64,000 nt of DNA, from positions 5,266,625 to 5,330,624 of the forward strand of contig OW818688.1 in assembly GCA_942493265.1 (NCBI GenBank), given 5' to 3'. Under the pieces are notes generated by a model that ran no database searches, had not been told where the DNA came from, and saw nothing but the letters and a program-made list of their open reading frames with translations. A program made the translations under genes and the position numbers. The stretch comes from an uncultured Bacteroidota bacterium. Lineage in GTDB: Bacteria > Bacteroidota > Bacteroidia > Bacteroidales > UBA12481. Positions 1 to 64,000 of the stretch are shown here, piece after piece (the stretch's first letter is position 1; every line of letters begins with the position of its first letter).

Positions 1-150
1 ACATTTCAACCTCACAACCGCAAAAGAAAGAACAAACACGGCTTTCGCGAAAGAATGGCAACTGTTGGCGGACGCGCTGTATTAGCAAACCGTCGTGCAC
101 GTGGACGCAAGAAACTGACCGTATCTGACGAACCCAGACATAAGGTATAA
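1..150 (+). CDS. rpmH: 50S ribosomal protein L34 (5' end cut off by the window edge)
   Basis: Frame 1 translates to [49 protein letters not shown], the L34 signature with the Bacteroidota-type C-terminal tail. Too short for the ORF track. Confidence 0.95.
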
Positions 151-174
151 GGATTATTTCCTGAATGATTATAT

Positions 175-201
175 ATCCCCGCCCACCAGCGGGGATTTTT
201 T
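175..201 (+). terminator. Intrinsic terminator after rpmH
   Basis: ATCCCCGC-CCACCA-GCGGGGAT followed by a T run. Confidence 0.8.
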
Positions 202-1960
202 ATTTTGTGCGGTACACCCGGAACCAGGCACTCTCGATATTCACAGGTTTTGCCAATGAATCAAGCAATTGCAGATAAAGATAATCCGGCGATGAGCTGC
301 TGACCGGCATCTTTTCCGTTGTTATCCATTTAATATTCAATTTCTCCACGAGTATTATCAGATCTTTCCCTGCCAGGGCATTGCGCACGGATTCATTAAC
401 CTGCCGCTCATTCCCCACGAATTCAGCAGCCTGCATCCAATCCACCGGAAAAGGATTTCTGCTCCCGAGCAAAGGATAAATCAAAGCATTGTTGGGCCAA
501 ACAGCAAACCTCCCGGCCGGCGATCCGAAATCAGTATAGATCTTCTTAATCTCGCCGAGGTATTCATACATAGGATTGGAGAGCTTTACACCAGCCAGTT
601 CGGGGAAAATTTCTCCACCATCATACGTGAGCTCTCTGGCAGGAAAATCACGATAATTCACCCGCGGCTGAACCACCAGTGACAGAATGAAAAGTGACGA
701 AACCAGCAATGCTCCGAAAACCAGCTGGTAAGGCCGCACATTCCGGTATATCCGGTCGCGGAAATCCTTCACCTGCAGCAGAAGCGCAGTCCCGGCCAGC
801 AGTCCGGTAGCGAAAACAGGTGCATTATCACCAAGCGAAATGGCGCTTGTCCAGGAAACCAACAGTACCCAGAAAGTCGGCCGAACCCATCTGGGCAAAT
901 GATTTTCATGAATGTATACCAACAGAATATCCAGAATAAGAATCCAGAACAAAGCTAAGGAAACAGAAAAAAGCCAGTCGGGCTTTATGAAAACGGCGTA
1001 TATCAGAAAAATCTTCACTGAAAAGCTGACAATTTTCTGAATCATAATCAAAAGATCTATCCTGAAATGATCTGTCCCGGATTCCACATCCCACTTCTTA
1101 ACGAGGCCCGAAACCAATGCCAGCAGGAACAAAATCAACAGCGGAGATTGCCAGAAAGCTTGTGAGAACGTCACCACTCCGGTTTCCCATAATTCGGTGC
1201 GCCCGGTCATCTGCTGAATGAACTCTGGCCAGGATCCGGTAAAAGTCAATACACCGGAATATATCCATCCGGGTAATAAGCCAATCACAAGCGCAGGAAT
1301 AAGATTACGGAGAACCCGGCGCCAGGGCTGTGTGCTCTGCCCCAATTCCCAGACAATCATCCGGATCACCAGCAAAACGCCCGGCAATGCAAAAGTCTGC
1401 CGGCACAGCAGGGAAAAGGAAACTGCAAATAATATGAATATATGCCACTTGAAATGGCTGCCGGCCGGATTGACTTTCAGCCTGTACCAGGCATTCAATG
1501 CCAGACAGAACCAGAAAAGTCCGTCAATTGTGGTCCAGGGAAAAAGATTGTAATGGTTCTGGTTTAAAACGAACATCAAAATGATTGAGCCGGTGAGCAG
1601 CAAATAATAATAGCTTTTCTGTAATCCCCTGAACCAGGAACCCATCAACAAAAACGATATCATTATCGAGTAAATTAAATACTCGATCAACACCATCCAT
1701 CTTGATGATATTTCCAGTGGCAAGGGTGAAACAAAATGGATCAGGTTCATGACTGCAGAACCGGCTGGACGTATCGACAGAAAATCCCGATGGGGAATTT
1801 CGCCATTGAGGATCCGGTAGGATTGCGCAAGAATCACCCCGTCGTCGCTGGGATTAAACCCTTCAGTGGAAGGTATTCCCAGAATCGAATAGATCCCGGC
1901 AACAAACAGGATGATCAATACAACCAGAAGGGTAACGGGTTTATTCTGAAGTACTTTCAT
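200..1960 (-). CDS. Polytopic membrane protein, probable GT-C fold glycosyltransferase
   Basis: Many hydrophobic segments. First loop [27 protein letters not shown] resembles the acidic DE/DD loop of GT-C enzymes, followed by a soluble C-terminal domain. Start set at MKVLQ (1960). Confidence 0.6.
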
Positions 1961-3530
1961 GATAATCCTCCTCTGTATTAACCGCCCATATCGCATCCTT
2001 TTCCGGTATCCCGGCAACAATAAGATCAACCGCAGTCATGGCGGTCAGCATACTATGGTCCTGATTATTGTAACGATGCATCCCGTTGCGGCCCAATAAA
2101 AAAAGATTTTGAAATGAATCCGTATAATTTCGGATACTGGTAAACTGATCGTATGTGCCAAAATAAGCCGGGTAGGTTTTAGGCATCCTGACTACGGTAC
2201 CATCAAGAAAATCATCCGGCGAGCAAAATCCGATTTTTTTTAATTCTGCAATCCCCTTCTCCATCAGTTCCTGATCCGTTGCACACCAAAGAGCATCTCC
2301 TTCCTGACAGAAATATTCCAGTCCCAGCCAAACAGTATCCGGTTTATTTACCATATACGGGCTCCAGTTATTGAAAACCTGGATGCGCCCGACTTTCACA
2401 TCCGATTCCTGTATATAGATCCAGTTATCCGGAACGCGCTTATCTTCAATACAATCATCCCCACACACAATCATTTTGGAGTAAAGCAATCCAAGCGTGA
2501 TAAAATCCCGGTACCGAAGGCCGTCAGCCACTGCCTGCACAGGTTCCGGAACTTCCGGTCCCATTCCTTTGATGAGGTCCTTTACCGGCATGGTTGAAAA
2601 AACATAATCAGCCTGAATCAAAGTTTCCCCACCGGTCTCCTGATTGACGTACCGAACCCCGGTAACCCGTCCCTCTGCCCAATCAATTCCGGAAACAGTG
2701 CAATTATGCCGGATAGTCCCTCCCAGGGCACGCACTTTCAGTGCAACCTCCTGCCACAGCTGACCCGGACCGAGTTTTGGATAGAGGAATTTTTCGATCA
2801 GGCTGGTTTCTGTTCCTTTCTGGCCAATATTGCTGTCCTTTGGAAAGATCGACTTCAATGCATGCCAGAGCGCTTTCGACACCGAAAGTCCCTTGATTCG
2901 CTGGGCTCCCCACTCCGGCTTGATTTCCTTGCACGGAACACCCCATACTTTTTCGGTATAATCTTTAAAAAAGGTCAGATATAGTTCTTTGCCAAAGCGG
3001 TTTATAAAGAAATCCTCGAGGCTCCTTTCGGGATTCACCGGTTTGATCCGGGCAAAAAAATAGGACCACCCGATGGCGACAATTCTTTTGAGACCGAGGT
3101 TACGGATGGTATTAAAATCCAGACGGATGGGATAGGAATAAAATCTCCGGCCATAGTAAATTCTCGACAGCCGGTTCCTGATCAGCATAACCTTATCTGA
3201 ATTCACCGATTCTTTGGACAATTGTCCGGCAGAGATCGTTTTTTTCCTGGTCTGATAAGTGATTGTCAGATCCTTACCCTCCTCCCCGTCTGATTCAACC
3301 GGCAGCATGTTCAACCACCAGTTCATGACCCGGTCGGATTTTGAAAAAAAACGGTGACCGCCGATATCCATCCGGTTACCCTTATATTCCACGGTCTGGG
3401 AGATTCCTCCAATCTGGCCGGTTGCCTCCAGAATCATGCATTCAACATCCGAACGGGTTAGCAGCTCATAGGCTGCAGTTAACCCGGCCGGACCGGCCCC
3501 GATTATTATGGCTTTCTTTTTTTGTGTCAT
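1941..3530 (-). CDS. FAD-dependent oxidoreductase (HemY/UDP-galactopyranose-mutase-like family)
   Basis: N-terminal GAGPAG dinucleotide-binding motif, [10 protein letters not shown] and C-terminal [12 protein letters not shown]. Start set at MTQKKK (3530), downstream of a TATCTTTG box. Confidence 0.8.
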
Positions 3531-3553
3531 GGTTGAATGCGAACAAATATCGA

Positions 3554-3561
3554 CAAAGATA
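3554..3561 (-). promoter_or_regulatory. Bacteroidota -7 promoter box (TATCTTTG) for the oxidoreductase/GT-C pair
   Basis: Matches TAnnTTTG about 25 bp upstream of the start. Confidence 0.65.
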
Positions 3562-3588
3562 GCGGGTCGCCCAAATGGCATTTTGTCG

Positions 3589-3596
3589 TACCTTTG
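3589..3596 (+). promoter_or_regulatory. Bacteroidota -7 promoter box (TACCTTTG) for mqnE
   Basis: Matches TAnnTTTG about 30 bp upstream of ATG 3625. Confidence 0.65.
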
Positions 3597-3624
3597 TGCA
3601 CCGCAAAATTTAATAAAATCCAGC

Positions 3625-4722
3625 ATGACCGGGGTACAGGATGATCGTTTAAAGAAAATAGAAGAATCTGTCAATGAGGGCAATCGCATCAGTCCTGAAG
3701 ATGGATTATACCTTTATGAAAATGGAGGTCTTGGTTATCTGTCAAAACTGGCCTGCACGGTTAAAGAAAGAAAAAGTGGCAAGCAGGTATATTTTAACCG
3801 CAACTTTCATATCGAGCCCACCAATATCTGCATTCACAACTGCCGGTTCTGTTCCTATTCCAGAAAAGTGAATCAGGAGGGATCCTGGGAAATGAGTCTG
3901 GAGGATATCCTGGCGGAGATCAATCAATTCCGGGATCATTCGGCCACCGAAGTACATATTGTCGGAGGGGTGCATCCTCAGCGCGGACTTGATTATTACG
4001 AAAACATGCTCAGGCAGATCAGGATGGCAAACCCGGAACTTTTCATTAAGGCCTTTACCGCCGTTGAACTTGATTTCATGTTCAGTAAAAGCAAGGTTTC
4101 GGTAGAGGAAGGTTTGACCCGACTGAAAGCTGCCGGATTGGATTCCATCCCCGGCGGCGGGGCGGAGATATTTGATGAGGAGCTCAGGAGCACGATCTGC
4201 CCCGACAAAACCGGATCGACTGATTGGCTGGCCATTCATGAATGTGCCCATCGGACCGGAATTCCCACCAATGCCACCATGCTATACGGGCATCTTGAAA
4301 AATACGCACACCGGATCGACCATATGAACCGGTTGAGAATGCTCCAGGACAAGACCGGCGGGTTCCAGGTTTTCATCCCCCTGAAATACCGGAAAGCAAA
4401 CAATTCCCTGGGAATCATTGGGGAAGTCACCACAATCGAGGACCTCAGGAATTACGCGGTCAGCCGGATTTTCCTGGATAATTTTCCGCACATGAAAGCA
4501 TATTGGCCGATGATCGGCAGGGAGATAGCGGGGTTATCCCTCTCTTTTGGCGTAGATGACCTGGATGGTACGATTGAGGATACCACCCGGATTTATTCTA
4601 TGGCAGGAGCCGAGGACCAGAATCCGGCGATGTCCACCGAAGCGCTGGCAGCCCTCATCAGGAGCAGCGGACTCGAGCCCGTTGAGCGCGATACCCTGTA
4701 CAACACCCTGAAAATCTATTAA
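3625..4722 (+). CDS. mqnE: Aminofutalosine synthase MqnE (CofH/MqnC/MqnE radical SAM family)
   Basis: CxxxCxxC (CIHNCRFC), [22 protein letters not shown] and GVDDLDGTI motifs. Confidence 0.8.
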
Positions 4723-4742
4723 GTCAATCCATCATATAATTT

Positions 4743-4750
4743 TATCTTTG
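4743..4750 (+). promoter_or_regulatory. -7 promoter box (TATCTTTG) for the PASTA-T9SS-rluD-ddl operon
   Basis: TAnnTTTG 33 bp upstream of ATG 4783. Confidence 0.65.
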
Positions 4751-4782
4751 CCGAAACGTTGTTATTGCAGCTGTAATCAATT

Positions 4783-5625
4783 ATGAAGTCACCCGTTGTT
4801 CAATTCCTGCTTAGCCGGATATTTTGGAAAAATGTACTGATCGCCCTGGGGATCACGCTTGGTTTAATCCTGCTGGTCCAGATCAGCCTCTACTTTTATA
4901 CCGGTCATGGTAAAAAAATCCAGGTTCCCGATTTTACCGGCATGTCGTTGCAGCAGGTTGACCGTATTTGTGCGCAAAACAATATCGGGTGGGTGGTACA
5001 GGATTCATCCTACCTCGCAGAATCTCCGCGGGGAGCTGTACTGGACCAATATCCGGTACCGGGATCCGGGATCAAAAAGAACCGGAAAATATTTATCATC
5101 ACCAATTGCTGGTTCCCACAGATGATAAAGATGCCAAAGGCATTTGATATGCCTTACCGTCAGGCCGACAGGGTATTGTCAAGCGCAGGACTGCATATTT
5201 CCAGTGTGGAATACATTCCCCATCTGGCCCCGACCTACGTACTGGAACAAAAATTCAACGGCAGGGTTATCGCTGAAGGCACCGATATTGAAAAGGGATC
5301 AGGTATCACTCTGATTGTTGGCGCCGGGCTGAGTGAAGAGCGTGCTCCGGTTCCGTATTTATTGAATATCGGTAAAGAAACGGCGCGGATCATTGCTTTG
5401 AACAATTACTTCAACCTGGGTGCCGTGCGTTATGACTCAACGGTGACCACCCGCATGGACAGCTCCCTGGCCAAGATATACCGGCAATTTCCGGATGTCG
5501 GCAGCCAGGCTAGGATGGGGTTCTCCATAGATATCTGGCTCACAAGGGATTCTATAAAACTCATGCAGATGGATTCAATTTATACTCTGCAGGATACACT
5601 ATTAAATGACACAACTCAATTTTAA
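4783..5625 (+). CDS. PASTA domain-containing membrane protein
   Basis: N-terminal TM anchor, then repeats starting VPDFTG, MPKAFD and VPYLLN with V/L-x-x-Q-x-P motifs. Confidence 0.85.
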   Translation: MKSPVVQFLLSRIFWKNVLIALGITLGLILLVQISLYFYTGHGKKIQVPDFTGMSLQQVDRICAQNNIGWVVQDSSYLAESPRGAVLDQYPVPGSGIKKNRKIFIITNCWFPQMIKMPKAFDMPYRQADRVLSSAGLHISSVEYIPHLAPTYVLEQKFNGRVIAEGTDIEKGSGITLIVGAGLSEERAPVPYLLNIGKETARIIALNNYFNLGAVRYDSTVTTRMDSSLAKIYRQFPDVGSQARMGFSIDIWLTRDSIKLMQMDSIYTLQDTLLNDTTQF

Positions 5626-5635
5626 AATTGATTTC

Positions 5636-7504
5636 ATGAAGATCAGATATATTGTTTTTATCACCATCCTGCTCGCATTTGTTCAGGTGAACAATGCCCT
5701 GTCGCAGGAAAGGCTGGTATCCGTTGCCTCAAATCCGGTTCTGACGAACCTGAATCAGGCCGCCCGCTTTAAAACCGTGATGGCAGATACACTGCAATTA
5801 CCTGTGCTTGAAGATTTCAGCAGTGGCGCATCCTTTCCCGAAAGCATTCGCTGGAGCGATAATCAGGTATATATTAACCGCACTTTTGCCGTTAATCCGC
5901 CAACTTGCGGGGTAGCCACTTTTGATGCGATTGACTCCACCGGCGCCATATATCAGGAAGCAACCGTTCAGTCGTTTCTTGCCGATGCCCTGACATCACA
6001 GCCGGTCAATCTGTTTCTGCCGCTTGATACCACGATCTACCTGAGTTTTTATTATCAGCCTCAGGGCTGGGGTGATGCGCCCGAACCGGGAGATTCACTG
6101 GTTGTCGAATTTTATGCACCCGACAATAACCGCTGGTACCGTGTATGGAGCACACCGGGCAGCGCCTCGCAGGAATTCCGGATCGCCATGATAAACATTA
6201 CGGACTCCAGGTTCATTCAGAATGGATTCCGTTTCCGCTTTCGCAATTATGCATCCCTTTCACCTTCCTATGAGCCCAGTATGAAAGTGAATGCCGACCA
6301 ATGGAATCTCGACTATGTATATCTGAATAACGGCAGGCATTACAACGACACCATCATGCAGGACGCGGCACTGGTGCAACCGGTTGGTTCGCTGCTCCTC
6401 AATTACACCTCCATGCCCTGGGAACATTTCAGGGTAGCCGGAATATCTGCAGTGAGGGCAACCTTCGAAATCAACCTGAACAACCTCTCAGCCGAACGGC
6501 GGATATTTACTCCTAAATTCACTGTTTCGCCGGTATGGACTACTGGAACAGGGTTTGAGAAAACCCTACAGGCAGATGAGATTAAAGCATTCCAGGCGCT
6601 GAAGTATGATGCAACTTTCAATTATGGATTTGCCAGCAATGAAAGGGATTCGGCATTATATGAAGTGACGCTCGACATGAATCAGACTGTGCCAGACTGG
6701 ATACCAGGCAACGACAAAATCACTTCACAGCAGCTCTTTACTGATTTCTATTCGTATGATGACGGAACCGCTGAAGCCGGATACGGACTGGTCGGTGAAG
6801 GCTCACGAACGGCTAAACTGGCATATCGCTTTACCAATCTGAATGCCGGCGACTCCCTGTTTGCTGTTGATATGTATTTCAACCAAAGTTACGCCGATGC
6901 AGGTAAAAAGTATTTCCAGCTGGGCGTATGGGCCGACGACAATGGCAAGCCCGGAGAACTGCTTTATGCACAGGATGGAGGCGTACCCGAATATTCCGGC
7001 ATTAATGCATTTCAGCGCATCGTACTTGACACTGCCCGGGTAGTCACAGGGACTTATTACATCGGATGGATACAAACCACCGCAGATTTTTTAAATATCG
7101 GATTTGACCGTCAGAATAATCACGGGCAGGATATATTCTTCAGCCTCACCGGTTCCTGGCAATCATCATCCTTCGAAGGATCCCTCTTGATCAGGCCGGT
7201 TTTTGCCAACAAATCACGCAAATCCTCCGTTGATCCCTTTGATCTCTCCTCAGCCTTGAATAATCCCGTGAAGATTTATCCCAATCCGTCAAAGGACCAG
7301 ATCAGTATTGATTGCGGCGATCAGGCTGAGAAATTGAATATTACACTCACCAACATTAATGGAAGCCTCGTCCGGATGGTTCAGGAAACCGGACCTGTTT
7401 GCAAAATGACCGTTTCTGATATTCCAAATGGAATTTACTTCATCCAGGTACGGTCGGATTCCGGGATCAATACCCGGCAAAAGCTGATTATCATACATGA
7501 ATAA
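5636..7504 (+). CDS. T9SS-secreted protein of unknown function
   Basis: Signal peptide and C-terminal sorting domain (IYPNPSK...IPNGIYFIQV...QKLII). Confidence 0.8.
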   Translation: MKIRYIVFITILLAFVQVNNALSQERLVSVASNPVLTNLNQAARFKTVMADTLQLPVLEDFSSGASFPESIRWSDNQVYINRTFAVNPPTCGVATFDAIDSTGAIYQEATVQSFLADALTSQPVNLFLPLDTTIYLSFYYQPQGWGDAPEPGDSLVVEFYAPDNNRWYRVWSTPGSASQEFRIAMINITDSRFIQNGFRFRFRNYASLSPSYEPSMKVNADQWNLDYVYLNNGRHYNDTIMQDAALVQPVGSLLLNYTSMPWEHFRVAGISAVRATFEINLNNLSAERRIFTPKFTVSPVWTTGTGFEKTLQADEIKAFQALKYDATFNYGFASNERDSALYEVTLDMNQTVPDWIPGNDKITSQQLFTDFYSYDDGTAEAGYGLVGEGSRTAKLAYRFTNLNAGDSLFAVDMYFNQSYADAGKKYFQLGVWADDNGKPGELLYAQDGGVPEYSGINAFQRIVLDTARVVTGTYYIGWIQTTADFLNIGFDRQNNHGQDIFFSLTGSWQSSSFEGSLLIRPVFANKSRKSSVDPFDLSSALNNPVKIYPNPSKDQISIDCGDQAEKLNITLTNINGSLVRMVQETGPVCKMTVSDIPNGIYFIQVRSDSGINTRQKLIIIHE

Positions 7505-8546
7505 AATGTGGTTGCACCTCGATGAGCTGGAGGAGAAAAAAGAGCTCTTTGAACACTTCCGTTTTGTTGCAGATCCAGGACAAACGCTGTTACGAATTGA
7601 TAAATTCCTGATCGACAGGTTACAGGATACATCCCGCACCAAAATCAAGGATGCTGCTGATGCCGGTTGTATCATAGTAAACGACAAACCTGTAAAGGCG
7701 AATTATAAAGTTAAACCGGGTGATGTAATTGTTATCATGCTTACTTTCCCCCGGAAGGAATTCGTGCTTATTCCTGAGGATATTCCACTCGATGTTGTAT
7801 ATGAAGATGATACACTGCTGGTTGTAAATAAAAAGCCCGGCATGGTGGTACATCCCGCACATGGCAACTATACCGGAACCCTGATTCACGCTCTGGCACA
7901 CCGTTATAAGGCGCTTGAGATGTTTACCCAGGAAGATATCCGGGCCGGTCTCGTGCACCGTATTGATAAAGACACATCCGGATTGCTGGTGGTCGCAAAA
8001 ACCGAGAAAGCAAAGAGTTATCTGGGCAAGCAGTTCTACAATAAAACATCTCACCGGATATACCATGCGCTGGTCTGGGGCCGGCCAAAGGAGTCGGAAG
8101 GCACCATTGATGCAAACATTGGCAGAAATCCTAAAAACCGTCAGGTGATGGCCGTTTTTGCAGACGAAACCATGGGTAAAAGGGCGGTTACCCATTACCG
8201 GGTGCTGGAAGATCTCGGCTATATTTCCCTGATTGAATGCAAATTGGAAACAGGGCGCACCCATCAAATCAGGATACACATGAAATCCATCGGGCATCCT
8301 TTGTTTAACGACGCTGATTATGGCGGCAATATCATTCTGAAGGGAACAACTTATACCAAATACAAGCAATTCATTGAAAATTGCTTCAAGATCCTGCCCC
8401 GGCAAGCTCTCCATGCAAAGGAACTTGGCTTTACCCATCCCGAAACCAAGGAATGGATGCATTTCAATTCTGAGCTTCCTGACGACATGGCTGAGGTAAT
8501 CCGCAAATGGCGCGTATATCTGAGTGGCCGTACCCAGGAGCTTTGA
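7497..8546 (+). CDS. rluD: RluA/RluD-family 23S rRNA pseudouridine synthase
   Basis: N-terminal S4 domain, HRIDKDTSG catalytic Asp motif, GRTHQIR. Confidence 0.9.
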   Translation: MNKMWLHLDELEEKKELFEHFRFVADPGQTLLRIDKFLIDRLQDTSRTKIKDAADAGCIIVNDKPVKANYKVKPGDVIVIMLTFPRKEFVLIPEDIPLDVVYEDDTLLVVNKKPGMVVHPAHGNYTGTLIHALAHRYKALEMFTQEDIRAGLVHRIDKDTSGLLVVAKTEKAKSYLGKQFYNKTSHRIYHALVWGRPKESEGTIDANIGRNPKNRQVMAVFADETMGKRAVTHYRVLEDLGYISLIECKLETGRTHQIRIHMKSIGHPLFNDADYGGNIILKGTTYTKYKQFIENCFKILPRQALHAKELGFTHPETKEWMHFNSELPDDMAEVIRKWRVYLSGRTQEL

Positions 8547-8623
8547 TTCGCAAACGAAACAAATTGCCAAAAAATCCGTACATTAAGCCAGAGAATCAGT
8601 ACAAATCCTGAATTTCTAAATTA

Positions 8624-9613
8624 ATGAACTCCAGTCCTTTAAATATCGCAATTGTTGCCGGCGGAGATTCCGGGGAATACGAAATCTCCATTAAAAGCGC
8701 TAATAATATTTTACACAACCTCGATACCGGCAAATTCAATGCCCGCGTGGTTGTTATTTCACAGCAGGGCTGGAATGTTCATGATCTGGATGGTTCAACA
8801 TATCCCATTAACCGACATGATTTTACCTGGCAGCCAAATGGTTCGGTTAAGCATTTTGATGCAGTAATCAATTCCATTCATGGCACTCCGGGTGAAAATG
8901 GAATTCTTCCTGCATATTTCGAACTGATCGGCATGCCGTTCACCGGCTGCCGTTCTTTCAGCAGTGCCCTTACATTCAGCAAATTCCACTGCAACCAGTT
9001 CCTGAAGCAATGTGGCATCAATATCTCGCCATCCTTACTGATCAGAAAGGACCAGCCAATTGATGTTCAAAACATTATAGATACAATCGGAATACCCTGT
9101 TTTGTTAAACCCAACAACGGAGGCTCCAGTTGCGGAACCTCCAGGGTGAACCATTCAGGTGAAATCCTGCCTGCTCTCGAAAGGGCACTTACTGAAGACC
9201 GGGAAGCGATTATTGAAAAGCTACTGGTCGGTACTGAGGTGACCTGCGGTCTTTTTAAGACCGGATTTACGAGAGATGTCTTTCCGGTTACTGAGATCAT
9301 CAGTAAAAAGGAATTTTTCGACTATGAAGCCAAGTACACTCCCGGAATGTCGGACGAAATAACGCCTGCACGTATTTCCAAGGAGGTCGCTCGGTCGGTT
9401 CAGGACCTTTCATTATTGATTTATGATTTATTGGATTGCCGGGGAGTAGTGCGAATGGACTATATCCTGGTTGACAAAATCCCCTGGTTCCTTGAAGTGA
9501 ACACTGTTCCAGGTATGTCGCCGCACAGTATTGTCCCCAAACAGGCGTCAATTGCCGGCCTGAGTCTCAATGAACTTTTCAGCATCCTCATTCAGGATGC
9601 CTTGTCAGCTTAG
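8624..9613 (+). CDS. ddl: D-alanine--D-alanine ligase
   Basis: GGDSGEYEIS, HGTPGENG, KPNNGGSS, DYEAKY and EVNTVPG motifs. Confidence 0.95.
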   Translation: MNSSPLNIAIVAGGDSGEYEISIKSANNILHNLDTGKFNARVVVISQQGWNVHDLDGSTYPINRHDFTWQPNGSVKHFDAVINSIHGTPGENGILPAYFELIGMPFTGCRSFSSALTFSKFHCNQFLKQCGINISPSLLIRKDQPIDVQNIIDTIGIPCFVKPNNGGSSCGTSRVNHSGEILPALERALTEDREAIIEKLLVGTEVTCGLFKTGFTRDVFPVTEIISKKEFFDYEAKYTPGMSDEITPARISKEVARSVQDLSLLIYDLLDCRGVVRMDYILVDKIPWFLEVNTVPGMSPHSIVPKQASIAGLSLNELFSILIQDALSA

Positions 9614-9638
9614 CTCCAACCGCTAAAAAAAATTAACC

Positions 9639-10349
9639 ATGGTTAGAAAGATCGCCTTTCTGGCCCTGTTCCTGCTAGTAGGAGCAGTTTTCATGAATTC
9701 CTGTAAAAAGGAAGAATTATCCAGCAAAAAGGAGATACTCGCCTTCATTTTTGAAGCCAGCAAAAATGCACAGCTGGATCGGAATTATCTGGGTGAAATC
9801 GAAGGAACCAACGTCTCGGCCGAGGTTGCGTTTGGTGTAGATATCGCTCAGCTAATGCCAACGATAGAAATATCGCCAAGGGCTGTCCTTAGCCCTGCCT
9901 CCGGTACGGTGGTTGATTTTACGGGACCGGTAGTCTATACCGTGACCGCTGAAGATGGCACCACAAAAACCTTTACCACAATAGTCCAACCCGCCGCAGC
10001 ACCTTATATCGGACAATGGAGCGGAGGCCCGATCGATTTCGGAATGGGACTGATGAGGGTTAAGGCCGATATTACCGCGGATGGGCAGATTACGCTCGAA
10101 TTTAAAAAAATCCTGACCGGTGAAATTGAAACCAACTCAATCAAAGGTTATTTTGAGCCGATCAGCCGACAAAACACCGAAATCAAGGTTGTTCAAACAC
10201 ATCGTTGGGTCAATAATGCCTGGATCGATGAATCCTGCGACCGGACAATCATGTACAAAGTGAACACTCCGCAGAGTATAAGGCTGTATTACTGCCTTTG
10301 CTATCCGCGGACCGAATGGTGTTTTGAGATGAATCTGAGTCTGGAATAA
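9639..10349 (+). CDS. Lipoprotein with DUF5018/Ig-like domain
   Basis: Lipobox MNSC; SPRAVLSPASG...VVYTVTAEDG motif typical of DUF5018-like domains. Confidence 0.65.
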   Translation: MVRKIAFLALFLLVGAVFMNSCKKEELSSKKEILAFIFEASKNAQLDRNYLGEIEGTNVSAEVAFGVDIAQLMPTIEISPRAVLSPASGTVVDFTGPVVYTVTAEDGTTKTFTTIVQPAAAPYIGQWSGGPIDFGMGLMRVKADITADGQITLEFKKILTGEIETNSIKGYFEPISRQNTEIKVVQTHRWVNNAWIDESCDRTIMYKVNTPQSIRLYYCLCYPRTEWCFEMNLSLE

Positions 10350-10389
10350 CTGATAATCAAATATCAGTTACCATTTTACGATTTTTTCA

Positions 10390-10416
10390 GGGAGGCTTTC
10401 GGGGCCTCCCTTTTTT
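10390..10416 (+). terminator. Intrinsic terminator
   Basis: GGGAGGC-TTTCGGG-GCCTCCC-TTTTTT. Confidence 0.85.
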
Positions 10417-10510
10417 AAACGACTGCCGAAACATTTGCTAAATGCCGGCAACTTCCTTAATTTGTGCTGAAATTACCATCGGTCAAACCCATAACACTGT
10501 TTTAAGCGGA

Positions 10511-12379
10511 ATGAAAAATCAAAGGCTAATATTCTCATGCCTGGTCCTGCTGGCTTTTTTGCTCACCGGATGTGAAGAGAAGCCCATCATCATTGATCCC
10601 GGAAAAACCATGAAGGATCTGGTTGTACCCGCCGGGTTTACTTTTAATATGACAAAATCCATCCGGCTGTCGGTGCTTCTGCCGTCTACCGTGAGTTATT
10701 CAACCACCAACCGGATCATTGAGATCTGGGATGCAAACACAGACGGACGACCGGGAAAACTCATTAAAAAAGGAGCTTCGGATCATACGGGAAAATATGA
10801 AGCCGATATTTTAATGGCCGTTCCAACCCGGAAAATTTTCACCAGAACCTTTGCCGGCTGGCGTACCGTGGCCCTTCCGGAACCCGCTGCAGGATCCGCT
10901 ACAGAGACCATAACGGTTGATTATAATATCGGCTACGGCGATGCGCCTCCGAAACCGGAGATGACCAGCCAGGGAACATCCGGAATCAGAGTGAATTCAA
11001 TACCGGCAACCCACAAATCCGGCATCGAAAACCGGTTGCAAAACGGAGATTTCTCCGTTCACCAATTCGGAAAAATTGATTTATGGTCATCACCCATTGA
11101 AACAGATAGCTTTTGGTATGCCACGGATGCAGCCGGGAGTTTCGGATCCATTATCAGTGAAGAAGGGAACAGCTTTGCCCGGATCAACAGTGTAAATTAT
11201 TCAGCGGGAGGTTTCACCCAGAGCATCCAAGCCTCCCCCGGACAGGTCGTTTCATTCTCGGGAGATGCACGGGGCTTCGACAGTCAGCAGGATATCTACC
11301 TCTTCCTCATTCCCCGCGACCAGAGCGGCGAGCCGATTAACGCGCTCTCCTTTAACCTGGTTAATCCGGGCAATACCTGGACCAACGGAACCGTTTCGGG
11401 ATCAATGCCTGAAGGTACAGTTACCTGCCAGATACTATTTTATAAGCGGTCAACTGGCATTGTTGATTTCGATAATGCGGTTGTTTCGGTAAACGAGATT
11501 AACGGCGATACTGATCAGGATGGGATTATGGATTCCGAAGATATCTATCCTGACAATCCTGCCCGGGCATTCGATGATTTCTATCCGGCAATGGATAAAC
11601 CCGGAACATTTGCTTTTGAGGATACCTGGCCGGCCACTGATGATTATGATTATAATGATCTCATTGTTGATTATCAGATAAAAAGAGTCATCAACGGTCA
11701 AAACCAGATTATTGAAATCGACATGATTTATCAGGTAAGAGCAATCGGATCAGGCATTAAGGATGGATTCGGATTTCAGATATACATCTCACCCGATCTG
11801 ATATCCGCCTGTGAATCCGATTTTGAATTTCAGCACGATGCGATCCTGCTGAATGAAAACGGAACAGAAAAAGGCCAGTCCCTGGCTACTTTTATCCTTT
11901 TTGCCGATGCCAATACCACGTTTACCCATGTGCAGGAAGGAAGCCCGACGATTAATACCACTCTCGGCTACTATTTTGTTGTGCCGTTGGAGTATACTTT
12001 CAGGATATTCCTCAAAGAGCCGATCGATGCAGCCCGCGTGGGTAACGACCAGTTAAACCCGTTTCTTTTCAGAACATCCGAAAGATCCCGCGAGGTTCAT
12101 CTCACCGGTTATCCACCTACCGATCTGATCAATCCGCAGCTGCCCGGAGCGGGGGATGATGTATCCTCCCCGGCATCAGGCATTTATTATCAAACGAAAA
12201 ATGGCATACCCTGGGCGCTGAGCCTGCCGGTTCAATTTGATTACCCCATTGAAAAAACGGACCTGTTAAAGGCACACCTGTTTTTTGCCAGCTGGGCCGC
12301 AGCTTCCGGAACAAAAAGCCAGGACTGGTATCTTGATCAGACCGGCTACCGAAACTGGGATCTGGTTTACCGCTGGTAG
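10511..12379 (+). CDS. LruC/DUF4842-domain lipoprotein
   Basis: Lipobox LTGC; AFEDTWPATDDYDYNDLIV and PWALSLP...YPIEK motifs; central CBM-like region and a DxDxDG Ca-binding loop. Confidence 0.75.
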   Translation: MKNQRLIFSCLVLLAFLLTGCEEKPIIIDPGKTMKDLVVPAGFTFNMTKSIRLSVLLPSTVSYSTTNRIIEIWDANTDGRPGKLIKKGASDHTGKYEADILMAVPTRKIFTRTFAGWRTVALPEPAAGSATETITVDYNIGYGDAPPKPEMTSQGTSGIRVNSIPATHKSGIENRLQNGDFSVHQFGKIDLWSSPIETDSFWYATDAAGSFGSIISEEGNSFARINSVNYSAGGFTQSIQASPGQVVSFSGDARGFDSQQDIYLFLIPRDQSGEPINALSFNLVNPGNTWTNGTVSGSMPEGTVTCQILFYKRSTGIVDFDNAVVSVNEINGDTDQDGIMDSEDIYPDNPARAFDDFYPAMDKPGTFAFEDTWPATDDYDYNDLIVDYQIKRVINGQNQIIEIDMIYQVRAIGSGIKDGFGFQIYISPDLISACESDFEFQHDAILLNENGTEKGQSLATFILFADANTTFTHVQEGSPTINTTLGYYFVVPLEYTFRIFLKEPIDAARVGNDQLNPFLFRTSERSREVHLTGYPPTDLINPQLPGAGDDVSSPASGIYYQTKNGIPWALSLPVQFDYPIEKTDLLKAHLFFASWAAASGTKSQDWYLDQTGYRNWDLVYRW

Positions 12380-12438
12380 TTGGAACTTTCAGTGAACATT
12401 TTCAGAAAGTAAAATAAGTCACTCAAATACTTTTAATA

Positions 12439-12942
12439 ATGAAAACAATTTCATTAAAATTGATCGGCATTACGCTTGCCTTATTAGGCACTTCATGTGG
12501 GGATCAAATTGAGGATCAGTCTGTTCTTGTGATTAAAAACAGTACATCCGAAGCTTTTGTGTTGGTACTTTACCCAAATGCCCAATATAAATATGGGGCT
12601 ACATTATATCAAAATTCAGATTTTGGCGGATCCTATTGCGATATGACTCTGGAACTTGCGCCAAATGAGTCCAAGGCTATATTTATTGCGGACCAGCCTG
12701 ATTTTCAGCCGCAAACTCTTGTATCAAATGTTTTTGATAGTATTCAGATCAGGCCTGTCCATCAGAATCAGGCAACTATATGGTTTTCCCCGGAAAGTGT
12801 CGTTGGATATCCGCTGAATATATTTAAGGATAGCTCTGCTTGGAAATATGCAGATCAGAGGATTGTACTTAACATGTCATTATCAAGAAGAATCGTTGAC
12901 TCTCATGAGCACACTCTTGATATCCAAAGCCTTTTATTTTGA
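12439..12942 (+). CDS. Hypothetical lipoprotein
   Basis: Lipobox GTSC; visibly more AT-rich than neighbours. Confidence 0.65.
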   Translation: MKTISLKLIGITLALLGTSCGDQIEDQSVLVIKNSTSEAFVLVLYPNAQYKYGATLYQNSDFGGSYCDMTLELAPNESKAIFIADQPDFQPQTLVSNVFDSIQIRPVHQNQATIWFSPESVVGYPLNIFKDSSAWKYADQRIVLNMSLSRRIVDSHEHTLDIQSLLF

Positions 12943-12983
12943 GTGTCAATCACCCAAGTTATTGTGTTACTGTTGTCAGGTAT

Positions 12984-13024
12984 AAAAAAAGAGGCTGCCC
13001 TTTTGAGACAGCCTCTTTCTTTTT
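12984..13024. terminator. Bidirectional intrinsic terminator
   Basis: A7-GAGGCTG-N11-CAGCCTC-TTTCTTTTT between convergent genes. Confidence 0.85.
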
Positions 13025-13037
13025 ATCATTCAGATTC

Positions 13038-15905
13038 TTAATCCTCGTATTCTTCCAGTCCCTTGCAGGAGCATATCAGGTTCCGGTCGCCATAGGCATT
13101 ATCAATTTTGCCAACATAAGGCCAGAATTTGTTTTCTGCGATCCAGGGCAGTGGAAAAGCAGCCTTGAGCCGGCCATATGGGTGACTCCAGGTGTCGTCG
13201 CCAATATGTACAGCCGTATGAGGTGCATTTTTGAGAACATTATTCTCAGCATGGGTAATTCCCATCTCCACATCACTGATCTCAAAAAGGATGGATATCA
13301 GCGATTCTGCAAAACGGTCAAGCTCCTGTTTGGATTCGCTCTCGGTAGGTTCGATCATCAGGGTTTCATGAACCGGGAAAGAGAGCGTTGGTGCATGGAA
13401 ACCGTAATCCATCAAACGGCGGGCGATATCGCCGGTTTCAATGCCCGTTTGTGCCTTGAAATTCCTGCAGTCTAAAATACACTCATGAGCAACACGTCCG
13501 TTTGCTCCGGTATAAAGGACCTCATAATGCCCTTTCAGACAGGCCACCAGATAGTTGGCATTCAGGATGGCCATTTCAGTGGCTGCCTTTAATCCTTCAC
13601 CACCCAGCATCTGAACATAAGCATGTGAGATAGTCAGTACCAGCGCACTTCCATAGGGAGCAGCCGAAACAACGCCTCCTTTTTCACCACCCACTTTAAT
13701 AACGGGATGTGAGGGAAGGAATTCCACGAGATGTTGTGCAACACCGATCGGACCCACTCCGGGGCCTCCTCCTCCATGAGGTATAGCAAAAGTTTTATGC
13801 AGGTTAAGGTGACAAACATCAGCACCGATCAGTGCCGGCTTGGTCAGTCCTACCTGTGCATTCATATTGGCACCGTCCATATAAACCAGTCCGCCATGCG
13901 AATGGATAATATCGGCCATGGTTTTAATTTCGGTTTCGAAAACCCCATGGGTAGATGGGTAGGTGATCATGAAAGCGGAAAGGTTTGCAGAATGCTCCTC
14001 AGCCTTTAATTTCAGATCCTCAATATCAACGTTACCGTTTTCATCACACTTAACAACCACTACTTTGCTTCCTGCCATTACAGCGCTTGCCGGATTGGTA
14101 CCGTGTGCCGAAGCGGGTATCAGAACAATATTCCGATGGCTTTCACCACGATTCCGGTGATAACCTTCAATCACCATCAACCCGGCATATTCGCCTGAAG
14201 CGCCGGAGTTTGGCTGGAATGAGATCGCCGGAAAACCGGTCACCTCCATCAATGCTTGTTCCAGTTCATGGATCAGCTGAGTATAACCTTCAGCCTGGTC
14301 CACCGGAACAAACGGGTGAATGGCGCCAAACTCATCCCACGAAAGGGCAAACATCGAATTGGCGGGATTCAGCTTCATGGTACAGGACCCCAGAGGGATC
14401 ATGGAATGAGTGAGAGAGATATCGCGGCGTTCCAGTTTTTTGATATATCGCATCATCTCCGTTTCCGACTGGTATTTATTGAAGCATGATTCAGTCAGAA
14501 ATTCGCTTGTGCGCGCAAATGCGGGATCAAATCCGGCTGATTCAACCAGGTCCGAAATCAGGTTGGCTTTTTTTCCGGCAGCTTCAGCAAAGAGTTGCAG
14601 AATTAAGTTGACTTCGGCGATATCGGTTAATTCATCCGTTGATAAACCGACGGTTTCATCATCGAAATAACGGAAATTGAAATGGTGCTTGAGAGCTACT
14701 GCTTTGAAATGCTTCAGCGTAACCTTTTCCGGCAGAACGATCCGAAGGGTATCAAAATAGTCCTTATTCTCCTGAACATAACCGTATTGCTGCAGCTCCA
14801 GCTCCAGCGTATGCGCGGCACGGTGTATTTTTCCTGCGATTTCGAGCAGTCCGTCCGGACCATGATAAACGGCGTACATGCCGGCGATAGTTGCCAGCAG
14901 TGCCTGCGCGGTACAGATGTTTGAAGTTGCTTTTTCACGCTTGATATGCTGTTCACGGGTTTGAAGCGCCATCCTGAGTGCCTTATTGCCGTGCATATCC
15001 TGAGAAACACCAATAATTCTACCCGGAATACTTCTTTTTAATTCTTCGCGTGCGGCAAAATAGGCAGCATGCGGACCGCCAAAGCCCATCGGCACCCCAA
15101 AACGCTGGGTGGTGCCAACCACGATATCGGCACCCCATTCGCCCGGAGGTGTCAGCAATACCAGTGAAAATAAATCACTTACAGCAGTATACAGTCCGCC
15201 AAGCTCATGCATACGCTCGACAGTCTTTTTATAAATCAGCGTTTTGCCATCCCCTGCAGGGTATTGCACGATGATACCAAAAACCTGATCAGAAATGGGG
15301 GTTCTCACAATTTTACAAACTTCCACAACGATCCCCAGCGGTAAGGCCCGGGTTTTGATCACTGCAAGTGTTTGCGGGAAAATATTTTCATCGACCAATA
15401 AAATATTGGCATCGCGCTTTGTCAGATCCCTTGATCTTGCGTTGAACATCAGGATCATGGCTTCGGCTGCTGCGGTGGCTTCATCGAGCAGCGAAGCATT
15501 AGCCAGCGGCATGGCGGTGAGCTCCATTATTAGTGTCTGGAAATTCAGCAAAGCTTCGAGCCTGCCCTGTGAAATCTCGGCCTGATAAGGGGTATAGGAG
15601 GTATACCAGGAGGCATTCTCCAGAATATTGCGTTTGATAACGGCAGGCATTACGGTTCCGTAATAACCCATTCCGATCAGGGTGCGGTATTGCTTGTTCT
15701 TTATTCCGATTTGCTTAATCTTTTTGGCATACTCCTGTTCAGTCAGCCCTGCCGGAAGATTCAACGGTTCTTTCATACGTATCTGGGCAGGGATGACGGA
15801 GGAGATGAACTCTTCCATGGTGGCTGCTCCCACTTTCTCCAGCATTTCCTGAATTTCGTCGGGCCTGGGTCCGATGTGCCTGTAAATGAATTGATCAGTG
15901 ATCAT
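13038..15905 (-). CDS. gcvP: Glycine dehydrogenase (decarboxylating), P protein
   Basis: YTPYQAEISQG, TSNICTAQ, HLNLHKTF (PLP Lys), HGGGGPG and DNAYGDRNL motifs. Confidence 0.97.
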   Translation of the reverse strand: MITDQFIYRHIGPRPDEIQEMLEKVGAATMEEFISSVIPAQIRMKEPLNLPAGLTEQEYAKKIKQIGIKNKQYRTLIGMGYYGTVMPAVIKRNILENASWYTSYTPYQAEISQGRLEALLNFQTLIMELTAMPLANASLLDEATAAAEAMILMFNARSRDLTKRDANILLVDENIFPQTLAVIKTRALPLGIVVEVCKIVRTPISDQVFGIIVQYPAGDGKTLIYKKTVERMHELGGLYTAVSDLFSLVLLTPPGEWGADIVVGTTQRFGVPMGFGGPHAAYFAAREELKRSIPGRIIGVSQDMHGNKALRMALQTREQHIKREKATSNICTAQALLATIAGMYAVYHGPDGLLEIAGKIHRAAHTLELELQQYGYVQENKDYFDTLRIVLPEKVTLKHFKAVALKHHFNFRYFDDETVGLSTDELTDIAEVNLILQLFAEAAGKKANLISDLVESAGFDPAFARTSEFLTESCFNKYQSETEMMRYIKKLERRDISLTHSMIPLGSCTMKLNPANSMFALSWDEFGAIHPFVPVDQAEGYTQLIHELEQALMEVTGFPAISFQPNSGASGEYAGLMVIEGYHRNRGESHRNIVLIPASAHGTNPASAVMAGSKVVVVKCDENGNVDIEDLKLKAEEHSANLSAFMITYPSTHGVFETEIKTMADIIHSHGGLVYMDGANMNAQVGLTKPALIGADVCHLNLHKTFAIPHGGGGPGVGPIGVAQHLVEFLPSHPVIKVGGEKGGVVSAAPYGSALVLTISHAYVQMLGGEGLKAATEMAILNANYLVACLKGHYEVLYTGANGRVAHECILDCRNFKAQTGIETGDIARRLMDYGFHAPTLSFPVHETLMIEPTESESKQELDRFAESLISILFEISDVEMGITHAENNVLKNAPHTAVHIGDDTWSHPYGRLKAAFPLPWIAENKFWPYVGKIDNAYGDRNLICSCKGLEEYED

Positions 15906-16008
15906 ATTTGATAGGTTGTTGTATTACAAATAAAGTTGTTAAAAATAAGAAGAAGAATGATATAATGCAGTATTTGCCTAAATGACGGATTCAGGCGCGG
16001 GCCCGCGT

Positions 16009-16647
16009 TTACAGGTACGGATTGGTCAATCTTTCATGAACAACCGTTGAAGCCGGACCATGACCGGGAAAGACCTTCGTTGCATCGGGCAATACCATCA
16101 GCTTCTCCTGAATGCTGCTGATGATCTGGTCATAATTTCCGCGGGGCAGATCGGTGCGGCCAATCCCTCCGGCAAAAAGTGTGTCGCCCGAAAAAAGCCA
16201 CCCTTCAGATTCTTCCAAAAAGGAGACTCCTCCGGGAGAATGTCCGGGCACATGGATCACCTTAAGTTGGATGGCTCCTGCCGTGATTACATCCCGGTCA
16301 TTGAGAAATCCATCCGGAGCGGGGATGTCCCCTTCAAAATCAAATCCGAAACCCCGGGCCTGGTCGCCTGCATAATGAAGAAAGGCTTCATCCTCCTGAT
16401 GTATAAGATATTGCGGATGCCAGGTATCCTTTACCCATTTCACCCCGAATACATGGTCGAAATGGCCGTGTGTATTCAGCTGATATTCCAGCCTTATGTG
16501 ATTCAGGTCGATAAAATCCTTTAGCTGACTAAACTCTTTCTGATCCATGCAGGATGGATCGATCAGTATCCCGGCCCCATTGGGTTCATATAATAGATAT
16601 GCATTGACCTGGAGGGGATTGAATTGAAAAACCTTAAGTTGAGGCAT
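16009..16647 (-). CDS. MBL-fold metallo-hydrolase (glyoxalase II/YcbL-like)
   Basis: THGHFDH, PGHSPG, GDTLF...GRTD and PGHG motifs. Confidence 0.9.
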   Translation of the reverse strand: MPQLKVFQFNPLQVNAYLLYEPNGAGILIDPSCMDQKEFSQLKDFIDLNHIRLEYQLNTHGHFDHVFGVKWVKDTWHPQYLIHQEDEAFLHYAGDQARGFGFDFEGDIPAPDGFLNDRDVITAGAIQLKVIHVPGHSPGGVSFLEESEGWLFSGDTLFAGGIGRTDLPRGNYDQIISSIQEKLMVLPDATKVFPGHGPASTVVHERLTNPYL

Positions 16648-16649
16648 TC

Positions 16650-19472
16650 CTATCTTTGTGTAGTTTTAATAAATTTCGCGCTGCCAAGGTATTGATTCCC
16701 TGAAAATAATTCAATGATATAAGCCCCGGCAGGCAGCGATGAAACCGTAAGTCTCTGATTTTCCCAGGATTCAATCCGTATCGGCTTTGACCAGCGTCCA
16801 TCTGCAGAAATCAGATAGCCATCCCACGGGGGATTAAAAGAGTAACCAGGCATTGGCTGAACGATCAAATAATCAAAGGAAGGGTTTGGATATACCTGAA
16901 AGGCAGGAGGGCCGGAAGATTCCTGAGGCTGTTTAGCAAAGCGGAAAGCCGACAAATCCGACAGTTCAAAAGCAGCTGAACCCGGATGTAATGCCGGAAT
17001 ATATTCACCCCCGGCCACTGGCTTAAATTGACTCCATTTGTCGAGATTTTCCCGGGCAAGCAGGGTACCCAGTCCGATAAGCAAACTATCAGCCTTTACA
17101 AACCGGCCGGAAATTGAACCCAGGGCTTCCCGAAGCCAGGTTTGATTTTCAGCATCAAATTTCCCCCAAAATGAGACCAGTTTTGCTGATCTCAGCGCAG
17201 CAGGCAACCTCGATACCTGGCTAAGTGACTGATAAACATTTGAATTCTGAATCCAATCGCCGGCTTCCTCCAGGTCTTTTATCTCCTTCAGATATTCCTT
17301 GAGAACACCAAATCCCTGATTGCCTGATATCATAAATCCGGGATCCTCAATTCCCGGATAATTCATGAACCAGTATAATCCATGGTCCGGAGTTCCTGCG
17401 GCTTCAGTATCCCATCCGTTAAATGCCACCATGGGCAACTGTTCTGAATACCAGGCAAAACCACCGGGATTCCATCGTAAAGCAGAAGTTGAGTAATCCT
17501 GGCGGACGGCTGACGGCTTACCATAAGCTGATCCGAAAACCGAATCCGTTACAATGGTCAGATGCAGGTCTACGGTATCAAACCGGTTAAAACGGAACTG
17601 CGGTCCAAGCCTCAGTGATTCTTCATTTTGCTCACTTGCGGCCCATTGGAACAGAACAGAATCAATATCGGGCATTCCATCCATGAATATGGCAGCCGGA
17701 AGGTTCGAGAAATGGTTATTAAACACCGGGGCATTTTCAGGTGACGGATGGCTTAGCACGATGCCGGCCATTTTCCCTCCCCCGTAAACCGACTCAAAAA
17801 GATTCCTGCTCAAGGCAAACCGTTTGGGACTGCCGAGGTTAACACCAATCGAACATCCGCTGTTAAAACGCTGAAGAACAAAACGGTTGTTTTCAATCCA
17901 CTGAACACCGGCAAATTGTGTTTTAACCCCAAACCGGTTGTGTGTAAACAGGTTATCAGTGATATCAATCTTTGCATCAGCATCAGAGGAATACAAATCC
18001 ATACCTATCGTCAGGTTGAGAAACTCCGATTGCGTAACCTCTACCGATGCCCCGTCTGCATAAATTCCGGTCCCCATCCAGTCAGCATCAAACACATAGG
18101 TGCCCGGCTCATTGATAAAATCAACGCCTGTAACCATTATATATGGGATGCCATTCGAACGGATGAAAAAAGCAGGAGTGATGCCTTCCTCATAGTGGTT
18201 CAGCTTGCTGGTTATACTAAATCGGCTGTTTTTTATCAGGATGGAATCGGCGGATCCCGGAAGAAATACAAGCGATTCCTCACAATTCCTGAATACTGAA
18301 TTTTCAAATACGGTTGTTGTCAATCCGGCAGCCAATAAGCCGGTAAGGGCATTTTCGACCATTCCTTCATGATAAACCACAATTCGGGCAGGTGGGCCGG
18401 TTGATTCTTCAACCCGGATACCCAGCCACAGGTCTCCGCACAGGTTTCCGATTGCGCCTCCGTCGATTTCAAGGGATGCGCCGGCTTCAACGGTAATTTT
18501 TGTGTCACCGGGCATAGATAAATATCCGGTGACTTTCAGCACTCCTCCACCCCTGATCACCAAATCCCGGTGAGCATAAACGGTATCCGCAATCAACAGG
18601 GTATCACCACCCTCCACATCCAGTGCAAAACCAGGCACACGATAGCAGCTGTCGTTGATAACCACCTCCGAAATATTGCCATTTCCACCGTTCAGGTAAT
18701 AATGAACCAGATTAAGCTGGCATTCCGAAAGTGCATAACCGTATGAAGGCCAGTAATCCATGATATTGTTTGAGGTGCCTTCAACCGGACAGCCATTATC
18801 CTCGCAGCCGTCACACTGATCACCGGCCGGACCGCCGGTGAAATTATGGCTCAGTCCGAGACAATGGCCCAGCTCATGAATCAGGTTACGCCCGCATTCA
18901 TCAATGGCGATGGGAAATGGTTGCTGCAGATAGTTTTCATAATATCCGCGGACAGCGATATACCCGCGGTCGCCTATATTTCGGGAGTGCCCGCCAATGA
19001 CCGGGTTATTGGCCCCTATAAAAACCGGAAGAGTCTGATATTTTTCCTGATAATCAAGCAGTGTGTCGCCATCGACATATTGGTCGCGCATGTACGGGGC
19101 ATCGATTTCAACGGAGCAATCCCAGGCTTTTGAATCGCGGTGAAAATAAATGGTATCCAAACGAATGCGCACCCGGGTGTCGGCAATAAATGGTGAAGGA
19201 ACAACCGGACTTAATGTATCCAGATTGGCCAGACGGTTGTTTGCCCATTCAACCAAATGGTTCAGGTAATCTACATCCTCCGTGATTGCGCTGTTAAAAT
19301 TTCCATATCCGGCATCATCCTGAAAAACATGAAAAGCAATTCTAAGAGTCCTCACCGGCAACAGCACAGTATCCTGATTTTGGGACTGCACGTGCTGACA
19401 AAACAAAATCAGGACCAGCACGAAAATCCATGCTGAAAATGAAATGGTTGCTGGTCTGTGGGTTTCGGCCAT
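16650..19472 (-). CDS. T9SS-secreted metzincin metalloprotease (M43/pappalysin-like)
   Basis: HELGHCLGLSH zinc motif, NNIMDY Met-turn, C-terminal VYPNPS...LPAGAYIIEL sorting domain. Confidence 0.8.
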   Translation of the reverse strand: MAETHRPATISFSAWIFVLVLILFCQHVQSQNQDTVLLPVRTLRIAFHVFQDDAGYGNFNSAITEDVDYLNHLVEWANNRLANLDTLSPVVPSPFIADTRVRIRLDTIYFHRDSKAWDCSVEIDAPYMRDQYVDGDTLLDYQEKYQTLPVFIGANNPVIGGHSRNIGDRGYIAVRGYYENYLQQPFPIAIDECGRNLIHELGHCLGLSHNFTGGPAGDQCDGCEDNGCPVEGTSNNIMDYWPSYGYALSECQLNLVHYYLNGGNGNISEVVINDSCYRVPGFALDVEGGDTLLIADTVYAHRDLVIRGGGVLKVTGYLSMPGDTKITVEAGASLEIDGGAIGNLCGDLWLGIRVEESTGPPARIVVYHEGMVENALTGLLAAGLTTTVFENSVFRNCEESLVFLPGSADSILIKNSRFSITSKLNHYEEGITPAFFIRSNGIPYIMVTGVDFINEPGTYVFDADWMGTGIYADGASVEVTQSEFLNLTIGMDLYSSDADAKIDITDNLFTHNRFGVKTQFAGVQWIENNRFVLQRFNSGCSIGVNLGSPKRFALSRNLFESVYGGGKMAGIVLSHPSPENAPVFNNHFSNLPAAIFMDGMPDIDSVLFQWAASEQNEESLRLGPQFRFNRFDTVDLHLTIVTDSVFGSAYGKPSAVRQDYSTSALRWNPGGFAWYSEQLPMVAFNGWDTEAAGTPDHGLYWFMNYPGIEDPGFMISGNQGFGVLKEYLKEIKDLEEAGDWIQNSNVYQSLSQVSRLPAALRSAKLVSFWGKFDAENQTWLREALGSISGRFVKADSLLIGLGTLLARENLDKWSQFKPVAGGEYIPALHPGSAAFELSDLSAFRFAKQPQESSGPPAFQVYPNPSFDYLIVQPMPGYSFNPPWDGYLISADGRWSKPIRIESWENQRLTVSSLPAGAYIIELFSGNQYLGSAKFIKTTQR

Positions 19473-19478
19473 TTTTCA

Positions 19479-20123
19479 TTATTCCAATCCGTCCTTCATC
19501 GGGACAAAGGAAAAATTCCCATGAGTTGACAAGGTGTAGGTATCGGCACCTGTGCGCACACATTTGGTCATCACCTGGCTGTCGTGCGGTCCGATCGGGG
19601 CAACGAGGATTCCCCCAACCACAAGCTGTTGTTTCAGCACCTCCGGAATAGCCGGGGCGGCTGCTGTAATCAGAATCCTGTCGAAAGGAGCAAAAGCGGG
19701 AAGTCCCTGATACCCGTCACCCAGGAAAAACTTTATCTGGTATCCGAGTTCCCGGTGAATCACCTGAGCCTGCTGGTATAATTTCCGGATTCTTTCGATG
19801 GTAAAAACGCGCACACCCATTTCAGCAAGGATGGCAGCCTGGTAACCCGAGCCGGTACCCACCTCGAGAACCTTTTGATAACCCTGTAATTCAAGAAGTT
19901 CCGTTTGAAATGCCACCGTGTATGGCTGGGAAATGGTTTGTCCCGATGAAATAGGAAAAGCCTGATCCTGATAGGCGAATTTCAGAAAGGTAGAATCCAT
20001 GAAAGCATGCCGGGGGATTTTAAGCATGGCGTCGATAATCCTCTGGTCATGAATACCTTTACTTTTCACCTGCTCCACCAGTTTCCTTCGCAAACCCTGA
20101 TGCATAAAGCTATCTTCGATCAT
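19479..20123 (-). CDS. pcm: Protein-L-isoaspartate O-methyltransferase
   Basis: GQTISQP, LEVGTGSGYQAA, APFDRILITAA and F-x-FVPM motifs; start at MIEDSF. Confidence 0.95.
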   Translation of the reverse strand: MIEDSFMHQGLRRKLVEQVKSKGIHDQRIIDAMLKIPRHAFMDSTFLKFAYQDQAFPISSGQTISQPYTVAFQTELLELQGYQKVLEVGTGSGYQAAILAEMGVRVFTIERIRKLYQQAQVIHRELGYQIKFFLGDGYQGLPAFAPFDRILITAAAPAIPEVLKQQLVVGGILVAPIGPHDSQVMTKCVRTGADTYTLSTHGNFSFVPMKDGLE

Positions 20124-20134
20124 TACAATTCTGT

Positions 20135-20142
20135 TAACTTTG
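20135..20142 (+). promoter_or_regulatory. -7 promoter box (TAACTTTG)
   Basis: TAnnTTTG 25 bp upstream of ATG 20167. Confidence 0.6.
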
Positions 20143-20166
20143 TGACTTGTATCAAAAAACACAAAT

Positions 20167-21033
20167 ATGATTAAAACATGGATGATTTTACCGGTGATTA
20201 CCCTTGCCGGCATCTTTCTTTCCTGTAATATTATCAATCCTGCCGAAGATAAACCAGCCTATATCAAGGTTGACACCATCCTCGTCAAAGTTACCAATTT
20301 CGATCAGGGATCTGCAAGTCATAAAATGACCTGCGTGAAGTTGAATGTGGCCGGAACCACTCTCGGTTTTTTCGAATTGCCTACCATGACTCCCTGCCTG
20401 ACTACCGGTGAGCAAAGCCTTTATCTTGAGCCGGCATTTGAGCTCAACGGTATCGCAGGTTCACGTGAAGTGTACCCTTTCTTTAAGCCCTATATTGGTA
20501 CAGGGAAAATAGATTTTATACCAGGTGAAGTGATAACAATAACACCTACAACGACTTACAAGCCAGAATGCAAATTCCCCTGGATTGAAGATTTTGAAGA
20601 TGCCGGTGTATCGTTCCTTTATGCAACCTACAGCGACACCGTTTTCGAGAACCAAACTGCCAATGTTCGCGAAGGAAGGTATTCCGGTGCAATCTATCTG
20701 GACTCGAAAAACAGATATTTCGAAGCATACAGCGGAACTGATCTGGAACTTCCCACCACCGGGCTGAAGGTTTTACTTGAGTTTGATTACCAGAGCACTA
20801 CCCTGATGGAATTCGGAATCTACCTGATGGAGGATGGAGCTGCGGTATGGTCCAGCTTACTGTTTATCAGACCAATCGACCATTGGAACCGGATCTATAT
20901 TGATCTTCATACCACGCTGGATGATAACCCGACTGCCGAATTTTTCCGGCCCGGATTAAGGGCGGCCTGGGATTCCACCGGAGTGGCAAAACAGACGATT
21001 CTCATGGACAACCTTAAAGTGATCCATTTTTAA
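20167..21033 (+). CDS. Hypothetical lipoprotein
   Basis: Lipobox FLSC; beta-rich; stop overlaps the next start (TAATG). Confidence 0.7.
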   Translation: MIKTWMILPVITLAGIFLSCNIINPAEDKPAYIKVDTILVKVTNFDQGSASHKMTCVKLNVAGTTLGFFELPTMTPCLTTGEQSLYLEPAFELNGIAGSREVYPFFKPYIGTGKIDFIPGEVITITPTTTYKPECKFPWIEDFEDAGVSFLYATYSDTVFENQTANVREGRYSGAIYLDSKNRYFEAYSGTDLELPTTGLKVLLEFDYQSTTLMEFGIYLMEDGAAVWSSLLFIRPIDHWNRIYIDLHTTLDDNPTAEFFRPGLRAAWDSTGVAKQTILMDNLKVIHF

Positions 21034-22448
21034 TGAACAGACGAAAGCAACTTCTGAAGTACCTGATTTCTGATTTCCTGTCAGCCGGATCCAGCTGGAC
21101 GCTCTTTTTTGTATTCCGGAAGATCTATATCGAAACCAAGAAATTCGGCTATCCGGTACCTATAGAATTTGACCACTCATTTTTCCAGGGTTTGGCAATA
21201 CTCCCGCTGGCCTGGATCCTGTTCTATTTTATCACCGGTTACTACAAGGAAGTTTTCCGCAAATCCCGTTTGAGCGAACTTGGGCAAACCATTGGCACAA
21301 CATTTATCGGGGTATTGATAATATTTTTCGTGCTGATCCTGGATGATACCGTAAAAACCTACACCAACTATTACCTGTCATTCCTGGTTTTATTCGGACT
21401 CCATTTTGTGTTGACTTACCTGCCCAGGGTTATTTTTACCACGATATCGGCACACCGTATACACAACCGGATCATCGGATTTCCCACTTTGCTGATCGGG
21501 TCAGATAAGCGGGCGGATGATTTGTTTATCAGCATGGCCAACCAGCCGCGATCCACCGGAAATAGTTTCATCGGATTTATCAGCGTGAGCAAATACGATA
21601 AATATCTGATGGAAAAGCATATCCCTCATCTGGGTACCCTGAAGGATCTTCAAAAAATCCTTGCCCAGCATCCCGTTGAAGAGGTAATCATCGCGATAGA
21701 GAGTTCCGAGCATGAATTGCTAAAAAAGATCATCAACCGGTTGGAATACAGAAAGGTTACCATCAAGGTTATCCCCGATATGTACGATATTCTTACGGGA
21801 ATGGTTAAAATGTCGTCGATTATCGGAACCCCGCTCATTCAGATCAGTCATGACCTCATGCCGGCATGGGAAGAGAACCTGAAGCGGATTATCGATGTGG
21901 TTGCCTCCTTTTTCATGCTGATCCTTTTATCGCCGGTTTATCTTTTCCTTGCTATCGGGGTAAAGCTGACCTCAAAAGGACCGGTGTTTTATTCGCATGA
22001 AAGGATCGGGCGGTATGGCAAGCCATTTACCATTTACAAATTCCGTTCGATGTGCAGCAACGCTGAAGTCAACGGTCCGGCCCTTTCGAGCAGCAATGAC
22101 GCAAGGATCACCAGCTTCGGGATGTTTATGCGTAAAATGAGGCTTGATGAGCTTCCGCAGTTTTACAACGTGCTGATCGGGGATATGTCGCTCGTTGGCC
22201 CCCGTCCTGAAAGGCAGCACTTTATCGACCAGATCATAAAAACGGCACCCCATTTTAACCACCTGCAGAAAGTGAGACCCGGTATTACCTCCTGGGGACA
22301 GGTTAAATTCGGTTATGCTTCCAATGTGGAGGAGATGATTGAACGGCTCAAATACGACATTCTGTACATTGAAAACATGTCGCTTCTTGTGGATCTTAAA
22401 ATCATGATCTATACTATCAAAACTATCCTTAATGCCAGCGGAAAGTAA
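21033..22448 (+). CDS. Polyprenyl-phosphate glycosylphosphotransferase (WcaJ/WbaP-type sugar transferase)
   Basis: Four to five TMs, CoA-binding-like middle region, C-terminal YKFRSM, RLDELPQF, SLVGPRP and VRPGITSWGQV. Confidence 0.92.
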   Translation: MNRRKQLLKYLISDFLSAGSSWTLFFVFRKIYIETKKFGYPVPIEFDHSFFQGLAILPLAWILFYFITGYYKEVFRKSRLSELGQTIGTTFIGVLIIFFVLILDDTVKTYTNYYLSFLVLFGLHFVLTYLPRVIFTTISAHRIHNRIIGFPTLLIGSDKRADDLFISMANQPRSTGNSFIGFISVSKYDKYLMEKHIPHLGTLKDLQKILAQHPVEEVIIAIESSEHELLKKIINRLEYRKVTIKVIPDMYDILTGMVKMSSIIGTPLIQISHDLMPAWEENLKRIIDVVASFFMLILLSPVYLFLAIGVKLTSKGPVFYSHERIGRYGKPFTIYKFRSMCSNAEVNGPALSSSNDARITSFGMFMRKMRLDELPQFYNVLIGDMSLVGPRPERQHFIDQIIKTAPHFNHLQKVRPGITSWGQVKFGYASNVEEMIERLKYDILYIENMSLLVDLKIMIYTIKTILNASGK

Positions 22449-22459
22449 AAGTCGGAACC

Positions 22460-23119
22460 ATGGAAACAAAAAAGAAATTTGCCGTTATTCTGGCCGGTTG
22501 CGGTAACCGGGACGGCGCAGAGATTCATGAATCAGTGATGACTTTGTATGCCATTGCCAAAACCGATTCAACTTATGAGGTTTTCGCTCCTGATATTAAC
22601 CAGCATCATGTGATCAACCATTACACCGGCGAAGTAACCGGCGAAACCCGGAATGTACTGGCGGAATCAGCCAGGATTGCACGCGGCAAGATCCGTCCAC
22701 TCAAGGAATTTAATGCGAAAGATTTTGATATTCTGATGTTTGCCGGAGGATTCGGGGTAGCGAAAAATCTTTGCACCTATGCATTCGCCGGTGCCGAATG
22801 CACGGTAAACCCCGAAGTTGAAAAAGCTGTAAAAGATATGCATGGTGCAGGCAAGCCGATTGGTGCGCTGTGTATTTCACCGGTCATACTGGCGAAGGTT
22901 CTCGAGGGAGTTACGGTTACCATGGGGCAGGACCCGTCGGCGATAAAAAACGTAAAGCAGATGGGCGCATCGCATGAGACTACAAATGCACGGGAGATCA
23001 TTACCGACCCTAAAAACAAAGTAGTGACCAGCCCTTGTTATATGTTGGATTCAGGCATCGTTGACATTGCCGAAGGTGCAATGAACACGGTGAACGCACT
23101 GATCGGGTTAGCGGACTGA
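22460..23119 (+). CDS. elbB: ElbB-type DJ-1/PfpI glyoxalase
   Basis: LAGCGNRDGAEIHE, ESARIARG, GGFGVAKNL, CISP and VTSPCYM motifs. Confidence 0.88.
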   Translation: METKKKFAVILAGCGNRDGAEIHESVMTLYAIAKTDSTYEVFAPDINQHHVINHYTGEVTGETRNVLAESARIARGKIRPLKEFNAKDFDILMFAGGFGVAKNLCTYAFAGAECTVNPEVEKAVKDMHGAGKPIGALCISPVILAKVLEGVTVTMGQDPSAIKNVKQMGASHETTNAREIITDPKNKVVTSPCYMLDSGIVDIAEGAMNTVNALIGLAD

Positions 23120-23120
23120 A

Positions 23121-23714
23121 TCAGATGTAGCCTTTTTCGATGTAGGTTACAATCTGCTCAATCACAGCATCCTCCCCTTTCGGGTCATATTCGGATTTAA
23201 GATTGGTGCCAAACAGACGGGCCATTCCCTGCCAGAAAAATGCGCTGACTGACCCGCGGTAGGAATCAATCCAGTAATAAGTGGAATTGGAAGTTTCACG
23301 GTCGACCAGCTTAAACAGGAGTTTACCCTGGGTAATGGTCATTTTACGAAGGTCGGCTTCATATTTTACCCAAAGTGAATCCTCCATGTTTTTAACCAGC
23401 TTTCTGCGCTCCTTATCGGTTTTTGCATGGGAGAGCTTAAGGTCGACTTCCGCTACAGTCGCTGCAACGATTTTAGAGTAGGGCAAAACCTTTTTGAGAT
23501 TATATACCAGCTTCCAGTATTGCTTTTCCTGGAATCGGTTCTTAAACACCTTTACAGGCAGTATCGGCACCTCCTTCAGGTCGATATGCGGTATGGTGTC
23601 ACCATTGATTATAACAGTTCTGAGAGCAGTATCCTGCCGGACCTTTGCAACCGCCTGGGCATTTAAAATTTCACCGGACAGGCAGAACAGAATCGTGAAT
23701 AAAATAAAACGCAT
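23121..23714 (-). CDS. DUF4294-family protein
   Basis: Signal peptide; KKVLPY, TITQGKLLFKLVDRET and FWQGMARLFG motifs typical of this Bacteroidota family. Confidence 0.7.
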   Translation of the reverse strand: MRFILFTILFCLSGEILNAQAVAKVRQDTALRTVIINGDTIPHIDLKEVPILPVKVFKNRFQEKQYWKLVYNLKKVLPYSKIVAATVAEVDLKLSHAKTDKERRKLVKNMEDSLWVKYEADLRKMTITQGKLLFKLVDRETSNSTYYWIDSYRGSVSAFFWQGMARLFGTNLKSEYDPKGEDAVIEQIVTYIEKGYI

Positions 23715-23757
23715 ACACCTTCCGGCAATTCCATTGCCTTTTTTTTACAAAGATAAA

Positions 23758-24957
23758 TCAGGAAACCGCCTCTTTAACCAATACGGCAGCTTCCTCAAGG
23801 GTAATGGCTGAAGAAACCTTGAGTCCCGACTGGTCGATGATAACCTTGGCTTCCACAGCATTGGTTCCCTGTAAACGTACAATTACCGGAACAGGAACCG
23901 TGCCGATAATGCGGTAAGCATCCACAACACCCTGAGCCACGCGGTCGCAACGCACAATTCCGCCAAAAATATTGATCAGGATAGCTTTAACATTCGGGTC
24001 CTTCAGGATGATCCGGAAGCCTGCTTCAACGGTTTGAGCACTGGCCGTGCCGCCCACATCCAGGAAATTGGCAGGCTGGCCGCCCGAAAGCTTGATCATA
24101 TCCATGGTTGCCATGGCCAATCCGGCTCCATTCACCATACAGCCAACATTACCGTCGAGTTTAATAAAGTTAAGATTGTATCCCGATGCTTCCACCTCAG
24201 TAGGGTCTTCCTCGTTCAAATCGCGCATGGCGGCATAATCCGGATGACGGAAAAGAGCATTTTCATCGAGATTGACCTTGGCATCTGCTGCCAGGATCAG
24301 GTCGTCGGATGTTTTAACCAGCGGGTTGATTTCCAAAAGCGATGCATCGGTTGCCAGATAAGCATTATACAGTGCCGTTACAAACCGTACCATATTTTTA
24401 TGTGCGGTACCGGTCAGTTTCAGGTTGAAGGCAATCTTTCGTGCCTGAAATGGCAGAATTCCAACACCCGGGTCAATTTCTTCCGTAAAAATCAGTTCCG
24501 GGGTATTGTGCGCTACTCCTTCAATATCCACACCACCCTCCGTGGAGTACATGACAATATTCTTGCCGGTTTTACGGTTAAGCAAAACGCTCATATAAAA
24601 TTCCTTAACTGAAGGTTTGCCATCAGCTCCGGGGTAATACATATCGCGCTGCACGAGCAGTTTTCTAACCAGTTTGCCTTCCGGACCAGTTTGCGGGGTC
24701 ACCAGGTTCATGCCCAGAATCCGGGTTGCCAATTCTTTCACCTGCTCAAGCGAGGAAGCAATCTTCACGCCGCCACCCTTGCCTCGACCACCGGCATGGA
24801 TCTGTGCCTTGATCACCCAGAATTTCGTACCGGTTTGGCTCTGAATTAATTGCGCGGCTTCCACAGCAGCTTCAGGCGTTTCAACCATGAGTCCTTCCGC
24901 AACCGGAACACCGTGTAACTGGAGCAGTTGCTTGGCCTGATATTCGTGAAGATTCAT
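23758..24957 (-). CDS. sucC: Succinyl-CoA synthetase beta subunit (ADP-forming)
   Basis: MNLHEYQAK, KAQIHAGGRGKGGG, GNVGCMVNGAGLAMAT, NFLDVGG and NIFGGIVRCD. Confidence 0.97.
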   Translation of the reverse strand: MNLHEYQAKQLLQLHGVPVAEGLMVETPEAAVEAAQLIQSQTGTKFWVIKAQIHAGGRGKGGGVKIASSLEQVKELATRILGMNLVTPQTGPEGKLVRKLLVQRDMYYPGADGKPSVKEFYMSVLLNRKTGKNIVMYSTEGGVDIEGVAHNTPELIFTEEIDPGVGILPFQARKIAFNLKLTGTAHKNMVRFVTALYNAYLATDASLLEINPLVKTSDDLILAADAKVNLDENALFRHPDYAAMRDLNEEDPTEVEASGYNLNFIKLDGNVGCMVNGAGLAMATMDMIKLSGGQPANFLDVGGTASAQTVEAGFRIILKDPNVKAILINIFGGIVRCDRVAQGVVDAYRIIGTVPVPVIVRLQGTNAVEAKVIIDQSGLKVSSAITLEEAAVLVKEAVS

Positions 24958-25059
24958 AAATGCTTGATTTTTCTGATTAAATAACTCTTAGCAGGCGTTA
25001 AAATTGCAACTTTTTTAAGTGAAACAAAAATCCTTTGCACAGGTTCAGCCCAATGCTGC

Positions 25060-25067
25060 TATTTTTG
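25060..25067 (+). promoter_or_regulatory. -7 promoter box (TATTTTTG)
   Basis: TAnnTTTG 13 bp upstream of the SpoU start. Confidence 0.55.
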
Positions 25068-25079
25068 CACAAAGTAATT

Positions 25080-25595
25080 ATGATGCGACAGCTCACAAAT
25101 GATGAACATGGCCGTCTCGACGTAGAAGGATTTAAGTCGGCCGACAAGAACCCGGTAATCGTTGTCCTCGACAATGTCCGAAGTCTGAATAATATAGGAT
25201 CCATCTTCCGTTCCTGTGATGCATTCCGGATCGAAAAGCTCATCCTGTGCGGCATCAGCACCCCACCCCCGCACCGCGATATCCATAAAAGCGCCCTTGG
25301 TGCGGAACTATCAGTTGACTGGCAATATTTCGAGAACACCGCCGATGCCATAACCGATCTCAAATCAAAAGGCTACCGGATATTTGCCATCGAGCAAACC
25401 ACCCATAGCATTCCGCTCAACGAATTCACCCTGTCGGCACCCGCAGCCATCATTTTCGGCCACGAAATCCACGGCGTATCCCCGGAAGTCCTCGCCCTTT
25501 GCGAAGCCGCCATCGAAATCCCCCAATACGGCACCAAGCACTCGCTCAATGTAGCTGTGAGCGTAGGGATCCTCCTCTACCAAATCACCCAATAA
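25080..25595 (+). CDS. SpoU/TrmH-family RNA methyltransferase
   Basis: VVLDNVRSLNNIGSIFRSCDAF, IFGHEIHG and IPQYGTKHSLNVAVS motifs. Confidence 0.9.
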   Translation: MMRQLTNDEHGRLDVEGFKSADKNPVIVVLDNVRSLNNIGSIFRSCDAFRIEKLILCGISTPPPHRDIHKSALGAELSVDWQYFENTADAITDLKSKGYRIFAIEQTTHSIPLNEFTLSAPAAIIFGHEIHGVSPEVLALCEAAIEIPQYGTKHSLNVAVSVGILLYQITQ

Positions 25596-25710
25596 TGTGC
25601 TAATGTGTTAATTTGCTAATGTGCTAATTTTAGAAAAGTTGCATGCCGTCATGCAATGGCGATTCTTCAATTAGCAAATTGACAAATTAACCCATTAGCA
25701 AATTGGCATA
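25593..25710. repeat. Inverted pair of 8-mer tandem arrays around a central palindrome
   Basis: Five TAATKTGC-like units (25593-25632), central TTGCATG-CCGT-CATGCAA (25639-25656), about five reverse-complement GCAAATTA-like units (25666-25710). Confidence 0.85.
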
Positions 25711-25746
25711 CCCACCAAAGCTTAATTTTTACTCGGATACAAACTT

Positions 25747-25762
25747 AACTAACTTCTTAGTT
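25747..25762. promoter_or_regulatory. Putative BlaI-family operator
   Basis: Perfect dyad AACTAA-CTTC-TTAGTT overlapping the expected -33 region of the blaI promoter. Confidence 0.6.
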
Positions 25763-25783
25763 GGATATTTAAGTTTCTCGTTG

Positions 25784-25791
25784 TACCTTTG
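25784..25791 (+). promoter_or_regulatory. -7 promoter box (TACCTTTG) for blaI
   Basis: TAnnTTTG 17 bp upstream of ATG 25808. Confidence 0.7.
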
Positions 25792-25807
25792 TTAAAAACG
25801 TAACAAC

Positions 25808-26179
25808 ATGCGCGATTTAACAAAAGCCGAGGAACAGATCATGCAGGTATTGTGGAACATACAGCCTGCATTCGTTAAGGACATCATTGCAGAGCTCCCG
25901 GTGCCCAAGCCTGCATACAGCACGGTTTCCACGATAGTAAGAATTCTCGAGTCGAAAGGGTTTATCGATCATGAAGCATTCGGGCCCACGCACCGGTACT
26001 TTGCACTGGTGAGCAAGGACGAATACTCACACTTTTCCATGAAAAAGATGCTCGAAAATTATTTTGACGGCAGCCTGAAGCAAATGGTTTCCTCCTTCAC
26101 CAACCGTGAAAACATCAATCTGAAGGAGATGGATGAAATTCTGAAAAAGCTAGAGCAAATCGAAAAACCAAAGCCATGA
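25808..26179 (+). CDS. BlaI/MecI/CopY-family transcriptional repressor
   Basis: LTKAEEQIMQVLW, YSTVSTIVRILESKGF and NYFDGSLKQMVS motifs. Confidence 0.92.
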   Translation: MRDLTKAEEQIMQVLWNIQPAFVKDIIAELPVPKPAYSTVSTIVRILESKGFIDHEAFGPTHRYFALVSKDEYSHFSMKKMLENYFDGSLKQMVSSFTNRENINLKEMDEILKKLEQIEKPKP

Positions 26180-27966
26180 ACCTGATTCAGAACATTATAC
26201 TAACCAACCTCTTTATCATACTGATCTATCTGGTATATAAGGCTGGGTATAGCCGCAACAGCTTCTTCAAGGCTAACCGGTTTTTTCTGCTTACCGGGTT
26301 AGCCACCGCAATGGTTTTGCCCTGGATCAGTCCGGTTCTGAACTTTCTCAGTCCGGTAAATGAAATTCAATGGCTGCCTGCCGCACCGATTGTCGCGGAT
26401 GAAACGCTCATCATGGCCGAAGGAACCCTGGTGGAGCCGGAGTATGTCGCCAGCCCCCTTCAGCTGGCATTAAGGGTATATATGGCGATGACTGCCATCA
26501 TTTGCCTCACGAGCATACTCCTTTGGATCAAACTGCTTATTTCAACCCGTAAAGCGCCTGTGCACCGGTATGGCCAGATGAAGGTAATCGTCATAAAAAG
26601 AAGCTGGACTGCATTCAGTTTTTTTCGCACCATATTCTATCCTCACCCTTTTGATCCGACGTTGCCCGAAACCAGGCTCATCCTTGAGCATGAGCTGGTT
26701 CACTCCAGGCAATTGCATACACTCGACAATCTTTTTTACGGAGTCGTTCGCCTCCTTTTCTTCTTCAATCCGTTCATTCATCTGCTGCATAAAGAATTAA
26801 TGATTACCCATGAATATCTGGCCGACCGATTGACCTCCGGCAATGACCGGCCGGGATATTCCCGCATATTGATCAGCCATCAGTTTAAAGTCCCCCATTT
26901 TCTATTGATGCATCCATTTAACAAACAATCATTTTTAAAAAGGAGACTTAACATGTTATCGAAAAGCACACAAAATCACCTGGCAGGTTGGAAATACCTG
27001 CTCGCACTGCCCTTACTCGGAGGTATGATCCTGGCCAGTTCCTGGACCGTCACAGCCCAGGATCAGGCAAAGAAAAGCAAGGAAGAAATTGCAAAAATGG
27101 CCGTAGAGAAGGAACTCACCAAGGCAGGATACTCAAAAGCGGAGATCGAGGAGATCAAGCTTCGCATTGATGGAATTCCTTATTCAAAGGAAGTGTTAGG
27201 TAAACCTACACCACCCAAAGAACCATTAAAAGGTAAAATGGAAGGTACAAACCAGCAGGTTTTCCTTATTGTTGAAGATATGCCAACCTTTCAGGGCGGG
27301 ACCGTGGAGAATTTCAGGAACTGGGTTCAGAAAAACGTTAAGTACCCGGCTGAGGCAAAAGCCAAAAAGATCTCCGGTACGGAATATGTCTCCTTTGTGG
27401 TTGACACCATGGGCAAAGTCAGCAATATTACTATTGTCAGAAGCTCCAGCCCGATCCTCGACGAAGAGGTAATACGGGTAATGAAATCAGCTCCCGACTG
27501 GAACCCAGGCAAGCAGAGGGGACAGCCGGTTAATGTATCCTTCTCGATTCCTGTTAAATTTATGCTGGATAAAACGCCAGCCAAAAAGGTAGATGGAAAG
27601 TCAGAAACTAAAAAGGCGAATCCGGTAAAACCGGACGAAGCGGAAAAACAGGTTTTCCTGATCACGGAAGAGATGCCTGAATTCCAGGGTGGAACCCTTG
27701 ATAAATTCCGGAACTGGGCTCAGGCAAATGTTAAATACCCGGCAAAAGCCATGGAGAACAGTATATCGGGAACCGTGGAAGTTGGTTTCATTGTGAACCG
27801 GGACGGAAAGGTTGAGGATGTTCATATCGTAAAAAGCGTTGATCCTGTTCTGGATGATGCGGTTATCAATGTAGTTAAGTCATCGCCCGACTGGACTCCA
27901 GGTAAGCAGCGGGGAAAAGTGGTTAAAGTCTCCCAAAACATGCCCATAAAATTCATCCTTCAGTAG
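26176..27966 (+). CDS. M56 (BlaR1-like) peptidase fused to two TonB C-terminal domains
   Basis: HELVH...HEYLAD M56 motifs; two copies of E-x-MP-x-FQGG...VKYP...F-x-V...G-x-V...SPDW-x-PGKQRG. Confidence 0.88.
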   Translation: MNLIQNIILTNLFIILIYLVYKAGYSRNSFFKANRFFLLTGLATAMVLPWISPVLNFLSPVNEIQWLPAAPIVADETLIMAEGTLVEPEYVASPLQLALRVYMAMTAIICLTSILLWIKLLISTRKAPVHRYGQMKVIVIKRSWTAFSFFRTIFYPHPFDPTLPETRLILEHELVHSRQLHTLDNLFYGVVRLLFFFNPFIHLLHKELMITHEYLADRLTSGNDRPGYSRILISHQFKVPHFLLMHPFNKQSFLKRRLNMLSKSTQNHLAGWKYLLALPLLGGMILASSWTVTAQDQAKKSKEEIAKMAVEKELTKAGYSKAEIEEIKLRIDGIPYSKEVLGKPTPPKEPLKGKMEGTNQQVFLIVEDMPTFQGGTVENFRNWVQKNVKYPAEAKAKKISGTEYVSFVVDTMGKVSNITIVRSSSPILDEEVIRVMKSAPDWNPGKQRGQPVNVSFSIPVKFMLDKTPAKKVDGKSETKKANPVKPDEAEKQVFLITEEMPEFQGGTLDKFRNWAQANVKYPAKAMENSISGTVEVGFIVNRDGKVEDVHIVKSVDPVLDDAVINVVKSSPDWTPGKQRGKVVKVSQNMPIKFILQ

Positions 27967-27981
27967 CCACATTCCCAACGC

Positions 27982-28007
27982 GTCACTTGTCACTCGTCAC
28001 TTGTCAC
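27982..28007. repeat. 7-mer tandem array GTCACTY x3.7
   Basis: GTCACTT GTCACTC GTCACTT GTCAC between the stop codon and the terminator. Confidence 0.8.
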
Positions 28008-28008
28008 C

Positions 28009-28048
28009 AAAAAAAAGAGCCGCTTCGTAAGAAGCAGCTCTTTTTTTT
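28009..28048. terminator. Bidirectional intrinsic terminator
   Basis: A8-GAGC-C-GCTTC-GTAA-GAAGC-A-GCTC-T8. Confidence 0.88.
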
Positions 28049-28061
28049 ATCTGGTGAATGA

Positions 28062-29786
28062 CTATTTCACGATTCCCTGGAATTTTGCATCAGCAAAGAA
28101 TTTACTGAATTCAAGATCAGTTTTAGCCATCTGTTTCAGATCAGCCTGGGCAGCAACTGCAGCCTCGAGTGATTTGAACATGTTGGCACTCTGTCCCTGA
28201 CGTGCATAAACAACTGCCCTAAGGTAGTTGGTCATGGCATTGGGATCAGTAATACAATCCAGAGTTTTCAGGGCTTTTGCATAGTCCTTGTTCAGGGTTT
28301 GAGCCAAAGCTGCGTTGAACAAACAGGAAGCACCGAAGTTGGTAACAGCCTGACTGTAATTGCCATTCTTCACATTTACGATACCCATGTTGTGGTCAAC
28401 CTGGCTTCCGGCACCTGCAGCACTGCGGAATAAACCTTCAGCTTTTGCGAAATCACCTTCTGAAAGGGCAATAACACCAAGGTTATTCAGAACGATCGGG
28501 TCATTAGCTTTCAGACTGTTGGCTTTTTCGAAAGCAGTTTTACCTGTTTTCATATCGCCAAGCTGAACGGCTGTCATTCCGTAATCATTCCAGGTGCGGT
28601 AATCGGAAGAGAATTTTTCAGTTGCAGCTTTATAGATGCTGTTCTGAACTTTAACATCTTTGGTTAGAGTAGCTGCATAGAGAGCTTCTTCAACGTTAAG
28701 ATCGGCCGGTGTGCTGGTAGCGATTTTCAGTAATTCCGCATCGGATTTCCCGATAACGTCAACATTTACTGAGAATTTCGAACGACGCAAAGCCGGTAAA
28801 ATCTGATCGGCCAATTCAGTGAAAGCAGCAGAGATATTACGAATTTCCTTTTCACGTGTTTCAGGATCATTATACATCGACAAAACACGTAAAATCAGAT
28901 CTTTATCCTGAATTTTTGATTTGGCAACCATTTCCTTGAAACCTTCCCAGTCTTCAGCGGTGGACATGAGTTTAAAGAATTCACCCTGGTCAGCCTTTGA
29001 AACCTTCATGGTTTCAAGTTCTTTTTTGAAGAATGAAGATGCGGTTTTCGAGCGTTCCTTTGCAAGTTTCTCGTTCAGGCCCAGTTCACCGTCAGGTGAT
29101 GCATAAGCAGAAACATCAATTCCTTTGATATTGTAATTCGACTTTGAATTGGCAGCCTTAACTTTTTCTTTCAGTGCGGTAACGTCCTCTGATTTCATTT
29201 CGGTTTTTTTAACCTCAGCTTTATTGATATCATAGTTGATATCAGCCTGATAAGTTTCCGGAACAATTCTCTGGAATTTATCAGCAGCCACAACCACTTC
29301 ACCTGCCTGATTGGCAAGCAGTACCGGAGTGGAAATAACGCCATCGGCAACTTTCACCGGCTCGAATGAAACTTTTTTCAGTTTCATGGAAGCATCAACT
29401 TTAACCACCAGTTCGGATTGACGCATGTCCTTGGTGTAAGGAACGGTGCCTTCGTAAGTTACCTTACCACCTGAAGAATAGTTAACTACTTTGTTGTTGG
29501 CGGTAACCTTTTCACCCTGCAGGGTCAGCGGCTTGAATTCAACGTCCCCTGAAGGAGTTTTTAAAACCGGAGTTGCAACTACAACGGCCTTCTTGTTAAA
29601 GAATTTTTCAGGATAGCTTGCTACGAGTGTCAACCCAACGTTGCCACCATGCAATTCCAAAATCTCGGGTTTTACTTCATACTTAATCCCTGATGCGGAT
29701 TTCTTCATCTTGTTAAGCCCGCTGCAGCCCGAAAAGAGGGCTATGACTGCAACAGCCATCAAAATACTGAGGTTGAATTTCTTCAT
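28062..29786 (-). CDS. Lipoprotein with OmpA-like domain and C-terminal TPR repeats
   Basis: Lipobox FSGC; AYASPDGELGLNEKLAKERS (OmpA-like); TPR helices (WNDYG, LNNLG, NMG). Confidence 0.75.
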   Translation of the reverse strand: MKKFNLSILMAVAVIALFSGCSGLNKMKKSASGIKYEVKPEILELHGGNVGLTLVASYPEKFFNKKAVVVATPVLKTPSGDVEFKPLTLQGEKVTANNKVVNYSSGGKVTYEGTVPYTKDMRQSELVVKVDASMKLKKVSFEPVKVADGVISTPVLLANQAGEVVVAADKFQRIVPETYQADINYDINKAEVKKTEMKSEDVTALKEKVKAANSKSNYNIKGIDVSAYASPDGELGLNEKLAKERSKTASSFFKKELETMKVSKADQGEFFKLMSTAEDWEGFKEMVAKSKIQDKDLILRVLSMYNDPETREKEIRNISAAFTELADQILPALRRSKFSVNVDVIGKSDAELLKIATSTPADLNVEEALYAATLTKDVKVQNSIYKAATEKFSSDYRTWNDYGMTAVQLGDMKTGKTAFEKANSLKANDPIVLNNLGVIALSEGDFAKAEGLFRSAAGAGSQVDHNMGIVNVKNGNYSQAVTNFGASCLFNAALAQTLNKDYAKALKTLDCITDPNAMTNYLRAVVYARQGQSANMFKSLEAAVAAQADLKQMAKTDLEFSKFFADAKFQGIVK

Positions 29787-29829
29787 AACTACCGGTTTTA
29801 TGTTTGTTATTTCGTTTTTCAATGTACGA

Positions 29830-29837
29830 CAAAAATA
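29830..29837 (-). promoter_or_regulatory. -7 promoter box (TATTTTTG)
   Basis: TAnnTTTG 44 bp upstream of ATG 29786. Confidence 0.55.
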
Positions 29838-29899
29838 TAAATCTTTTGGAGATCAATGTAAAAAAACCAATGCATCCTTGAAAATGTTCCCCATACACT

Positions 29900-30571
29900 T
29901 TACACTTCCTGATGCAGAAAAGCTCTTGACAAACCCGGAGGATATTCCTGCCCGAATATGGTATTCAAAAGGTTATGATAATCCTTCTCATTATTCACAA
30001 AATCGATTTCCCGGGTATCAACAACCAGTATTCGCATAGAAGGTTCCTGGCGGAAGAAATCAAAATACCCGGTTTGAATTTTCTTCAGATATTCTGCAGT
30101 AATGGCCGACTCATATTCGCGACCCCGGTTCCAGATATTGATCAGAAGATTATCGGGATCCTGATGCAGATATACATACAGGTCGGGCTTCGGCAGCGAT
30201 GAATACATGATATGAAAAAGCTGCGCATAGAGCTTGTATTCATCGCCGGTCAGGGTATTCCCTGCAAAAATCAGCGATTTCATAAAATAATAGTCGGCCA
30301 CGATGAACGGGGCAAAAATATCGGGATCGATAAGTTCCTTTTTCAACTGGGTATAGCGGTCGGCCAGGAATGACATTTCCAGTGGAAACGCAAAACGATC
30401 CTGATCCTGGTAAAACTTTGGAAGGAACGGATTGTCTGCAAATCTCTCCAGAATCAGGTGGCTGTTATAATCGGTGCTGATCCGGGTAGCCAGTGAAGTT
30501 TTCCCTGCACCGATATTTCCTTCGATGATAACCAGCCGGTAATTGCATGGATATATTTGATTCATTTCCAT
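29900..30571 (-). CDS. Deoxynucleoside kinase
   Basis: IEGNIGAGKTS P-loop, NPFLPKFYQD, KPDLYVYL and RGREYE. Confidence 0.9.
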   Translation of the reverse strand: MEMNQIYPCNYRLVIIEGNIGAGKTSLATRISTDYNSHLILERFADNPFLPKFYQDQDRFAFPLEMSFLADRYTQLKKELIDPDIFAPFIVADYYFMKSLIFAGNTLTGDEYKLYAQLFHIMYSSLPKPDLYVYLHQDPDNLLINIWNRGREYESAITAEYLKKIQTGYFDFFRQEPSMRILVVDTREIDFVNNEKDYHNLLNTIFGQEYPPGLSRAFLHQEV

Positions 30572-30584
30572 TGCCTAAAAATAG

Positions 30585-30610
30585 AAAATCCCCGCGATTG
30601 CGGGGATTTT
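30585..30610 (-). terminator. Intrinsic terminator after pnp
   Basis: AAAATCCCCGC-GATT-GCGGGGATTTT. Confidence 0.85.
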
Positions 30611-30637
30611 CCTGAGCGTATCTTATTAACCGATCTA

Positions 30638-32893
30638 TTAACGACGGTCATAGTCCCTGCGCGGGGGTCTGCCTCCACGGTCACCGCCATCACGGCGATC
30701 ACGGCTGTCATGCCCACCCCTGTTGTCATCACGCGGGCCTCTCGGACCACGGTCAAACGGAGCCGGTTCAACATATCCTTCAGGTTTTTCGAGAAGAACT
30801 TTCCTGGACAGGCGGTATTTACCTGATTTCTCATCAATTTCAATGAGTTTAACCTCAATCATCTGACCAACTTTGAGTTCTTCCTCAACAGTTTCCAGAC
30901 GTTTGAATGAAATTTCGGAGATATGCAGTAAACCTTCTTTTCCCGGAAGGATTTCAACGAATGCACCAAATGCAACAATCGAAACCACTTTACCCTGGTA
31001 AATCTGGCCAACTTCAGGAACGGCACAGATGCCCTGGATGATTTCCATGGCAGCTTCAATGGCTTCTTTATCAGGAGCAGCAACTTCGATAAATCCGATA
31101 CCGTCTTTTTCCTCAATGGTTATTATGGTATGGGTACGCAGTTGAATTTCCTGAATGATTTTGCCACCGGTACCGATAACAGCGCCGATCATCTCTTTCG
31201 GGATGGTCATGGTCTGAATTCTCGGAACATGCGGTTTGTAATCTTCGCGCGGCACGGCAATAGTTTCCTTTAATTTATCGAGGATATGCATTCTTCCGCG
31301 ATTGGCCTGAGCCAAAGCTTCCGTAAGGATCTCGTATGATAAACCGTCAACCTTAATGTCCATCTGGCATGCGGTGATACCATCGCGGGTACCGCAAACT
31401 TTAAAGTCCATGTCGCCAAGGTGGTCCTCATCTCCGAGGATATCCGACAATACCTTGTACCTTTTGTCTTTTCCGACAATCAGGCCCATGGCAATACCGG
31501 AAACCGGTTTCTTCATTTTTACTCCGGCATCCATCAGGGCCAGGGTAGCGGCGCAAACCGTTGCCATGGATGAGGAACCGTTCGACTCCAGAATATCTGA
31601 AACTATGCGAATCACATATGGATTATCTTCAACACCCGGAAGCATCGGCTTAATAGCACGGTGAGCCAGGTTACCGTGACCGATTTCCCTGCGGCTGATT
31701 CCGCGAACAGGACGAGCTTCGCCGGTAGAGAATGGCGGGAAATTATAATGAAGAAGGAACCGGTCTTTTCCCTGGTTCAATACTTCATCAACAATTTTCT
31801 CATCGAGTTTGGTTCCGAGGGTAATGGTAGTCAGCGACTGGGTTTCACCCCTGGTAAAAATTGCAGAACCGTGAGCCATCGGCAGATAATCAATCTCGCT
31901 CCAGATCGGGCGGATCTCATCTGTTTTACGGCCATCCAGACGGATGCCTTCATCAAGAAGCATATTACGGGTAGCTTCCTTCATCACATCATGGAAATAC
32001 CGCTTGACCATTGCCTTAACAACGTCGGTAACTTCTTCGCCCAATGAGGTGATATATTCAGCTTCGAGAGCTTCCCAGGCTTCGGCACGTTCATGCTTGG
32101 GCTTCTGAGCTTTGGCAATGTCGTACACTTGCTGGTAGGTAGCAGCGAAAACCCTTGCTTTCAGATCGGCATCATTGGTTTCATGACAATACTCCCTGAC
32201 GCTGTCTTTTCCGAGGTCCTTGCGCATTTCAAGCTGAGCCTGACAATGCCTCTTGATCTCTTCATGACCGAATTTGATAGCTTCAAGCATTTCAGCTTCT
32301 GAAACTTCGAGCATCTCGCCTTCAACCATCATGATATTATCAAAGGTTCCGGCGATAATCACATCCAGGTCGGCACTCTTCAGATCTTCCATGCCGGGAT
32401 TGATAACCATGCGTCCATTGATGCGGGCAACGCGAACTTCACTGATCGGTCCGGCGAACGGAATATCGGTGAGGGCGAAAGCTGCAGAAGCAGCCAATCC
32501 GGCGAGGGCATCGGGAGGACAGGTTACATCACCTGATAAAAGGCTCAGGCTTACAAAAACTTCAGCATGATAATCATCCGGAAAGAGCGGGCGCAGAGCA
32601 CGGTCAACCAGACGTGAAACCAGGATCTCGTTATCATTCGGACGGGCTTCCCTTTTCATGAAACCGCCCGGAAAACGGCCTGCAGCAGCAAATTTTTCTT
32701 TATATTCTACACTAAGTGGCATGAAGTCGACACCTTCTTTTGCCGTTTTGGAGGCACACACTGCCGCCAGGATCATGGTTTTCCCCATGGTCACCACCAC
32801 AGAACCGTCGGCTTGTTTGGCCAATTTACCGGTTTCAATGGTTATCGTCCGCCCATCATTCAATGTGATGGTCTTCTGATATGCTTGATACAT
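30638..32893 (-). CDS. pnp: Polyribonucleotide nucleotidyltransferase (PNPase)
   Basis: Two RNase PH domains ([26 protein letters not shown]), KH and S1 domains, R/G/D-rich tail. Confidence 0.97.
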
Positions 32894-32919
32894 GTTATAA
32901 AATCGGATTAAATGAGAAG

Positions 32920-32950
32920 AAAAAAAGGCAATTATGAAATTGCCTTTTTT
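32920..32950 (-). terminator. Terminator-like hairpin between rpsO and pnp
   Basis: AAAAAAGGCAATT-ATGA-AATTGCCTTTTTT. Confidence 0.8.
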
Positions 32951-32959
32951 CTTGATGGG

Positions 32960-33229
32960 TTATTTACGTAAATTCAATTCTTTAATAATCGCCCGGTAAC
33001 GCGCTATGTCCCGGTCTTTTAGGTAGTTTAGCAACCTTCTGCGTTTACCAACTAATCTGATCAGTGATCTCTGGGTACTGAAGTCCTTGCGGTTTTTCTT
33101 CAAATGACCCGTCAGGTGAGATATACGGTATGAGAATAAGGCAACCTGTCCCTCTGGTGAACCGGTGTCTGTATTGGACTTCCCGTACTTCTCGAAAAAT
33201 TCTTGTTTCTTTTCTGCCGTTAAGTACAT
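32960..33229 (-). CDS. rpsO: 30S ribosomal protein S15
   Basis: DTGSPEGQVAL...HLKKNRKDFSTQRSL...GKRRRLLNYL. Confidence 0.97.
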   Translation of the reverse strand: MYLTAEKKQEFFEKYGKSNTDTGSPEGQVALFSYRISHLTGHLKKNRKDFSTQRSLIRLVGKRRRLLNYLKDRDIARYRAIIKELNLRK

Positions 33230-33267
33230 CTTTGCTAAAATTTTACAGTTGTCTATAAATTAACGCG

Positions 33268-33275
33268 CAAAAATA
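33268..33275 (-). promoter_or_regulatory. -7 promoter box (TATTTTTG) for rpsO
   Basis: TAnnTTTG 39 bp upstream of the start. Confidence 0.65.
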
Positions 33276-33303
33276 CAAAAAACTTTTGAGAAAACAATTC
33301 CTG

Positions 33304-33987
33304 CTAATATATATAAGTGAATTCCCCGAAGTAGGCCGACATTTCAGGGGATCCCCGCAATAGAAATTTAACCTCATGCTTGCCTTTTTCGCGGAGCGGG
33401 AACAGCGAAAATGCCAGCCAGCGCTGGATATACGCTTCGCACATATCTCCATGGTCTTCATGCGAAAGGGCAAGTTCAACCGGTGGGGGATCCAGGGCAT
33501 TCGCCGGAAGTTTCCACAGATTAAAATCATGATCCTTGCATCCTCCGCTGTACCCTACATGCATCATCAGCCAGTCGCCGTCAACATAAGCTGAATCCAG
33601 CCGGAAGGGATCCATGGTATACTTATCCCATTCATCCTCAGTTAAGAACCCTACCTCCTTACCATTTTTTCTTATTTCTGTAATCCTGATGGATTGATAA
33701 ATCATGCCACCCCGTCCACAACGGAACTCTTCAGGATCAGTACGGTATTTAATCAGGACCGGCAAATCACTGATTTCAAAATCCATAGTGAGATTCAGCG
33801 GGTGATAATACACCGAACCAATCTGGATGACCCATCCGCACCCGTCAACCTGCGGTGATCCAAGATCAACAACGGTTCCTCTGGTAAAACCATATTCGCA
33901 ATTTTCATCCTGCTCCTGCATACAGGATGCAAAAAGCACGACCGCAACCAGCAGTATTGATGCAATGAGAAAGTTCCTGTTTTTCAT
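33304..33987 (-). CDS. Two-domain Cys-containing lipoprotein of unknown function
   Basis: Lipobox FASC; GCGWVI domain, then a YSGGCKDH...DMCEAYI domain. Confidence 0.7.
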   Translation of the reverse strand: MKNRNFLIASILLVAVVLFASCMQEQDENCEYGFTRGTVVDLGSPQVDGCGWVIQIGSVYYHPLNLTMDFEISDLPVLIKYRTDPEEFRCGRGGMIYQSIRITEIRKNGKEVGFLTEDEWDKYTMDPFRLDSAYVDGDWLMMHVGYSGGCKDHDFNLWKLPANALDPPPVELALSHEDHGDMCEAYIQRWLAFSLFPLREKGKHEVKFLLRGSPEMSAYFGEFTYIY

Positions 33988-34018
33988 TGTAAAGTTTTAA
34001 GGTTATAAACACCGGCCG

Positions 34019-34507
34019 TCACATCCACCAGCCTTCCGGCCGGGTTACACAGAATTCTCCTTCCGGTTCCTTCTTCAGATCGAGGTCGAAACTCAGCTGC
34101 GGCCAGGTATAATCAATTTTCGACTCCACTACCCTTACATGGTAAGTACCGGCAGGCAAGTTGCGAACCAGGATATCAAGATTGAATAAACAGTTGCACT
34201 TGCATCCGTGTTTGGCATCCTCTTCGCGGATAATCAGGCTGTCGCCTTTAACTTCGATATCCATCACGAAGCTTTCCGGACAACAGTTGAAACCTGCATT
34301 GAAATGCATCAGGGTAAGCAGACTATCCCCATCATAACTGTATTTAATGCAGGATTGTTCAGGCACGGGATCACCTGTTTTCAAAAGGCCGTTCGATTTA
34401 CAAATCATATCCGAGGATACGGATATGGACAAAGGCCCCATGTTATCCTGTCGCTCGCAGGCCACAAACAACCCGCAAACCAATACCACAAACATTAATC
34501 TTTTCAT
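34019..34507 (-). CDS. 8-Cys lipoprotein (paralog of 35894-36385)
   Basis: Lipobox FVAC; NAGFNCCPE, CKCNCLFNLD and EGEFCVTR. Confidence 0.75.
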   Translation of the reverse strand: MKRLMFVVLVCGLFVACERQDNMGPLSISVSSDMICKSNGLLKTGDPVPEQSCIKYSYDGDSLLTLMHFNAGFNCCPESFVMDIEVKGDSLIIREEDAKHGCKCNCLFNLDILVRNLPAGTYHVRVVESKIDYTWPQLSFDLDLKKEPEGEFCVTRPEGWWM

Positions 34508-34515
34508 CTTATCCG

Positions 34516-34587
34516 TTCTTAACATTCTTTACCTTCTTAACCCCCTTAACTTCCTTAACTCCCTTAACTCCCTTAACATCCTTAACC
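34516..34587. repeat. 9-mer tandem array (YYCTTWACH x8)
   Basis: TTCTTAACA TTCTTTACC TTCTTAACC CCCTTAACT TCCTTAACT CCCTTAACT CCCTTAACA TCCTTAACC. Confidence 0.9.
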
Positions 34588-34610
34588 CTCTGTGCGTTCC
34601 GGATGGTTTT

Positions 34611-34636
34611 TAGGGGCGACCTCAGGTCGCCCCTAC
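34611..34636 (-). repeat. GTAG-type REP palindrome
   Basis: Minus strand GTAGGGGCGACC-TGA-GGTCGCCCCTA, 11-bp perfect stem; 22/23 identical to 58077-58099. Confidence 0.75.
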
Positions 34637-34647
34637 GGGATCGTACG

Positions 34648-35865
34648 TTATTTTGTTGTCATCAACCGGCCGACGAACAAAATTGCTCCGGTCGATTTTT
34701 CGGCAATTGCAAACAGAAATGGTTTGTTAAAGGTGATGAAATTTCCGATAGATGTGACCCCTACCTCCACGGAGGTTACCGCTGCAGCTTCAGTTCCCTC
34801 CTCATTCACTTCGATAAAGGTTTTATGCTTAACATCGGTGATCAGCAAACCTCCTTGCGGAAGGATGCCGGTAAAATCAGCCAGGTCCGTAAAGGCCACC
34901 TCCATCCCCATAGTGGCCAGTGCATTGGACAAACTCTCCTTATAGGAAAAGGTAAATTTCGGAAGTGAAAACTCCACATCCTGACTATTGTGATATTGAG
35001 TCAGCCAGCTATTCCAGTTGCCGGCTGTCAGCATACTTTCCACATCGGCAACCGTTTTTCCGGTTTCAGGGAGAAAGAGGAACATTTTCCAGTTACCTTT
35101 TCCATAAGGCAGCTCCACGGAAGTAAAGGTTTCATTGGCAAACATGTTCAGGTCCATTTTCTGATGCATCATGTCGACCTGCTCCACGGTGCCATTTTCC
35201 AGATAGAACGGACTCTCACTGGTTTTCTTTTTATCAAACTCATTTGTCCATACGCCCTTGAAATACACAGCATTGATGAGAAACATAAAGGATTCCGGAT
35301 TGATCTGATCCACGATTTCCGTGATCCTGTCATTCGTTTTATCAGCCACCCAGTTATTGATCAGATCCTTGCAGCCATCTGCATTAAAGTCCACCGGCCT
35401 CACTTCAGCATCATAATAAGTCTGGTTACGCGAGATGAAATCAGGCAGAACGGTAAATTCCTGACGGTACCAGATAGAATTTGCAACTGAAATGGTTACT
35501 TTCTCATCATGAGCAACCAATGCTGTGATGAGAGCCTTGTTCAGTTCATTCAATTCGTCGCGGTCATAACCCGAAATCCGAAGCGCCTCCTCCATGGCAG
35601 TTTTGGTTTCGCCGTTGGCCCCGTTATAGGTCATGGATAATGCCTGCGATACGCTTAAAGGCGAAATCATCAGGTTGGCACCCGGTACTGCGGCATCTGC
35701 GAGCCGGGTGTACAGATCGAATCCGAAAGTATTGTCAGCCGTTATTACACCAGCTGTCTTCTCTGGAAGATTCAATGGTTTCGGCTCATAATTATTATCC
35801 TTTGAGCAGGATGCGAATACCACCGCTATGGTCAGCAGATAAAAAACTCTTCCTTTAATTTTCAT
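34648..35865 (-). CDS. Serpin-family protease inhibitor, lipoprotein
   Basis: Lipobox FASC; NLMISPLS, LINAVYFKGVW, HKTFIEVNEEGTEAAAVT hinge and FNKPFLFAI. Confidence 0.93.
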   Translation of the reverse strand: MKIKGRVFYLLTIAVVFASCSKDNNYEPKPLNLPEKTAGVITADNTFGFDLYTRLADAAVPGANLMISPLSVSQALSMTYNGANGETKTAMEEALRISGYDRDELNELNKALITALVAHDEKVTISVANSIWYRQEFTVLPDFISRNQTYYDAEVRPVDFNADGCKDLINNWVADKTNDRITEIVDQINPESFMFLINAVYFKGVWTNEFDKKKTSESPFYLENGTVEQVDMMHQKMDLNMFANETFTSVELPYGKGNWKMFLFLPETGKTVADVESMLTAGNWNSWLTQYHNSQDVEFSLPKFTFSYKESLSNALATMGMEVAFTDLADFTGILPQGGLLITDVKHKTFIEVNEEGTEAAAVTSVEVGVTSIGNFITFNKPFLFAIAEKSTGAILFVGRLMTTK

Positions 35866-35893
35866 TTTTATATTTTTAATATATAACAACTTA

Positions 35894-36385
35894 TCACCTC
35901 CATGGATACCCGGTACGGGTAACGCAAAATTCTCCTTCAACGATTTTTTTGAAGTTGGTAATGAACAGGATCTTCTCCTCGCCCGCCTGTTGAACATAGG
36001 GCTCCACAACCTTGATATACCAGGTTTCCCGGGTGATACCGGTGAGAGTGTAGTCCAGGTCGAACAGACAGTTGCAGTCGCACAGACTGGAATTCTCCGA
36101 TTCTGATATAATCAGTGTATCTCCGCTAACCTGAAGGGCTACCCGGAAACCCTCAGGACAGCAATTAAATCCGGCATTAACGTGTTTGATAATTAAGGTA
36201 TCACCGTCCAGCCATTTGTATTGAATACAATCCTGATCGGACGAATGGGCTGCACCCGCTTTCAGGCTGATATCCTTACAATTGGTGTTGCCTGTGAGCT
36301 CAACCGAGGGCACGATTTTCCCTTCCCGGTCGCAGCCGGCAATCACGATCATAATAATGAACAGCCACTGATAAAAGGTTTTCAT
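35894..36385 (-). CDS. 8-Cys lipoprotein (paralog of 34019-34507)
   Basis: Lipobox IAGC; NAGFNCCPE, CDCNCLFDLD and EGEFCVTR. Confidence 0.75.
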   Translation of the reverse strand: MKTFYQWLFIIMIVIAGCDREGKIVPSVELTGNTNCKDISLKAGAAHSSDQDCIQYKWLDGDTLIIKHVNAGFNCCPEGFRVALQVSGDTLIISESENSSLCDCNCLFDLDYTLTGITRETWYIKVVEPYVQQAGEEKILFITNFKKIVEGEFCVTRTGYPWR

Positions 36386-36421
36386 ACACAGAACGATTAA
36401 AACGCCCGGGGGGACGCGCGT

Positions 36422-37333
36422 TTAAACAGAGTATTCAACAAGCAAATTTCGTACCACGGCTAAGCCCTCATTTAAATTCCGCGGCGAATAATCCAGTTCA
36501 TCGATCGATTTATCCAGAACAAATCCGGTTGATACAGGGCGACGGCCGGGCTGGTTCAGGGAATCGGAATGAATGGGGAAAATCAGGGACTCATCCAGGT
36601 CGAAAAAACGGGCAATGCGGATGGCAAAATCAAGAACGGAGGTCATTTCCAGTCCGGATAAATTATATAGCCCGGTTTTCTCCCTGCCGGCAATCCGGAG
36701 GATCCCCTCCGCGAGGTCATCTACCAGAGTCGGCATGCGAAACTGATCGTCGACCACCCGGATCGGTTTGCGGCTGGTGAGCGAATCACGAACCCAGGTT
36801 ACCAGATTGGTTCGGTTCATGGCAGGTGTAATTCCATACACCAGGATAGTTCGTACAATGGACCATGGAACCTTCAGTGACCGGGTGATAAATTCGCCCT
36901 GCAGTTTCGACCAACCGTATGCACTGACCGGGTTAGGCTGATCATCCTCAGTATAGGGGCCGCTCTGTCCGTCGAATACAAAATCAGTGGACAGATAAAT
37001 AAAGCGCGCGCCCGATTCTTCTGCAGCCTTTGCTACCAAACGGGTTCCTTCAATATTAACCTTATCGCACAAATCCGGATTCAATTCACAGGGATCCACC
37101 TGAGTCATTGCAGCACAATGAATTACGACATCCGGCTTAAACCGGTCAAAATTTGTTTTCACCTGTCCGGCAGCGGTGATATCCATCTGCGAGAATTGTT
37201 CCGGGTCCAGATTCCTGATCTTGCAGGCCGAAGCAGAAGTAGCCATCAGTTCATATCCCGGCAGGGTCATAATCTGATTGACCAGGGTTTGGCCGACCAG
37301 ACCGTTGGCTCCGGTGATCAAAATTTTTACCAT
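36422..37333 (-). CDS. dTDP-4-dehydrorhamnose reductase (RmlD/RfbD)-family SDR
   Basis: ITGANGLVG, HCAAMTQVD, STDFVFDG, YGWSK and VDDQFRMPT. Confidence 0.85.
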   Translation of the reverse strand: MVKILITGANGLVGQTLVNQIMTLPGYELMATSASACKIRNLDPEQFSQMDITAAGQVKTNFDRFKPDVVIHCAAMTQVDPCELNPDLCDKVNIEGTRLVAKAAEESGARFIYLSTDFVFDGQSGPYTEDDQPNPVSAYGWSKLQGEFITRSLKVPWSIVRTILVYGITPAMNRTNLVTWVRDSLTSRKPIRVVDDQFRMPTLVDDLAEGILRIAGREKTGLYNLSGLEMTSVLDFAIRIARFFDLDESLIFPIHSDSLNQPGRRPVSTGFVLDKSIDELDYSPRNLNEGLAVVRNLLVEYSV

Positions 37334-37357
37334 ACAGTAAAGGTATGGAAAAAGCCG

Positions 37358-38629
37358 CTACCTTCCCTTGCCCCGGATCAGGAATTGACCAATATGACAG
37401 GAAAGGCAATGCCGGTGATGGCAGTAATTTCCATACAGATGAAGGAAGGCCTGGGAATAGAAGGCATTGGGAATCCGGTATCCATATCCGCTCCAAACAC
37501 GGGTAATCCGGTTATTTTCAGGTGACAGTAATTCAAGCTGTTCCATCCATTTCTCCCAGGCACCGGAATCACCGTTACGATTATCATAGCTGGCCCGGAA
37601 TGGCAATACTGCATTGATCATGAACAGGTTGATGGTTTCGGTTCCAAATCCCGCGTATCGGCCCGCCCATTTTTTACCGAAATCATAATGAAGCTTCCAG
37701 TATGCTGAAACCGGACAATCAAATTTCAGATGATGATCCATCACGGAACCATTCAGTACCAATTCCAGCCGGTCAGGGTTTCCCGCCAGAAAGGCCGCCA
37801 GCTGGGCAATCCGGACCGTTGGAAAATTTGACGGTCGCATTCTCAAAAACTTCCACCCGGGGTTCGCCAAGGGCACCATGTTGAATTTTTGCTTTACAAA
37901 AGAGTACTCCACCATCAGTGCACGTGAATAGGGATCGGGTTTCTGATCTGGAATCAGGCCGGCCTGACCATAGAGAATCGCCTCCAGCCGGAATAAATTC
38001 GAGCCGGTGGAGCGTATGGCTGCTATCGGTATGGATTGCCCGAGCCTGTCGAAAGAATCCTGATTGATACCAAAACCGAACGACCGGGTGACCATCTGAA
38101 TCCAGGTCTCCTCCCAGCCTCCCTTATTACGGGCGAGCCGGCTGAATACCTCGGTGGATTTCGACTGCATGCGTTCGATACCCATGTTAACGATCCAGTT
38201 TTCAACCTCTGCAGAATCCAGTTTTTTCCACGATGTTTCGCAAGGCACAACCGATAAGGCTGAAAGTATCTGATGATAATTATCCAGATAAGATGGCTTG
38301 ACGGGCATAACCACCATTGGGATACTATCCCCGTTCATCCGGGTAACCGTGCAATCGGCTTCATATACCACATGCAGGATCACCGGTTCATAAGCAGTAT
38401 CTTCATTATGGTTGTGGCGGTACCAGTCGGAAGCTTTCACATGGATCTCCACATGGCCGGCCCACACCGCCTCACCGATCCGGATCCGCGCCATCAGGAA
38501 ATCAGGCCCTGCATCGGTATTGAGCTGTCCGGGTGTAAGAACTTCAACCCGATGGTGTTCGGGCGTAAATAGTTTATCTGCCGGAAACAATCCATATTTC
38601 CAGAGATATTGGAGAAAATCTTCCTGCAT
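37358..38629 (-). CDS. DUF2851-family protein
   Basis: MQEDFLQYLW, NTDAGPDF, GHVEIH, WYRHNH, LRMRPSNFPTVR and C-terminal C-x4-C-x2-C-x-IG. Confidence 0.78.
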   Translation of the reverse strand: MQEDFLQYLWKYGLFPADKLFTPEHHRVEVLTPGQLNTDAGPDFLMARIRIGEAVWAGHVEIHVKASDWYRHNHNEDTAYEPVILHVVYEADCTVTRMNGDSIPMVVMPVKPSYLDNYHQILSALSVVPCETSWKKLDSAEVENWIVNMGIERMQSKSTEVFSRLARNKGGWEETWIQMVTRSFGFGINQDSFDRLGQSIPIAAIRSTGSNLFRLEAILYGQAGLIPDQKPDPYSRALMVEYSFVKQKFNMVPLANPGWKFLRMRPSNFPTVRIAQLAAFLAGNPDRLELVLNGSVMDHHLKFDCPVSAYWKLHYDFGKKWAGRYAGFGTETINLFMINAVLPFRASYDNRNGDSGAWEKWMEQLELLSPENNRITRVWSGYGYRIPNAFYSQAFLHLYGNYCHHRHCLSCHIGQFLIRGKGR

Positions 38630-38694
38630 CTGAATAGGTTTTCAGATATAGATGCAGAAATGAAGTGCGACTGGAATTTTTTGGGCCTCTTTTT

Positions 38695-39501
38695 TTAAAG
38701 CCTGAAATCTGCAACCATCTTTTCGGCAGCTTCGCGAGCCTTTTCGGCAAAATCGTGACCAGCACCGGCATACAGGATACCACGGGAATTATTGATCAGC
38801 AAACCGCCTTTTGAGGATTTACCGTTATCTAAAACCATATCCAGTGATCCTCCCTGGGCACCGATTCCGGGGACCAAAAGAAAGTGATCAGGTGCTATCC
38901 GGCGAATATTCCTGAAATATTCAGGACGTGTGGCTCCAACCACAAACATGAGGTTATCGGTTGTGCCCCAGGTAACTGCCTTCATCAGCACATGTTCGTA
39001 TAATGGCTGATCCTGGTTGACATTCAGGAACTGAAAATCGTCGGCGCCCGGATTTGAGGTCAGGGCAAGCACGATGGCCCACTTGCCCGGATATTGCAGG
39101 AACGGCTCAACCGAATCCCTTCCCATATAGGGCGAAAGGGTAATGGCATCAAAATCATAATGGATAAAAAATGCCTTTGCATATTGCTCCGCAGTATTCC
39201 CGATATCTCCTCGTTTGGCATCTGCAATGATAAACAGGTTCGGATCTTTGGAGCGGATATAATCCACCGTCATTTCCAGCTGACTCATCCCCTCGTTTCC
39301 CAAAGATTCATAAAATGCAAGATTCGGCTTGTAAGCCACTGCCAGATCCGCAGTTGCATCAATAATCGCCTTGTTAAAAGCGAAAACGGGATTAGCTTCG
39401 CGATGCAGATGGGCAGGAATTTTCGACAAGTCGATATCCAGGCCTACGCAAAGGAAGGACTTCTTTTTCCTGATCTCCAGGTTCAGCTCTGAGGATGTCA
39501 T
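38695..39501 (-). CDS. pyrF: Orotidine-5'-phosphate decarboxylase
   Basis: LCVGLD, YKPNLAFYE, IADAKRGDIGNT and LVPGIGAQGG. Confidence 0.95.
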   Translation of the reverse strand: MTSSELNLEIRKKKSFLCVGLDIDLSKIPAHLHREANPVFAFNKAIIDATADLAVAYKPNLAFYESLGNEGMSQLEMTVDYIRSKDPNLFIIADAKRGDIGNTAEQYAKAFFIHYDFDAITLSPYMGRDSVEPFLQYPGKWAIVLALTSNPGADDFQFLNVNQDQPLYEHVLMKAVTWGTTDNLMFVVGATRPEYFRNIRRIAPDHFLLVPGIGAQGGSLDMVLDNGKSSKGGLLINNSRGILYAGAGHDFAEKAREAAEKMVADFRL

Positions 39502-40580
39502 TAGCGTATTGTATCAGCAGTTTTCAGGCGTTCAGCATTTTCAGCTATCTGCAATTTATCAATAATTTCCTGGATTTCACCATTCATGATTACCGGAAGG
39601 TTGTACATGGTAAGTGATATGCGGTGGTCGGTCATACGGCCCTGCGGATAATTATAGGTCCGGATTTTAGCCGAACGGTCACCGGTACTGACCATGGTTT
39701 TTCTTCTCGAGGAAATTTCATCCATATATTTCTGATACTCCATATTGTACAGACGGGTACGGAGTTCAATCATGGCTTTGTCCTTATTTTTAATCTGCGA
39801 CTTCTGGTCCTGGCAGGTTACCACAATACCTGATGGCATATGGGTAAGCCGGATGGCAGAATAGGTGGTGTTCACGGATTGTCCGCCCGGACCGGATGAA
39901 CAATAGGTATCCACACGAATATCGGAGGGAAGCAGTTCAACGTCAAACTCTTCCGCCTCGGGCAATACTGCCACCGTTGCGGCTGATGTATGAATTCTTC
40001 CCTGAGTTTCCGTTTGCGGTACGCGCTGAACCCGATGAACACCGGATTCGTATTTCATGACACCATAAACACCTTCGCCGGTAATGGCAAAAATCACCTC
40101 TTTATAACCACCGTTGGTACCTTCGGTGAAGCTGTTTATGCTGTATTTCCAGCCCTTCATATCACAGAATTTACAGTACATCCGGAACAGATCGCCGGCA
40201 AAAATACTGGCTTCATCTCCACCCGTTCCTGCACGGACCTCCATAATGGCATTTTTGGCATCCTGGGGATCTACCGGCAACAGCAGTACCTTTATCTCCT
40301 CCTCCATTTCCTCCCGCCTCTGGTTCAGGATATCGAGCTCCTCCTTGGCCATTTCACGCATCTCTTCGTCTTTTTCAACGTCGAGAATTTTTTTCGCGGA
40401 ATCAATGTTTTCGGTGACGTTTTTATATTCATTATAGAAAGCCACCACTTTGGTCAGCTCCTTGTATTCTTTATTGAGCTGAACATACCGCTTCATATCA
40501 TTGACCACATCCGGTTCAGTGATCAGTCGCGCTACCTCATCGTAACGGGCGGCTATTCCTTCTAAATTATCTAATAACAT
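39501..40580 (-). CDS. prfA: Peptide chain release factor 1
   Basis: GVHRVQRVPQTE (PxT, RF1 type), GGQ motif and RTYNYPQGR. Confidence 0.97.
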   Translation of the reverse strand: MLLDNLEGIAARYDEVARLITEPDVVNDMKRYVQLNKEYKELTKVVAFYNEYKNVTENIDSAKKILDVEKDEEMREMAKEELDILNQRREEMEEEIKVLLLPVDPQDAKNAIMEVRAGTGGDEASIFAGDLFRMYCKFCDMKGWKYSINSFTEGTNGGYKEVIFAITGEGVYGVMKYESGVHRVQRVPQTETQGRIHTSAATVAVLPEAEEFDVELLPSDIRVDTYCSSGPGGQSVNTTYSAIRLTHMPSGIVVTCQDQKSQIKNKDKAMIELRTRLYNMEYQKYMDEISSRRKTMVSTGDRSAKIRTYNYPQGRMTDHRISLTMYNLPVIMNGEIQEIIDKLQIAENAERLKTADTIR

Positions 40581-40660
40581 ACTATTTGATTGACGATTAA
40601 CTAATTGGTTACTATTTAAAAGATACAGGGTATCAGGTTGATACCGGTTTATCGGAGTAC

Positions 40661-41830
40661 CTAATAAAAGAAGTCACCATAACCGCTGCGGATAGTAAGA
40701 CGCGGTTTTTCAGAAGACTCACAGAAACCGATAATGCGGGCGTCGATTCCGAAACCAGCAGCGATTTCAATGATTTTCGGGGCAAATTCGCCGGGGAGAT
40801 AAATCTCGAACCGGTGTCCCATATTGAATACTTTGTACATTTCCTTCCAAGGCGTGCCGGATTGTTCCTGAATCAACCGGAACAACGGGGGTACATCAAA
40901 CAGGTTGTCTTTTACAACATGAAGATTATCAATGAAATGTAAAATCTTGGTTTGTCCTCCCCCTGAACAGTGAACCATTCCGTGAATAACCGGCCTGCAC
41001 TCATCAAGTATGGCCTTCACCACTGGGGCATAGGTACGGGTTGGAGAAAGAACCAGCTTGCCGGCATCCAGTCCGGTATCCTCAATAAAATCGGTCAATC
41101 CGGTTCTGCCTGAATATATCAGACTGTCGGGTATCTGCGGATCAAAGGATTCCGGATATTTAGCGGCCAGGTAATGGGCAAAAACATCATGGCGTGCTGA
41201 AGTCAGGCCGTTGCTGCCCATTCCGCCGTTATATCCGGTTTCATACGATGCTTTTCCGGATGATGATAGTCCGACGATCACATCTCCCGGAGCAATCCGG
41301 TCATTGGAAATCACCCCGGATCTTTTCAAACGGGCGGTTACAGTGCTGTCAACAATAATGGTACGCACGAGGTCGCCGACGTCAGCGGTTTCACCTCCGC
41401 AGAAAACAGTTTCCACACCGTTCGCGGTAAGAAAATCCGCAATTTCCTGGGTACCTTCAATCACGGCGGTGATCACATCACCCGGGATGAGGTTTTTGTT
41501 TCTTCCTATGGTTGAGCTGAGAAGGATCGGACCGGTTGCACCGGCACACAGCAGATCATCAATATTCATGATCACTGCATCCTGGGCGATACCTTTCCAT
41601 ACCGACAGGTCGCCGGTTTCCTTCCAGTAAACATAGGCAAGGGATGATTTCGTTCCGGCCCCGTCGGCATGCATAATGCAGCACCAGTCGGGATCGCCGG
41701 TCAGAACATCGGGAATGATTTTACAAAAAGCCCTGGGGTACAACCCCTTATCAAGCTTTCGGATAGCCTGGTGCACATCTTCTTTGGCCGAAGAAACACC
41801 ACGTTGTGAATATCTGTTACCCTGCTCCAT
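40661..41830 (-). CDS. purM: Phosphoribosylformylglycinamidine cyclo-ligase (AIR synthase, Bacteroidota type)
   Basis: HADGAGTKS, GGETADVGD, GSNGLTSARH and VFNMGHR; start MEQGNRY. Confidence 0.88.
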   Translation of the reverse strand: MEQGNRYSQRGVSSAKEDVHQAIRKLDKGLYPRAFCKIIPDVLTGDPDWCCIMHADGAGTKSSLAYVYWKETGDLSVWKGIAQDAVIMNIDDLLCAGATGPILLSSTIGRNKNLIPGDVITAVIEGTQEIADFLTANGVETVFCGGETADVGDLVRTIIVDSTVTARLKRSGVISNDRIAPGDVIVGLSSSGKASYETGYNGGMGSNGLTSARHDVFAHYLAAKYPESFDPQIPDSLIYSGRTGLTDFIEDTGLDAGKLVLSPTRTYAPVVKAILDECRPVIHGMVHCSGGGQTKILHFIDNLHVVKDNLFDVPPLFRLIQEQSGTPWKEMYKVFNMGHRFEIYLPGEFAPKIIEIAAGFGIDARIIGFCESSEKPRLTIRSGYGDFFY

Positions 41831-41839
41831 AACGAGGTG

Positions 41840-41847
41840 CAAAGGTA
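41840..41847 (-). promoter_or_regulatory. -7 promoter box (TACCTTTG) for purM-prfA-pyrF
   Basis: TAnnTTTG 10 bp upstream of ATG 41830. Confidence 0.6.
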
Positions 41848-41853
41848 ATTAAA

Positions 41854-44052
41854 TTATGGCAGTTTGTCGTTGGTTCCGGTCTTCCCGCCGGCAGCCGGTT
41901 TTTCAGCCGGATTGGTACCCGGACCCTTTTCCATTCTGATCTTCTTTTTCTGACCTTGCTGGAGCTCTTCCATTCCACGGATCAGGATTTGCTGCTGAGC
42001 ATCGATTTCATTACCTGGTTTTCCACCCGGAACATAATCATTGCGGAGCACGCGGAATTCTGTACGCCGGTTCAGCTGATGGGCAATCTCTTTATTCTGA
42101 TCATTCGGAAGCTGATCGATCAGGACCTTTGACAAGGTGTCGCCAACTTTCAGAAAATCATATTGAGCGGCAATTTTCTCATCCACCACACGCGGGGCAT
42201 CCGGACCGTAACCGCGGGCTTTCAGCCTGTCGGAAAGTATTCCCTTGCTGATCAGATAATCAACAACGGATTGTGCACGGTTTTGCGATAATTCAAGATT
42301 GGTCATTGCCCTAAAAGGCCTGACATCAGTGTGCGACATCAGCTCGATGGTGATATTGGGATTATCCTCAAGTGTTTCAACCAGTGCATCCAGGGCAACC
42401 ATGGATTCCGGCCGCAAATCCCATTTTGCCAGGTCATACAGAATATTCGGCAATTCGATCGGCTTCTCATAAGGGGCCAACACCAGTGTGGCATTGAAAT
42501 CCCTGCTGGCCTCCAGTCCCATGGTTGTTTCACGCAGCTTGCCATTCAGGAATCCGCGTTTGAAAGCAACCAGAAGATAATCGGTTTCAGGCTTCAGCTT
42601 GAAGCTAAAATTCCCGGTGGAGTCGGTTTTATATTCCAGGCTTGATCCATCGCTTCCGATCAGGCGAACATCCGCACCGCCGATAGCTAAAGAAGTTTGT
42701 TCGTTGATTACCCGTCCGGCCATATTAAATCGTTTTTCCGGAAGAACAAATGAGTAGATATCATCGCCACCCTTGCCTTTTTCAAAGCGGCTGGAGGTAA
42801 AATATCCCTTTTCCTCATCTTTCTGGAAAACGATACCGAAATCATCACCATTGCTGTTGACCGGGGATTTCATGTTTTCAATAATCCATTTACCGTCAGC
42901 CTGCAGGCTGGCTTTAAAAATATCAAGGCCACCAAGACCGGGGTGCCCGTTTGAAGAAAAATAAAACAGGGAATCGGATTTTACGAAAGGGAACATCTCA
43001 TCCCTGGTGGAATTGATCTGCTCACCCAGGTTTACCGGAGCGCCAAAGGCTCCATCCGCTTTCTCCCTTTTGGCCATCCAGATATCTTTGCCTCCGAGGC
43101 TGCCGAGCATATCACTCACGAAAAACATGGTAAGCTGATCACTGGTCAGGCTGGGATGGGCGATAATTACAGAATCTTTTGCGATCGGAACGGCGGTAGG
43201 ATCTGTCCACTTGGTACCGGACCGCTTGGAAACCATAACCTGACATCCCAGCGCCATCTGTTTATCGAACCGGCAACGGGTAAAATACATTGTATTGCCA
43301 TCCTCCGAAACCCAGGTGGCTCCATCATCATACATGCTGTTGATCACCTTATCCACCGGAGCAGGAACTGCCCACTTCTGCTTATTATCCAAACGGGTAT
43401 AAAAAACGTCGGAGAAACTCTGTCCGGTTCCGCCATGAATTTTATTTCCGGCAGCTCCATCGCGTGACGAAGAGATGTACAGCTCCTTATAATCGTTTGA
43501 GGCAAAGTAAGGACTGTAATCGTTGAACTTGGTATTAAAATCCTTGACATTAGCTACCTGGTAGCGGGTTGGATTTTTGGTCCATACCAGAATGGAATCG
43601 CAGGATTGGTAAGCCATAACAGCTGCCAGATCACCCGGTTCTGCCTTCAGGTATTCCTCGTATTCAGATTTGGCCAGTGCAAACTTTCCGTTGATCTTGA
43701 GCATCTCGGCATAATACAGATGCGTTTTGGGATCCGGGGATTTCTGCTTGACCACTCTGGAGTAATAGGATTCAGCTTTACGGGTATCATTAACCAGGCG
43801 GTAGCAATTACCGATTTTAACGGTGATTGCCATCCGCTTTTGACGGTCCTTCTCGCGGGAATATGCTTTCTTATACTTTTCAGCAGCCTTGAAATATTCA
43901 CCAACGGCGAAGGTTTTATCCGCCTGAATTAAAAGATCCTTTTTCTGAGCCATCACCGGACCGGCCATCAAAATGGCCACGGTCAAACCCGTGATAAAAC
44001 GAAGTAATTTCATACGAGCAGATTTTCTACTATAACGATCAAAAATAGGCAA
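41854..44052 (-). CDS. OmpA-family peptidoglycan-binding protein with TPR and PD40 repeats
   Basis: N-terminal TPR; PD40 repeats (INSTRDEMFP, GGLDIF); OmpA C-domain (IELMSHTD...LSQNRAQSVVDYL...NRRTEF). True start probably a few codons inside. Confidence 0.88.
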   Translation of the reverse strand: MPIFDRYSRKSARMKLLRFITGLTVAILMAGPVMAQKKDLLIQADKTFAVGEYFKAAEKYKKAYSREKDRQKRMAITVKIGNCYRLVNDTRKAESYYSRVVKQKSPDPKTHLYYAEMLKINGKFALAKSEYEEYLKAEPGDLAAVMAYQSCDSILVWTKNPTRYQVANVKDFNTKFNDYSPYFASNDYKELYISSSRDGAAGNKIHGGTGQSFSDVFYTRLDNKQKWAVPAPVDKVINSMYDDGATWVSEDGNTMYFTRCRFDKQMALGCQVMVSKRSGTKWTDPTAVPIAKDSVIIAHPSLTSDQLTMFFVSDMLGSLGGKDIWMAKREKADGAFGAPVNLGEQINSTRDEMFPFVKSDSLFYFSSNGHPGLGGLDIFKASLQADGKWIIENMKSPVNSNGDDFGIVFQKDEEKGYFTSSRFEKGKGGDDIYSFVLPEKRFNMAGRVINEQTSLAIGGADVRLIGSDGSSLEYKTDSTGNFSFKLKPETDYLLVAFKRGFLNGKLRETTMGLEASRDFNATLVLAPYEKPIELPNILYDLAKWDLRPESMVALDALVETLEDNPNITIELMSHTDVRPFRAMTNLELSQNRAQSVVDYLISKGILSDRLKARGYGPDAPRVVDEKIAAQYDFLKVGDTLSKVLIDQLPNDQNKEIAHQLNRRTEFRVLRNDYVPGGKPGNEIDAQQQILIRGMEELQQGQKKKIRMEKGPGTNPAEKPAAGGKTGTNDKLP

Positions 44053-44074
44053 TATTTGCCTAGTTCCAACCTAT

Positions 44075-46264
44075 TTAGCGGGCAAAGAGCAACTCGCGGT
44101 ATTTTGGCAGGGGCCAGAGGTCGTCATCCACGATCAATTCAAGTTTATCAATATGGTAACGAATCTCTTCAAGAAAGTGCTTGACATTGTTGTTATAAGC
44201 ATCGGCAAGCTGGCGGACATCCTCAATTTTATTGGCCTCTTTCCTGGCAGCAACCATTTCCTCAACCATTTCAAGTATCAGCGCTTTGTGTTTAGAAATG
44301 CGCCGGATTGCGTTGAGCTGGTAACTGGCTGCATCGGCGAATTCGCTGGCAGGCAAAATTTCCTTCAGGCCTTTTACGTTCTCAATCAAACGGTTCTGAT
44401 ATTTTATAACCGTTGGAATAATATGGTTTACAGCCAGATCACCTAAAACCCTTGATTCGATCTGTATCTTTTTGGTGAATAATTCCAGGCGGATGTCATA
44501 ACGAGCATTCAGTTCCCTCTCCGACAGCACGTTCCATCGGCCAAGCATTTCAATACTTTTCGGGTCGATATAGGATTTAAGGGCTTCCGGTGCATCTTTC
44601 ACATTGCTCAGACCGCGACGTTCAGCCTCTTCTTTCCATTCTTCGCCATATCCGTTGCCTTCGAAGAATATCTTTTTGGAGTGAATGATATATTTCCGGA
44701 GAACGCGGAAGATCGCTTCATCTTTTTTGGCGCCGCTTTCAATAAGGGCATCCACATCAACTTTGAATTCCCTGAGTTGGTTTGCAACAGCAGAGTTCAA
44801 AATGGTCATTGGTGCCGCGCAGTTCATGGATGAACCAACTGCCCTGAATTCAAACCGGTTACCGGTAAAAGCAAATGGGCTCGTACGGTTCCGGTCGGTA
44901 TTGTCGAGCAGGATCTGCGGAATCTTGCCAATATCAAGTTTTAGTTCTGTTTTCTGATCCGGGGTCATATCAGCCGCAGGCACCTTATCTTCAATTTCCT
45001 GAAGGATACGGGTCAGATGCTGTCCGATGAATACCGAAATAATTGCAGGAGGAGCCTCATGTGCACCAAGACGGTGTTCATTACCGGCCGACATAACACT
45101 TGCTCTGAGCAAATCAGCATAATCATGAACTGCCTTAACCGTGTTGACAATGAAAGTCAGGAACTGGAGATTCGACTTCGGGTTCGCTCCCGGGGCCAGT
45201 AAGTTAACTCCGGTATTAGTGAGCATCGACCAGTTATTATGTTTACCTGATCCGTTGATGCCTTTATAGGGTTTTTCATGAAGAAGAACGCGGAAATTGT
45301 GTTTCCGGGCCACCTTTTTCATGATATCCATCAGCAGCTGGTTGTGATCGACTGCCAGGTTGGCCTCCTCAAAAACCGGAGCGCACTCAAACTGGTTCGG
45401 AGCCACCTCATTGTGGCGGGTCCTGACCGGAATTCCCAATTTAAAGCAATCGAACTCGAAGTCCCGCATAAAAGCGGTAACCCTTTCCGGTATAGATCCG
45501 AAATAGTGGTCGGCCAGCTGCTGGTCACGTGCCGAGGCATGTCCCATCAGCGTACGATCAGTCAGGAGAAGATCCGGACGGGCATAAAAGAGAGCCTCAT
45601 CAACCAGGAAATACTCCTGCTCCCATCCGAGTGTTGAAATTACCTTATTCACATCTTTATCAAAGAACTGACAAACATCAACAGCTGCCTTGTCGAGGGC
45701 AAACAGCGACTTAAGCAAAGGCGTTTTAAAATCGAGCGCTTCACCGGTATACGATACAAATACAGTAGGTATGCAAAGGGTTTTGTCCACGATAAATGCC
45801 GGGGAAGAAGGATCCCATGCCGAATATCCGCGTGCCTCAAAAGTGTTGCGGATTCCGCCGCTCGGAAGTGAAGAGGCATCAGGCTCCTGCTGAATAAGCT
45901 CTTTCCCGCCGAAATGCTCAAACATCTTGCCGTCTTTGGTCGGCTCAAAAAAAGCATCATGCTTTTCAGCTGTCGATCCGTTCAATGGCTGAAACCAATG
46001 GGTATAGTGGGTGACGCCGAAGCTCATTGCCCATGCTTTCATTGCTGCTGCAACCGAATCAGCCGAGCGCCTGTCGATATATCCCCAGGTGTCGACCGCT
46101 TTTTTAACATTTTCATACGCCTCGGTGGGCAGGAACTTCTTCATGGTGTCGAGTCCAAAAGTGTGTACCCCGTAATAATCGGATACCTTCTCACCCGGAG
46201 CTTCAACCACTAACGGCTTTCTTGAAAACAGCTCTTTTACAGCTTCTACGCGAATGTTTGACAT
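44075..46264 (-). CDS. glnA: Glutamine synthetase type III
   Basis: THYTHWFQP, QQEPDASS, GWEQEYFL, HNEVAPNQFE, NGSGKHNNWS, DRNRTSPFAFTGNRFEFR and WPLPKYRELLF. Confidence 0.95.
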   Translation of the reverse strand: MSNIRVEAVKELFSRKPLVVEAPGEKVSDYYGVHTFGLDTMKKFLPTEAYENVKKAVDTWGYIDRRSADSVAAAMKAWAMSFGVTHYTHWFQPLNGSTAEKHDAFFEPTKDGKMFEHFGGKELIQQEPDASSLPSGGIRNTFEARGYSAWDPSSPAFIVDKTLCIPTVFVSYTGEALDFKTPLLKSLFALDKAAVDVCQFFDKDVNKVISTLGWEQEYFLVDEALFYARPDLLLTDRTLMGHASARDQQLADHYFGSIPERVTAFMRDFEFDCFKLGIPVRTRHNEVAPNQFECAPVFEEANLAVDHNQLLMDIMKKVARKHNFRVLLHEKPYKGINGSGKHNNWSMLTNTGVNLLAPGANPKSNLQFLTFIVNTVKAVHDYADLLRASVMSAGNEHRLGAHEAPPAIISVFIGQHLTRILQEIEDKVPAADMTPDQKTELKLDIGKIPQILLDNTDRNRTSPFAFTGNRFEFRAVGSSMNCAAPMTILNSAVANQLREFKVDVDALIESGAKKDEAIFRVLRKYIIHSKKIFFEGNGYGEEWKEEAERRGLSNVKDAPEALKSYIDPKSIEMLGRWNVLSERELNARYDIRLELFTKKIQIESRVLGDLAVNHIIPTVIKYQNRLIENVKGLKEILPASEFADAASYQLNAIRRISKHKALILEMVEEMVAARKEANKIEDVRQLADAYNNNVKHFLEEIRYHIDKLELIVDDDLWPLPKYRELLFAR

Positions 46265-46280
46265 GGCAGGAAAATTTATT

Positions 46281-46315
46281 GTTATCAGTTGTCGGTTGTC
46301 GGTTGTCGGTTGTGG
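46281..46315. repeat. 7-mer tandem array GTTGTCG in the glnA 5' leader
   Basis: GTTATCA GTTGTCG GTTGTCG GTTGTCG GTTGTGG. Confidence 0.9.
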
Positions 46316-46342
46316 CCGATCAGCAAAACAACTTTTCTGGCA

Positions 46343-46350
46343 CAAAATTA
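46343..46350 (-). promoter_or_regulatory. -7 promoter box (TAATTTTG) for glnA
   Basis: TAnnTTTG about 80 bp upstream of the start. Confidence 0.6.
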
Positions 46351-46366
46351 CATTTTTTCCTGACAC

Positions 46367-46385
46367 CCCCCTATTTTTTAGGGGG
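46367..46385. promoter_or_regulatory. Dyad upstream of glnA, putative regulator site
   Basis: CCCCCTA-TTTTT-TAGGGGG at the -33 position. Confidence 0.5.
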
Positions 46386-46524
46386 TAATCCGAAATATTT
46401 ATCAACTTTTTGAAATATTCCTAACTTTTTTAACCTATTTCCTGATTAATCCAGATAATATTTCACATCTTGAAGGAGAGATAGAAGTTATAGTCCCTGG
46501 GTATGCAAGAAAAAACAAAATCTC

Positions 46525-46584
46525 ACGCGAATACGCAAAGACGCAATCGTATCGAGCTAATTTGCGTCTTTGCGTCTCTGCGCG
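46525..46584. repeat. Inverted 8-mer arrays (ACGCAAAG / CTTTGCGT)
   Basis: 14-bp perfect arms ACGCAAAGACGCAA (46533-46546) and TTGCGTCTTTGCGT (46562-46575), 15-nt spacer, degenerate third units outside. Confidence 0.85.
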
Positions 46585-46668
46585 AAAAAAAAATTAATCA
46601 ATGAGATTCGAAGACCGCTTGTCAATACAAAAACGGCGAGGAGCATCTGCTCAGCCTGGCACGACCTC

Positions 46669-46700
46669 ACCGACAACCGACAACCGACAACCGACAACCG
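46669..46700. repeat. 7-mer tandem array CGACAAC x4, inverse of 46281-46315
   Basis: AC-CGACAAC x4-CG, just downstream of the peptidase stop. Confidence 0.9.
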
Positions 46701-46707
46701 TCGTCCT

Positions 46708-48069
46708 CTACGCAGTATAGTGATGATAAAACCTCGTTATGGTTTCAATCCCCTTCAGGAAGTTCCAGACGGGATAATTCTCATTTGGCGAGTGGATATT
46801 GTCGGTTTCGAGACCAAAGCCCATCAGGATGGATTTTACTCCCAGCACCTTTTCGAATGTGGAAATAATGGGAATACTTCCACCGCTGCGGAATGGAACC
46901 GGCCGTTTTCCGAATGTATCAGTATAGGCCATCTCTGCGGCATGGTAAGCAGGCAGGGTGATCGGACAAACATAGGCAGGTCCGCCGTGCAGGATGGTGA
47001 CATCAACGGTAACCTGCGGTGGCGCAATTGACTCGAAATATTCCTTGATCAATTCAGATATCTGATGGTGATCCTGGTTGGGCACAATTCGCGAGCTTAC
47101 CTTGGCATAGGCTTTTGATGGCAAAACCGTTTTCGTACCCTCTCCGGTGTAACCTGCCCAGATTCCGCAAACATCAAATGTTGGACGCGTACCGGTGCGT
47201 TCAGGCACCTGGTATCCTTTTTCGCCCCATACATCTTTAATGCCCAGCTTCGACTTATATTGATCCACATCAAAAGGAGCCTGCGACAGAAGGTCTTTCT
47301 CTTCCTGCGAAAGTTCAATCACCTGGTCATAAAAACCCGGGATTGTAATCCGGTTATTCTCATCATGAACCGAGGCAAGCATTTTCGAAAGAATGATCAC
47401 CGGGTTGCCAACGGCGCCACCAAACAATCCGGAGTGAAGATCGTGGTCGGGACCGGTCACCTCAATCTGAAGATAAGTCAATCCTCTCAAACCGGTGGTT
47501 ACCGAAGGAATCTCATTGCCTATCATCGACGTATCGGATACGAGAATGATATCCGAGCGAAGCATATCCTTGTACTTTTCACAAAAAGCGCCAAGAGTCG
47601 GAGACCCGACTTCCTCTTCACCCTCGATCATAAATTTGACATTACACTTCAGCTGGCCGGTTTGCACCAGATATTCAAAGGCCTTTATATGCATGAATGA
47701 TTGACCTTTATCATCGTCAGCACCCCTGGCAAAAATCTTACCGTCGACCACAACCGGATCAAACGGATCCGTTTTCCAAAGATCTATCGGATCCACAGGC
47801 ATCACATCCATATGAGCATAAACAAGTACGGTGGGCCAGTCCGGATTAATGATCTTCTCAGCATAAGTTACCGGATTGCCTTCCGTTTCATAAATGGTGG
47901 CACTGTCGGCACCTGCCTCAAGCAGTGACCGTTTCAGATATTCGGCGGCACGATACATGTCGGGCTTGTGTGATGCAATGGAACTGATAGAAGGAATGCG
48001 GATCAGTCCAAAAAGTTCATCCAGGAAACGATCCTGATGCAGGGCTATATATTCTTTAGCTGTTTGCAT
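46708..48069 (-). CDS. M20-family dipeptidase
   Basis: YAHMDVMP, ARGADDDKGQ, EGEEEVGS, DLHSG and NIHSPNE; start MQTAKEY. Confidence 0.9.
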   Translation of the reverse strand: MQTAKEYIALHQDRFLDELFGLIRIPSISSIASHKPDMYRAAEYLKRSLLEAGADSATIYETEGNPVTYAEKIINPDWPTVLVYAHMDVMPVDPIDLWKTDPFDPVVVDGKIFARGADDDKGQSFMHIKAFEYLVQTGQLKCNVKFMIEGEEEVGSPTLGAFCEKYKDMLRSDIILVSDTSMIGNEIPSVTTGLRGLTYLQIEVTGPDHDLHSGLFGGAVGNPVIILSKMLASVHDENNRITIPGFYDQVIELSQEEKDLLSQAPFDVDQYKSKLGIKDVWGEKGYQVPERTGTRPTFDVCGIWAGYTGEGTKTVLPSKAYAKVSSRIVPNQDHHQISELIKEYFESIAPPQVTVDVTILHGGPAYVCPITLPAYHAAEMAYTDTFGKRPVPFRSGGSIPIISTFEKVLGVKSILMGFGLETDNIHSPNENYPVWNFLKGIETITRFYHHYTA

Positions 48070-48103
48070 GTAATTGTTTGATTTTGTTGACACATCGTGC
48101 CGG

Positions 48104-48760
48104 TTAATTGTAGTTTCGAACGAAGGCCGTGGAGAAGAACAGGTGGATCTGAGCGCCGGCAACCGAGTACTGCTTATTCATACAGCCAACAAGCGACAAT
48201 CCAACTCCAATATCATATGATAATTTATAGGTGGCGAGAACTTCGGCATGGACTCCCAAAGAAGAGAAATAATGCACCCTTAGTTGTGGCTGCGACATGC
48301 TATCAGCGACATAAGTCCACAAATAACTCCCTGACGCCCAGCTTGGACCACCAAAAACGGAAATATTATAACGCGTGGACTCCCACCGTTTCCCAACCCC
48401 TAGAGAAAGTTCCTTCAATTTCTGATCTGAATTCCACCAGGTTTTTGTATCGGAAGAAGATAAATAACCTATCTGAAGGCCAATTTTGTTTATAAAATGA
48501 TGGTATGAAAAGGCCATATTTTGTTCGACTTGCTTCGATTCAAAACCAAAGCCTGCACCGTAGCCAAAGGTTATGAATGGAGCATTCTGCCGGTAAATAC
48601 GGTCCTTGATTACAATCCTCCCCTTGCTTAAAACGATTGTGGAATCAACAGCTTCGGTGGCACTTTTCTTCTTCTCCTTTACTTTCTCCTTCTCCTGGCC
48701 AAATACTGCAAAACTCATCAGGAAAGACAGAGGCAGCAGTAACCAAACTTTTTTATTCAT
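48104..48760 (-). CDS. Hypothetical exported protein, possibly outer-membrane beta-barrel-like
   Basis: Signal peptide and alternating beta-strand pattern; start MNKKVW. Confidence 0.6.
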   Translation of the reverse strand: MNKKVWLLLPLSFLMSFAVFGQEKEKVKEKKKSATEAVDSTIVLSKGRIVIKDRIYRQNAPFITFGYGAGFGFESKQVEQNMAFSYHHFINKIGLQIGYLSSSDTKTWWNSDQKLKELSLGVGKRWESTRYNISVFGGPSWASGSYLWTYVADSMSQPQLRVHYFSSLGVHAEVLATYKLSYDIGVGLSLVGCMNKQYSVAGAQIHLFFSTAFVRNYN

Positions 48761-49334
48761 ATTTTTTGAAATCGAGATTTTTAGCGGCATAATCCAGCTG
48801 TTCAAACCATTCTACCCCATACTTTCTAATAAGTGCTTCTTTAACAAATACATAAACGGGCACCCCAATGCGCTCACCCTCTTTTCGTGCCGGATCGCAA
48901 ATATTCCAGATGTCGTAATTAACTGCATCAAAATTGTCAAATGATTTAATCCTCACCGGATACAAATGGCAGGACACCGGTTTATTGAAAGGAATCATCC
49001 CGTCGCGGTATGCCCTTTCAACTGCGCAAAAAGCAATCCCATCCTCAAAAACGGTGAATGCGCACTCTTTATTATTGATCAGCGGGGTTACAATTTCCCC
49101 GTCCGTATCGCGCACATACGCCCCAAGTTCAATAATGGACAGAAGGCCTTCTGCGGTGATATAGGGACTGATTTCATCCAGGTATTCTTCAAGATCACCG
49201 GCCTCCTCAATAGTTAATGGTGCTCCGGCATCGCCAAGCACGCAGCAGGCCCCCTTGCAGGCAGGGAGGTTGCAGCAGAATTTTTTTTGCAGCAGGTCGA
49301 GGCTGACAAGTGTTTTACCTATTTCGATCATCAA
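48753..49334 (-). CDS. DUF3109-family Cys-cluster protein
   Basis: [22 protein letters not shown] and [11 protein letters not shown]. Confidence 0.78.
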
Positions 49335-50848
49335 ACCAAAGGATTACCGGTCATCGCGGCGGGTTGTTTCATCCCCAGTATTTTCAAAATTGTGGGAGCA
49401 ACATCCGCCAGTATTCCATCATGAATTTCAGTATAATCATTGCTCACCAGGATGCATGGAACCGGGTTAAGTGAATGTGCGGTATTCGGTGATCCATCCG
49501 GATTAATGGCATTGTCGGCATTGCCGTGATCGGCAATAATGAGTGCCGTATAGCCATTTGCCCTGGCAGTTTCAACCACATCCTGCACACATTCATCAAC
49601 GGCCTCCACTGCCTGAATGATTGCATCCCACACACCGGTGTGTCCAACCATATCCCCATTGGCAAAATTCAATATCACCAGGTCAGGTTCGCCGGTCTTC
49701 AAGGCTTTAATAATAGCATCCCTCACCAGATAGGCACTCATTTCAGGCTGCAGGTCATAGGTTGCAACTTTTGGTGACGGAATCATGATGCGGCTTTCAC
49801 CCTCGAAAGGCTCCTCCCGTCCGCCGGAAAAGAAAAACGTAACGTGAGCATATTTTTCAGTCTCAGCAATGCGGATCTGTTTCTTGCCGGCATCTGCGAT
49901 AAGTTCCCCAAGGGTTTCCGTAAGGTTATCCTTGTCATATATAACGGTAACTCCGGTAAATGAGTCATCATACCGGGTCATGGTATAATATTTCAACGGC
50001 AGGGTATGCATCCCGAAATCGGGCATATCCCTCTGGGTAAGAACAACTGTCATCTCGCGAAGCCTGTCGGTGCGGAAATTAAAACAGATCACTACATCTC
50101 CTTCAGCAATGGTGGCAACGGGTTCTCCCGCTGCATTTGCCAGGTAGGTTGGTTTGATAAACTCATCGGTGATACCCTCATCATAACTTGCCTGTATGGC
50201 ATCCGTTATACTGGACACCGCTTTCCCTGTTCCATTGACATAAAGGTCATACCCCAGCTTCACCCGTTCCCAGCGCTTATCACGATCCATGGAATAGTAG
50301 CGGCCAATCAGGGTGGCGATCACCCCGTTCGATTTTGCCAGATGCGCCTCAAGCTCTTCAACAAAAGCCTTCCCGCTGAACGGATCGGTATCCCTGCCAT
50401 CGGTGATTGCATGGATAAAAACCTTATCCAGACCGAATTCCCTGGTCATATCGCACAAAGCATATAAATGCTGGTCGAGGGAGTGCACCCCACCGTCGGA
50501 CACCAATCCGATGAAATGGACTTTTTTCCCCGACTCCCTGGCATATCCGAAAGCTTCGCGCAAGGGCTGATTCTGCTTGATACTCCCCGTTGCCACAGCC
50601 CGGTTGATCTTAACCAGATCCTGGTACATCACGCGGCCGGCACCGATATTCAGGTGCCCGACTTCCGAGTTGCCCATCTGCCCGTCAGGCAAACCAACAT
50701 CCTCACCCGAGGTTTTCAGTTTTGAATGGGGATATTTTTTAAGCAGGGAGGATATATAGGGAGTATTGGCATGCCGTATAGCATCGGCTGCAGGCCTCGT
50801 ACCGATACCCCAGCCATCTAATATCATCAATATCAATTTCTTGTCCAT
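49331..50848 (-). CDS. gpmI: 2,3-bisphosphoglycerate-independent phosphoglycerate mutase
   Basis: [39 protein letters not shown] and ADHGNA. Confidence 0.97.
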
Positions 50849-50857
50849 CTCGAATAA

Positions 50858-51316
50858 TTAAGGATAAATTATTTTTTCCAGTTTTGTAAACTCTGCAATT
50901 TCCAGATATTTCGTGCGTCCTTTATACGTATAGGTTAACAATCCTTCGCCCTTAAAGTTATACGGTTTTTCAGTGCCGTCAACAGCTAAAGGCTTGATCT
51001 GCCCATTGGGATCGGGCTTAATGGTGACACCTGCCCTGAGTGATATCTGGCTTCCCTTTTTAAAATCCCTTACCTGTTGCCTGGCCGGATCCGGTAATGT
51101 GCGGATCTTCATATGCTGGTCCCCAACCCAAAGATCTTCAAACTTCAGCTGATCCGATCCGGCCCTCACCTTTACGGAGAGGTTATAATCGGTACCATAG
51201 CCGGATTCCTGCAATCCGCCTACCCACTCCTGTGAAGTGGTGCGGATTACCTCCACTTTTGCTCCCCATCCGAAAATAACGGCAAGGAGGATTACAGATA
51301 TATACTTCATCATCAC
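50858..51316 (-). CDS. Hypothetical exported protein
   Basis: Signal-like N-terminus; tightly packed in the operon. Confidence 0.6.
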   Translation of the reverse strand: MMMKYISVILLAVIFGWGAKVEVIRTTSQEWVGGLQESGYGTDYNLSVKVRAGSDQLKFEDLWVGDQHMKIRTLPDPARQQVRDFKKGSQISLRAGVTIKPDPNGQIKPLAVDGTEKPYNFKGEGLLTYTYKGRTKYLEIAEFTKLEKIIYP

Positions 51317-51999
51317 TTTAATTTCTGAATAATTCCGAGCCTGGCCAGTTCGTTTTCCAGCAACTTCTTATCGTAGAAAAAACGGTCCTGAAACTTATTG
51401 TACCATTCCTTTGCCTCCGGAATCCTGTTTGCCGATGCCAGCAGATAGATGATATTGAAATAGGCCATTCCGTACTCAAAATATAAATCTGTATTGGCCA
51501 TTTCAATAAAAGCTTTGAGAGCGCCATTTCCGTCGGCCCTGCTAAAGGAATCGAACCCTCTGGTAACGATCTCGTTAAGCTTTGGATCCAAAATGATTCC
51601 CTGAACATAGAACTCGCGCTTGGGCATATTTTCGAGGAGGTCGAAATATTTTGTTCCTTTTGGCAGCGGTTTAAAAATGAGTGTGAATTCAAATGCCTCA
51701 TTCGGAGTGAACACGTGCTTTTCCGGGGCAAACGGAGCATTTACAGCGCGGATCAGCTTCATGCTGTTCGGGTCGCTTACCGGGCGGATGAACAGGTCGC
51801 GGGTTCGCAGGGTAAACGGGGCCATCTGTTTGGAATTTACAATCCGGATGGTCACACTGGTGGTTGAATCTGTTGTAACCACATTGGTAATGGAAAGTGT
51901 GGCGATTGGCTTGATAGCAATGTTCGGATTGATAACCAATTGTCCGAATACCGAAACCATAAAGCCTGACAGGAAAAAGACAGATAGAACTTTTTTCAT
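51313..51999 (-). CDS. Hypothetical exported protein with C-terminal TPR-like helices
   Basis: Signal peptide MKKVLSVFF; FTLIFKPLPKGTKYFDLLE beta-domain, then a helical tail. Confidence 0.6.
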   Translation of the reverse strand: MKKVLSVFFLSGFMVSVFGQLVINPNIAIKPIATLSITNVVTTDSTTSVTIRIVNSKQMAPFTLRTRDLFIRPVSDPNSMKLIRAVNAPFAPEKHVFTPNEAFEFTLIFKPLPKGTKYFDLLENMPKREFYVQGIILDPKLNEIVTRGFDSFSRADGNGALKAFIEMANTDLYFEYGMAYFNIIYLLASANRIPEAKEWYNKFQDRFFYDKKLLENELARLGIIQKLK

Positions 52000-52030
52000 T
52001 GCAATGATATACAAACGCATACGTACTTTT

Positions 52031-53422
52031 TTACAAACCATATTTGTCGTAAAGATACACCAAAGCTGCAATTCCGGCAGCCCCCATCTGCATCTCACGC
52101 CGGTCAACCTGTTCAAAAGTATCAGATGCAGCGTGGTGCAACTTAAAATAACGCTGATCTTCAGGAATTATTCCCATAAAAAGTATCTGCGGATAATAAT
52201 TTTTCAACGGTCCGACATCTGCTCCACCTCCGCCATTGGTGAGTTTAATATCATACGGAGCGAAAAGCGGCTCCCATTCCGCGAATTTTTTCATTTGTGC
52301 CGGATTACCGGTAACTGCCAGTGCCTTAGGCTGAAAAACCCCACGGTCAGACTCCAGTGCGGCGATATGCTTTTCGCCCCTGACTGAAGCCTCTTTTGCA
52401 TAAACCTGTCCGCCCCGCTGGGCAACTTCCTCATCCATGAACATCACTGCCCTGATGGTATGCTTCGGCCGGATTCCGGCTTTCTGAAACAACCGGAGCA
52501 CCTCAATCGACTGAATGCACCCGCCTCCGTCATCATGAGCCCCCTCTGAAATATCCCAGGCATCGAGGTGTCCGCCAATTGTAATGATTTCATTTGGCAA
52601 CTCCGAACCGCGGATTTCACCGATCACATTAAAGGAGGGCACATCCGGTCCCTCCAGGCAGGTTGTCCGGAAGAAAAAATGAAGATCCGCATCAGCTGCA
52701 AGATATCCGGAAAGCAAATCCGCAGCCCGGGTAGAAATTGCAATCGCCGGGATGTGCTTAACGTCATCGGCATAACGGGTGATGCCGGTATGTGGAAAAT
52801 CATCAATTTCGATGCTCATCGAACGGATCACACATCCGATGGCACCTAACCTGGCCGCCTCAACCGGTCCGTTGGTCCGTTGCCACACCGACTCCCCATA
52901 AGAAGCAAATGTACCGATATTGGTTTGTCTCATCGGCTGGTTGAAAAATACAATCCGACCTTCGATATCTTTATTTGATTTGCTTTTGAGCTCATCCAGA
53001 CTTTTTACTTCAACCACTTTTGCTGATAAACCGGAGTCACCGGTACCCACCGACCAGCCCAGTGCGCAGGAAGGCACAACCAGGGTTCCGAATTTTTCAG
53101 AAATAATCCGGGCAACCTCCGGCTCTCCGCGATCCCAGCTTTTAACCATTACCGGTTGTAGCCACACTGAATCCAGATCCATTTTCATCATCACCTGCCG
53201 GGTAAACTCGACGGCAGCTGCCGCTTCCGGCCTGCCGCATATCCGGCCTGCCGTATTCCTGCACAGCCACTCCAGATTATGATAGGCTTCATAACTGGTA
53301 AGGGCTTCATTGAATACTTTTCTGATAATATCTGCTTCAGCTGGTTGCTGTGATTTGGCCTGAATACCTGTGAGAAGACACAAGGCAACGGCTGTAAACC
53401 GAATGAACTCTATCTTTTTCAT
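52031..53422 (-). CDS. M28-family aminopeptidase (carboxypeptidase Q-like)
   Basis: GGHLDAWD, GAHDDGGG, MDEEVAQRG, ESDRG and HHAASDTF; PA-like insert. Confidence 0.88.
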   Translation of the reverse strand: MKKIEFIRFTAVALCLLTGIQAKSQQPAEADIIRKVFNEALTSYEAYHNLEWLCRNTAGRICGRPEAAAAVEFTRQVMMKMDLDSVWLQPVMVKSWDRGEPEVARIISEKFGTLVVPSCALGWSVGTGDSGLSAKVVEVKSLDELKSKSNKDIEGRIVFFNQPMRQTNIGTFASYGESVWQRTNGPVEAARLGAIGCVIRSMSIEIDDFPHTGITRYADDVKHIPAIAISTRAADLLSGYLAADADLHFFFRTTCLEGPDVPSFNVIGEIRGSELPNEIITIGGHLDAWDISEGAHDDGGGCIQSIEVLRLFQKAGIRPKHTIRAVMFMDEEVAQRGGQVYAKEASVRGEKHIAALESDRGVFQPKALAVTGNPAQMKKFAEWEPLFAPYDIKLTNGGGGADVGPLKNYYPQILFMGIIPEDQRYFKLHHAASDTFEQVDRREMQMGAAGIAALVYLYDKYGL

Positions 53423-53494
53423 GGTTTCAATATTAGTGATTTTAACCGTATCGGTTGGTTTTTTTTATATTTTCACCCCTCAATTCCTCATATT

Positions 53495-54595
53495 ATGACT
53501 ACATATAACGCCTTCCCCGGAAATCTGATCCTGGCAATCAATCCCAGAATACCGTTTACCAATATCGGTTTGTTCCGCAATCAGCAACTCGTTTTCCTGA
53601 AGAAGGTTATACATCCTGAAAGCGAACGGGGAAAATTCACCAGGTATGCTGAGGAGACAGCATACCGGGTTGAACAGATCATAAGAGAACTCAAAGCCAA
53701 CGACTTGCCCATCAATGATATCAAAATAATCATCAGCCGGGGCGGACTGGCCAGGCCGGTTCATGCCGGGGTTTACCGGGTAAATGATGCCATGATCAAG
53801 GACCTGCAGAACGGAATATCAGGCGAGGATGTGGTTAACCTGGGCGGACTGATCGCTCATGAATTATGCTTACAGATACCTGACTCCTCCGCATTTGTGG
53901 CAGATCCTGTTGTTGTGGATGAATTTGAGGATATAGCACGCGTTTCGGGTCATCCGGAATTCAGCCGGAGGTCGGTTTTCCATGCCCTTGAGCAAAAGGC
54001 GGTTGCCCGGAAATATGCTAAAACCGTGCAGAAAAAATATGAAGAATTAAACCTGATTGTGGCCCAGATGGGTAACGGAATTACCGTGGGGGCTCATCAG
54101 AAGGGTCGGGTTATTGACGCCAGCCAGGGACTGGGCGGCGACGGCCCGTTTTCGCCAACTCGCACGGGCACCATACCCATCGGCGACCTCATCAATCTGT
54201 GCTACAGCGGCAAATACACCCATGATCAGTTGTACTCCATGATTACCGTTAATGGGGGGCTCTTTGCTTACCTCGGAGTTCATGATGGTTATTCGGCCAG
54301 CCACATGGCCATGAATGGCGATGAAAAGGCAACCTTTTACCTGAAAGCCATGGCTTACCAGGTGGCCAAAACGATAGGAGCCATGTATGCGGTGCTTTCG
54401 GCTGACGCGGATGCCATACTTCTCACTGGCGGATTGGTGAACAGTTCGGTATTTATGGAAGAACTTCAGATGAGAATCAGAAATATTGCTCCGGTACACA
54501 CCTATCCCAATGAAGATGATGTGGAAACCCTCGGGCTAAATGGATTTTATATTTTGAACGGCGAGATCACGGTCGAAGATAATTACCCCGACTGA
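53495..54595 (+). CDS. Butyrate kinase homolog (divergent)
   Basis: SRGGLARP, DPVVVDE, FHALEQKAVAR, GDGPFSPTR and LTGG match the Buk fold, but several catalytic motifs are altered. Confidence 0.8.
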   Translation: MTTYNAFPGNLILAINPRIPFTNIGLFRNQQLVFLKKVIHPESERGKFTRYAEETAYRVEQIIRELKANDLPINDIKIIISRGGLARPVHAGVYRVNDAMIKDLQNGISGEDVVNLGGLIAHELCLQIPDSSAFVADPVVVDEFEDIARVSGHPEFSRRSVFHALEQKAVARKYAKTVQKKYEELNLIVAQMGNGITVGAHQKGRVIDASQGLGGDGPFSPTRTGTIPIGDLINLCYSGKYTHDQLYSMITVNGGLFAYLGVHDGYSASHMAMNGDEKATFYLKAMAYQVAKTIGAMYAVLSADADAILLTGGLVNSSVFMEELQMRIRNIAPVHTYPNEDDVETLGLNGFYILNGEITVEDNYPD

Positions 54596-54608
54596 TCAAA
54601 GAATTCTG

Positions 54609-55388
54609 TTATTTATTGTTTCCCCAGGAAGGTTTGCGCTTTTCCAGAAAAGCTTTCATTCCCTCTTGCCCTTCATCATTAAACAGCTCGGCAAAGTGCT
54701 CTTTCTCCATGTCCAGCGCTTTCTGAAAATTCATGTCGATACCTTTACGAAGCAATATTTTGGCCGAGCGAACCGCCTTAGGTCCGCGGCCCGCAATAAT
54801 TCCGGCAAGTTTCATTGCCTGATCGGGCAGCTGATCCGGCTCGGCGAGATCCTGCACCAGCCCAATCCGGTATGCCTCCGCAGCATCCATGGTTAAACCT
54901 GACAAAATCCATTTTAATGCACCACCCAAACCTATCAGCCTCGACAATCGCTGTGTTCCGGCATAACCCGGGACCAGCCCGAGATTTACTTCCGGTTGTC
55001 CGAATTTAGCTTCAGTAGAAGCGATTCTGATATCACAGGCCATAGCCAGCTCACAACCTCCACCCAGAGCATATCCGTTAACCGCTGCAATCACCGGAAT
55101 AGGCAAATCTTCAATCATCAGGAAAGTTTGCTGCCCCCTTTCAGCGAATCGCCGAGCCCCGTCGGCATCCAACCCGGCCAGCTCCGAAATATCAGCACCT
55201 GCCGCAAAGGCTTTCCCCTCACCGGTTATAACCAACACGTCAATCGGCTCATCAGTAACTATATAATCCAGATAATCAACCAACTCGGTAAAGAAAACCG
55301 AATTCAATGCATTCAGGGTAGCCGGCTTCGAGAGGGTAAGAAGTCCAACCCTTCCAATTTGCTGGGGTTTAATAAACTGATAGTTCAT
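54609..55388 (-). CDS. Enoyl-CoA hydratase/crotonase
   Basis: FAAGADI, GGGCELAMACD and QPEVNLGLVPGYAGTQRL (both catalytic Glu present). Confidence 0.9.
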   Translation of the reverse strand: MNYQFIKPQQIGRVGLLTLSKPATLNALNSVFFTELVDYLDYIVTDEPIDVLVITGEGKAFAAGADISELAGLDADGARRFAERGQQTFLMIEDLPIPVIAAVNGYALGGGCELAMACDIRIASTEAKFGQPEVNLGLVPGYAGTQRLSRLIGLGGALKWILSGLTMDAAEAYRIGLVQDLAEPDQLPDQAMKLAGIIAGRGPKAVRSAKILLRKGIDMNFQKALDMEKEHFAELFNDEGQEGMKAFLEKRKPSWGNNK

Positions 55389-55445
55389 AGGAGATAATTA
55401 TTAAAGAAAGTTAGATATAAATATATGTATATCCAAGAGTCCGGC

Positions 55446-57920
55446 CTAATTCGACTTAATGACCTTGCGCGACTCCGTGCGGTCCCCAACCCGCAATCGG
55501 CATACATATACCCCGGGACTCACTTTTAATCCGTTCTGGTTTGCACCGTTCCAGATAACCTCATATTCAGCAGGAACATATTCTCCATCGCATAAAACGG
55601 CAACCTTGCTTCCCCTGAGATCGAAAATTTCCGCAACAACCGTTGATTTGTCAGGGACAATAATTTTGAAACGTGTTTCCTCAACAAAGGGATTCGGAAA
55701 GCTTTCCGACAATAATGCGGAGGTGGTAAGGTCGCGGGTGGAAATCCTTATTGTTGAATAGGATTCCCGGTTATTTTTATCCACTACCCGCACTTTAATC
55801 TCATATTCGGTATCCGGTTTCTGGGGCCGGCAAAACAACCATCCCGTTTCATCAAACTTTGTTTCCTCAGGGCACAGATACGGGTTGATCAGCAACGCAT
55901 TGATCCCGGTTTCGCGTTCCGGATTAAAATCAGATATTCTTCGGAATTGCCGGCCGTCACCATTGGATACTCCAATATCCATGGTTGTTCCCGATGGGAA
56001 CAGCACATCAGGCTTATCATAAATATAATGAATCCTTCCGTCCGGATAGATTTCACAAACGATCTTTATCAGCTCACCCCCTTCGGCAGTAGGAACCATG
56101 GCCTTCCATGTGACAGCTAACAATGTATCAGTTCCATATATACTGATGGAATTATCGCTCATGTAATAATCCAGGTCGGTACCAAATCCATTGATTTTTC
56201 TGACGGATCGAAACACGAGCCCCGAATCGATCACGTACGGATATCCGGATTCCTCATGATCAAACAGTATTTCAGCATCTTCTGTGATGGAGAAGTGGTC
56301 ATATTCAATTCCGAAAAACCTGAACTTGAATGGTAGGCTTATCCTGTTGACCGGATTGCCGAAATTTCCACTGTACAACAATTCTCCCTCCCGGTCGGGA
56401 ACCGGCAATTTCCCAAATCCGATCTGATAATCAGGAACAAGTTCCCAGGCATAGGGACTCGCCGCACCTGAAACCTCCATCTGGAGAGAAACATAGTCTC
56501 CCGCTTTTGCAAAAAGTTTTGGGACCTCTTTTATTTCGATACGATTAAACCGCACGGGTCGCACCACACTTAAAAGGGTGCGGGAATTGTTGCGGACCGG
56601 AACCATAGTTTGCTCAGATACCGTTGAATCACGCGTATTAAATTGATTATAAACCATTAGCGACCTGACAACGCCTTCGTTGCCCCCCCCTGGATCCTTT
56701 TCATCAATAATCAGAAAGATCCTGACCGGACCATCAGTTGTAATAAGATCAGTCAAGGGAGAAATATCCAGCCCGAGTTCAAACAGGGTGGTATCGGGTT
56801 TCTGATTACTGAACAAGGGATATTGGGCACCCTGGTATCTGAACATTGGCAATTCCAGAATATGCTCAGGCTCTGTGGCATCAGGATCATTCGAAACTCC
56901 CGCCATTATCCGGATGTTACCCCGGCAGCTGTGCGACAGGGAAGCCCGGATGGTTAAAATGGGTTCAGTGGTTTTGACAGCCTCCACAATATGTACCGAC
57001 TTATTCCACAAACCACCCTCCTGTCCGCACCGCCCGAGCAGATGGTAGGGAACATAGGCAAATCCGCTGTCGCCCCACCCTTTACCCCACGTATTTGCAA
57101 CGATCAGGGCGCCCTTTTCAAAATCCATCAGGTCAACGACATGGTCACCATTGATATCGACATTATTGGTGTATTCCCTATCATCATTCCGATCCAGCCG
57201 GATGGAATCGTTGTACCCGACCACTGTCAGGGCATGACCCACATAAACGCCAAAGGTGGTAATATAGGAAGCTCCTTCATCATAGGAATTAACCGGCAGC
57301 CTGCCCAGGTTCATGCCACCGCTGGCAATCTGAAAATTAGCCATTCCGCCAAATTTCGATCCGTCGAAATGATCAAACAGATATCTCTTTAATATCTGCA
57401 ACCCTTCAGGGGTGCCCACCGGCAACGACCAGTTTTTTGTCACGCGGTTTTGCATGGCACGGTAATAACGGTCGTAACCCGACATCCAGAACTTCAGATC
57501 GCTCTTGTTCGGATAATCAACCTCATTGGGTGCTCCGCCAGCCTTAATAATCTCCCAGCTGTCGAAATAGCTGACCCCTTTTGTTGAATTTGAGCTGTTC
57601 AGAAAATTCCAGACATATAGCGGCAGGTAACGGTTTTCAGGCAAGCTGCCATCCGCCAGGCGCAAACGGTTTAATTCGTAGGTAAGAAGATATCCGATTG
57701 AGCTCGATTGATTGCAGCTCCAGCCGTACTGCTCGAATATATCAGGGAAATATTTGCTTTTCGCCAGGTTGACTTTTGCCGGGAGCTTAACGGAGGATTT
57801 CAGCCTGATAGCATCAGGGACCGGATAAACCGGAAAATCCGGTCCCTCCGTCATAACCTGACCATTTGCAAGGGCTGCTGACAGCCAGAATCCCAATATG
57901 ATAAGACTCCATCGCATCAT
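55446..57920 (-). CDS. Secreted papain-like (C1) cysteine protease with C-terminal T9SS/FlgD-like domain
   Basis: QYGWSC (Gln/Cys), GHALTVVGYND (His), NTWGKGWGDSG (Asn); C-terminal FPNPF...SPGVYVCRL. Confidence 0.82.
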   Translation of the reverse strand: MMRWSLIILGFWLSAALANGQVMTEGPDFPVYPVPDAIRLKSSVKLPAKVNLAKSKYFPDIFEQYGWSCNQSSSIGYLLTYELNRLRLADGSLPENRYLPLYVWNFLNSSNSTKGVSYFDSWEIIKAGGAPNEVDYPNKSDLKFWMSGYDRYYRAMQNRVTKNWSLPVGTPEGLQILKRYLFDHFDGSKFGGMANFQIASGGMNLGRLPVNSYDEGASYITTFGVYVGHALTVVGYNDSIRLDRNDDREYTNNVDINGDHVVDLMDFEKGALIVANTWGKGWGDSGFAYVPYHLLGRCGQEGGLWNKSVHIVEAVKTTEPILTIRASLSHSCRGNIRIMAGVSNDPDATEPEHILELPMFRYQGAQYPLFSNQKPDTTLFELGLDISPLTDLITTDGPVRIFLIIDEKDPGGGNEGVVRSLMVYNQFNTRDSTVSEQTMVPVRNNSRTLLSVVRPVRFNRIEIKEVPKLFAKAGDYVSLQMEVSGAASPYAWELVPDYQIGFGKLPVPDREGELLYSGNFGNPVNRISLPFKFRFFGIEYDHFSITEDAEILFDHEESGYPYVIDSGLVFRSVRKINGFGTDLDYYMSDNSISIYGTDTLLAVTWKAMVPTAEGGELIKIVCEIYPDGRIHYIYDKPDVLFPSGTTMDIGVSNGDGRQFRRISDFNPERETGINALLINPYLCPEETKFDETGWLFCRPQKPDTEYEIKVRVVDKNNRESYSTIRISTRDLTTSALLSESFPNPFVEETRFKIIVPDKSTVVAEIFDLRGSKVAVLCDGEYVPAEYEVIWNGANQNGLKVSPGVYVCRLRVGDRTESRKVIKSN

Positions 57921-58011
57921 TCGAAATTTTAGGCAAATTAGTGACATATTTCGATATATCGATAGCAGAGGTGAAGAATGGGTACGCGGATACGCAGGGA
58001 GGCATGTAGAA

Positions 58012-58071
58012 CGTAAAGAGAGTAAAGAAGGTGAAGAGAGTTAAGGAGGTGAGGAGGTGAGGAGGTGAGGG
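58012..58071. repeat. Tandem array: four 9-mers (RGTDAAGRR-like) then three GGTGAGGR 8-mers
   Basis: CGTAAAGAG AGTAAAGAA GGTGAAGAG AGTTAAGGA GGTGAGGA GGTGAGGA GGTGAGGG. Confidence 0.8.
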
Positions 58072-58076
58072 GGATC

Positions 58077-58099
58077 GTAGGGGCGACCTGCGGTCGCCC
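58077..58099 (+). repeat. GTAG-type REP palindrome
   Basis: GTAG-GGGCGACC-TGC-GGTCGCCC. Confidence 0.75.
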
Positions 58100-58203
58100 A
58101 CAAAATTTCACAAGGGGAAAAAATGAAATTGGCAAACCCCTGCGGTCGCCCACAAAATTTCACAAGGGGAAAAAATGAAATTGGCAAACCCCTGCGGTCG
58201 CCC
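58087..58203. repeat. Exact 52-bp direct tandem repeat (two copies plus 13 bp)
   Basis: CCTGCGGTCGCCCACAAAATTTCACAAGGGGAAAAAATGAAATTGGCAAACC at 58087 and 58139; CCTGCGGTCGCCC again at 58191. Confidence 0.92.
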
Positions 58204-58263
58204 GGAAAATTCCGATTAAGGTTGGTTGTGTAAGATTTAAAAAATCCTCTGTGATAAAGAAAT

Positions 58264-60249
58264 TTATCTGGCAAGGCTATCAACGGTCATCTTGTTATCA
58301 AGCAGCCGGTTATTGTATTGCTGGATGAAAGCCTGCATTTTCAGCTCCATTTTTCGCTCGAGTTCAGGATACTGGCCGTTCAGATTTTGAGATAACAGGG
58401 TATCGGTTTTCATATTATAGAAACCTGTTTCAACCAATCCGTTGTACAAAAACAGATAATCGCCCATCACCAGCTGATACGTATTTGATGTATACGTCAC
58501 CACAAATGGCTCCTCCCTGACATCAAAAAGATTGCGTCCGAATGCTAAAAACGGCTTGTCGTAATTGAGAAGACCAAGAATTGACGGCATGATATCGATC
58601 TGCTGGGCAAGTTCATTGACCTTCTTCTTAAGACTGCCATCAGGCTTATAGAAAACAACCGGAACCCTGAAAGCTCCGATATTGGTTTTATACTCCAGAT
58701 AAACAGACTGGCTGGTATGGTCGCCCGTGATCACAAATAGAGTATTATCATACCAGGGCATGCGGGAGGCAGTTTGAAAGAACTTCCTGAGTGCATCATC
58801 GGTATAATTGATGCATTGGTGGATCGGCATCGGACCCTGCTTATATTTTCCTTTATATTTTTCGGGTACAACGAATGGATGATGAGAGGAAACAGAAAAG
58901 ATGGCGGTGCAGAAGGGTTGTTTGAACTCATTCATTTTACCGGCATAAAATTGAAAGAACTCTTCATCCCATACCCCCCATGAACCATCAAAATCACCTT
59001 TATTGGGGTATTCATCCATCCCATAGTAATCCTGGAATCCGGCAGCATTGGCAAATGCCTCAAAGCCCATTGAACCATTTGGAGCGCCATGAAAATAAGC
59101 CGTATAGTAACCCTCCTGATTGAGTATGTTGGCAATACTGGTAATCTTGTTGGCAGAATAGGAGGTCAGCAGAAAAGGCTCAACCATCATGGGAATGCTG
59201 GCCAGTACCGATGGCATGGCATCGATGGACTTGCGCCCGTTGCTGAAGGATTCCTTGTACATCAGGCCATTGCTGATTATCGAATCGAGGAAAGGGGTAT
59301 AACCTTCATATTTTCCTCCATCCAGATGGCTTCCGTAACTTCTGGTGTACTCGCACCCGAAACTTTCCAGGATGAGAATAACCACATTTTGCTTTTGGAA
59401 CGGTGCCTTCACCTCCGGAACATGAATGGGGTTAAAAACCTCATTGAGCTCCTCCTCTGTGCCAAAATAATCCCCTCTCTCGAGGGTTTGTTTACTGATT
59501 GTCCGGTATATGGCAAAAGGAGTGTTCAGAACAATATTGGCCTCGAGGGGTTCATTAATGTATTTCCCGGCATTGCTCAAAGTAATCGGTCGGGTACTGT
59601 GACGCAAACCGCCCCTTAGTCCGCCGACGATCAAAACGCCGAAAAACACAAACAACAGGGACTGCCTGATAAGTGGAATGAGCTTGGGAGGCTGACCCTT
59701 AGCCGTTCCTGATTTTGTAATGTGGGTGGGTCCGTAGGTGAAATAAAGAATTGCCAGCAGGGCTATCCAGATGGCAACCACATACCAGTACCCGACAATA
59801 AACTTCGGCATCAGTGCCCCCAGGTTGGATTCATGCTTAAATTCACTGAAAATGGAGGCTGTAGTCCGACGAAATGCAAACTGGAAGTATATAAAATCGC
59901 CACAGTTAGCAAGCAGGGCCAATCCGTTGGCTATCAAATAAAAATACTTCATCGCTGTCTGAAACACCAGCTCATACCGGAATGAGAAAGGGATCAGAAA
60001 TAGGAATATGTACAGGAGGTTGGTATACAGTACGGCAGTAGTATCGAAAATGATACCCCCGCTCATCAGTTTCAGCATCCCCTCAAAGGTTGTATTCGGA
60101 AAATAACCCCGATTGATCAGATAGAAAGCAACCCTGGATACCGAAAAAAGAGCCATTACAATGAAGAAGCGCCAGATCAGTAATAAATACAGATTCCTCT
60201 GAAGCTCTATATCATAAAAATATTTTTTCGGAAACTTTGGCACGTTCAC
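58264..60249 (-). CDS. LTA synthase/sulfatase-like membrane protein
   Basis: Five N-terminal TMs; NVVILILESF, YTPFLDS, SSHHPF and ITGDH. Confidence 0.88.
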   Translation of the reverse strand: MNVPKFPKKYFYDIELQRNLYLLLIWRFFIVMALFSVSRVAFYLINRGYFPNTTFEGMLKLMSGGIIFDTTAVLYTNLLYIFLFLIPFSFRYELVFQTAMKYFYLIANGLALLANCGDFIYFQFAFRRTTASIFSEFKHESNLGALMPKFIVGYWYVVAIWIALLAILYFTYGPTHITKSGTAKGQPPKLIPLIRQSLLFVFFGVLIVGGLRGGLRHSTRPITLSNAGKYINEPLEANIVLNTPFAIYRTISKQTLERGDYFGTEEELNEVFNPIHVPEVKAPFQKQNVVILILESFGCEYTRSYGSHLDGGKYEGYTPFLDSIISNGLMYKESFSNGRKSIDAMPSVLASIPMMVEPFLLTSYSANKITSIANILNQEGYYTAYFHGAPNGSMGFEAFANAAGFQDYYGMDEYPNKGDFDGSWGVWDEEFFQFYAGKMNEFKQPFCTAIFSVSSHHPFVVPEKYKGKYKQGPMPIHQCINYTDDALRKFFQTASRMPWYDNTLFVITGDHTSQSVYLEYKTNIGAFRVPVVFYKPDGSLKKKVNELAQQIDIMPSILGLLNYDKPFLAFGRNLFDVREEPFVVTYTSNTYQLVMGDYLFLYNGLVETGFYNMKTDTLLSQNLNGQYPELERKMELKMQAFIQQYNNRLLDNKMTVDSLAR

Positions 60250-60262
60250 TTGATTTGGGTTG

Positions 60263-60270
60263 CAAAATTA
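60263..60270 (-). promoter_or_regulatory. -7 promoter box (TAATTTTG)
   Basis: TAnnTTTG 14 bp upstream of the start. Confidence 0.55.
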
Positions 60271-60355
60271 TTCAAAAAACGGATTGAATCACAAATACAT
60301 TGTGTTTTAGCACGTCCTTTCGACGCACGGAAGATTGGATTGTTACAGATAAACC

Positions 60356-60399
60356 AAAAAAAAACCGACAACGCTGAACTCAGGGTTGTCGGTTTTTTT
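60356..60399 (-). terminator. Intrinsic terminator after tRNA-Phe
   Basis: A-run-CCGACAAC-G-CTGA-AC-TCAG-G-GTTGTCGG-T7. Confidence 0.8.
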
Positions 60400-60400
60400 G

Positions 60401-60473
60401 TGGTGCCACTCGGATTTGAACCAAGGACTCACGGATTTTCAGTCCGTTGCTCTACCAGCTGAGCTATGGCACC
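60401..60473 (-). tRNA. tRNA-Phe (GAA)
   Basis: GGTGCCA/TGGCACC acceptor stem, D arm TAGCTCAGCTGGTAGAGC, ACGGA-CTGAAAA-TCCGT anticodon arm, CTTGG-TTCAAAT-CCGAG T arm; CCA not encoded. Confidence 0.97.
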
Positions 60474-60488
60474 ATTTCAATTGGGCAG

Positions 60489-60496
60489 CAAATGTA
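60489..60496 (-). promoter_or_regulatory. -7 promoter box (TACATTTG) for tRNA-Phe
   Basis: TAnnTTTG 16 bp upstream of the tRNA. Confidence 0.65.
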
Positions 60497-60558
60497 AAGT
60501 AAATTTTGTTTATGATCAATATCTCCATGAAAAAACTAACCGCTTATAGCCTATTTTA

Positions 60559-60566
60559 TATCTTTG
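60559..60566 (+). promoter_or_regulatory. -7 promoter box (TATCTTTG)
   Basis: TAnnTTTG 22 bp upstream of ATG 60588. Confidence 0.65.
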
Positions 60567-60587
60567 CCACCCTATTAATAAGCTGGA

Positions 60588-61808
60588 ATGGAGTATTTTA
60601 TTCATACCCTGAAAAATGGAATCCGTTTGGTTCATATGCCTGCCGACAATGAAGTCGCCTATTGCGGGCTCTTGCTGAATACCGGCTCGAGGGACGAGTT
60701 GGAGCATGAGCATGGGATGGCCCATTTCATTGAACATGTGATATTTAAAGGCACCACACATCGCAAGGCTTACCATATTTTATGCCGTTTGGACGATGTT
60801 GGGGGCGAAATAAATGCCTATACCACAAAAGAGGAAACAGCCTTCTATGCCGGCTTTCTGGCCCAGCATTATGACCGGGCAGTCGAACTTCTATCAGATA
60901 TTATCTTTCATTCTACCTTTCCTGCCAATGAACTTGAAAAAGAGAGGGAAGTAATTGCAGATGAGATCAATTCATATAAAGACAACCCATCTGACCAGAT
61001 TTTCGATGATTTTGAGGAGCAGATTTATCCCTGGCATCCCATCGGAAGAAATATCATGGGAACCCCGGAAACCCTGCAGACTTTCGACGAAAAAGCCATC
61101 CGGCTGTTTATGAACCGCACCTATGATACAGATGAGATGGTTATCTGCTCGGTTGGTAAAATCGCTTTCCCCCGGCTGATCAAAATGATTGAAAAATATT
61201 TTGGCGATGTTCCTTCCAGGCCCCGAAAAATCGAGCGTGCACCGATCCTCAGCTACCTGCCTACCACTGCCATCCGGCAGCTGAATACCTTTCAGGCACA
61301 TTGCGTGATTGGTACCACCGCTTATCACGCTATGGAACCGAGGCGGATGAACCTGATCCTGCTCAACAACCTGCTTGGCGGACAGGGCCTTAACTCCAGG
61401 CTGAACATGTCGCTGCGCGAAAAGCATGGATATGCCTATAACGTTGAATCCACCTATACGCCTTACATCGATACCGGCGTGCTGACTATCTATTTCGGCA
61501 CTGATCCGGAAAAACTCGACAAAAGTATTGTTCTGGTTCATAAGGAACTCGAAAGACTTAGAACCCAAAAGCTTGGCACGCTTCAGCTCAGGCGGGCTAA
61601 AAATCAGATATTAGGGCAAGTGGCTATGTCGACCGACAATAAGGAGAGCCTGCTGTTCACGCTGGGAAAAAGCATCATGCTTTTCAACCGTTTTGACTCC
61701 ATGGAAACGATTGCAAAAAAAATTGAAGAAATCACTGCTGACCAGCTGATTGAAACTGCAAACGAGATTCTTGCGACCGATAAACTGTCGATGCTGATAT
61801 TCAAATGA
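60588..61808 (+). CDS. M16-family (pitrilysin-like) zinc peptidase
   Basis: GSRDE...AHFIEHVIFKGT (inverted HxxEH), NAYTTKE and SRLNMSLREKHGYAY. Confidence 0.92.
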   Translation: MEYFIHTLKNGIRLVHMPADNEVAYCGLLLNTGSRDELEHEHGMAHFIEHVIFKGTTHRKAYHILCRLDDVGGEINAYTTKEETAFYAGFLAQHYDRAVELLSDIIFHSTFPANELEKEREVIADEINSYKDNPSDQIFDDFEEQIYPWHPIGRNIMGTPETLQTFDEKAIRLFMNRTYDTDEMVICSVGKIAFPRLIKMIEKYFGDVPSRPRKIERAPILSYLPTTAIRQLNTFQAHCVIGTTAYHAMEPRRMNLILLNNLLGGQGLNSRLNMSLREKHGYAYNVESTYTPYIDTGVLTIYFGTDPEKLDKSIVLVHKELERLRTQKLGTLQLRRAKNQILGQVAMSTDNKESLLFTLGKSIMLFNRFDSMETIAKKIEEITADQLIETANEILATDKLSMLIFK

Positions 61809-62470
61809 GCAATTTCTTTAAACATAAGGGCATCACTCATCCAAAGCTGGACCGATACGTTTTCGAGCATACCACTCCGGAAAATCCGCTATTGAGCAGG
61901 CTGTTCCGTGACACTTATGTGAAAATCCATCACCCGCGCCGGACTTCCGATCACCTGACCGGAAAGTTCCTTGAAATGATCTGCCGGATGATTCAACCCG
62001 GTAATGTTTTGGAGATCGGCACTTTCACCGGATACGGAGCCCTCGCAATGGTGGCGGGGATGCCACCCGGATCGCAATTGCATACCATCGAGATCAACGA
62101 CGAAATGGAGCCATTCATATCAGGATGGGTTAAGGAATCTCCTCACAGCGATAAAATCCATCTTCATATCGGGAATGCCCTGAGCATAATCCCTAGCCTC
62201 GACATCAGTTTCGATCTGGTATTTATTGATGGGGAAAAGAATCAATACATTGATTACTACGAATGTGCAATGGCGAAAACCCGCCCGGGCGGATTTCTGA
62301 TTGCCGACAACACTTTATGGAGCGGAAAAGTACTGGATTCTGAAATCCCGGAAAGCGATCATTTTACCCGCGGCGTGATGCAGTTCAACGATCATGTTCA
62401 GGCAGATGAACGGGTTGAAAACCTGTTACTGCCGGTTTTCGACGGAATGATGATTATCCGGAAAATCTGA
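61805..62470 (+). CDS. SAM-dependent O-methyltransferase (CCoAOMT/TrmR-like)
   Basis: LEIGTFTGYG, FDLVFIDGEK and IADNTLWSG. Confidence 0.9.
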   Translation: MSNFFKHKGITHPKLDRYVFEHTTPENPLLSRLFRDTYVKIHHPRRTSDHLTGKFLEMICRMIQPGNVLEIGTFTGYGALAMVAGMPPGSQLHTIEINDEMEPFISGWVKESPHSDKIHLHIGNALSIIPSLDISFDLVFIDGEKNQYIDYYECAMAKTRPGGFLIADNTLWSGKVLDSEIPESDHFTRGVMQFNDHVQADERVENLLLPVFDGMMIIRKI

Positions 62471-62935
62471 TCATTTCATAAATTCATAGAACCGGTAGTG
62501 GTTCCCATCCATTCCGATGGTTTCATAAACTTTCTGGGCATTCAGATTGGTCAGGTCAACATACAGCCGGATTCCCCCAACCGTATCATCGCCGTTAATC
62601 CTTTCGAGCAGCCAGGCATACATCTGCCTGAAGACCCCCTGCCGCCGGTAACCGTATATCACATACAGCGACTGAATCCACCAAACCGTACGGGCCCGCC
62701 AGTCGGACCACTCATAGGTGATCATCAGGCTTCCCACCATTTGGCCATTCTCTTTGGCCACCAGGTAAAATCCTTTGGTCGGGTCAGCAAATACCATGCT
62801 CACACCCCTGAAAACGGTATCCGGATTCAGATTAATGGCTTCCGTTTCAAGCGCCATGGCAATCTGAAAATCTGCTATTACCTGTATATCAGATTCTTCT
62901 GCTTTTGATATGATTAACATTCCGTTTTCCTCCAC
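62471..62935 (-). CDS. GNAT-family N-acetyltransferase
   Basis: TYEWSDWR, WIQSLYV...RRQGVF and N-x2-AQKVYE; alternative ATG at 62920. Confidence 0.88.
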   Translation of the reverse strand: MEENGMLIISKAEESDIQVIADFQIAMALETEAINLNPDTVFRGVSMVFADPTKGFYLVAKENGQMVGSLMITYEWSDWRARTVWWIQSLYVIYGYRRQGVFRQMYAWLLERINGDDTVGGIRLYVDLTNLNAQKVYETIGMDGNHYRFYEFMK

Positions 62936-63810
62936 ATGGGTTTGACATAGCTTTTATCGATGATACTCTTCCTGATCAGATAAACCCCGAAAATCACAAA
63001 AACGATTACCGTGATAACGGATGCTTCCGGCCCGAAGGCTCCGCCGGTTAGCCAGTCGGGACCGGGAAACCGGGCCGAGAGGAGTCCGCCGGGCTCCCCG
63101 CCCGATACCGGTGCCCCGTAAATTCCACCAAGCGTAAAGTTCCAGCCGATATGCAAACCGATGGGAATCCAGAGCTGGCGGGTGATCACATATAGCATGG
63201 CCAATATGACTCCGGCAGTCAACGCAATGGAAACCGAACTGAATACGGTAGCATTCGGATTCCAAATATGCATGAACCCAAAGATGAATGCCGACAAAAC
63301 GATCGACCACCAGGTGCCGATCCCTTCCTCTGCAATCCGGAATATTATACCGCGACTCAAAATCTCCTCCACAATACCAGCCTGTACCGACATAATCACA
63401 AAGGGCGCCATGGCAGAAATGGTATTAAACCCGGAAACCTTATAACCGCCGAACAACCACATAACCAACATAATCAGCGAAATAAAACCAAATCCAAGCA
63501 ACAGCCCATAGGTCGTCTGACGAAGGGATTTCGTAAGATCCAGCTCATTAACCCTTCGGCCCTCAACGGTAGCACAGTAGAGCATATAGCCCAGCCAGGC
63601 AAAACTGCATGTCAGAATCATCTGAATTACTGTACCGAGGTCCTCCATTCCGGAAGGGATCAGGCCCCGGCGAATCCAGGCACCCAGTGCAAGTGCCAAA
63701 CCTGTGAAAGCAATCAGAAAAACCAGTGCGATAACCAGGCGCGTCAAAGGAAATCGCATGATCTTCATTCCTCGTTCCGACATGCGGATCGCCAGCGGGT
63801 GATTATCCAT
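62914..63810 (-). CDS. CPBP/Abi (CAAX type II) intramembrane metalloprotease
   Basis: EEILSRG, FGFMH and H-x-G-W-N motifs; multiple TMs. Confidence 0.88.
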   Translation of the reverse strand: MDNHPLAIRMSERGMKIMRFPLTRLVIALVFLIAFTGLALALGAWIRRGLIPSGMEDLGTVIQMILTCSFAWLGYMLYCATVEGRRVNELDLTKSLRQTTYGLLLGFGFISLIMLVMWLFGGYKVSGFNTISAMAPFVIMSVQAGIVEEILSRGIIFRIAEEGIGTWWSIVLSAFIFGFMHIWNPNATVFSSVSIALTAGVILAMLYVITRQLWIPIGLHIGWNFTLGGIYGAPVSGGEPGGLLSARFPGPDWLTGGAFGPEASVITVIVFVIFGVYLIRKSIIDKSYVKPMWRKTEC

Positions 63811-64000
63811 TATTTTACTATTATCTTATGAATACGTACCGGAGGATCAATCTTCTGCCCTGCGGCTGAGCCCCTCCAGATTTCCTGTGCCAGTGATTTC
63901 CCTTCGATCACCTTACCGAATGCCGCAAATCCCTGTCCATCCGGATTCCTCCTTCCCCCAAAATCGAGTTCCGGCTGATCGCCAATACAGATAAAGAATT
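63810..64000 (-). CDS. Cyclophilin-type peptidyl-prolyl isomerase (3' part only)
   Basis: Minus strand translates to FFICIGDQPELDFGGRRNPDGQGFAAFGKVIEG...IIVK*; stop overlaps the next ATG. Confidence 0.85.
   Translation of the reverse strand, partial: FFICIGDQPELDFGGRRNPDGQGFAAFGKVIEGKSLAQEIWRGSAAGQKIDPPVRIHKIIVK

Follow-up and report, generated by a model that had tools for sequence, protein, structure and literature searches.

Tandem 7- to 10-bp arrays at gene junctions in an uncultured Bacteroidales clade: a probable intergenic repeat mosaic with an ORF-less foldback form

The window (the whole 64,000-nucleotide stretch of Bacteroidales DNA that was analysed) carries arrays of short tandem units belonging to the long-known heptamer-repeat class (STRR, or long simple-sequence repeats, SSRs). 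Our preferred reading, to which we give a probability of roughly 0.55, is that these STRR-type arrays are modules of a lineage-specific intergenic repeat mosaic, represented in the window by an ORF-less "foldback" form. Judged from the sequence, the mosaic of this uncultured clade appears to be built of 7-10-bp tandem arrays and GC-rich REP-like hairpins, and the foldback layout to consist of a G/T-rich arm right after a stop codon with a complementary A/C-rich arm before the next start. In other bacteria this arrangement surrounds genes of the four-helix-bundle (TIGR02436, S23p) or GxxExxY type, and it makes up the stem that RNase III cuts in 23S rRNA intervening sequences. At a few permissive junctions, array gain, loss and unit change outpace the divergence of the flanking DNA.

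Arrays and foldbacks in the window

To define the array set we used TRF, with a period of 7-9 (also given as 6-10) and a score of at least 45. Six arrays pass in the window, every one intergenic, against 0.01 expected from dinucleotide shuffles of the whole window and 0.000 from shuffles of its 5.1 kb of intergenic DNA alone. Of 27 intergenic regions that measure 40 nt or more, five hold all of them. The five array-bearing regions proposed in an earlier, sequence-only reading of this DNA are real, and array density is far higher than in shuffled intergenic DNA, a comparison set beforehand. The three hairpin-capable inverted pairs that it had mentioned were all recovered by an inverted-repeat search. 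Most arrays are solo rather than paired.

At the junction of SpoU and blaI, the stop codon TAA of the SpoU methylase gene (25053-25595, Pfam) is the start of the first unit of a left foldback arm of about five TAATKTGC units (25593..25635, + strand), of which TRF reports 25593-25628 as TAATGTGC x4.5 with a score of 58. The complementary right arm, made of A/C-rich GCAAATTR units (25663..25708, + strand), lies about 100 nt upstream of blaI (25808), and the loop between the arms holds a small hairpin, GTTGCATG-CCGT-CATGCAAT (25638..25658, + strand), visible in sequence and fold. The arms are 83% complementary over 42 nt (25594-25635 and 25663-25704), and the RNA fold of 25585-25715 is predicted at -44.5 kcal/mol (z -7.1). 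A solo array, GTCACTY x3.7 (27982..28007, + strand; GTCACTT x3.7 in TRF), lies 15 nt 3' of the BlaR/TonB gene stop codon and is directly followed by a bidirectional terminator-like hairpin at 28009-28048 (TRF, sequence and inverted-repeat search). In the distantly related L074, the TAATKTGC-family 8-mer forms a short palindrome at the SpoU-blaI junction, and there is a REP-like hairpin pair in place of the GTCACTY array at the BlaR/TonB-side junction.

The spacer between the M20 peptidase gene and glnA holds two foldbacks, one nested in the other. Its pre-start arm, about four G-poor CAACCGA units on the glnA strand (46281..46313, - strand), is located 23 nt before the glnA ATG (46264-46262) and downstream of a conserved promoter block, probably in the glnA 5'UTR; TRF gives 46288-46313 as GTTGTCG x3.7, and a degenerate GTTATCA unit extends the array back to 46281. 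The post-stop arm, GGTTGTC x4.6 on the gene strand (46669..46700, - strand; inverted CGACAAC x4.6 in TRF), lies 7 nt past the stop codon of the M20 peptidase gene (46708). Over 30 nt (46281-46310 and 46669-46698) the arms are 93% complementary at a distance of 358 nt, and the predicted RNA fold of the spacer (-167 kcal/mol, z -8.6) has a long-range stem that closes all of its 355 nt. The nested foldback (46523..46585) consists of ACGCAAAG x2.8, a 15-nt loop and CTTTGCGT x2.8; the inverted-repeat search pairs 46523-46546 with 46562-46585, and TRF reports ACGCAAAG/TTTGCGTC, x2.8 each, at 46525-46546 and 46561-46582. In a comparison of 11 genomes, the glnA pre-start position is occupied by CGATAAC, CCYGATA or TAACYGG, or is empty. 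Complementarity of the arms is kept only in the window and in L001, not in L002, L004 or L046, which means that this junction does not depend on a conserved RNA stem.

The remaining two arrays adjoin the same REP palindrome, as the sequence-only reading had noticed. The first, CTTAACNCC x9.3 (34507..34591, - strand; TRF and sequence), reads as about nine copies of GGNGTTAAG on the gene strand and fills the spacer from the serpin stop to the lipoprotein start, its end being the ATG (34507) of the 168-aa lipoprotein. Next to it lies the palindrome TAGGGGCGACCT-C-AGGTCGCCCCTA (34611..34635; inverted-repeat and exact search). Orthologous arrays with related units occur at this junction in L046 (21597-21671) and L049 (21641-21673), and L073 has an 8-mer array there, AATKTGCT. 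The second is a composite (58008..58070, + strand; TRF) that lies after the stop codon of the sulfatase gene and before the start of an 833-aa gene. Its gene strand is C/T-rich, and its 9-mers, GTAAAGAGA / GTTAAGGAG x~3.7, grade into GGTGAGGA x3.4. Exact search places exactly two copies of the REP GGGCGACCNNNGGTCGCCC in the window, at 34614 and 58081, each beside an array; the second, GGGCGACCTGCGGTCGCCC (58081..58099), abuts the composite and overlaps a 52-bp tandem repeat (58087..58211, + strand; x2.4, 97% identical, TRF score 236) of which every unit contains the REP half-site CCTGCGGTCGCCC. The idea that each array has a different unit holds only in part: a GTTAAGRRR-like unit is common to the arrays at 34516 and 58012, and when relatives are compared, the units group into a small number of recurrent families.

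Turnover, position and spread among sister genomes

In 12 syntenic sister genomes (19 junctions across 13 genomes), arrays recur at few shared gene junctions; there the unit or copy number differs between genomes, or the array is missing, which provides clear filled and empty alleles, the polymorphism for which a test had been set beforehand. In the window, as in L005 and L073, the genes that meet at the g52031-g51313 junction overlap, while the junction is filled by AGGTTAG x14 in L001, by TGATGTGA x8 in L008 and by an inverted GGCTCAG/CTTGAGC pair in L049. L001 and L049 share 94.2% nucleotide identity across 19 kb, and their alignment breaks only at this junction, at g40661-g39501 and in the spacer just upstream of glnA, all three of them array-bearing. 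Array density climbs to as much as 0.43 per kb in sister genomes (L001-L009, L046 and L049), and most of 73 Bacteroidota glnA loci are without arrays. No target-site duplication was seen at the arrays. Transposons have conserved terminal inverted repeats, whereas the array units differ from copy to copy.

Across the loci, 40 of 42 arrays are intergenic although the DNA is 92% ORF, and of 36 arrays, 19 are no more than 7 nt away from a gene end, compared to 6.9 expected. They also show a sense-strand polarity, being G/T-rich 3' of stops, and A/C-rich and ATG-free 5' of starts. The GC skew is +0.39 post-stop vs -0.45 pre-start (p = 6e-5, p-values here being optimistic because orthologous arrays are non-independent observations); ATG triplets occur in 10/24 post-stop arrays and 0/16 pre-start arrays, and an AAC core in 1/24 and 10/16, respectively. 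Many arrays include the neighbour's stop codon in their first unit, as does TAATGTGC at 25593, or TAAAGA x4 in L049.

Several genomes carry the same module at more than one site. L009 has a GGTTGCC array with a CCAGAACTGTCATTCCGGCGAAGGCCGGAATC hairpin at two sites (7326 and 11610), L001 a CCCCTTCCCC...GGGAGAGGGG hairpin with YAAC heptamers at two junctions, and L008 TGATKTGA at four junctions; the TAATKTGC family is found at 25593 in the window, at 21510 in L073, and also in L074. Such identical composites and unit families at several junctions per genome indicate that arrays are copied between sites and are not only locally born. The window encodes no dispersing agent for them: no transposase, RT, RAYT, four-helix-bundle or GxxExxY gene was found in it.

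According to the mosaic reading, slipped-strand mispairing would expand and shrink the copy number, hairpin-templated copying could keep both arms complementary, and selection on the mRNA may set which sites and orientations survive. The pattern itself is observed: arrays persist only outside ORFs, stop-codon-containing, C-poor units adjoin stop codons, and pre-start arms, with no ATG and little G, precede Shine-Dalgarno-independent genes. By analogy with Coxiella, paired arms might form double-stranded RNA that is cut by RNase III or acts as a terminator or stabiliser, and in either case the insert would do no harm to the housekeeping genes on its two sides.

Competing explanations and the link to four-helix-bundle genes

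The association of such arrays with four-helix-bundle (TIGR02436) and GxxExxY genes, which the earlier reading had put forward, is borne out. All ten four-helix-bundle genes inspected are adjacent to a tandem array, nine on both sides and eight with inverted arms, and arrays also occur at the GxxExxY genes of B. finegoldii, Bernardetia and Sphingomonas; the eight inverted cases and the B. finegoldii and Bernardetia genes have the same layout as the foldbacks described here. A 50-kb Riemerella control contains only two period-7 arrays, both flanking its four-helix-bundle gene, and a Nostoc plasmid has ORF-less inverted pairs as well as one pair around a four-helix-bundle gene. In agreement with the earlier statement that no such gene is present, tblastn with self-written family consensus queries detects no remnant of either family in the window, nor in the roughly 1.3 Mb of related loci searched, so that the link to these cassettes rests on layout and not on sequence shared within the clade. 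Array density, filled and empty alleles and the gene-family association all survive as observations, and the arrays as non-autonomous derivatives of four-helix-bundle/GxxExxY elements therefore remain a live interpretation, unlike three other elements of the earlier proposal: an undescribed system, empty target sites and a dedicated enzyme.

Pure local polymerase slippage, in which arrays are ordinary long SSRs, born in place, neutral, excluded from ORFs and neither mobile nor functional, is in our view unlikely. Among the long SSRs of many bacteria, heptamers are the most frequent, and slippage is how they are usually explained (Mrazek 2007, as summarised in PMC4679880; PMC4692102); moreover, slippage explains the stop codon within the first unit as well as insertion does, and since ancestral spacers are tiny or overlapping, any duplication would abut a gene end. 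Yet unit families and array-hairpin composites recur across junctions and genomes, unrelated units replace each other at a single junction in genomes sharing 94% identity, the Riemerella arrays exist only around the inserted gene, and slippage alone cannot create complementary arms of the same unit 27-358 nt apart. One could also speculate, with considerably less conviction, that the units, especially the 5'UTR YAACYNR heptamers, are cis-regulatory sites at which a protein that binds single-stranded RNA or DNA (S1, a cold-shock-type OB fold, or another) docks and adjusts how the adjacent gene is translated or transcribed. The AAC core common to pre-start arrays, TAACTGA/TAACTGG units among them, fits this view, as does their placement 2-36 nt before starts, like that of the TAACTGA repeats proposed as translational regulators (PMC4679880), and deletion of heptamer repeats alters the recO promoter read-out in reporter assays (bioRxiv 10.1101/2022.06.06.494920). 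Against it, the essential genes glnA, prfA and M20 peptidase are wholly without an array in some sister species, the units at one and the same junction are completely different in relatives, neither post-stop arrays nor those lying between convergent genes have a start codon on which to act, and no candidate for the binding protein came to light.

Similarly improbable is that the inverted pairs are scars left by excision or deletion of a four-helix-bundle/GxxExxY cassette, or pre-formed landing pads. Their layout is identical to that of ORF-bearing cassettes, and the ACGCAAAG unit at 46525 matches a ACGCGAAG array directly upstream of the Sphingomonas GxxExxY gene. The suggested empty target sites nonetheless find no support in the data: the tblastn search (same consensus queries) shows no ORF remnant between any window arms, a gene-filled allele is found at 0 of 19 junctions in 13 genomes, and the space between arms in relatives is occupied by REP-like hairpins or the glnA promoter rather than by decayed coding sequence. 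A repeat-synthesising enzyme, RT or telomerase-like, that adds units by copying a short template is very improbable. The period is narrowly 7-9, and four-helix-bundle proteins are relatives of Avd, the accessory protein of diversity-generating retroelements; both points are circumstantial. (PF05635 is discussed in PMC10053308.) No evidence for such an enzyme emerged; the annotated window genes are all housekeeping genes, with no RT or comparable gene among them; furthermore, the units are locus-specific instead of being copied off one template, and the array often starts with the local stop codon.

Relation to described repeat systems

The heptanucleotide STRRs (short tandemly repeated repetitive sequences) of cyanobacteria, reportedly described by Mazel et al. 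1990 and treated also in PMC2670836, resemble the present arrays as intergenic tandem 7-bp units of several types per genome, often hairpin-forming between adjacent genes, strain-variable and without known function. They differ in host (heterocystous cyanobacteria vs uncultured Bacteroidales) and unit sequence, and here periods of 8-10 are also common and arrays are coupled to REP-like hairpins. REP/BIME elements of Enterobacteria are intergenic mosaics, post-stop inside operons, of alternating palindromic units, and one relative may have them where another does not. The arrays here likewise have REP-like hairpins beside them, although BIME modules are 30-40-bp palindromes, whereas ours are head-to-tail 7-9-mers with no RAYT seen. 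Eukaryotic foldback transposons have long terminal inverted arms of short tandem repeats, variable in number, with or without internal coding sequence; the resemblance is one of form only, with neither homology nor a sign of transposition here.

To call the system undescribed would be wrong: the literature covers heptamer STRRs, long SSRs and TAACTGA repeats as well as the Coxiella intervening-sequence heptamers (PMC4679880, PMC4692102, PMC2670836, PMC4990558). STRR hairpins are located between hupS and hupL (PMC2670836), and Vioque 1997 is a further STRR reference. Long SSRs share with our arrays the dominance of heptamers, about 90% intergenic location, proximity to ORFs and a matching strand polarity (Mrazek 2007; PMC4692102). 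The GGGAATC heptamers of Xanthomonas and Nostoc are 89-93% intergenic, near ORF ends and variable in length and sequence between close relatives (Rehm 2015, PMC4692102), with the G-rich strand coding downstream of ORFs and non-coding upstream (PMC4692102); the window units, by contrast, are not G-quadruplex-forming, and several of the arrays are paired foldbacks. TAACTGA direct repeats, known from Beggiatoaceae, cyanobacteria and five Bacteroidetes including Paludibacter, stand in forward orientation 1-43 nt before start codons, close relatives having shorter spacers without repeats (MacGregor 2015, PMC4679880). Relatives of the window likewise have TAACTGA or TAACTGG before glnA, but one heptamer dominates in Beggiatoa, while here there are many families and half of the arrays are post-stop.

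In the Coxiella 23S intervening sequence, GACAGAT heptamers x2-3 vary in number between strains (Warrier 2016, PMC4990558), and RNase III cuts at the first heptamer repeat (PMC4990558). As in 23S intervening sequences with an S23p/four-helix-bundle ORF, the inverted repeats here are predicted to form a stem around a small insert; the window elements differ from that of Coxiella in lying between protein-coding genes and in being ORF-less. In L024, inverted arrays bracket the 23S rRNA gene itself.

Tandem arrays and their turnover among relatives

Tandem Repeats Finder (TRF) recovered arrays at every place named by the sequence-only reading of the window: TAATGTGC (4.5 copies, 25593-25628), GTCACTT (3.7 copies, 27982-28007), the 9-mer CTTAACNCC (9.3 copies, 34507-34591), GTTGTCG (3.7 copies, 46288-46313) and its complement (4.6 copies, 46669-46700), ACGCAAAG and TTTGCGTC (2.8 copies, 46525 and 46561), and 9- and 8-mers at 58008-58070. 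Measured against shuffled DNA, these arrays are real and non-random: six arrays of period 6-10 reach a TRF score of at least 45, where 0.01 are expected from dinucleotide shuffles of the whole window and 0.000 from shuffles of its 5.1 kb of intergenic DNA alone. Every array of the window falls within one of five intergenic regions, out of 27 that are 40 nt or longer. The structural claims of that reading were also confirmed, in that an inverted-repeat search found three inverted array pairs, including 25594/25663 and 46281/46669, with predicted folds far better than those of shuffles (z -7.1 and -8.6), and the proposed REP palindrome, GGGCGACCNNNGGTCGCCC, occurs exactly twice in the 64 kb with an array beside each copy. 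In form GGGCGACCNNNGGTCGCCC fits the GC-rich imperfect palindromes of ~20-40 nt that make up REP elements, which the tandem arrays themselves do not; REPs are repeated many times in a genome, and these two copies are all that the window has. The arrays are flanked by housekeeping genes (SpoU methylase, BlaI, BlaR/TonB, TPR protein, serpin, lipoprotein, type III glutamine synthetase), with M20 peptidase, PNPase, S15, RF-1, PurM, PyrF, iPGM and others as further neighbours, and the annotated window genes include no transposase, reverse transcriptase or RAYT.

A scan of the genome collection with the glutamine synthetase as query returned 73 loci. Close relatives account for 12 of these (amino-acid identity 88-95%); each is an uncultured Bacteroidales MAG from freshwater or groundwater, and gene order is strictly the same throughout. 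This sister clade is dense in arrays, as are a few other Bacteroidota; most of the 73 loci have none. Orthologous junctions and alignments show that copy number and unit sequence differ between close relatives. Over 19 syntenic junctions in 13 genomes, only some junctions carry arrays, and both filled and empty alleles are found and clear-cut; no inserted gene was seen at any of them. At the junction g52031|g51313, for example, the two genes overlap in the window and in two relatives (L005, L073), and other relatives carry AGGTTAG in 14 copies (L001), TGATGTGA in eight (L008), AAGGCAC in 3.7 (L004) or an inverted GGCTCAG / CTTGAGC pair (L049). The genomes L001 and L049 are 94.2% identical over 19 kb, and their alignment breaks only at three array-bearing junctions, namely g52031|g51313, g40661|g39501 and the spacer that directly precedes glnA; array turnover is therefore much faster than point divergence. 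Gene order is strict, the neighbours are housekeeping genes, and alleles with and without an array coexist at ~94% nucleotide identity, which makes the clade a clean comparative system: how arrays arise and are replaced, and with what polarity, can be read off directly.

The junction between the M20 peptidase and glnA has two fixed array positions, one right after the peptidase stop codon and one right before the glnA ATG, the latter downstream of a conserved promoter block. Post-stop units vary by genome (GGTTGTC, AGTCGGC, GACCGAT, AAGCGTG), pre-start units do so too (CGACAAC, CGATAAC, CCYGATA, TAACYGG), and some genomes are array-free at this junction. In the window the pre-start array is CAACCGA in 3.7 copies, with CAACTGATAAC as its final part, and the exact TAACTGA/TAACTGG is present at the same site in L001, L049 and L008; the array at 46288-46313 ends 23 nt before the ATG. 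With no apparent harm, arrays lengthen the 5'UTRs of glnA and other essential genes by 30-100 nt. A long-range stem insulating glnA was rejected as a conserved function, since only the window and L001 have arms that pair; the relatives L002, L004, L008 and L046 have non-complementary or single arrays here.

The block itself (46343-46386, minus strand, with equivalents in L001-L008, L046, L049 and L073) is strongly conserved in all relatives. In it, GTTGATAAATATTT is followed by a hairpin, ACCCCC-N8-10-GGGGG, and by TAnnTTTG, which resembles a Bacteroidetes -7 box. The whole is probably the promoter of glnA together with a putative regulatory hairpin, and had no Rfam match.

Position, polarity and shared composites

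Across the clade the arrays follow both positional and compositional rules. Forty of 42 are intergenic in DNA that is ~92% ORF, and 19 of 36 lie at most 7 nt from a stop or start codon, with 6.9 expected under uniform placement of each array in its own spacer; the first unit often begins with the stop codon of the neighbouring gene. Pre-start arrays lie 2-36 nt upstream of the start codon in 11 of 16 cases and 42-96 nt upstream in the other five. On the sense strand, post-stop arrays have much G and little C (mean GC skew +0.39), pre-start arrays are A/C-rich (mean -0.45; p = 6e-5), and ATG is present in 10 of 24 post-stop arrays but in none of the 16 pre-start arrays. A matching strand polarity has been published for GGGAATC heptamers of Xanthomonas and Nostoc (PMC4692102). 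The idea that arrays generally serve to supply stop codons in all three frames was discarded, since no more than nine of the 24 post-stop and five of the 16 pre-start arrays do so.

The sequence-only reading saw a different unit each time. Units do vary from array to array, yet a few families, YAACYNR (complement GGTTRYC), TRATKTGN 8-mers, GGCAGTN, AAGGCNM and GTTAAGRRR 9-10-mers, recur across junctions and genomes. Composites are dispersed as well: a GGTTGCC array with one REP-like hairpin is found at two junctions of L009, the CCCCTTCCCC...GGGAGAGGGG hairpin with YAAC heptamers at two junctions of L001, and TGATKTGA at four junctions of L008. Inverted pairs occur three times in the window, twice in L008, and in L009 and L049, and throughout the clade their interior is made up of REP-like hairpins or a promoter, never an ORF.

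A GC-rich dispersed hairpin, CCACCTCACCCCCTTCCCC...CGCGCTCGC...CACGGGAGAGGGGAGCGC, accompanied by degenerate YAAC heptamers, was seen at two separate junctions of L001 (8190-8260, 15690-15760) and in L049 (8190-8250); by comparison with L049, the L001 element seems to have entered a heptamer tract that was already there. Inverted GGTTGCY / RGCAACC arrays in L008 (17611-17926) and L009 (7326-7477, 11610-11686) enclose clusters of REP-like hairpins of the types GTCATTCCGGCGAAGGCCGGAATC and GGTCCCCGCTTTCGCGGGGATGAC. The L008 copy contains an assembly gap (N-run), an example of how arrays break assemblies; they also raise the number of called ORFs and invite confusion with CRISPR-like repeats.

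Known repeats and two orphan gene families

Since 1990, short tandemly repeated repetitive heptanucleotides (STRRs) have served as markers for fingerprinting, to our knowledge with no accepted origin or function. In cyanobacteria such heptamers fold into hairpins in intergenic spacers, for example that of hupS and hupL, their function being given as unknown (PMC2670836), and heptamers are the dominant long simple sequence repeats (SSRs), for which polymerase slippage was proposed (Mrazek 2007, as summarised in PMC4679880). TAACTGA repeats lie just 5' of start codons in Beggiatoaceae, cyanobacteria and five Bacteroidetes including Paludibacter, and their hosts have close relatives with shorter, repeat-free spacers (PMC4679880). 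In the Coxiella 23S rRNA intervening sequence (IVS), an S23p ORF is accompanied by two to three tandem GACAGAT units, strain-variable in number, and RNase III makes its 5' cut at the first of these (PMC4990558). With heptamers already published as STRRs, long SSRs, TAACTGA repeats and IVS repeats, the arrays cannot be called undescribed, as had been proposed. They are tandem beyond chance, biased towards intergenic DNA, sporadically abundant, variable from relative to relative and in part laid out as hairpins between adjacent genes. The pre-start arrays among them, most of which lie within ~1-43 nt upstream of a start codon, share the forward orientation of TAACTGA repeats. We assign the arrays with high confidence to the STRR/long-SSR class (5-11-nt units), newly seen in this Bacteroidales lineage; they are a known but unexplained kind of repeat.

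Other repeat classes were weighed and rejected. For a MITE or insertion sequence, arm units should not differ between loci as they do here, and no flanking direct duplication distinguishes filled from empty junctions; some composites are, however, common to two loci. CRISPR arrays combine identical 23-50-nt repeats with unique spacers, whereas the present units are 7-9 nt long, head-to-tail and without spacers. Against phase-variation SSRs, whose copy number switches a surface or virulence gene from within its ORF or from between its promoter elements, the arrays lie outside ORFs and beside housekeeping genes (spoU, glnA, M20 peptidase, serpin), and the one at glnA is downstream of the promoter block.

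The four-helix-bundle (4HB; TIGR02436, S23p) and GxxExxY (TIGR04256) families are, as far as we know, abundant, multi-copy and functionally blank. The statement of the sequence-only reading that inverted arrays flank 4HB genes proved correct: all ten inspected loci have an adjacent tandem array, nine on both sides, and eight have inverted arms with a locus-specific unit. Arms are GGTTYAA / TTRAACC in Riemerella (iscA|sufB), TTAGCTG / AGCTAAA in Calothrix, AGTAGGG / TCCCTAC in Nostoc (nrdA|nrdB), AAAAGGG / CTTTTCC in Geminocystis and AGGAGATA / ATCTCCTA in Picosynechococcus (cmr2|cmr3), with Azospirillum, Leptolyngbya and Gemmatirosa as further examples. GxxExxY flanks are less regular: arrays occur in B. 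finegoldii (CACAGAGGA in three copies / CTCTGTGNC in 2.8), Bernardetia (the same CACAGAG / CTCTGTG motif) and Sphingomonas (ACGCGAAG in 3.1 copies, the unit of the window's nested pair at 46525); Treponema and a fusobacterium have a single inverted repeat or a direct repeat only. A 50-kb stretch of Riemerella DNA has just two period-7 arrays, both of them flanking the 4HB gene, so there the arrays come with the cassette. Nostoc has an ORF-bearing pair next to ORF-less pairs that belong to one and the same unit family.

Set against the 4HB hosts just named and B. finegoldii, the window pairs 25594/25663 and 46281/46669 have the identical layout, inverted 7-9-mer arms of a locus-specific unit that fill the stop-to-start gap, but hold no small family ORF between the arms. 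With self-written consensus queries, which recovered annotated genes of both families in the plasmid collection, tblastn gave no 4HB or GxxExxY gene and no remnant of one, either for the window, in agreement with the sequence-only reading, or for 74 related loci. Judged by this layout, the paired arrays are in form an ORF-less version of the foldback around 4HB/GxxExxY genes and intervening sequences. In a more distant Bacteroidales MAG (L024), AGTTTGG heptamers (two blocks, 3824-3924) precede the 23S rRNA gene (4016-6927) and the roughly complementary 8-mer GAAACTCT (4.5 copies, 7004-7039) follows it, bracketing the gene at the position of the RNase III processing stem. A CTCTGTG-type 10-mer array also lies after the 5S gene (7324-7366).

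The only published link we found between these gene families and heptamers comes from the Coxiella IVS, in which the repeats precede the S23p ORF (PMC4990558). No paper in the literature searched joins the STRR, SSR, TAACTGA and IVS observations or connects arrays to 4HB/GxxExxY genes, and none was found there for TIGR02436. A link to the two orphan families is plausible; if real, the layout, which ties the arrays to 4HB/GxxExxY genes and to RNase III-processed intervening sequences, would turn several old puzzles into one testable question.

How might such arrays arise? The main rival is purely local slippage, each array forming where it stands, which accounts for units seeded on stop codons and for the position at gene ends. 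It fails to explain composites shared between loci, unit families spread over several loci, distant arms that are complementary, and the replacement of one unit by an unrelated one between 94%-identical genomes. We favour a reading in which slippage would account for arm growth, hairpin-templated copying with template switching would keep the arms complementary, a further agent would copy whole composites between junctions, selection at the mRNA level would fix position and polarity, and paired arms would serve as RNase III or terminator stems. One could speculate further, with a probability of roughly 0.3, that STRR heptamers, 4HB/GxxExxY arms and the 23S rRNA IVS form one widespread selfish class of foldback cassettes, whose arms would be both the recognition structure for mobilisation and an RNase III-cleavable stem that makes insertion harmless, with the window holding ORF-less, non-autonomous members. 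Such cassettes would then wedge into gene junctions and structured RNAs of Bacteroidota, Cyanobacteria, Proteobacteria and others. The interpretation first offered, of empty target sites, non-autonomous derivatives or slippage products, is supported in part.

4HB/GxxExxY genes are wedged into operons of functionally linked genes (cas6|cas4, cmr2|cmr3, nrdA|nrdB, iscA|sufB, fabD|fabG) in plasmid-collection records (L085, L086, L077, L075, L093), and the inserted gene was antisense to the operon in both cases checked (Nostoc nrdA|nrdB, Calothrix), a placement typical of selfish insertion.

Other features of the window

At 58087-58211 lie 2.4 copies, 97% identical, of a 52-bp unit that starts with the REP half-site CCTGCGGTCGCCC and continues with ACAAAATTTCACAAGGGGAAAAAATGAAATTGGCAAACC; the repeat looks like a recent tandem duplication seeded on a REP. 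Five long spacers (424-709 nt; 1997-2705, 2985-3507, 19652-20166, 35998-36421, 60157-60587) carry no tandem arrays, and the tRNA-Phe at 60400-60473 is their sole Rfam match; tRNA-Phe was also the only match for the window. Exact-match look-ups of two window proteins gave no record.

The BlaR-like protein (26176-27966) joins an M56 peptidase domain to two TonB C-terminal domains and is a sensor fusion adjoining its own BlaI repressor; a single metagenome scan with it returned one distant locus only. The TAATKTGC palindrome is unlikely to be a BlaI operator, as TAATKTGC also follows the serpin gene in the relative L073 and the blaI promoter has a different conserved inverted repeat closer to it. 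In L074, a related locus whose BlaR is only 59% identical, the spoU|blaI junction contains a short palindrome, TAATTTGCTAATTAGCAAATTAGCAAATTA (415-450), of the 8-mer at 25593-25708 in the window, and the promoter-proximal block of blaI, TTAGTTGGNTATTTAARTTTNTCGTTGTACCTTTG, is likewise conserved.
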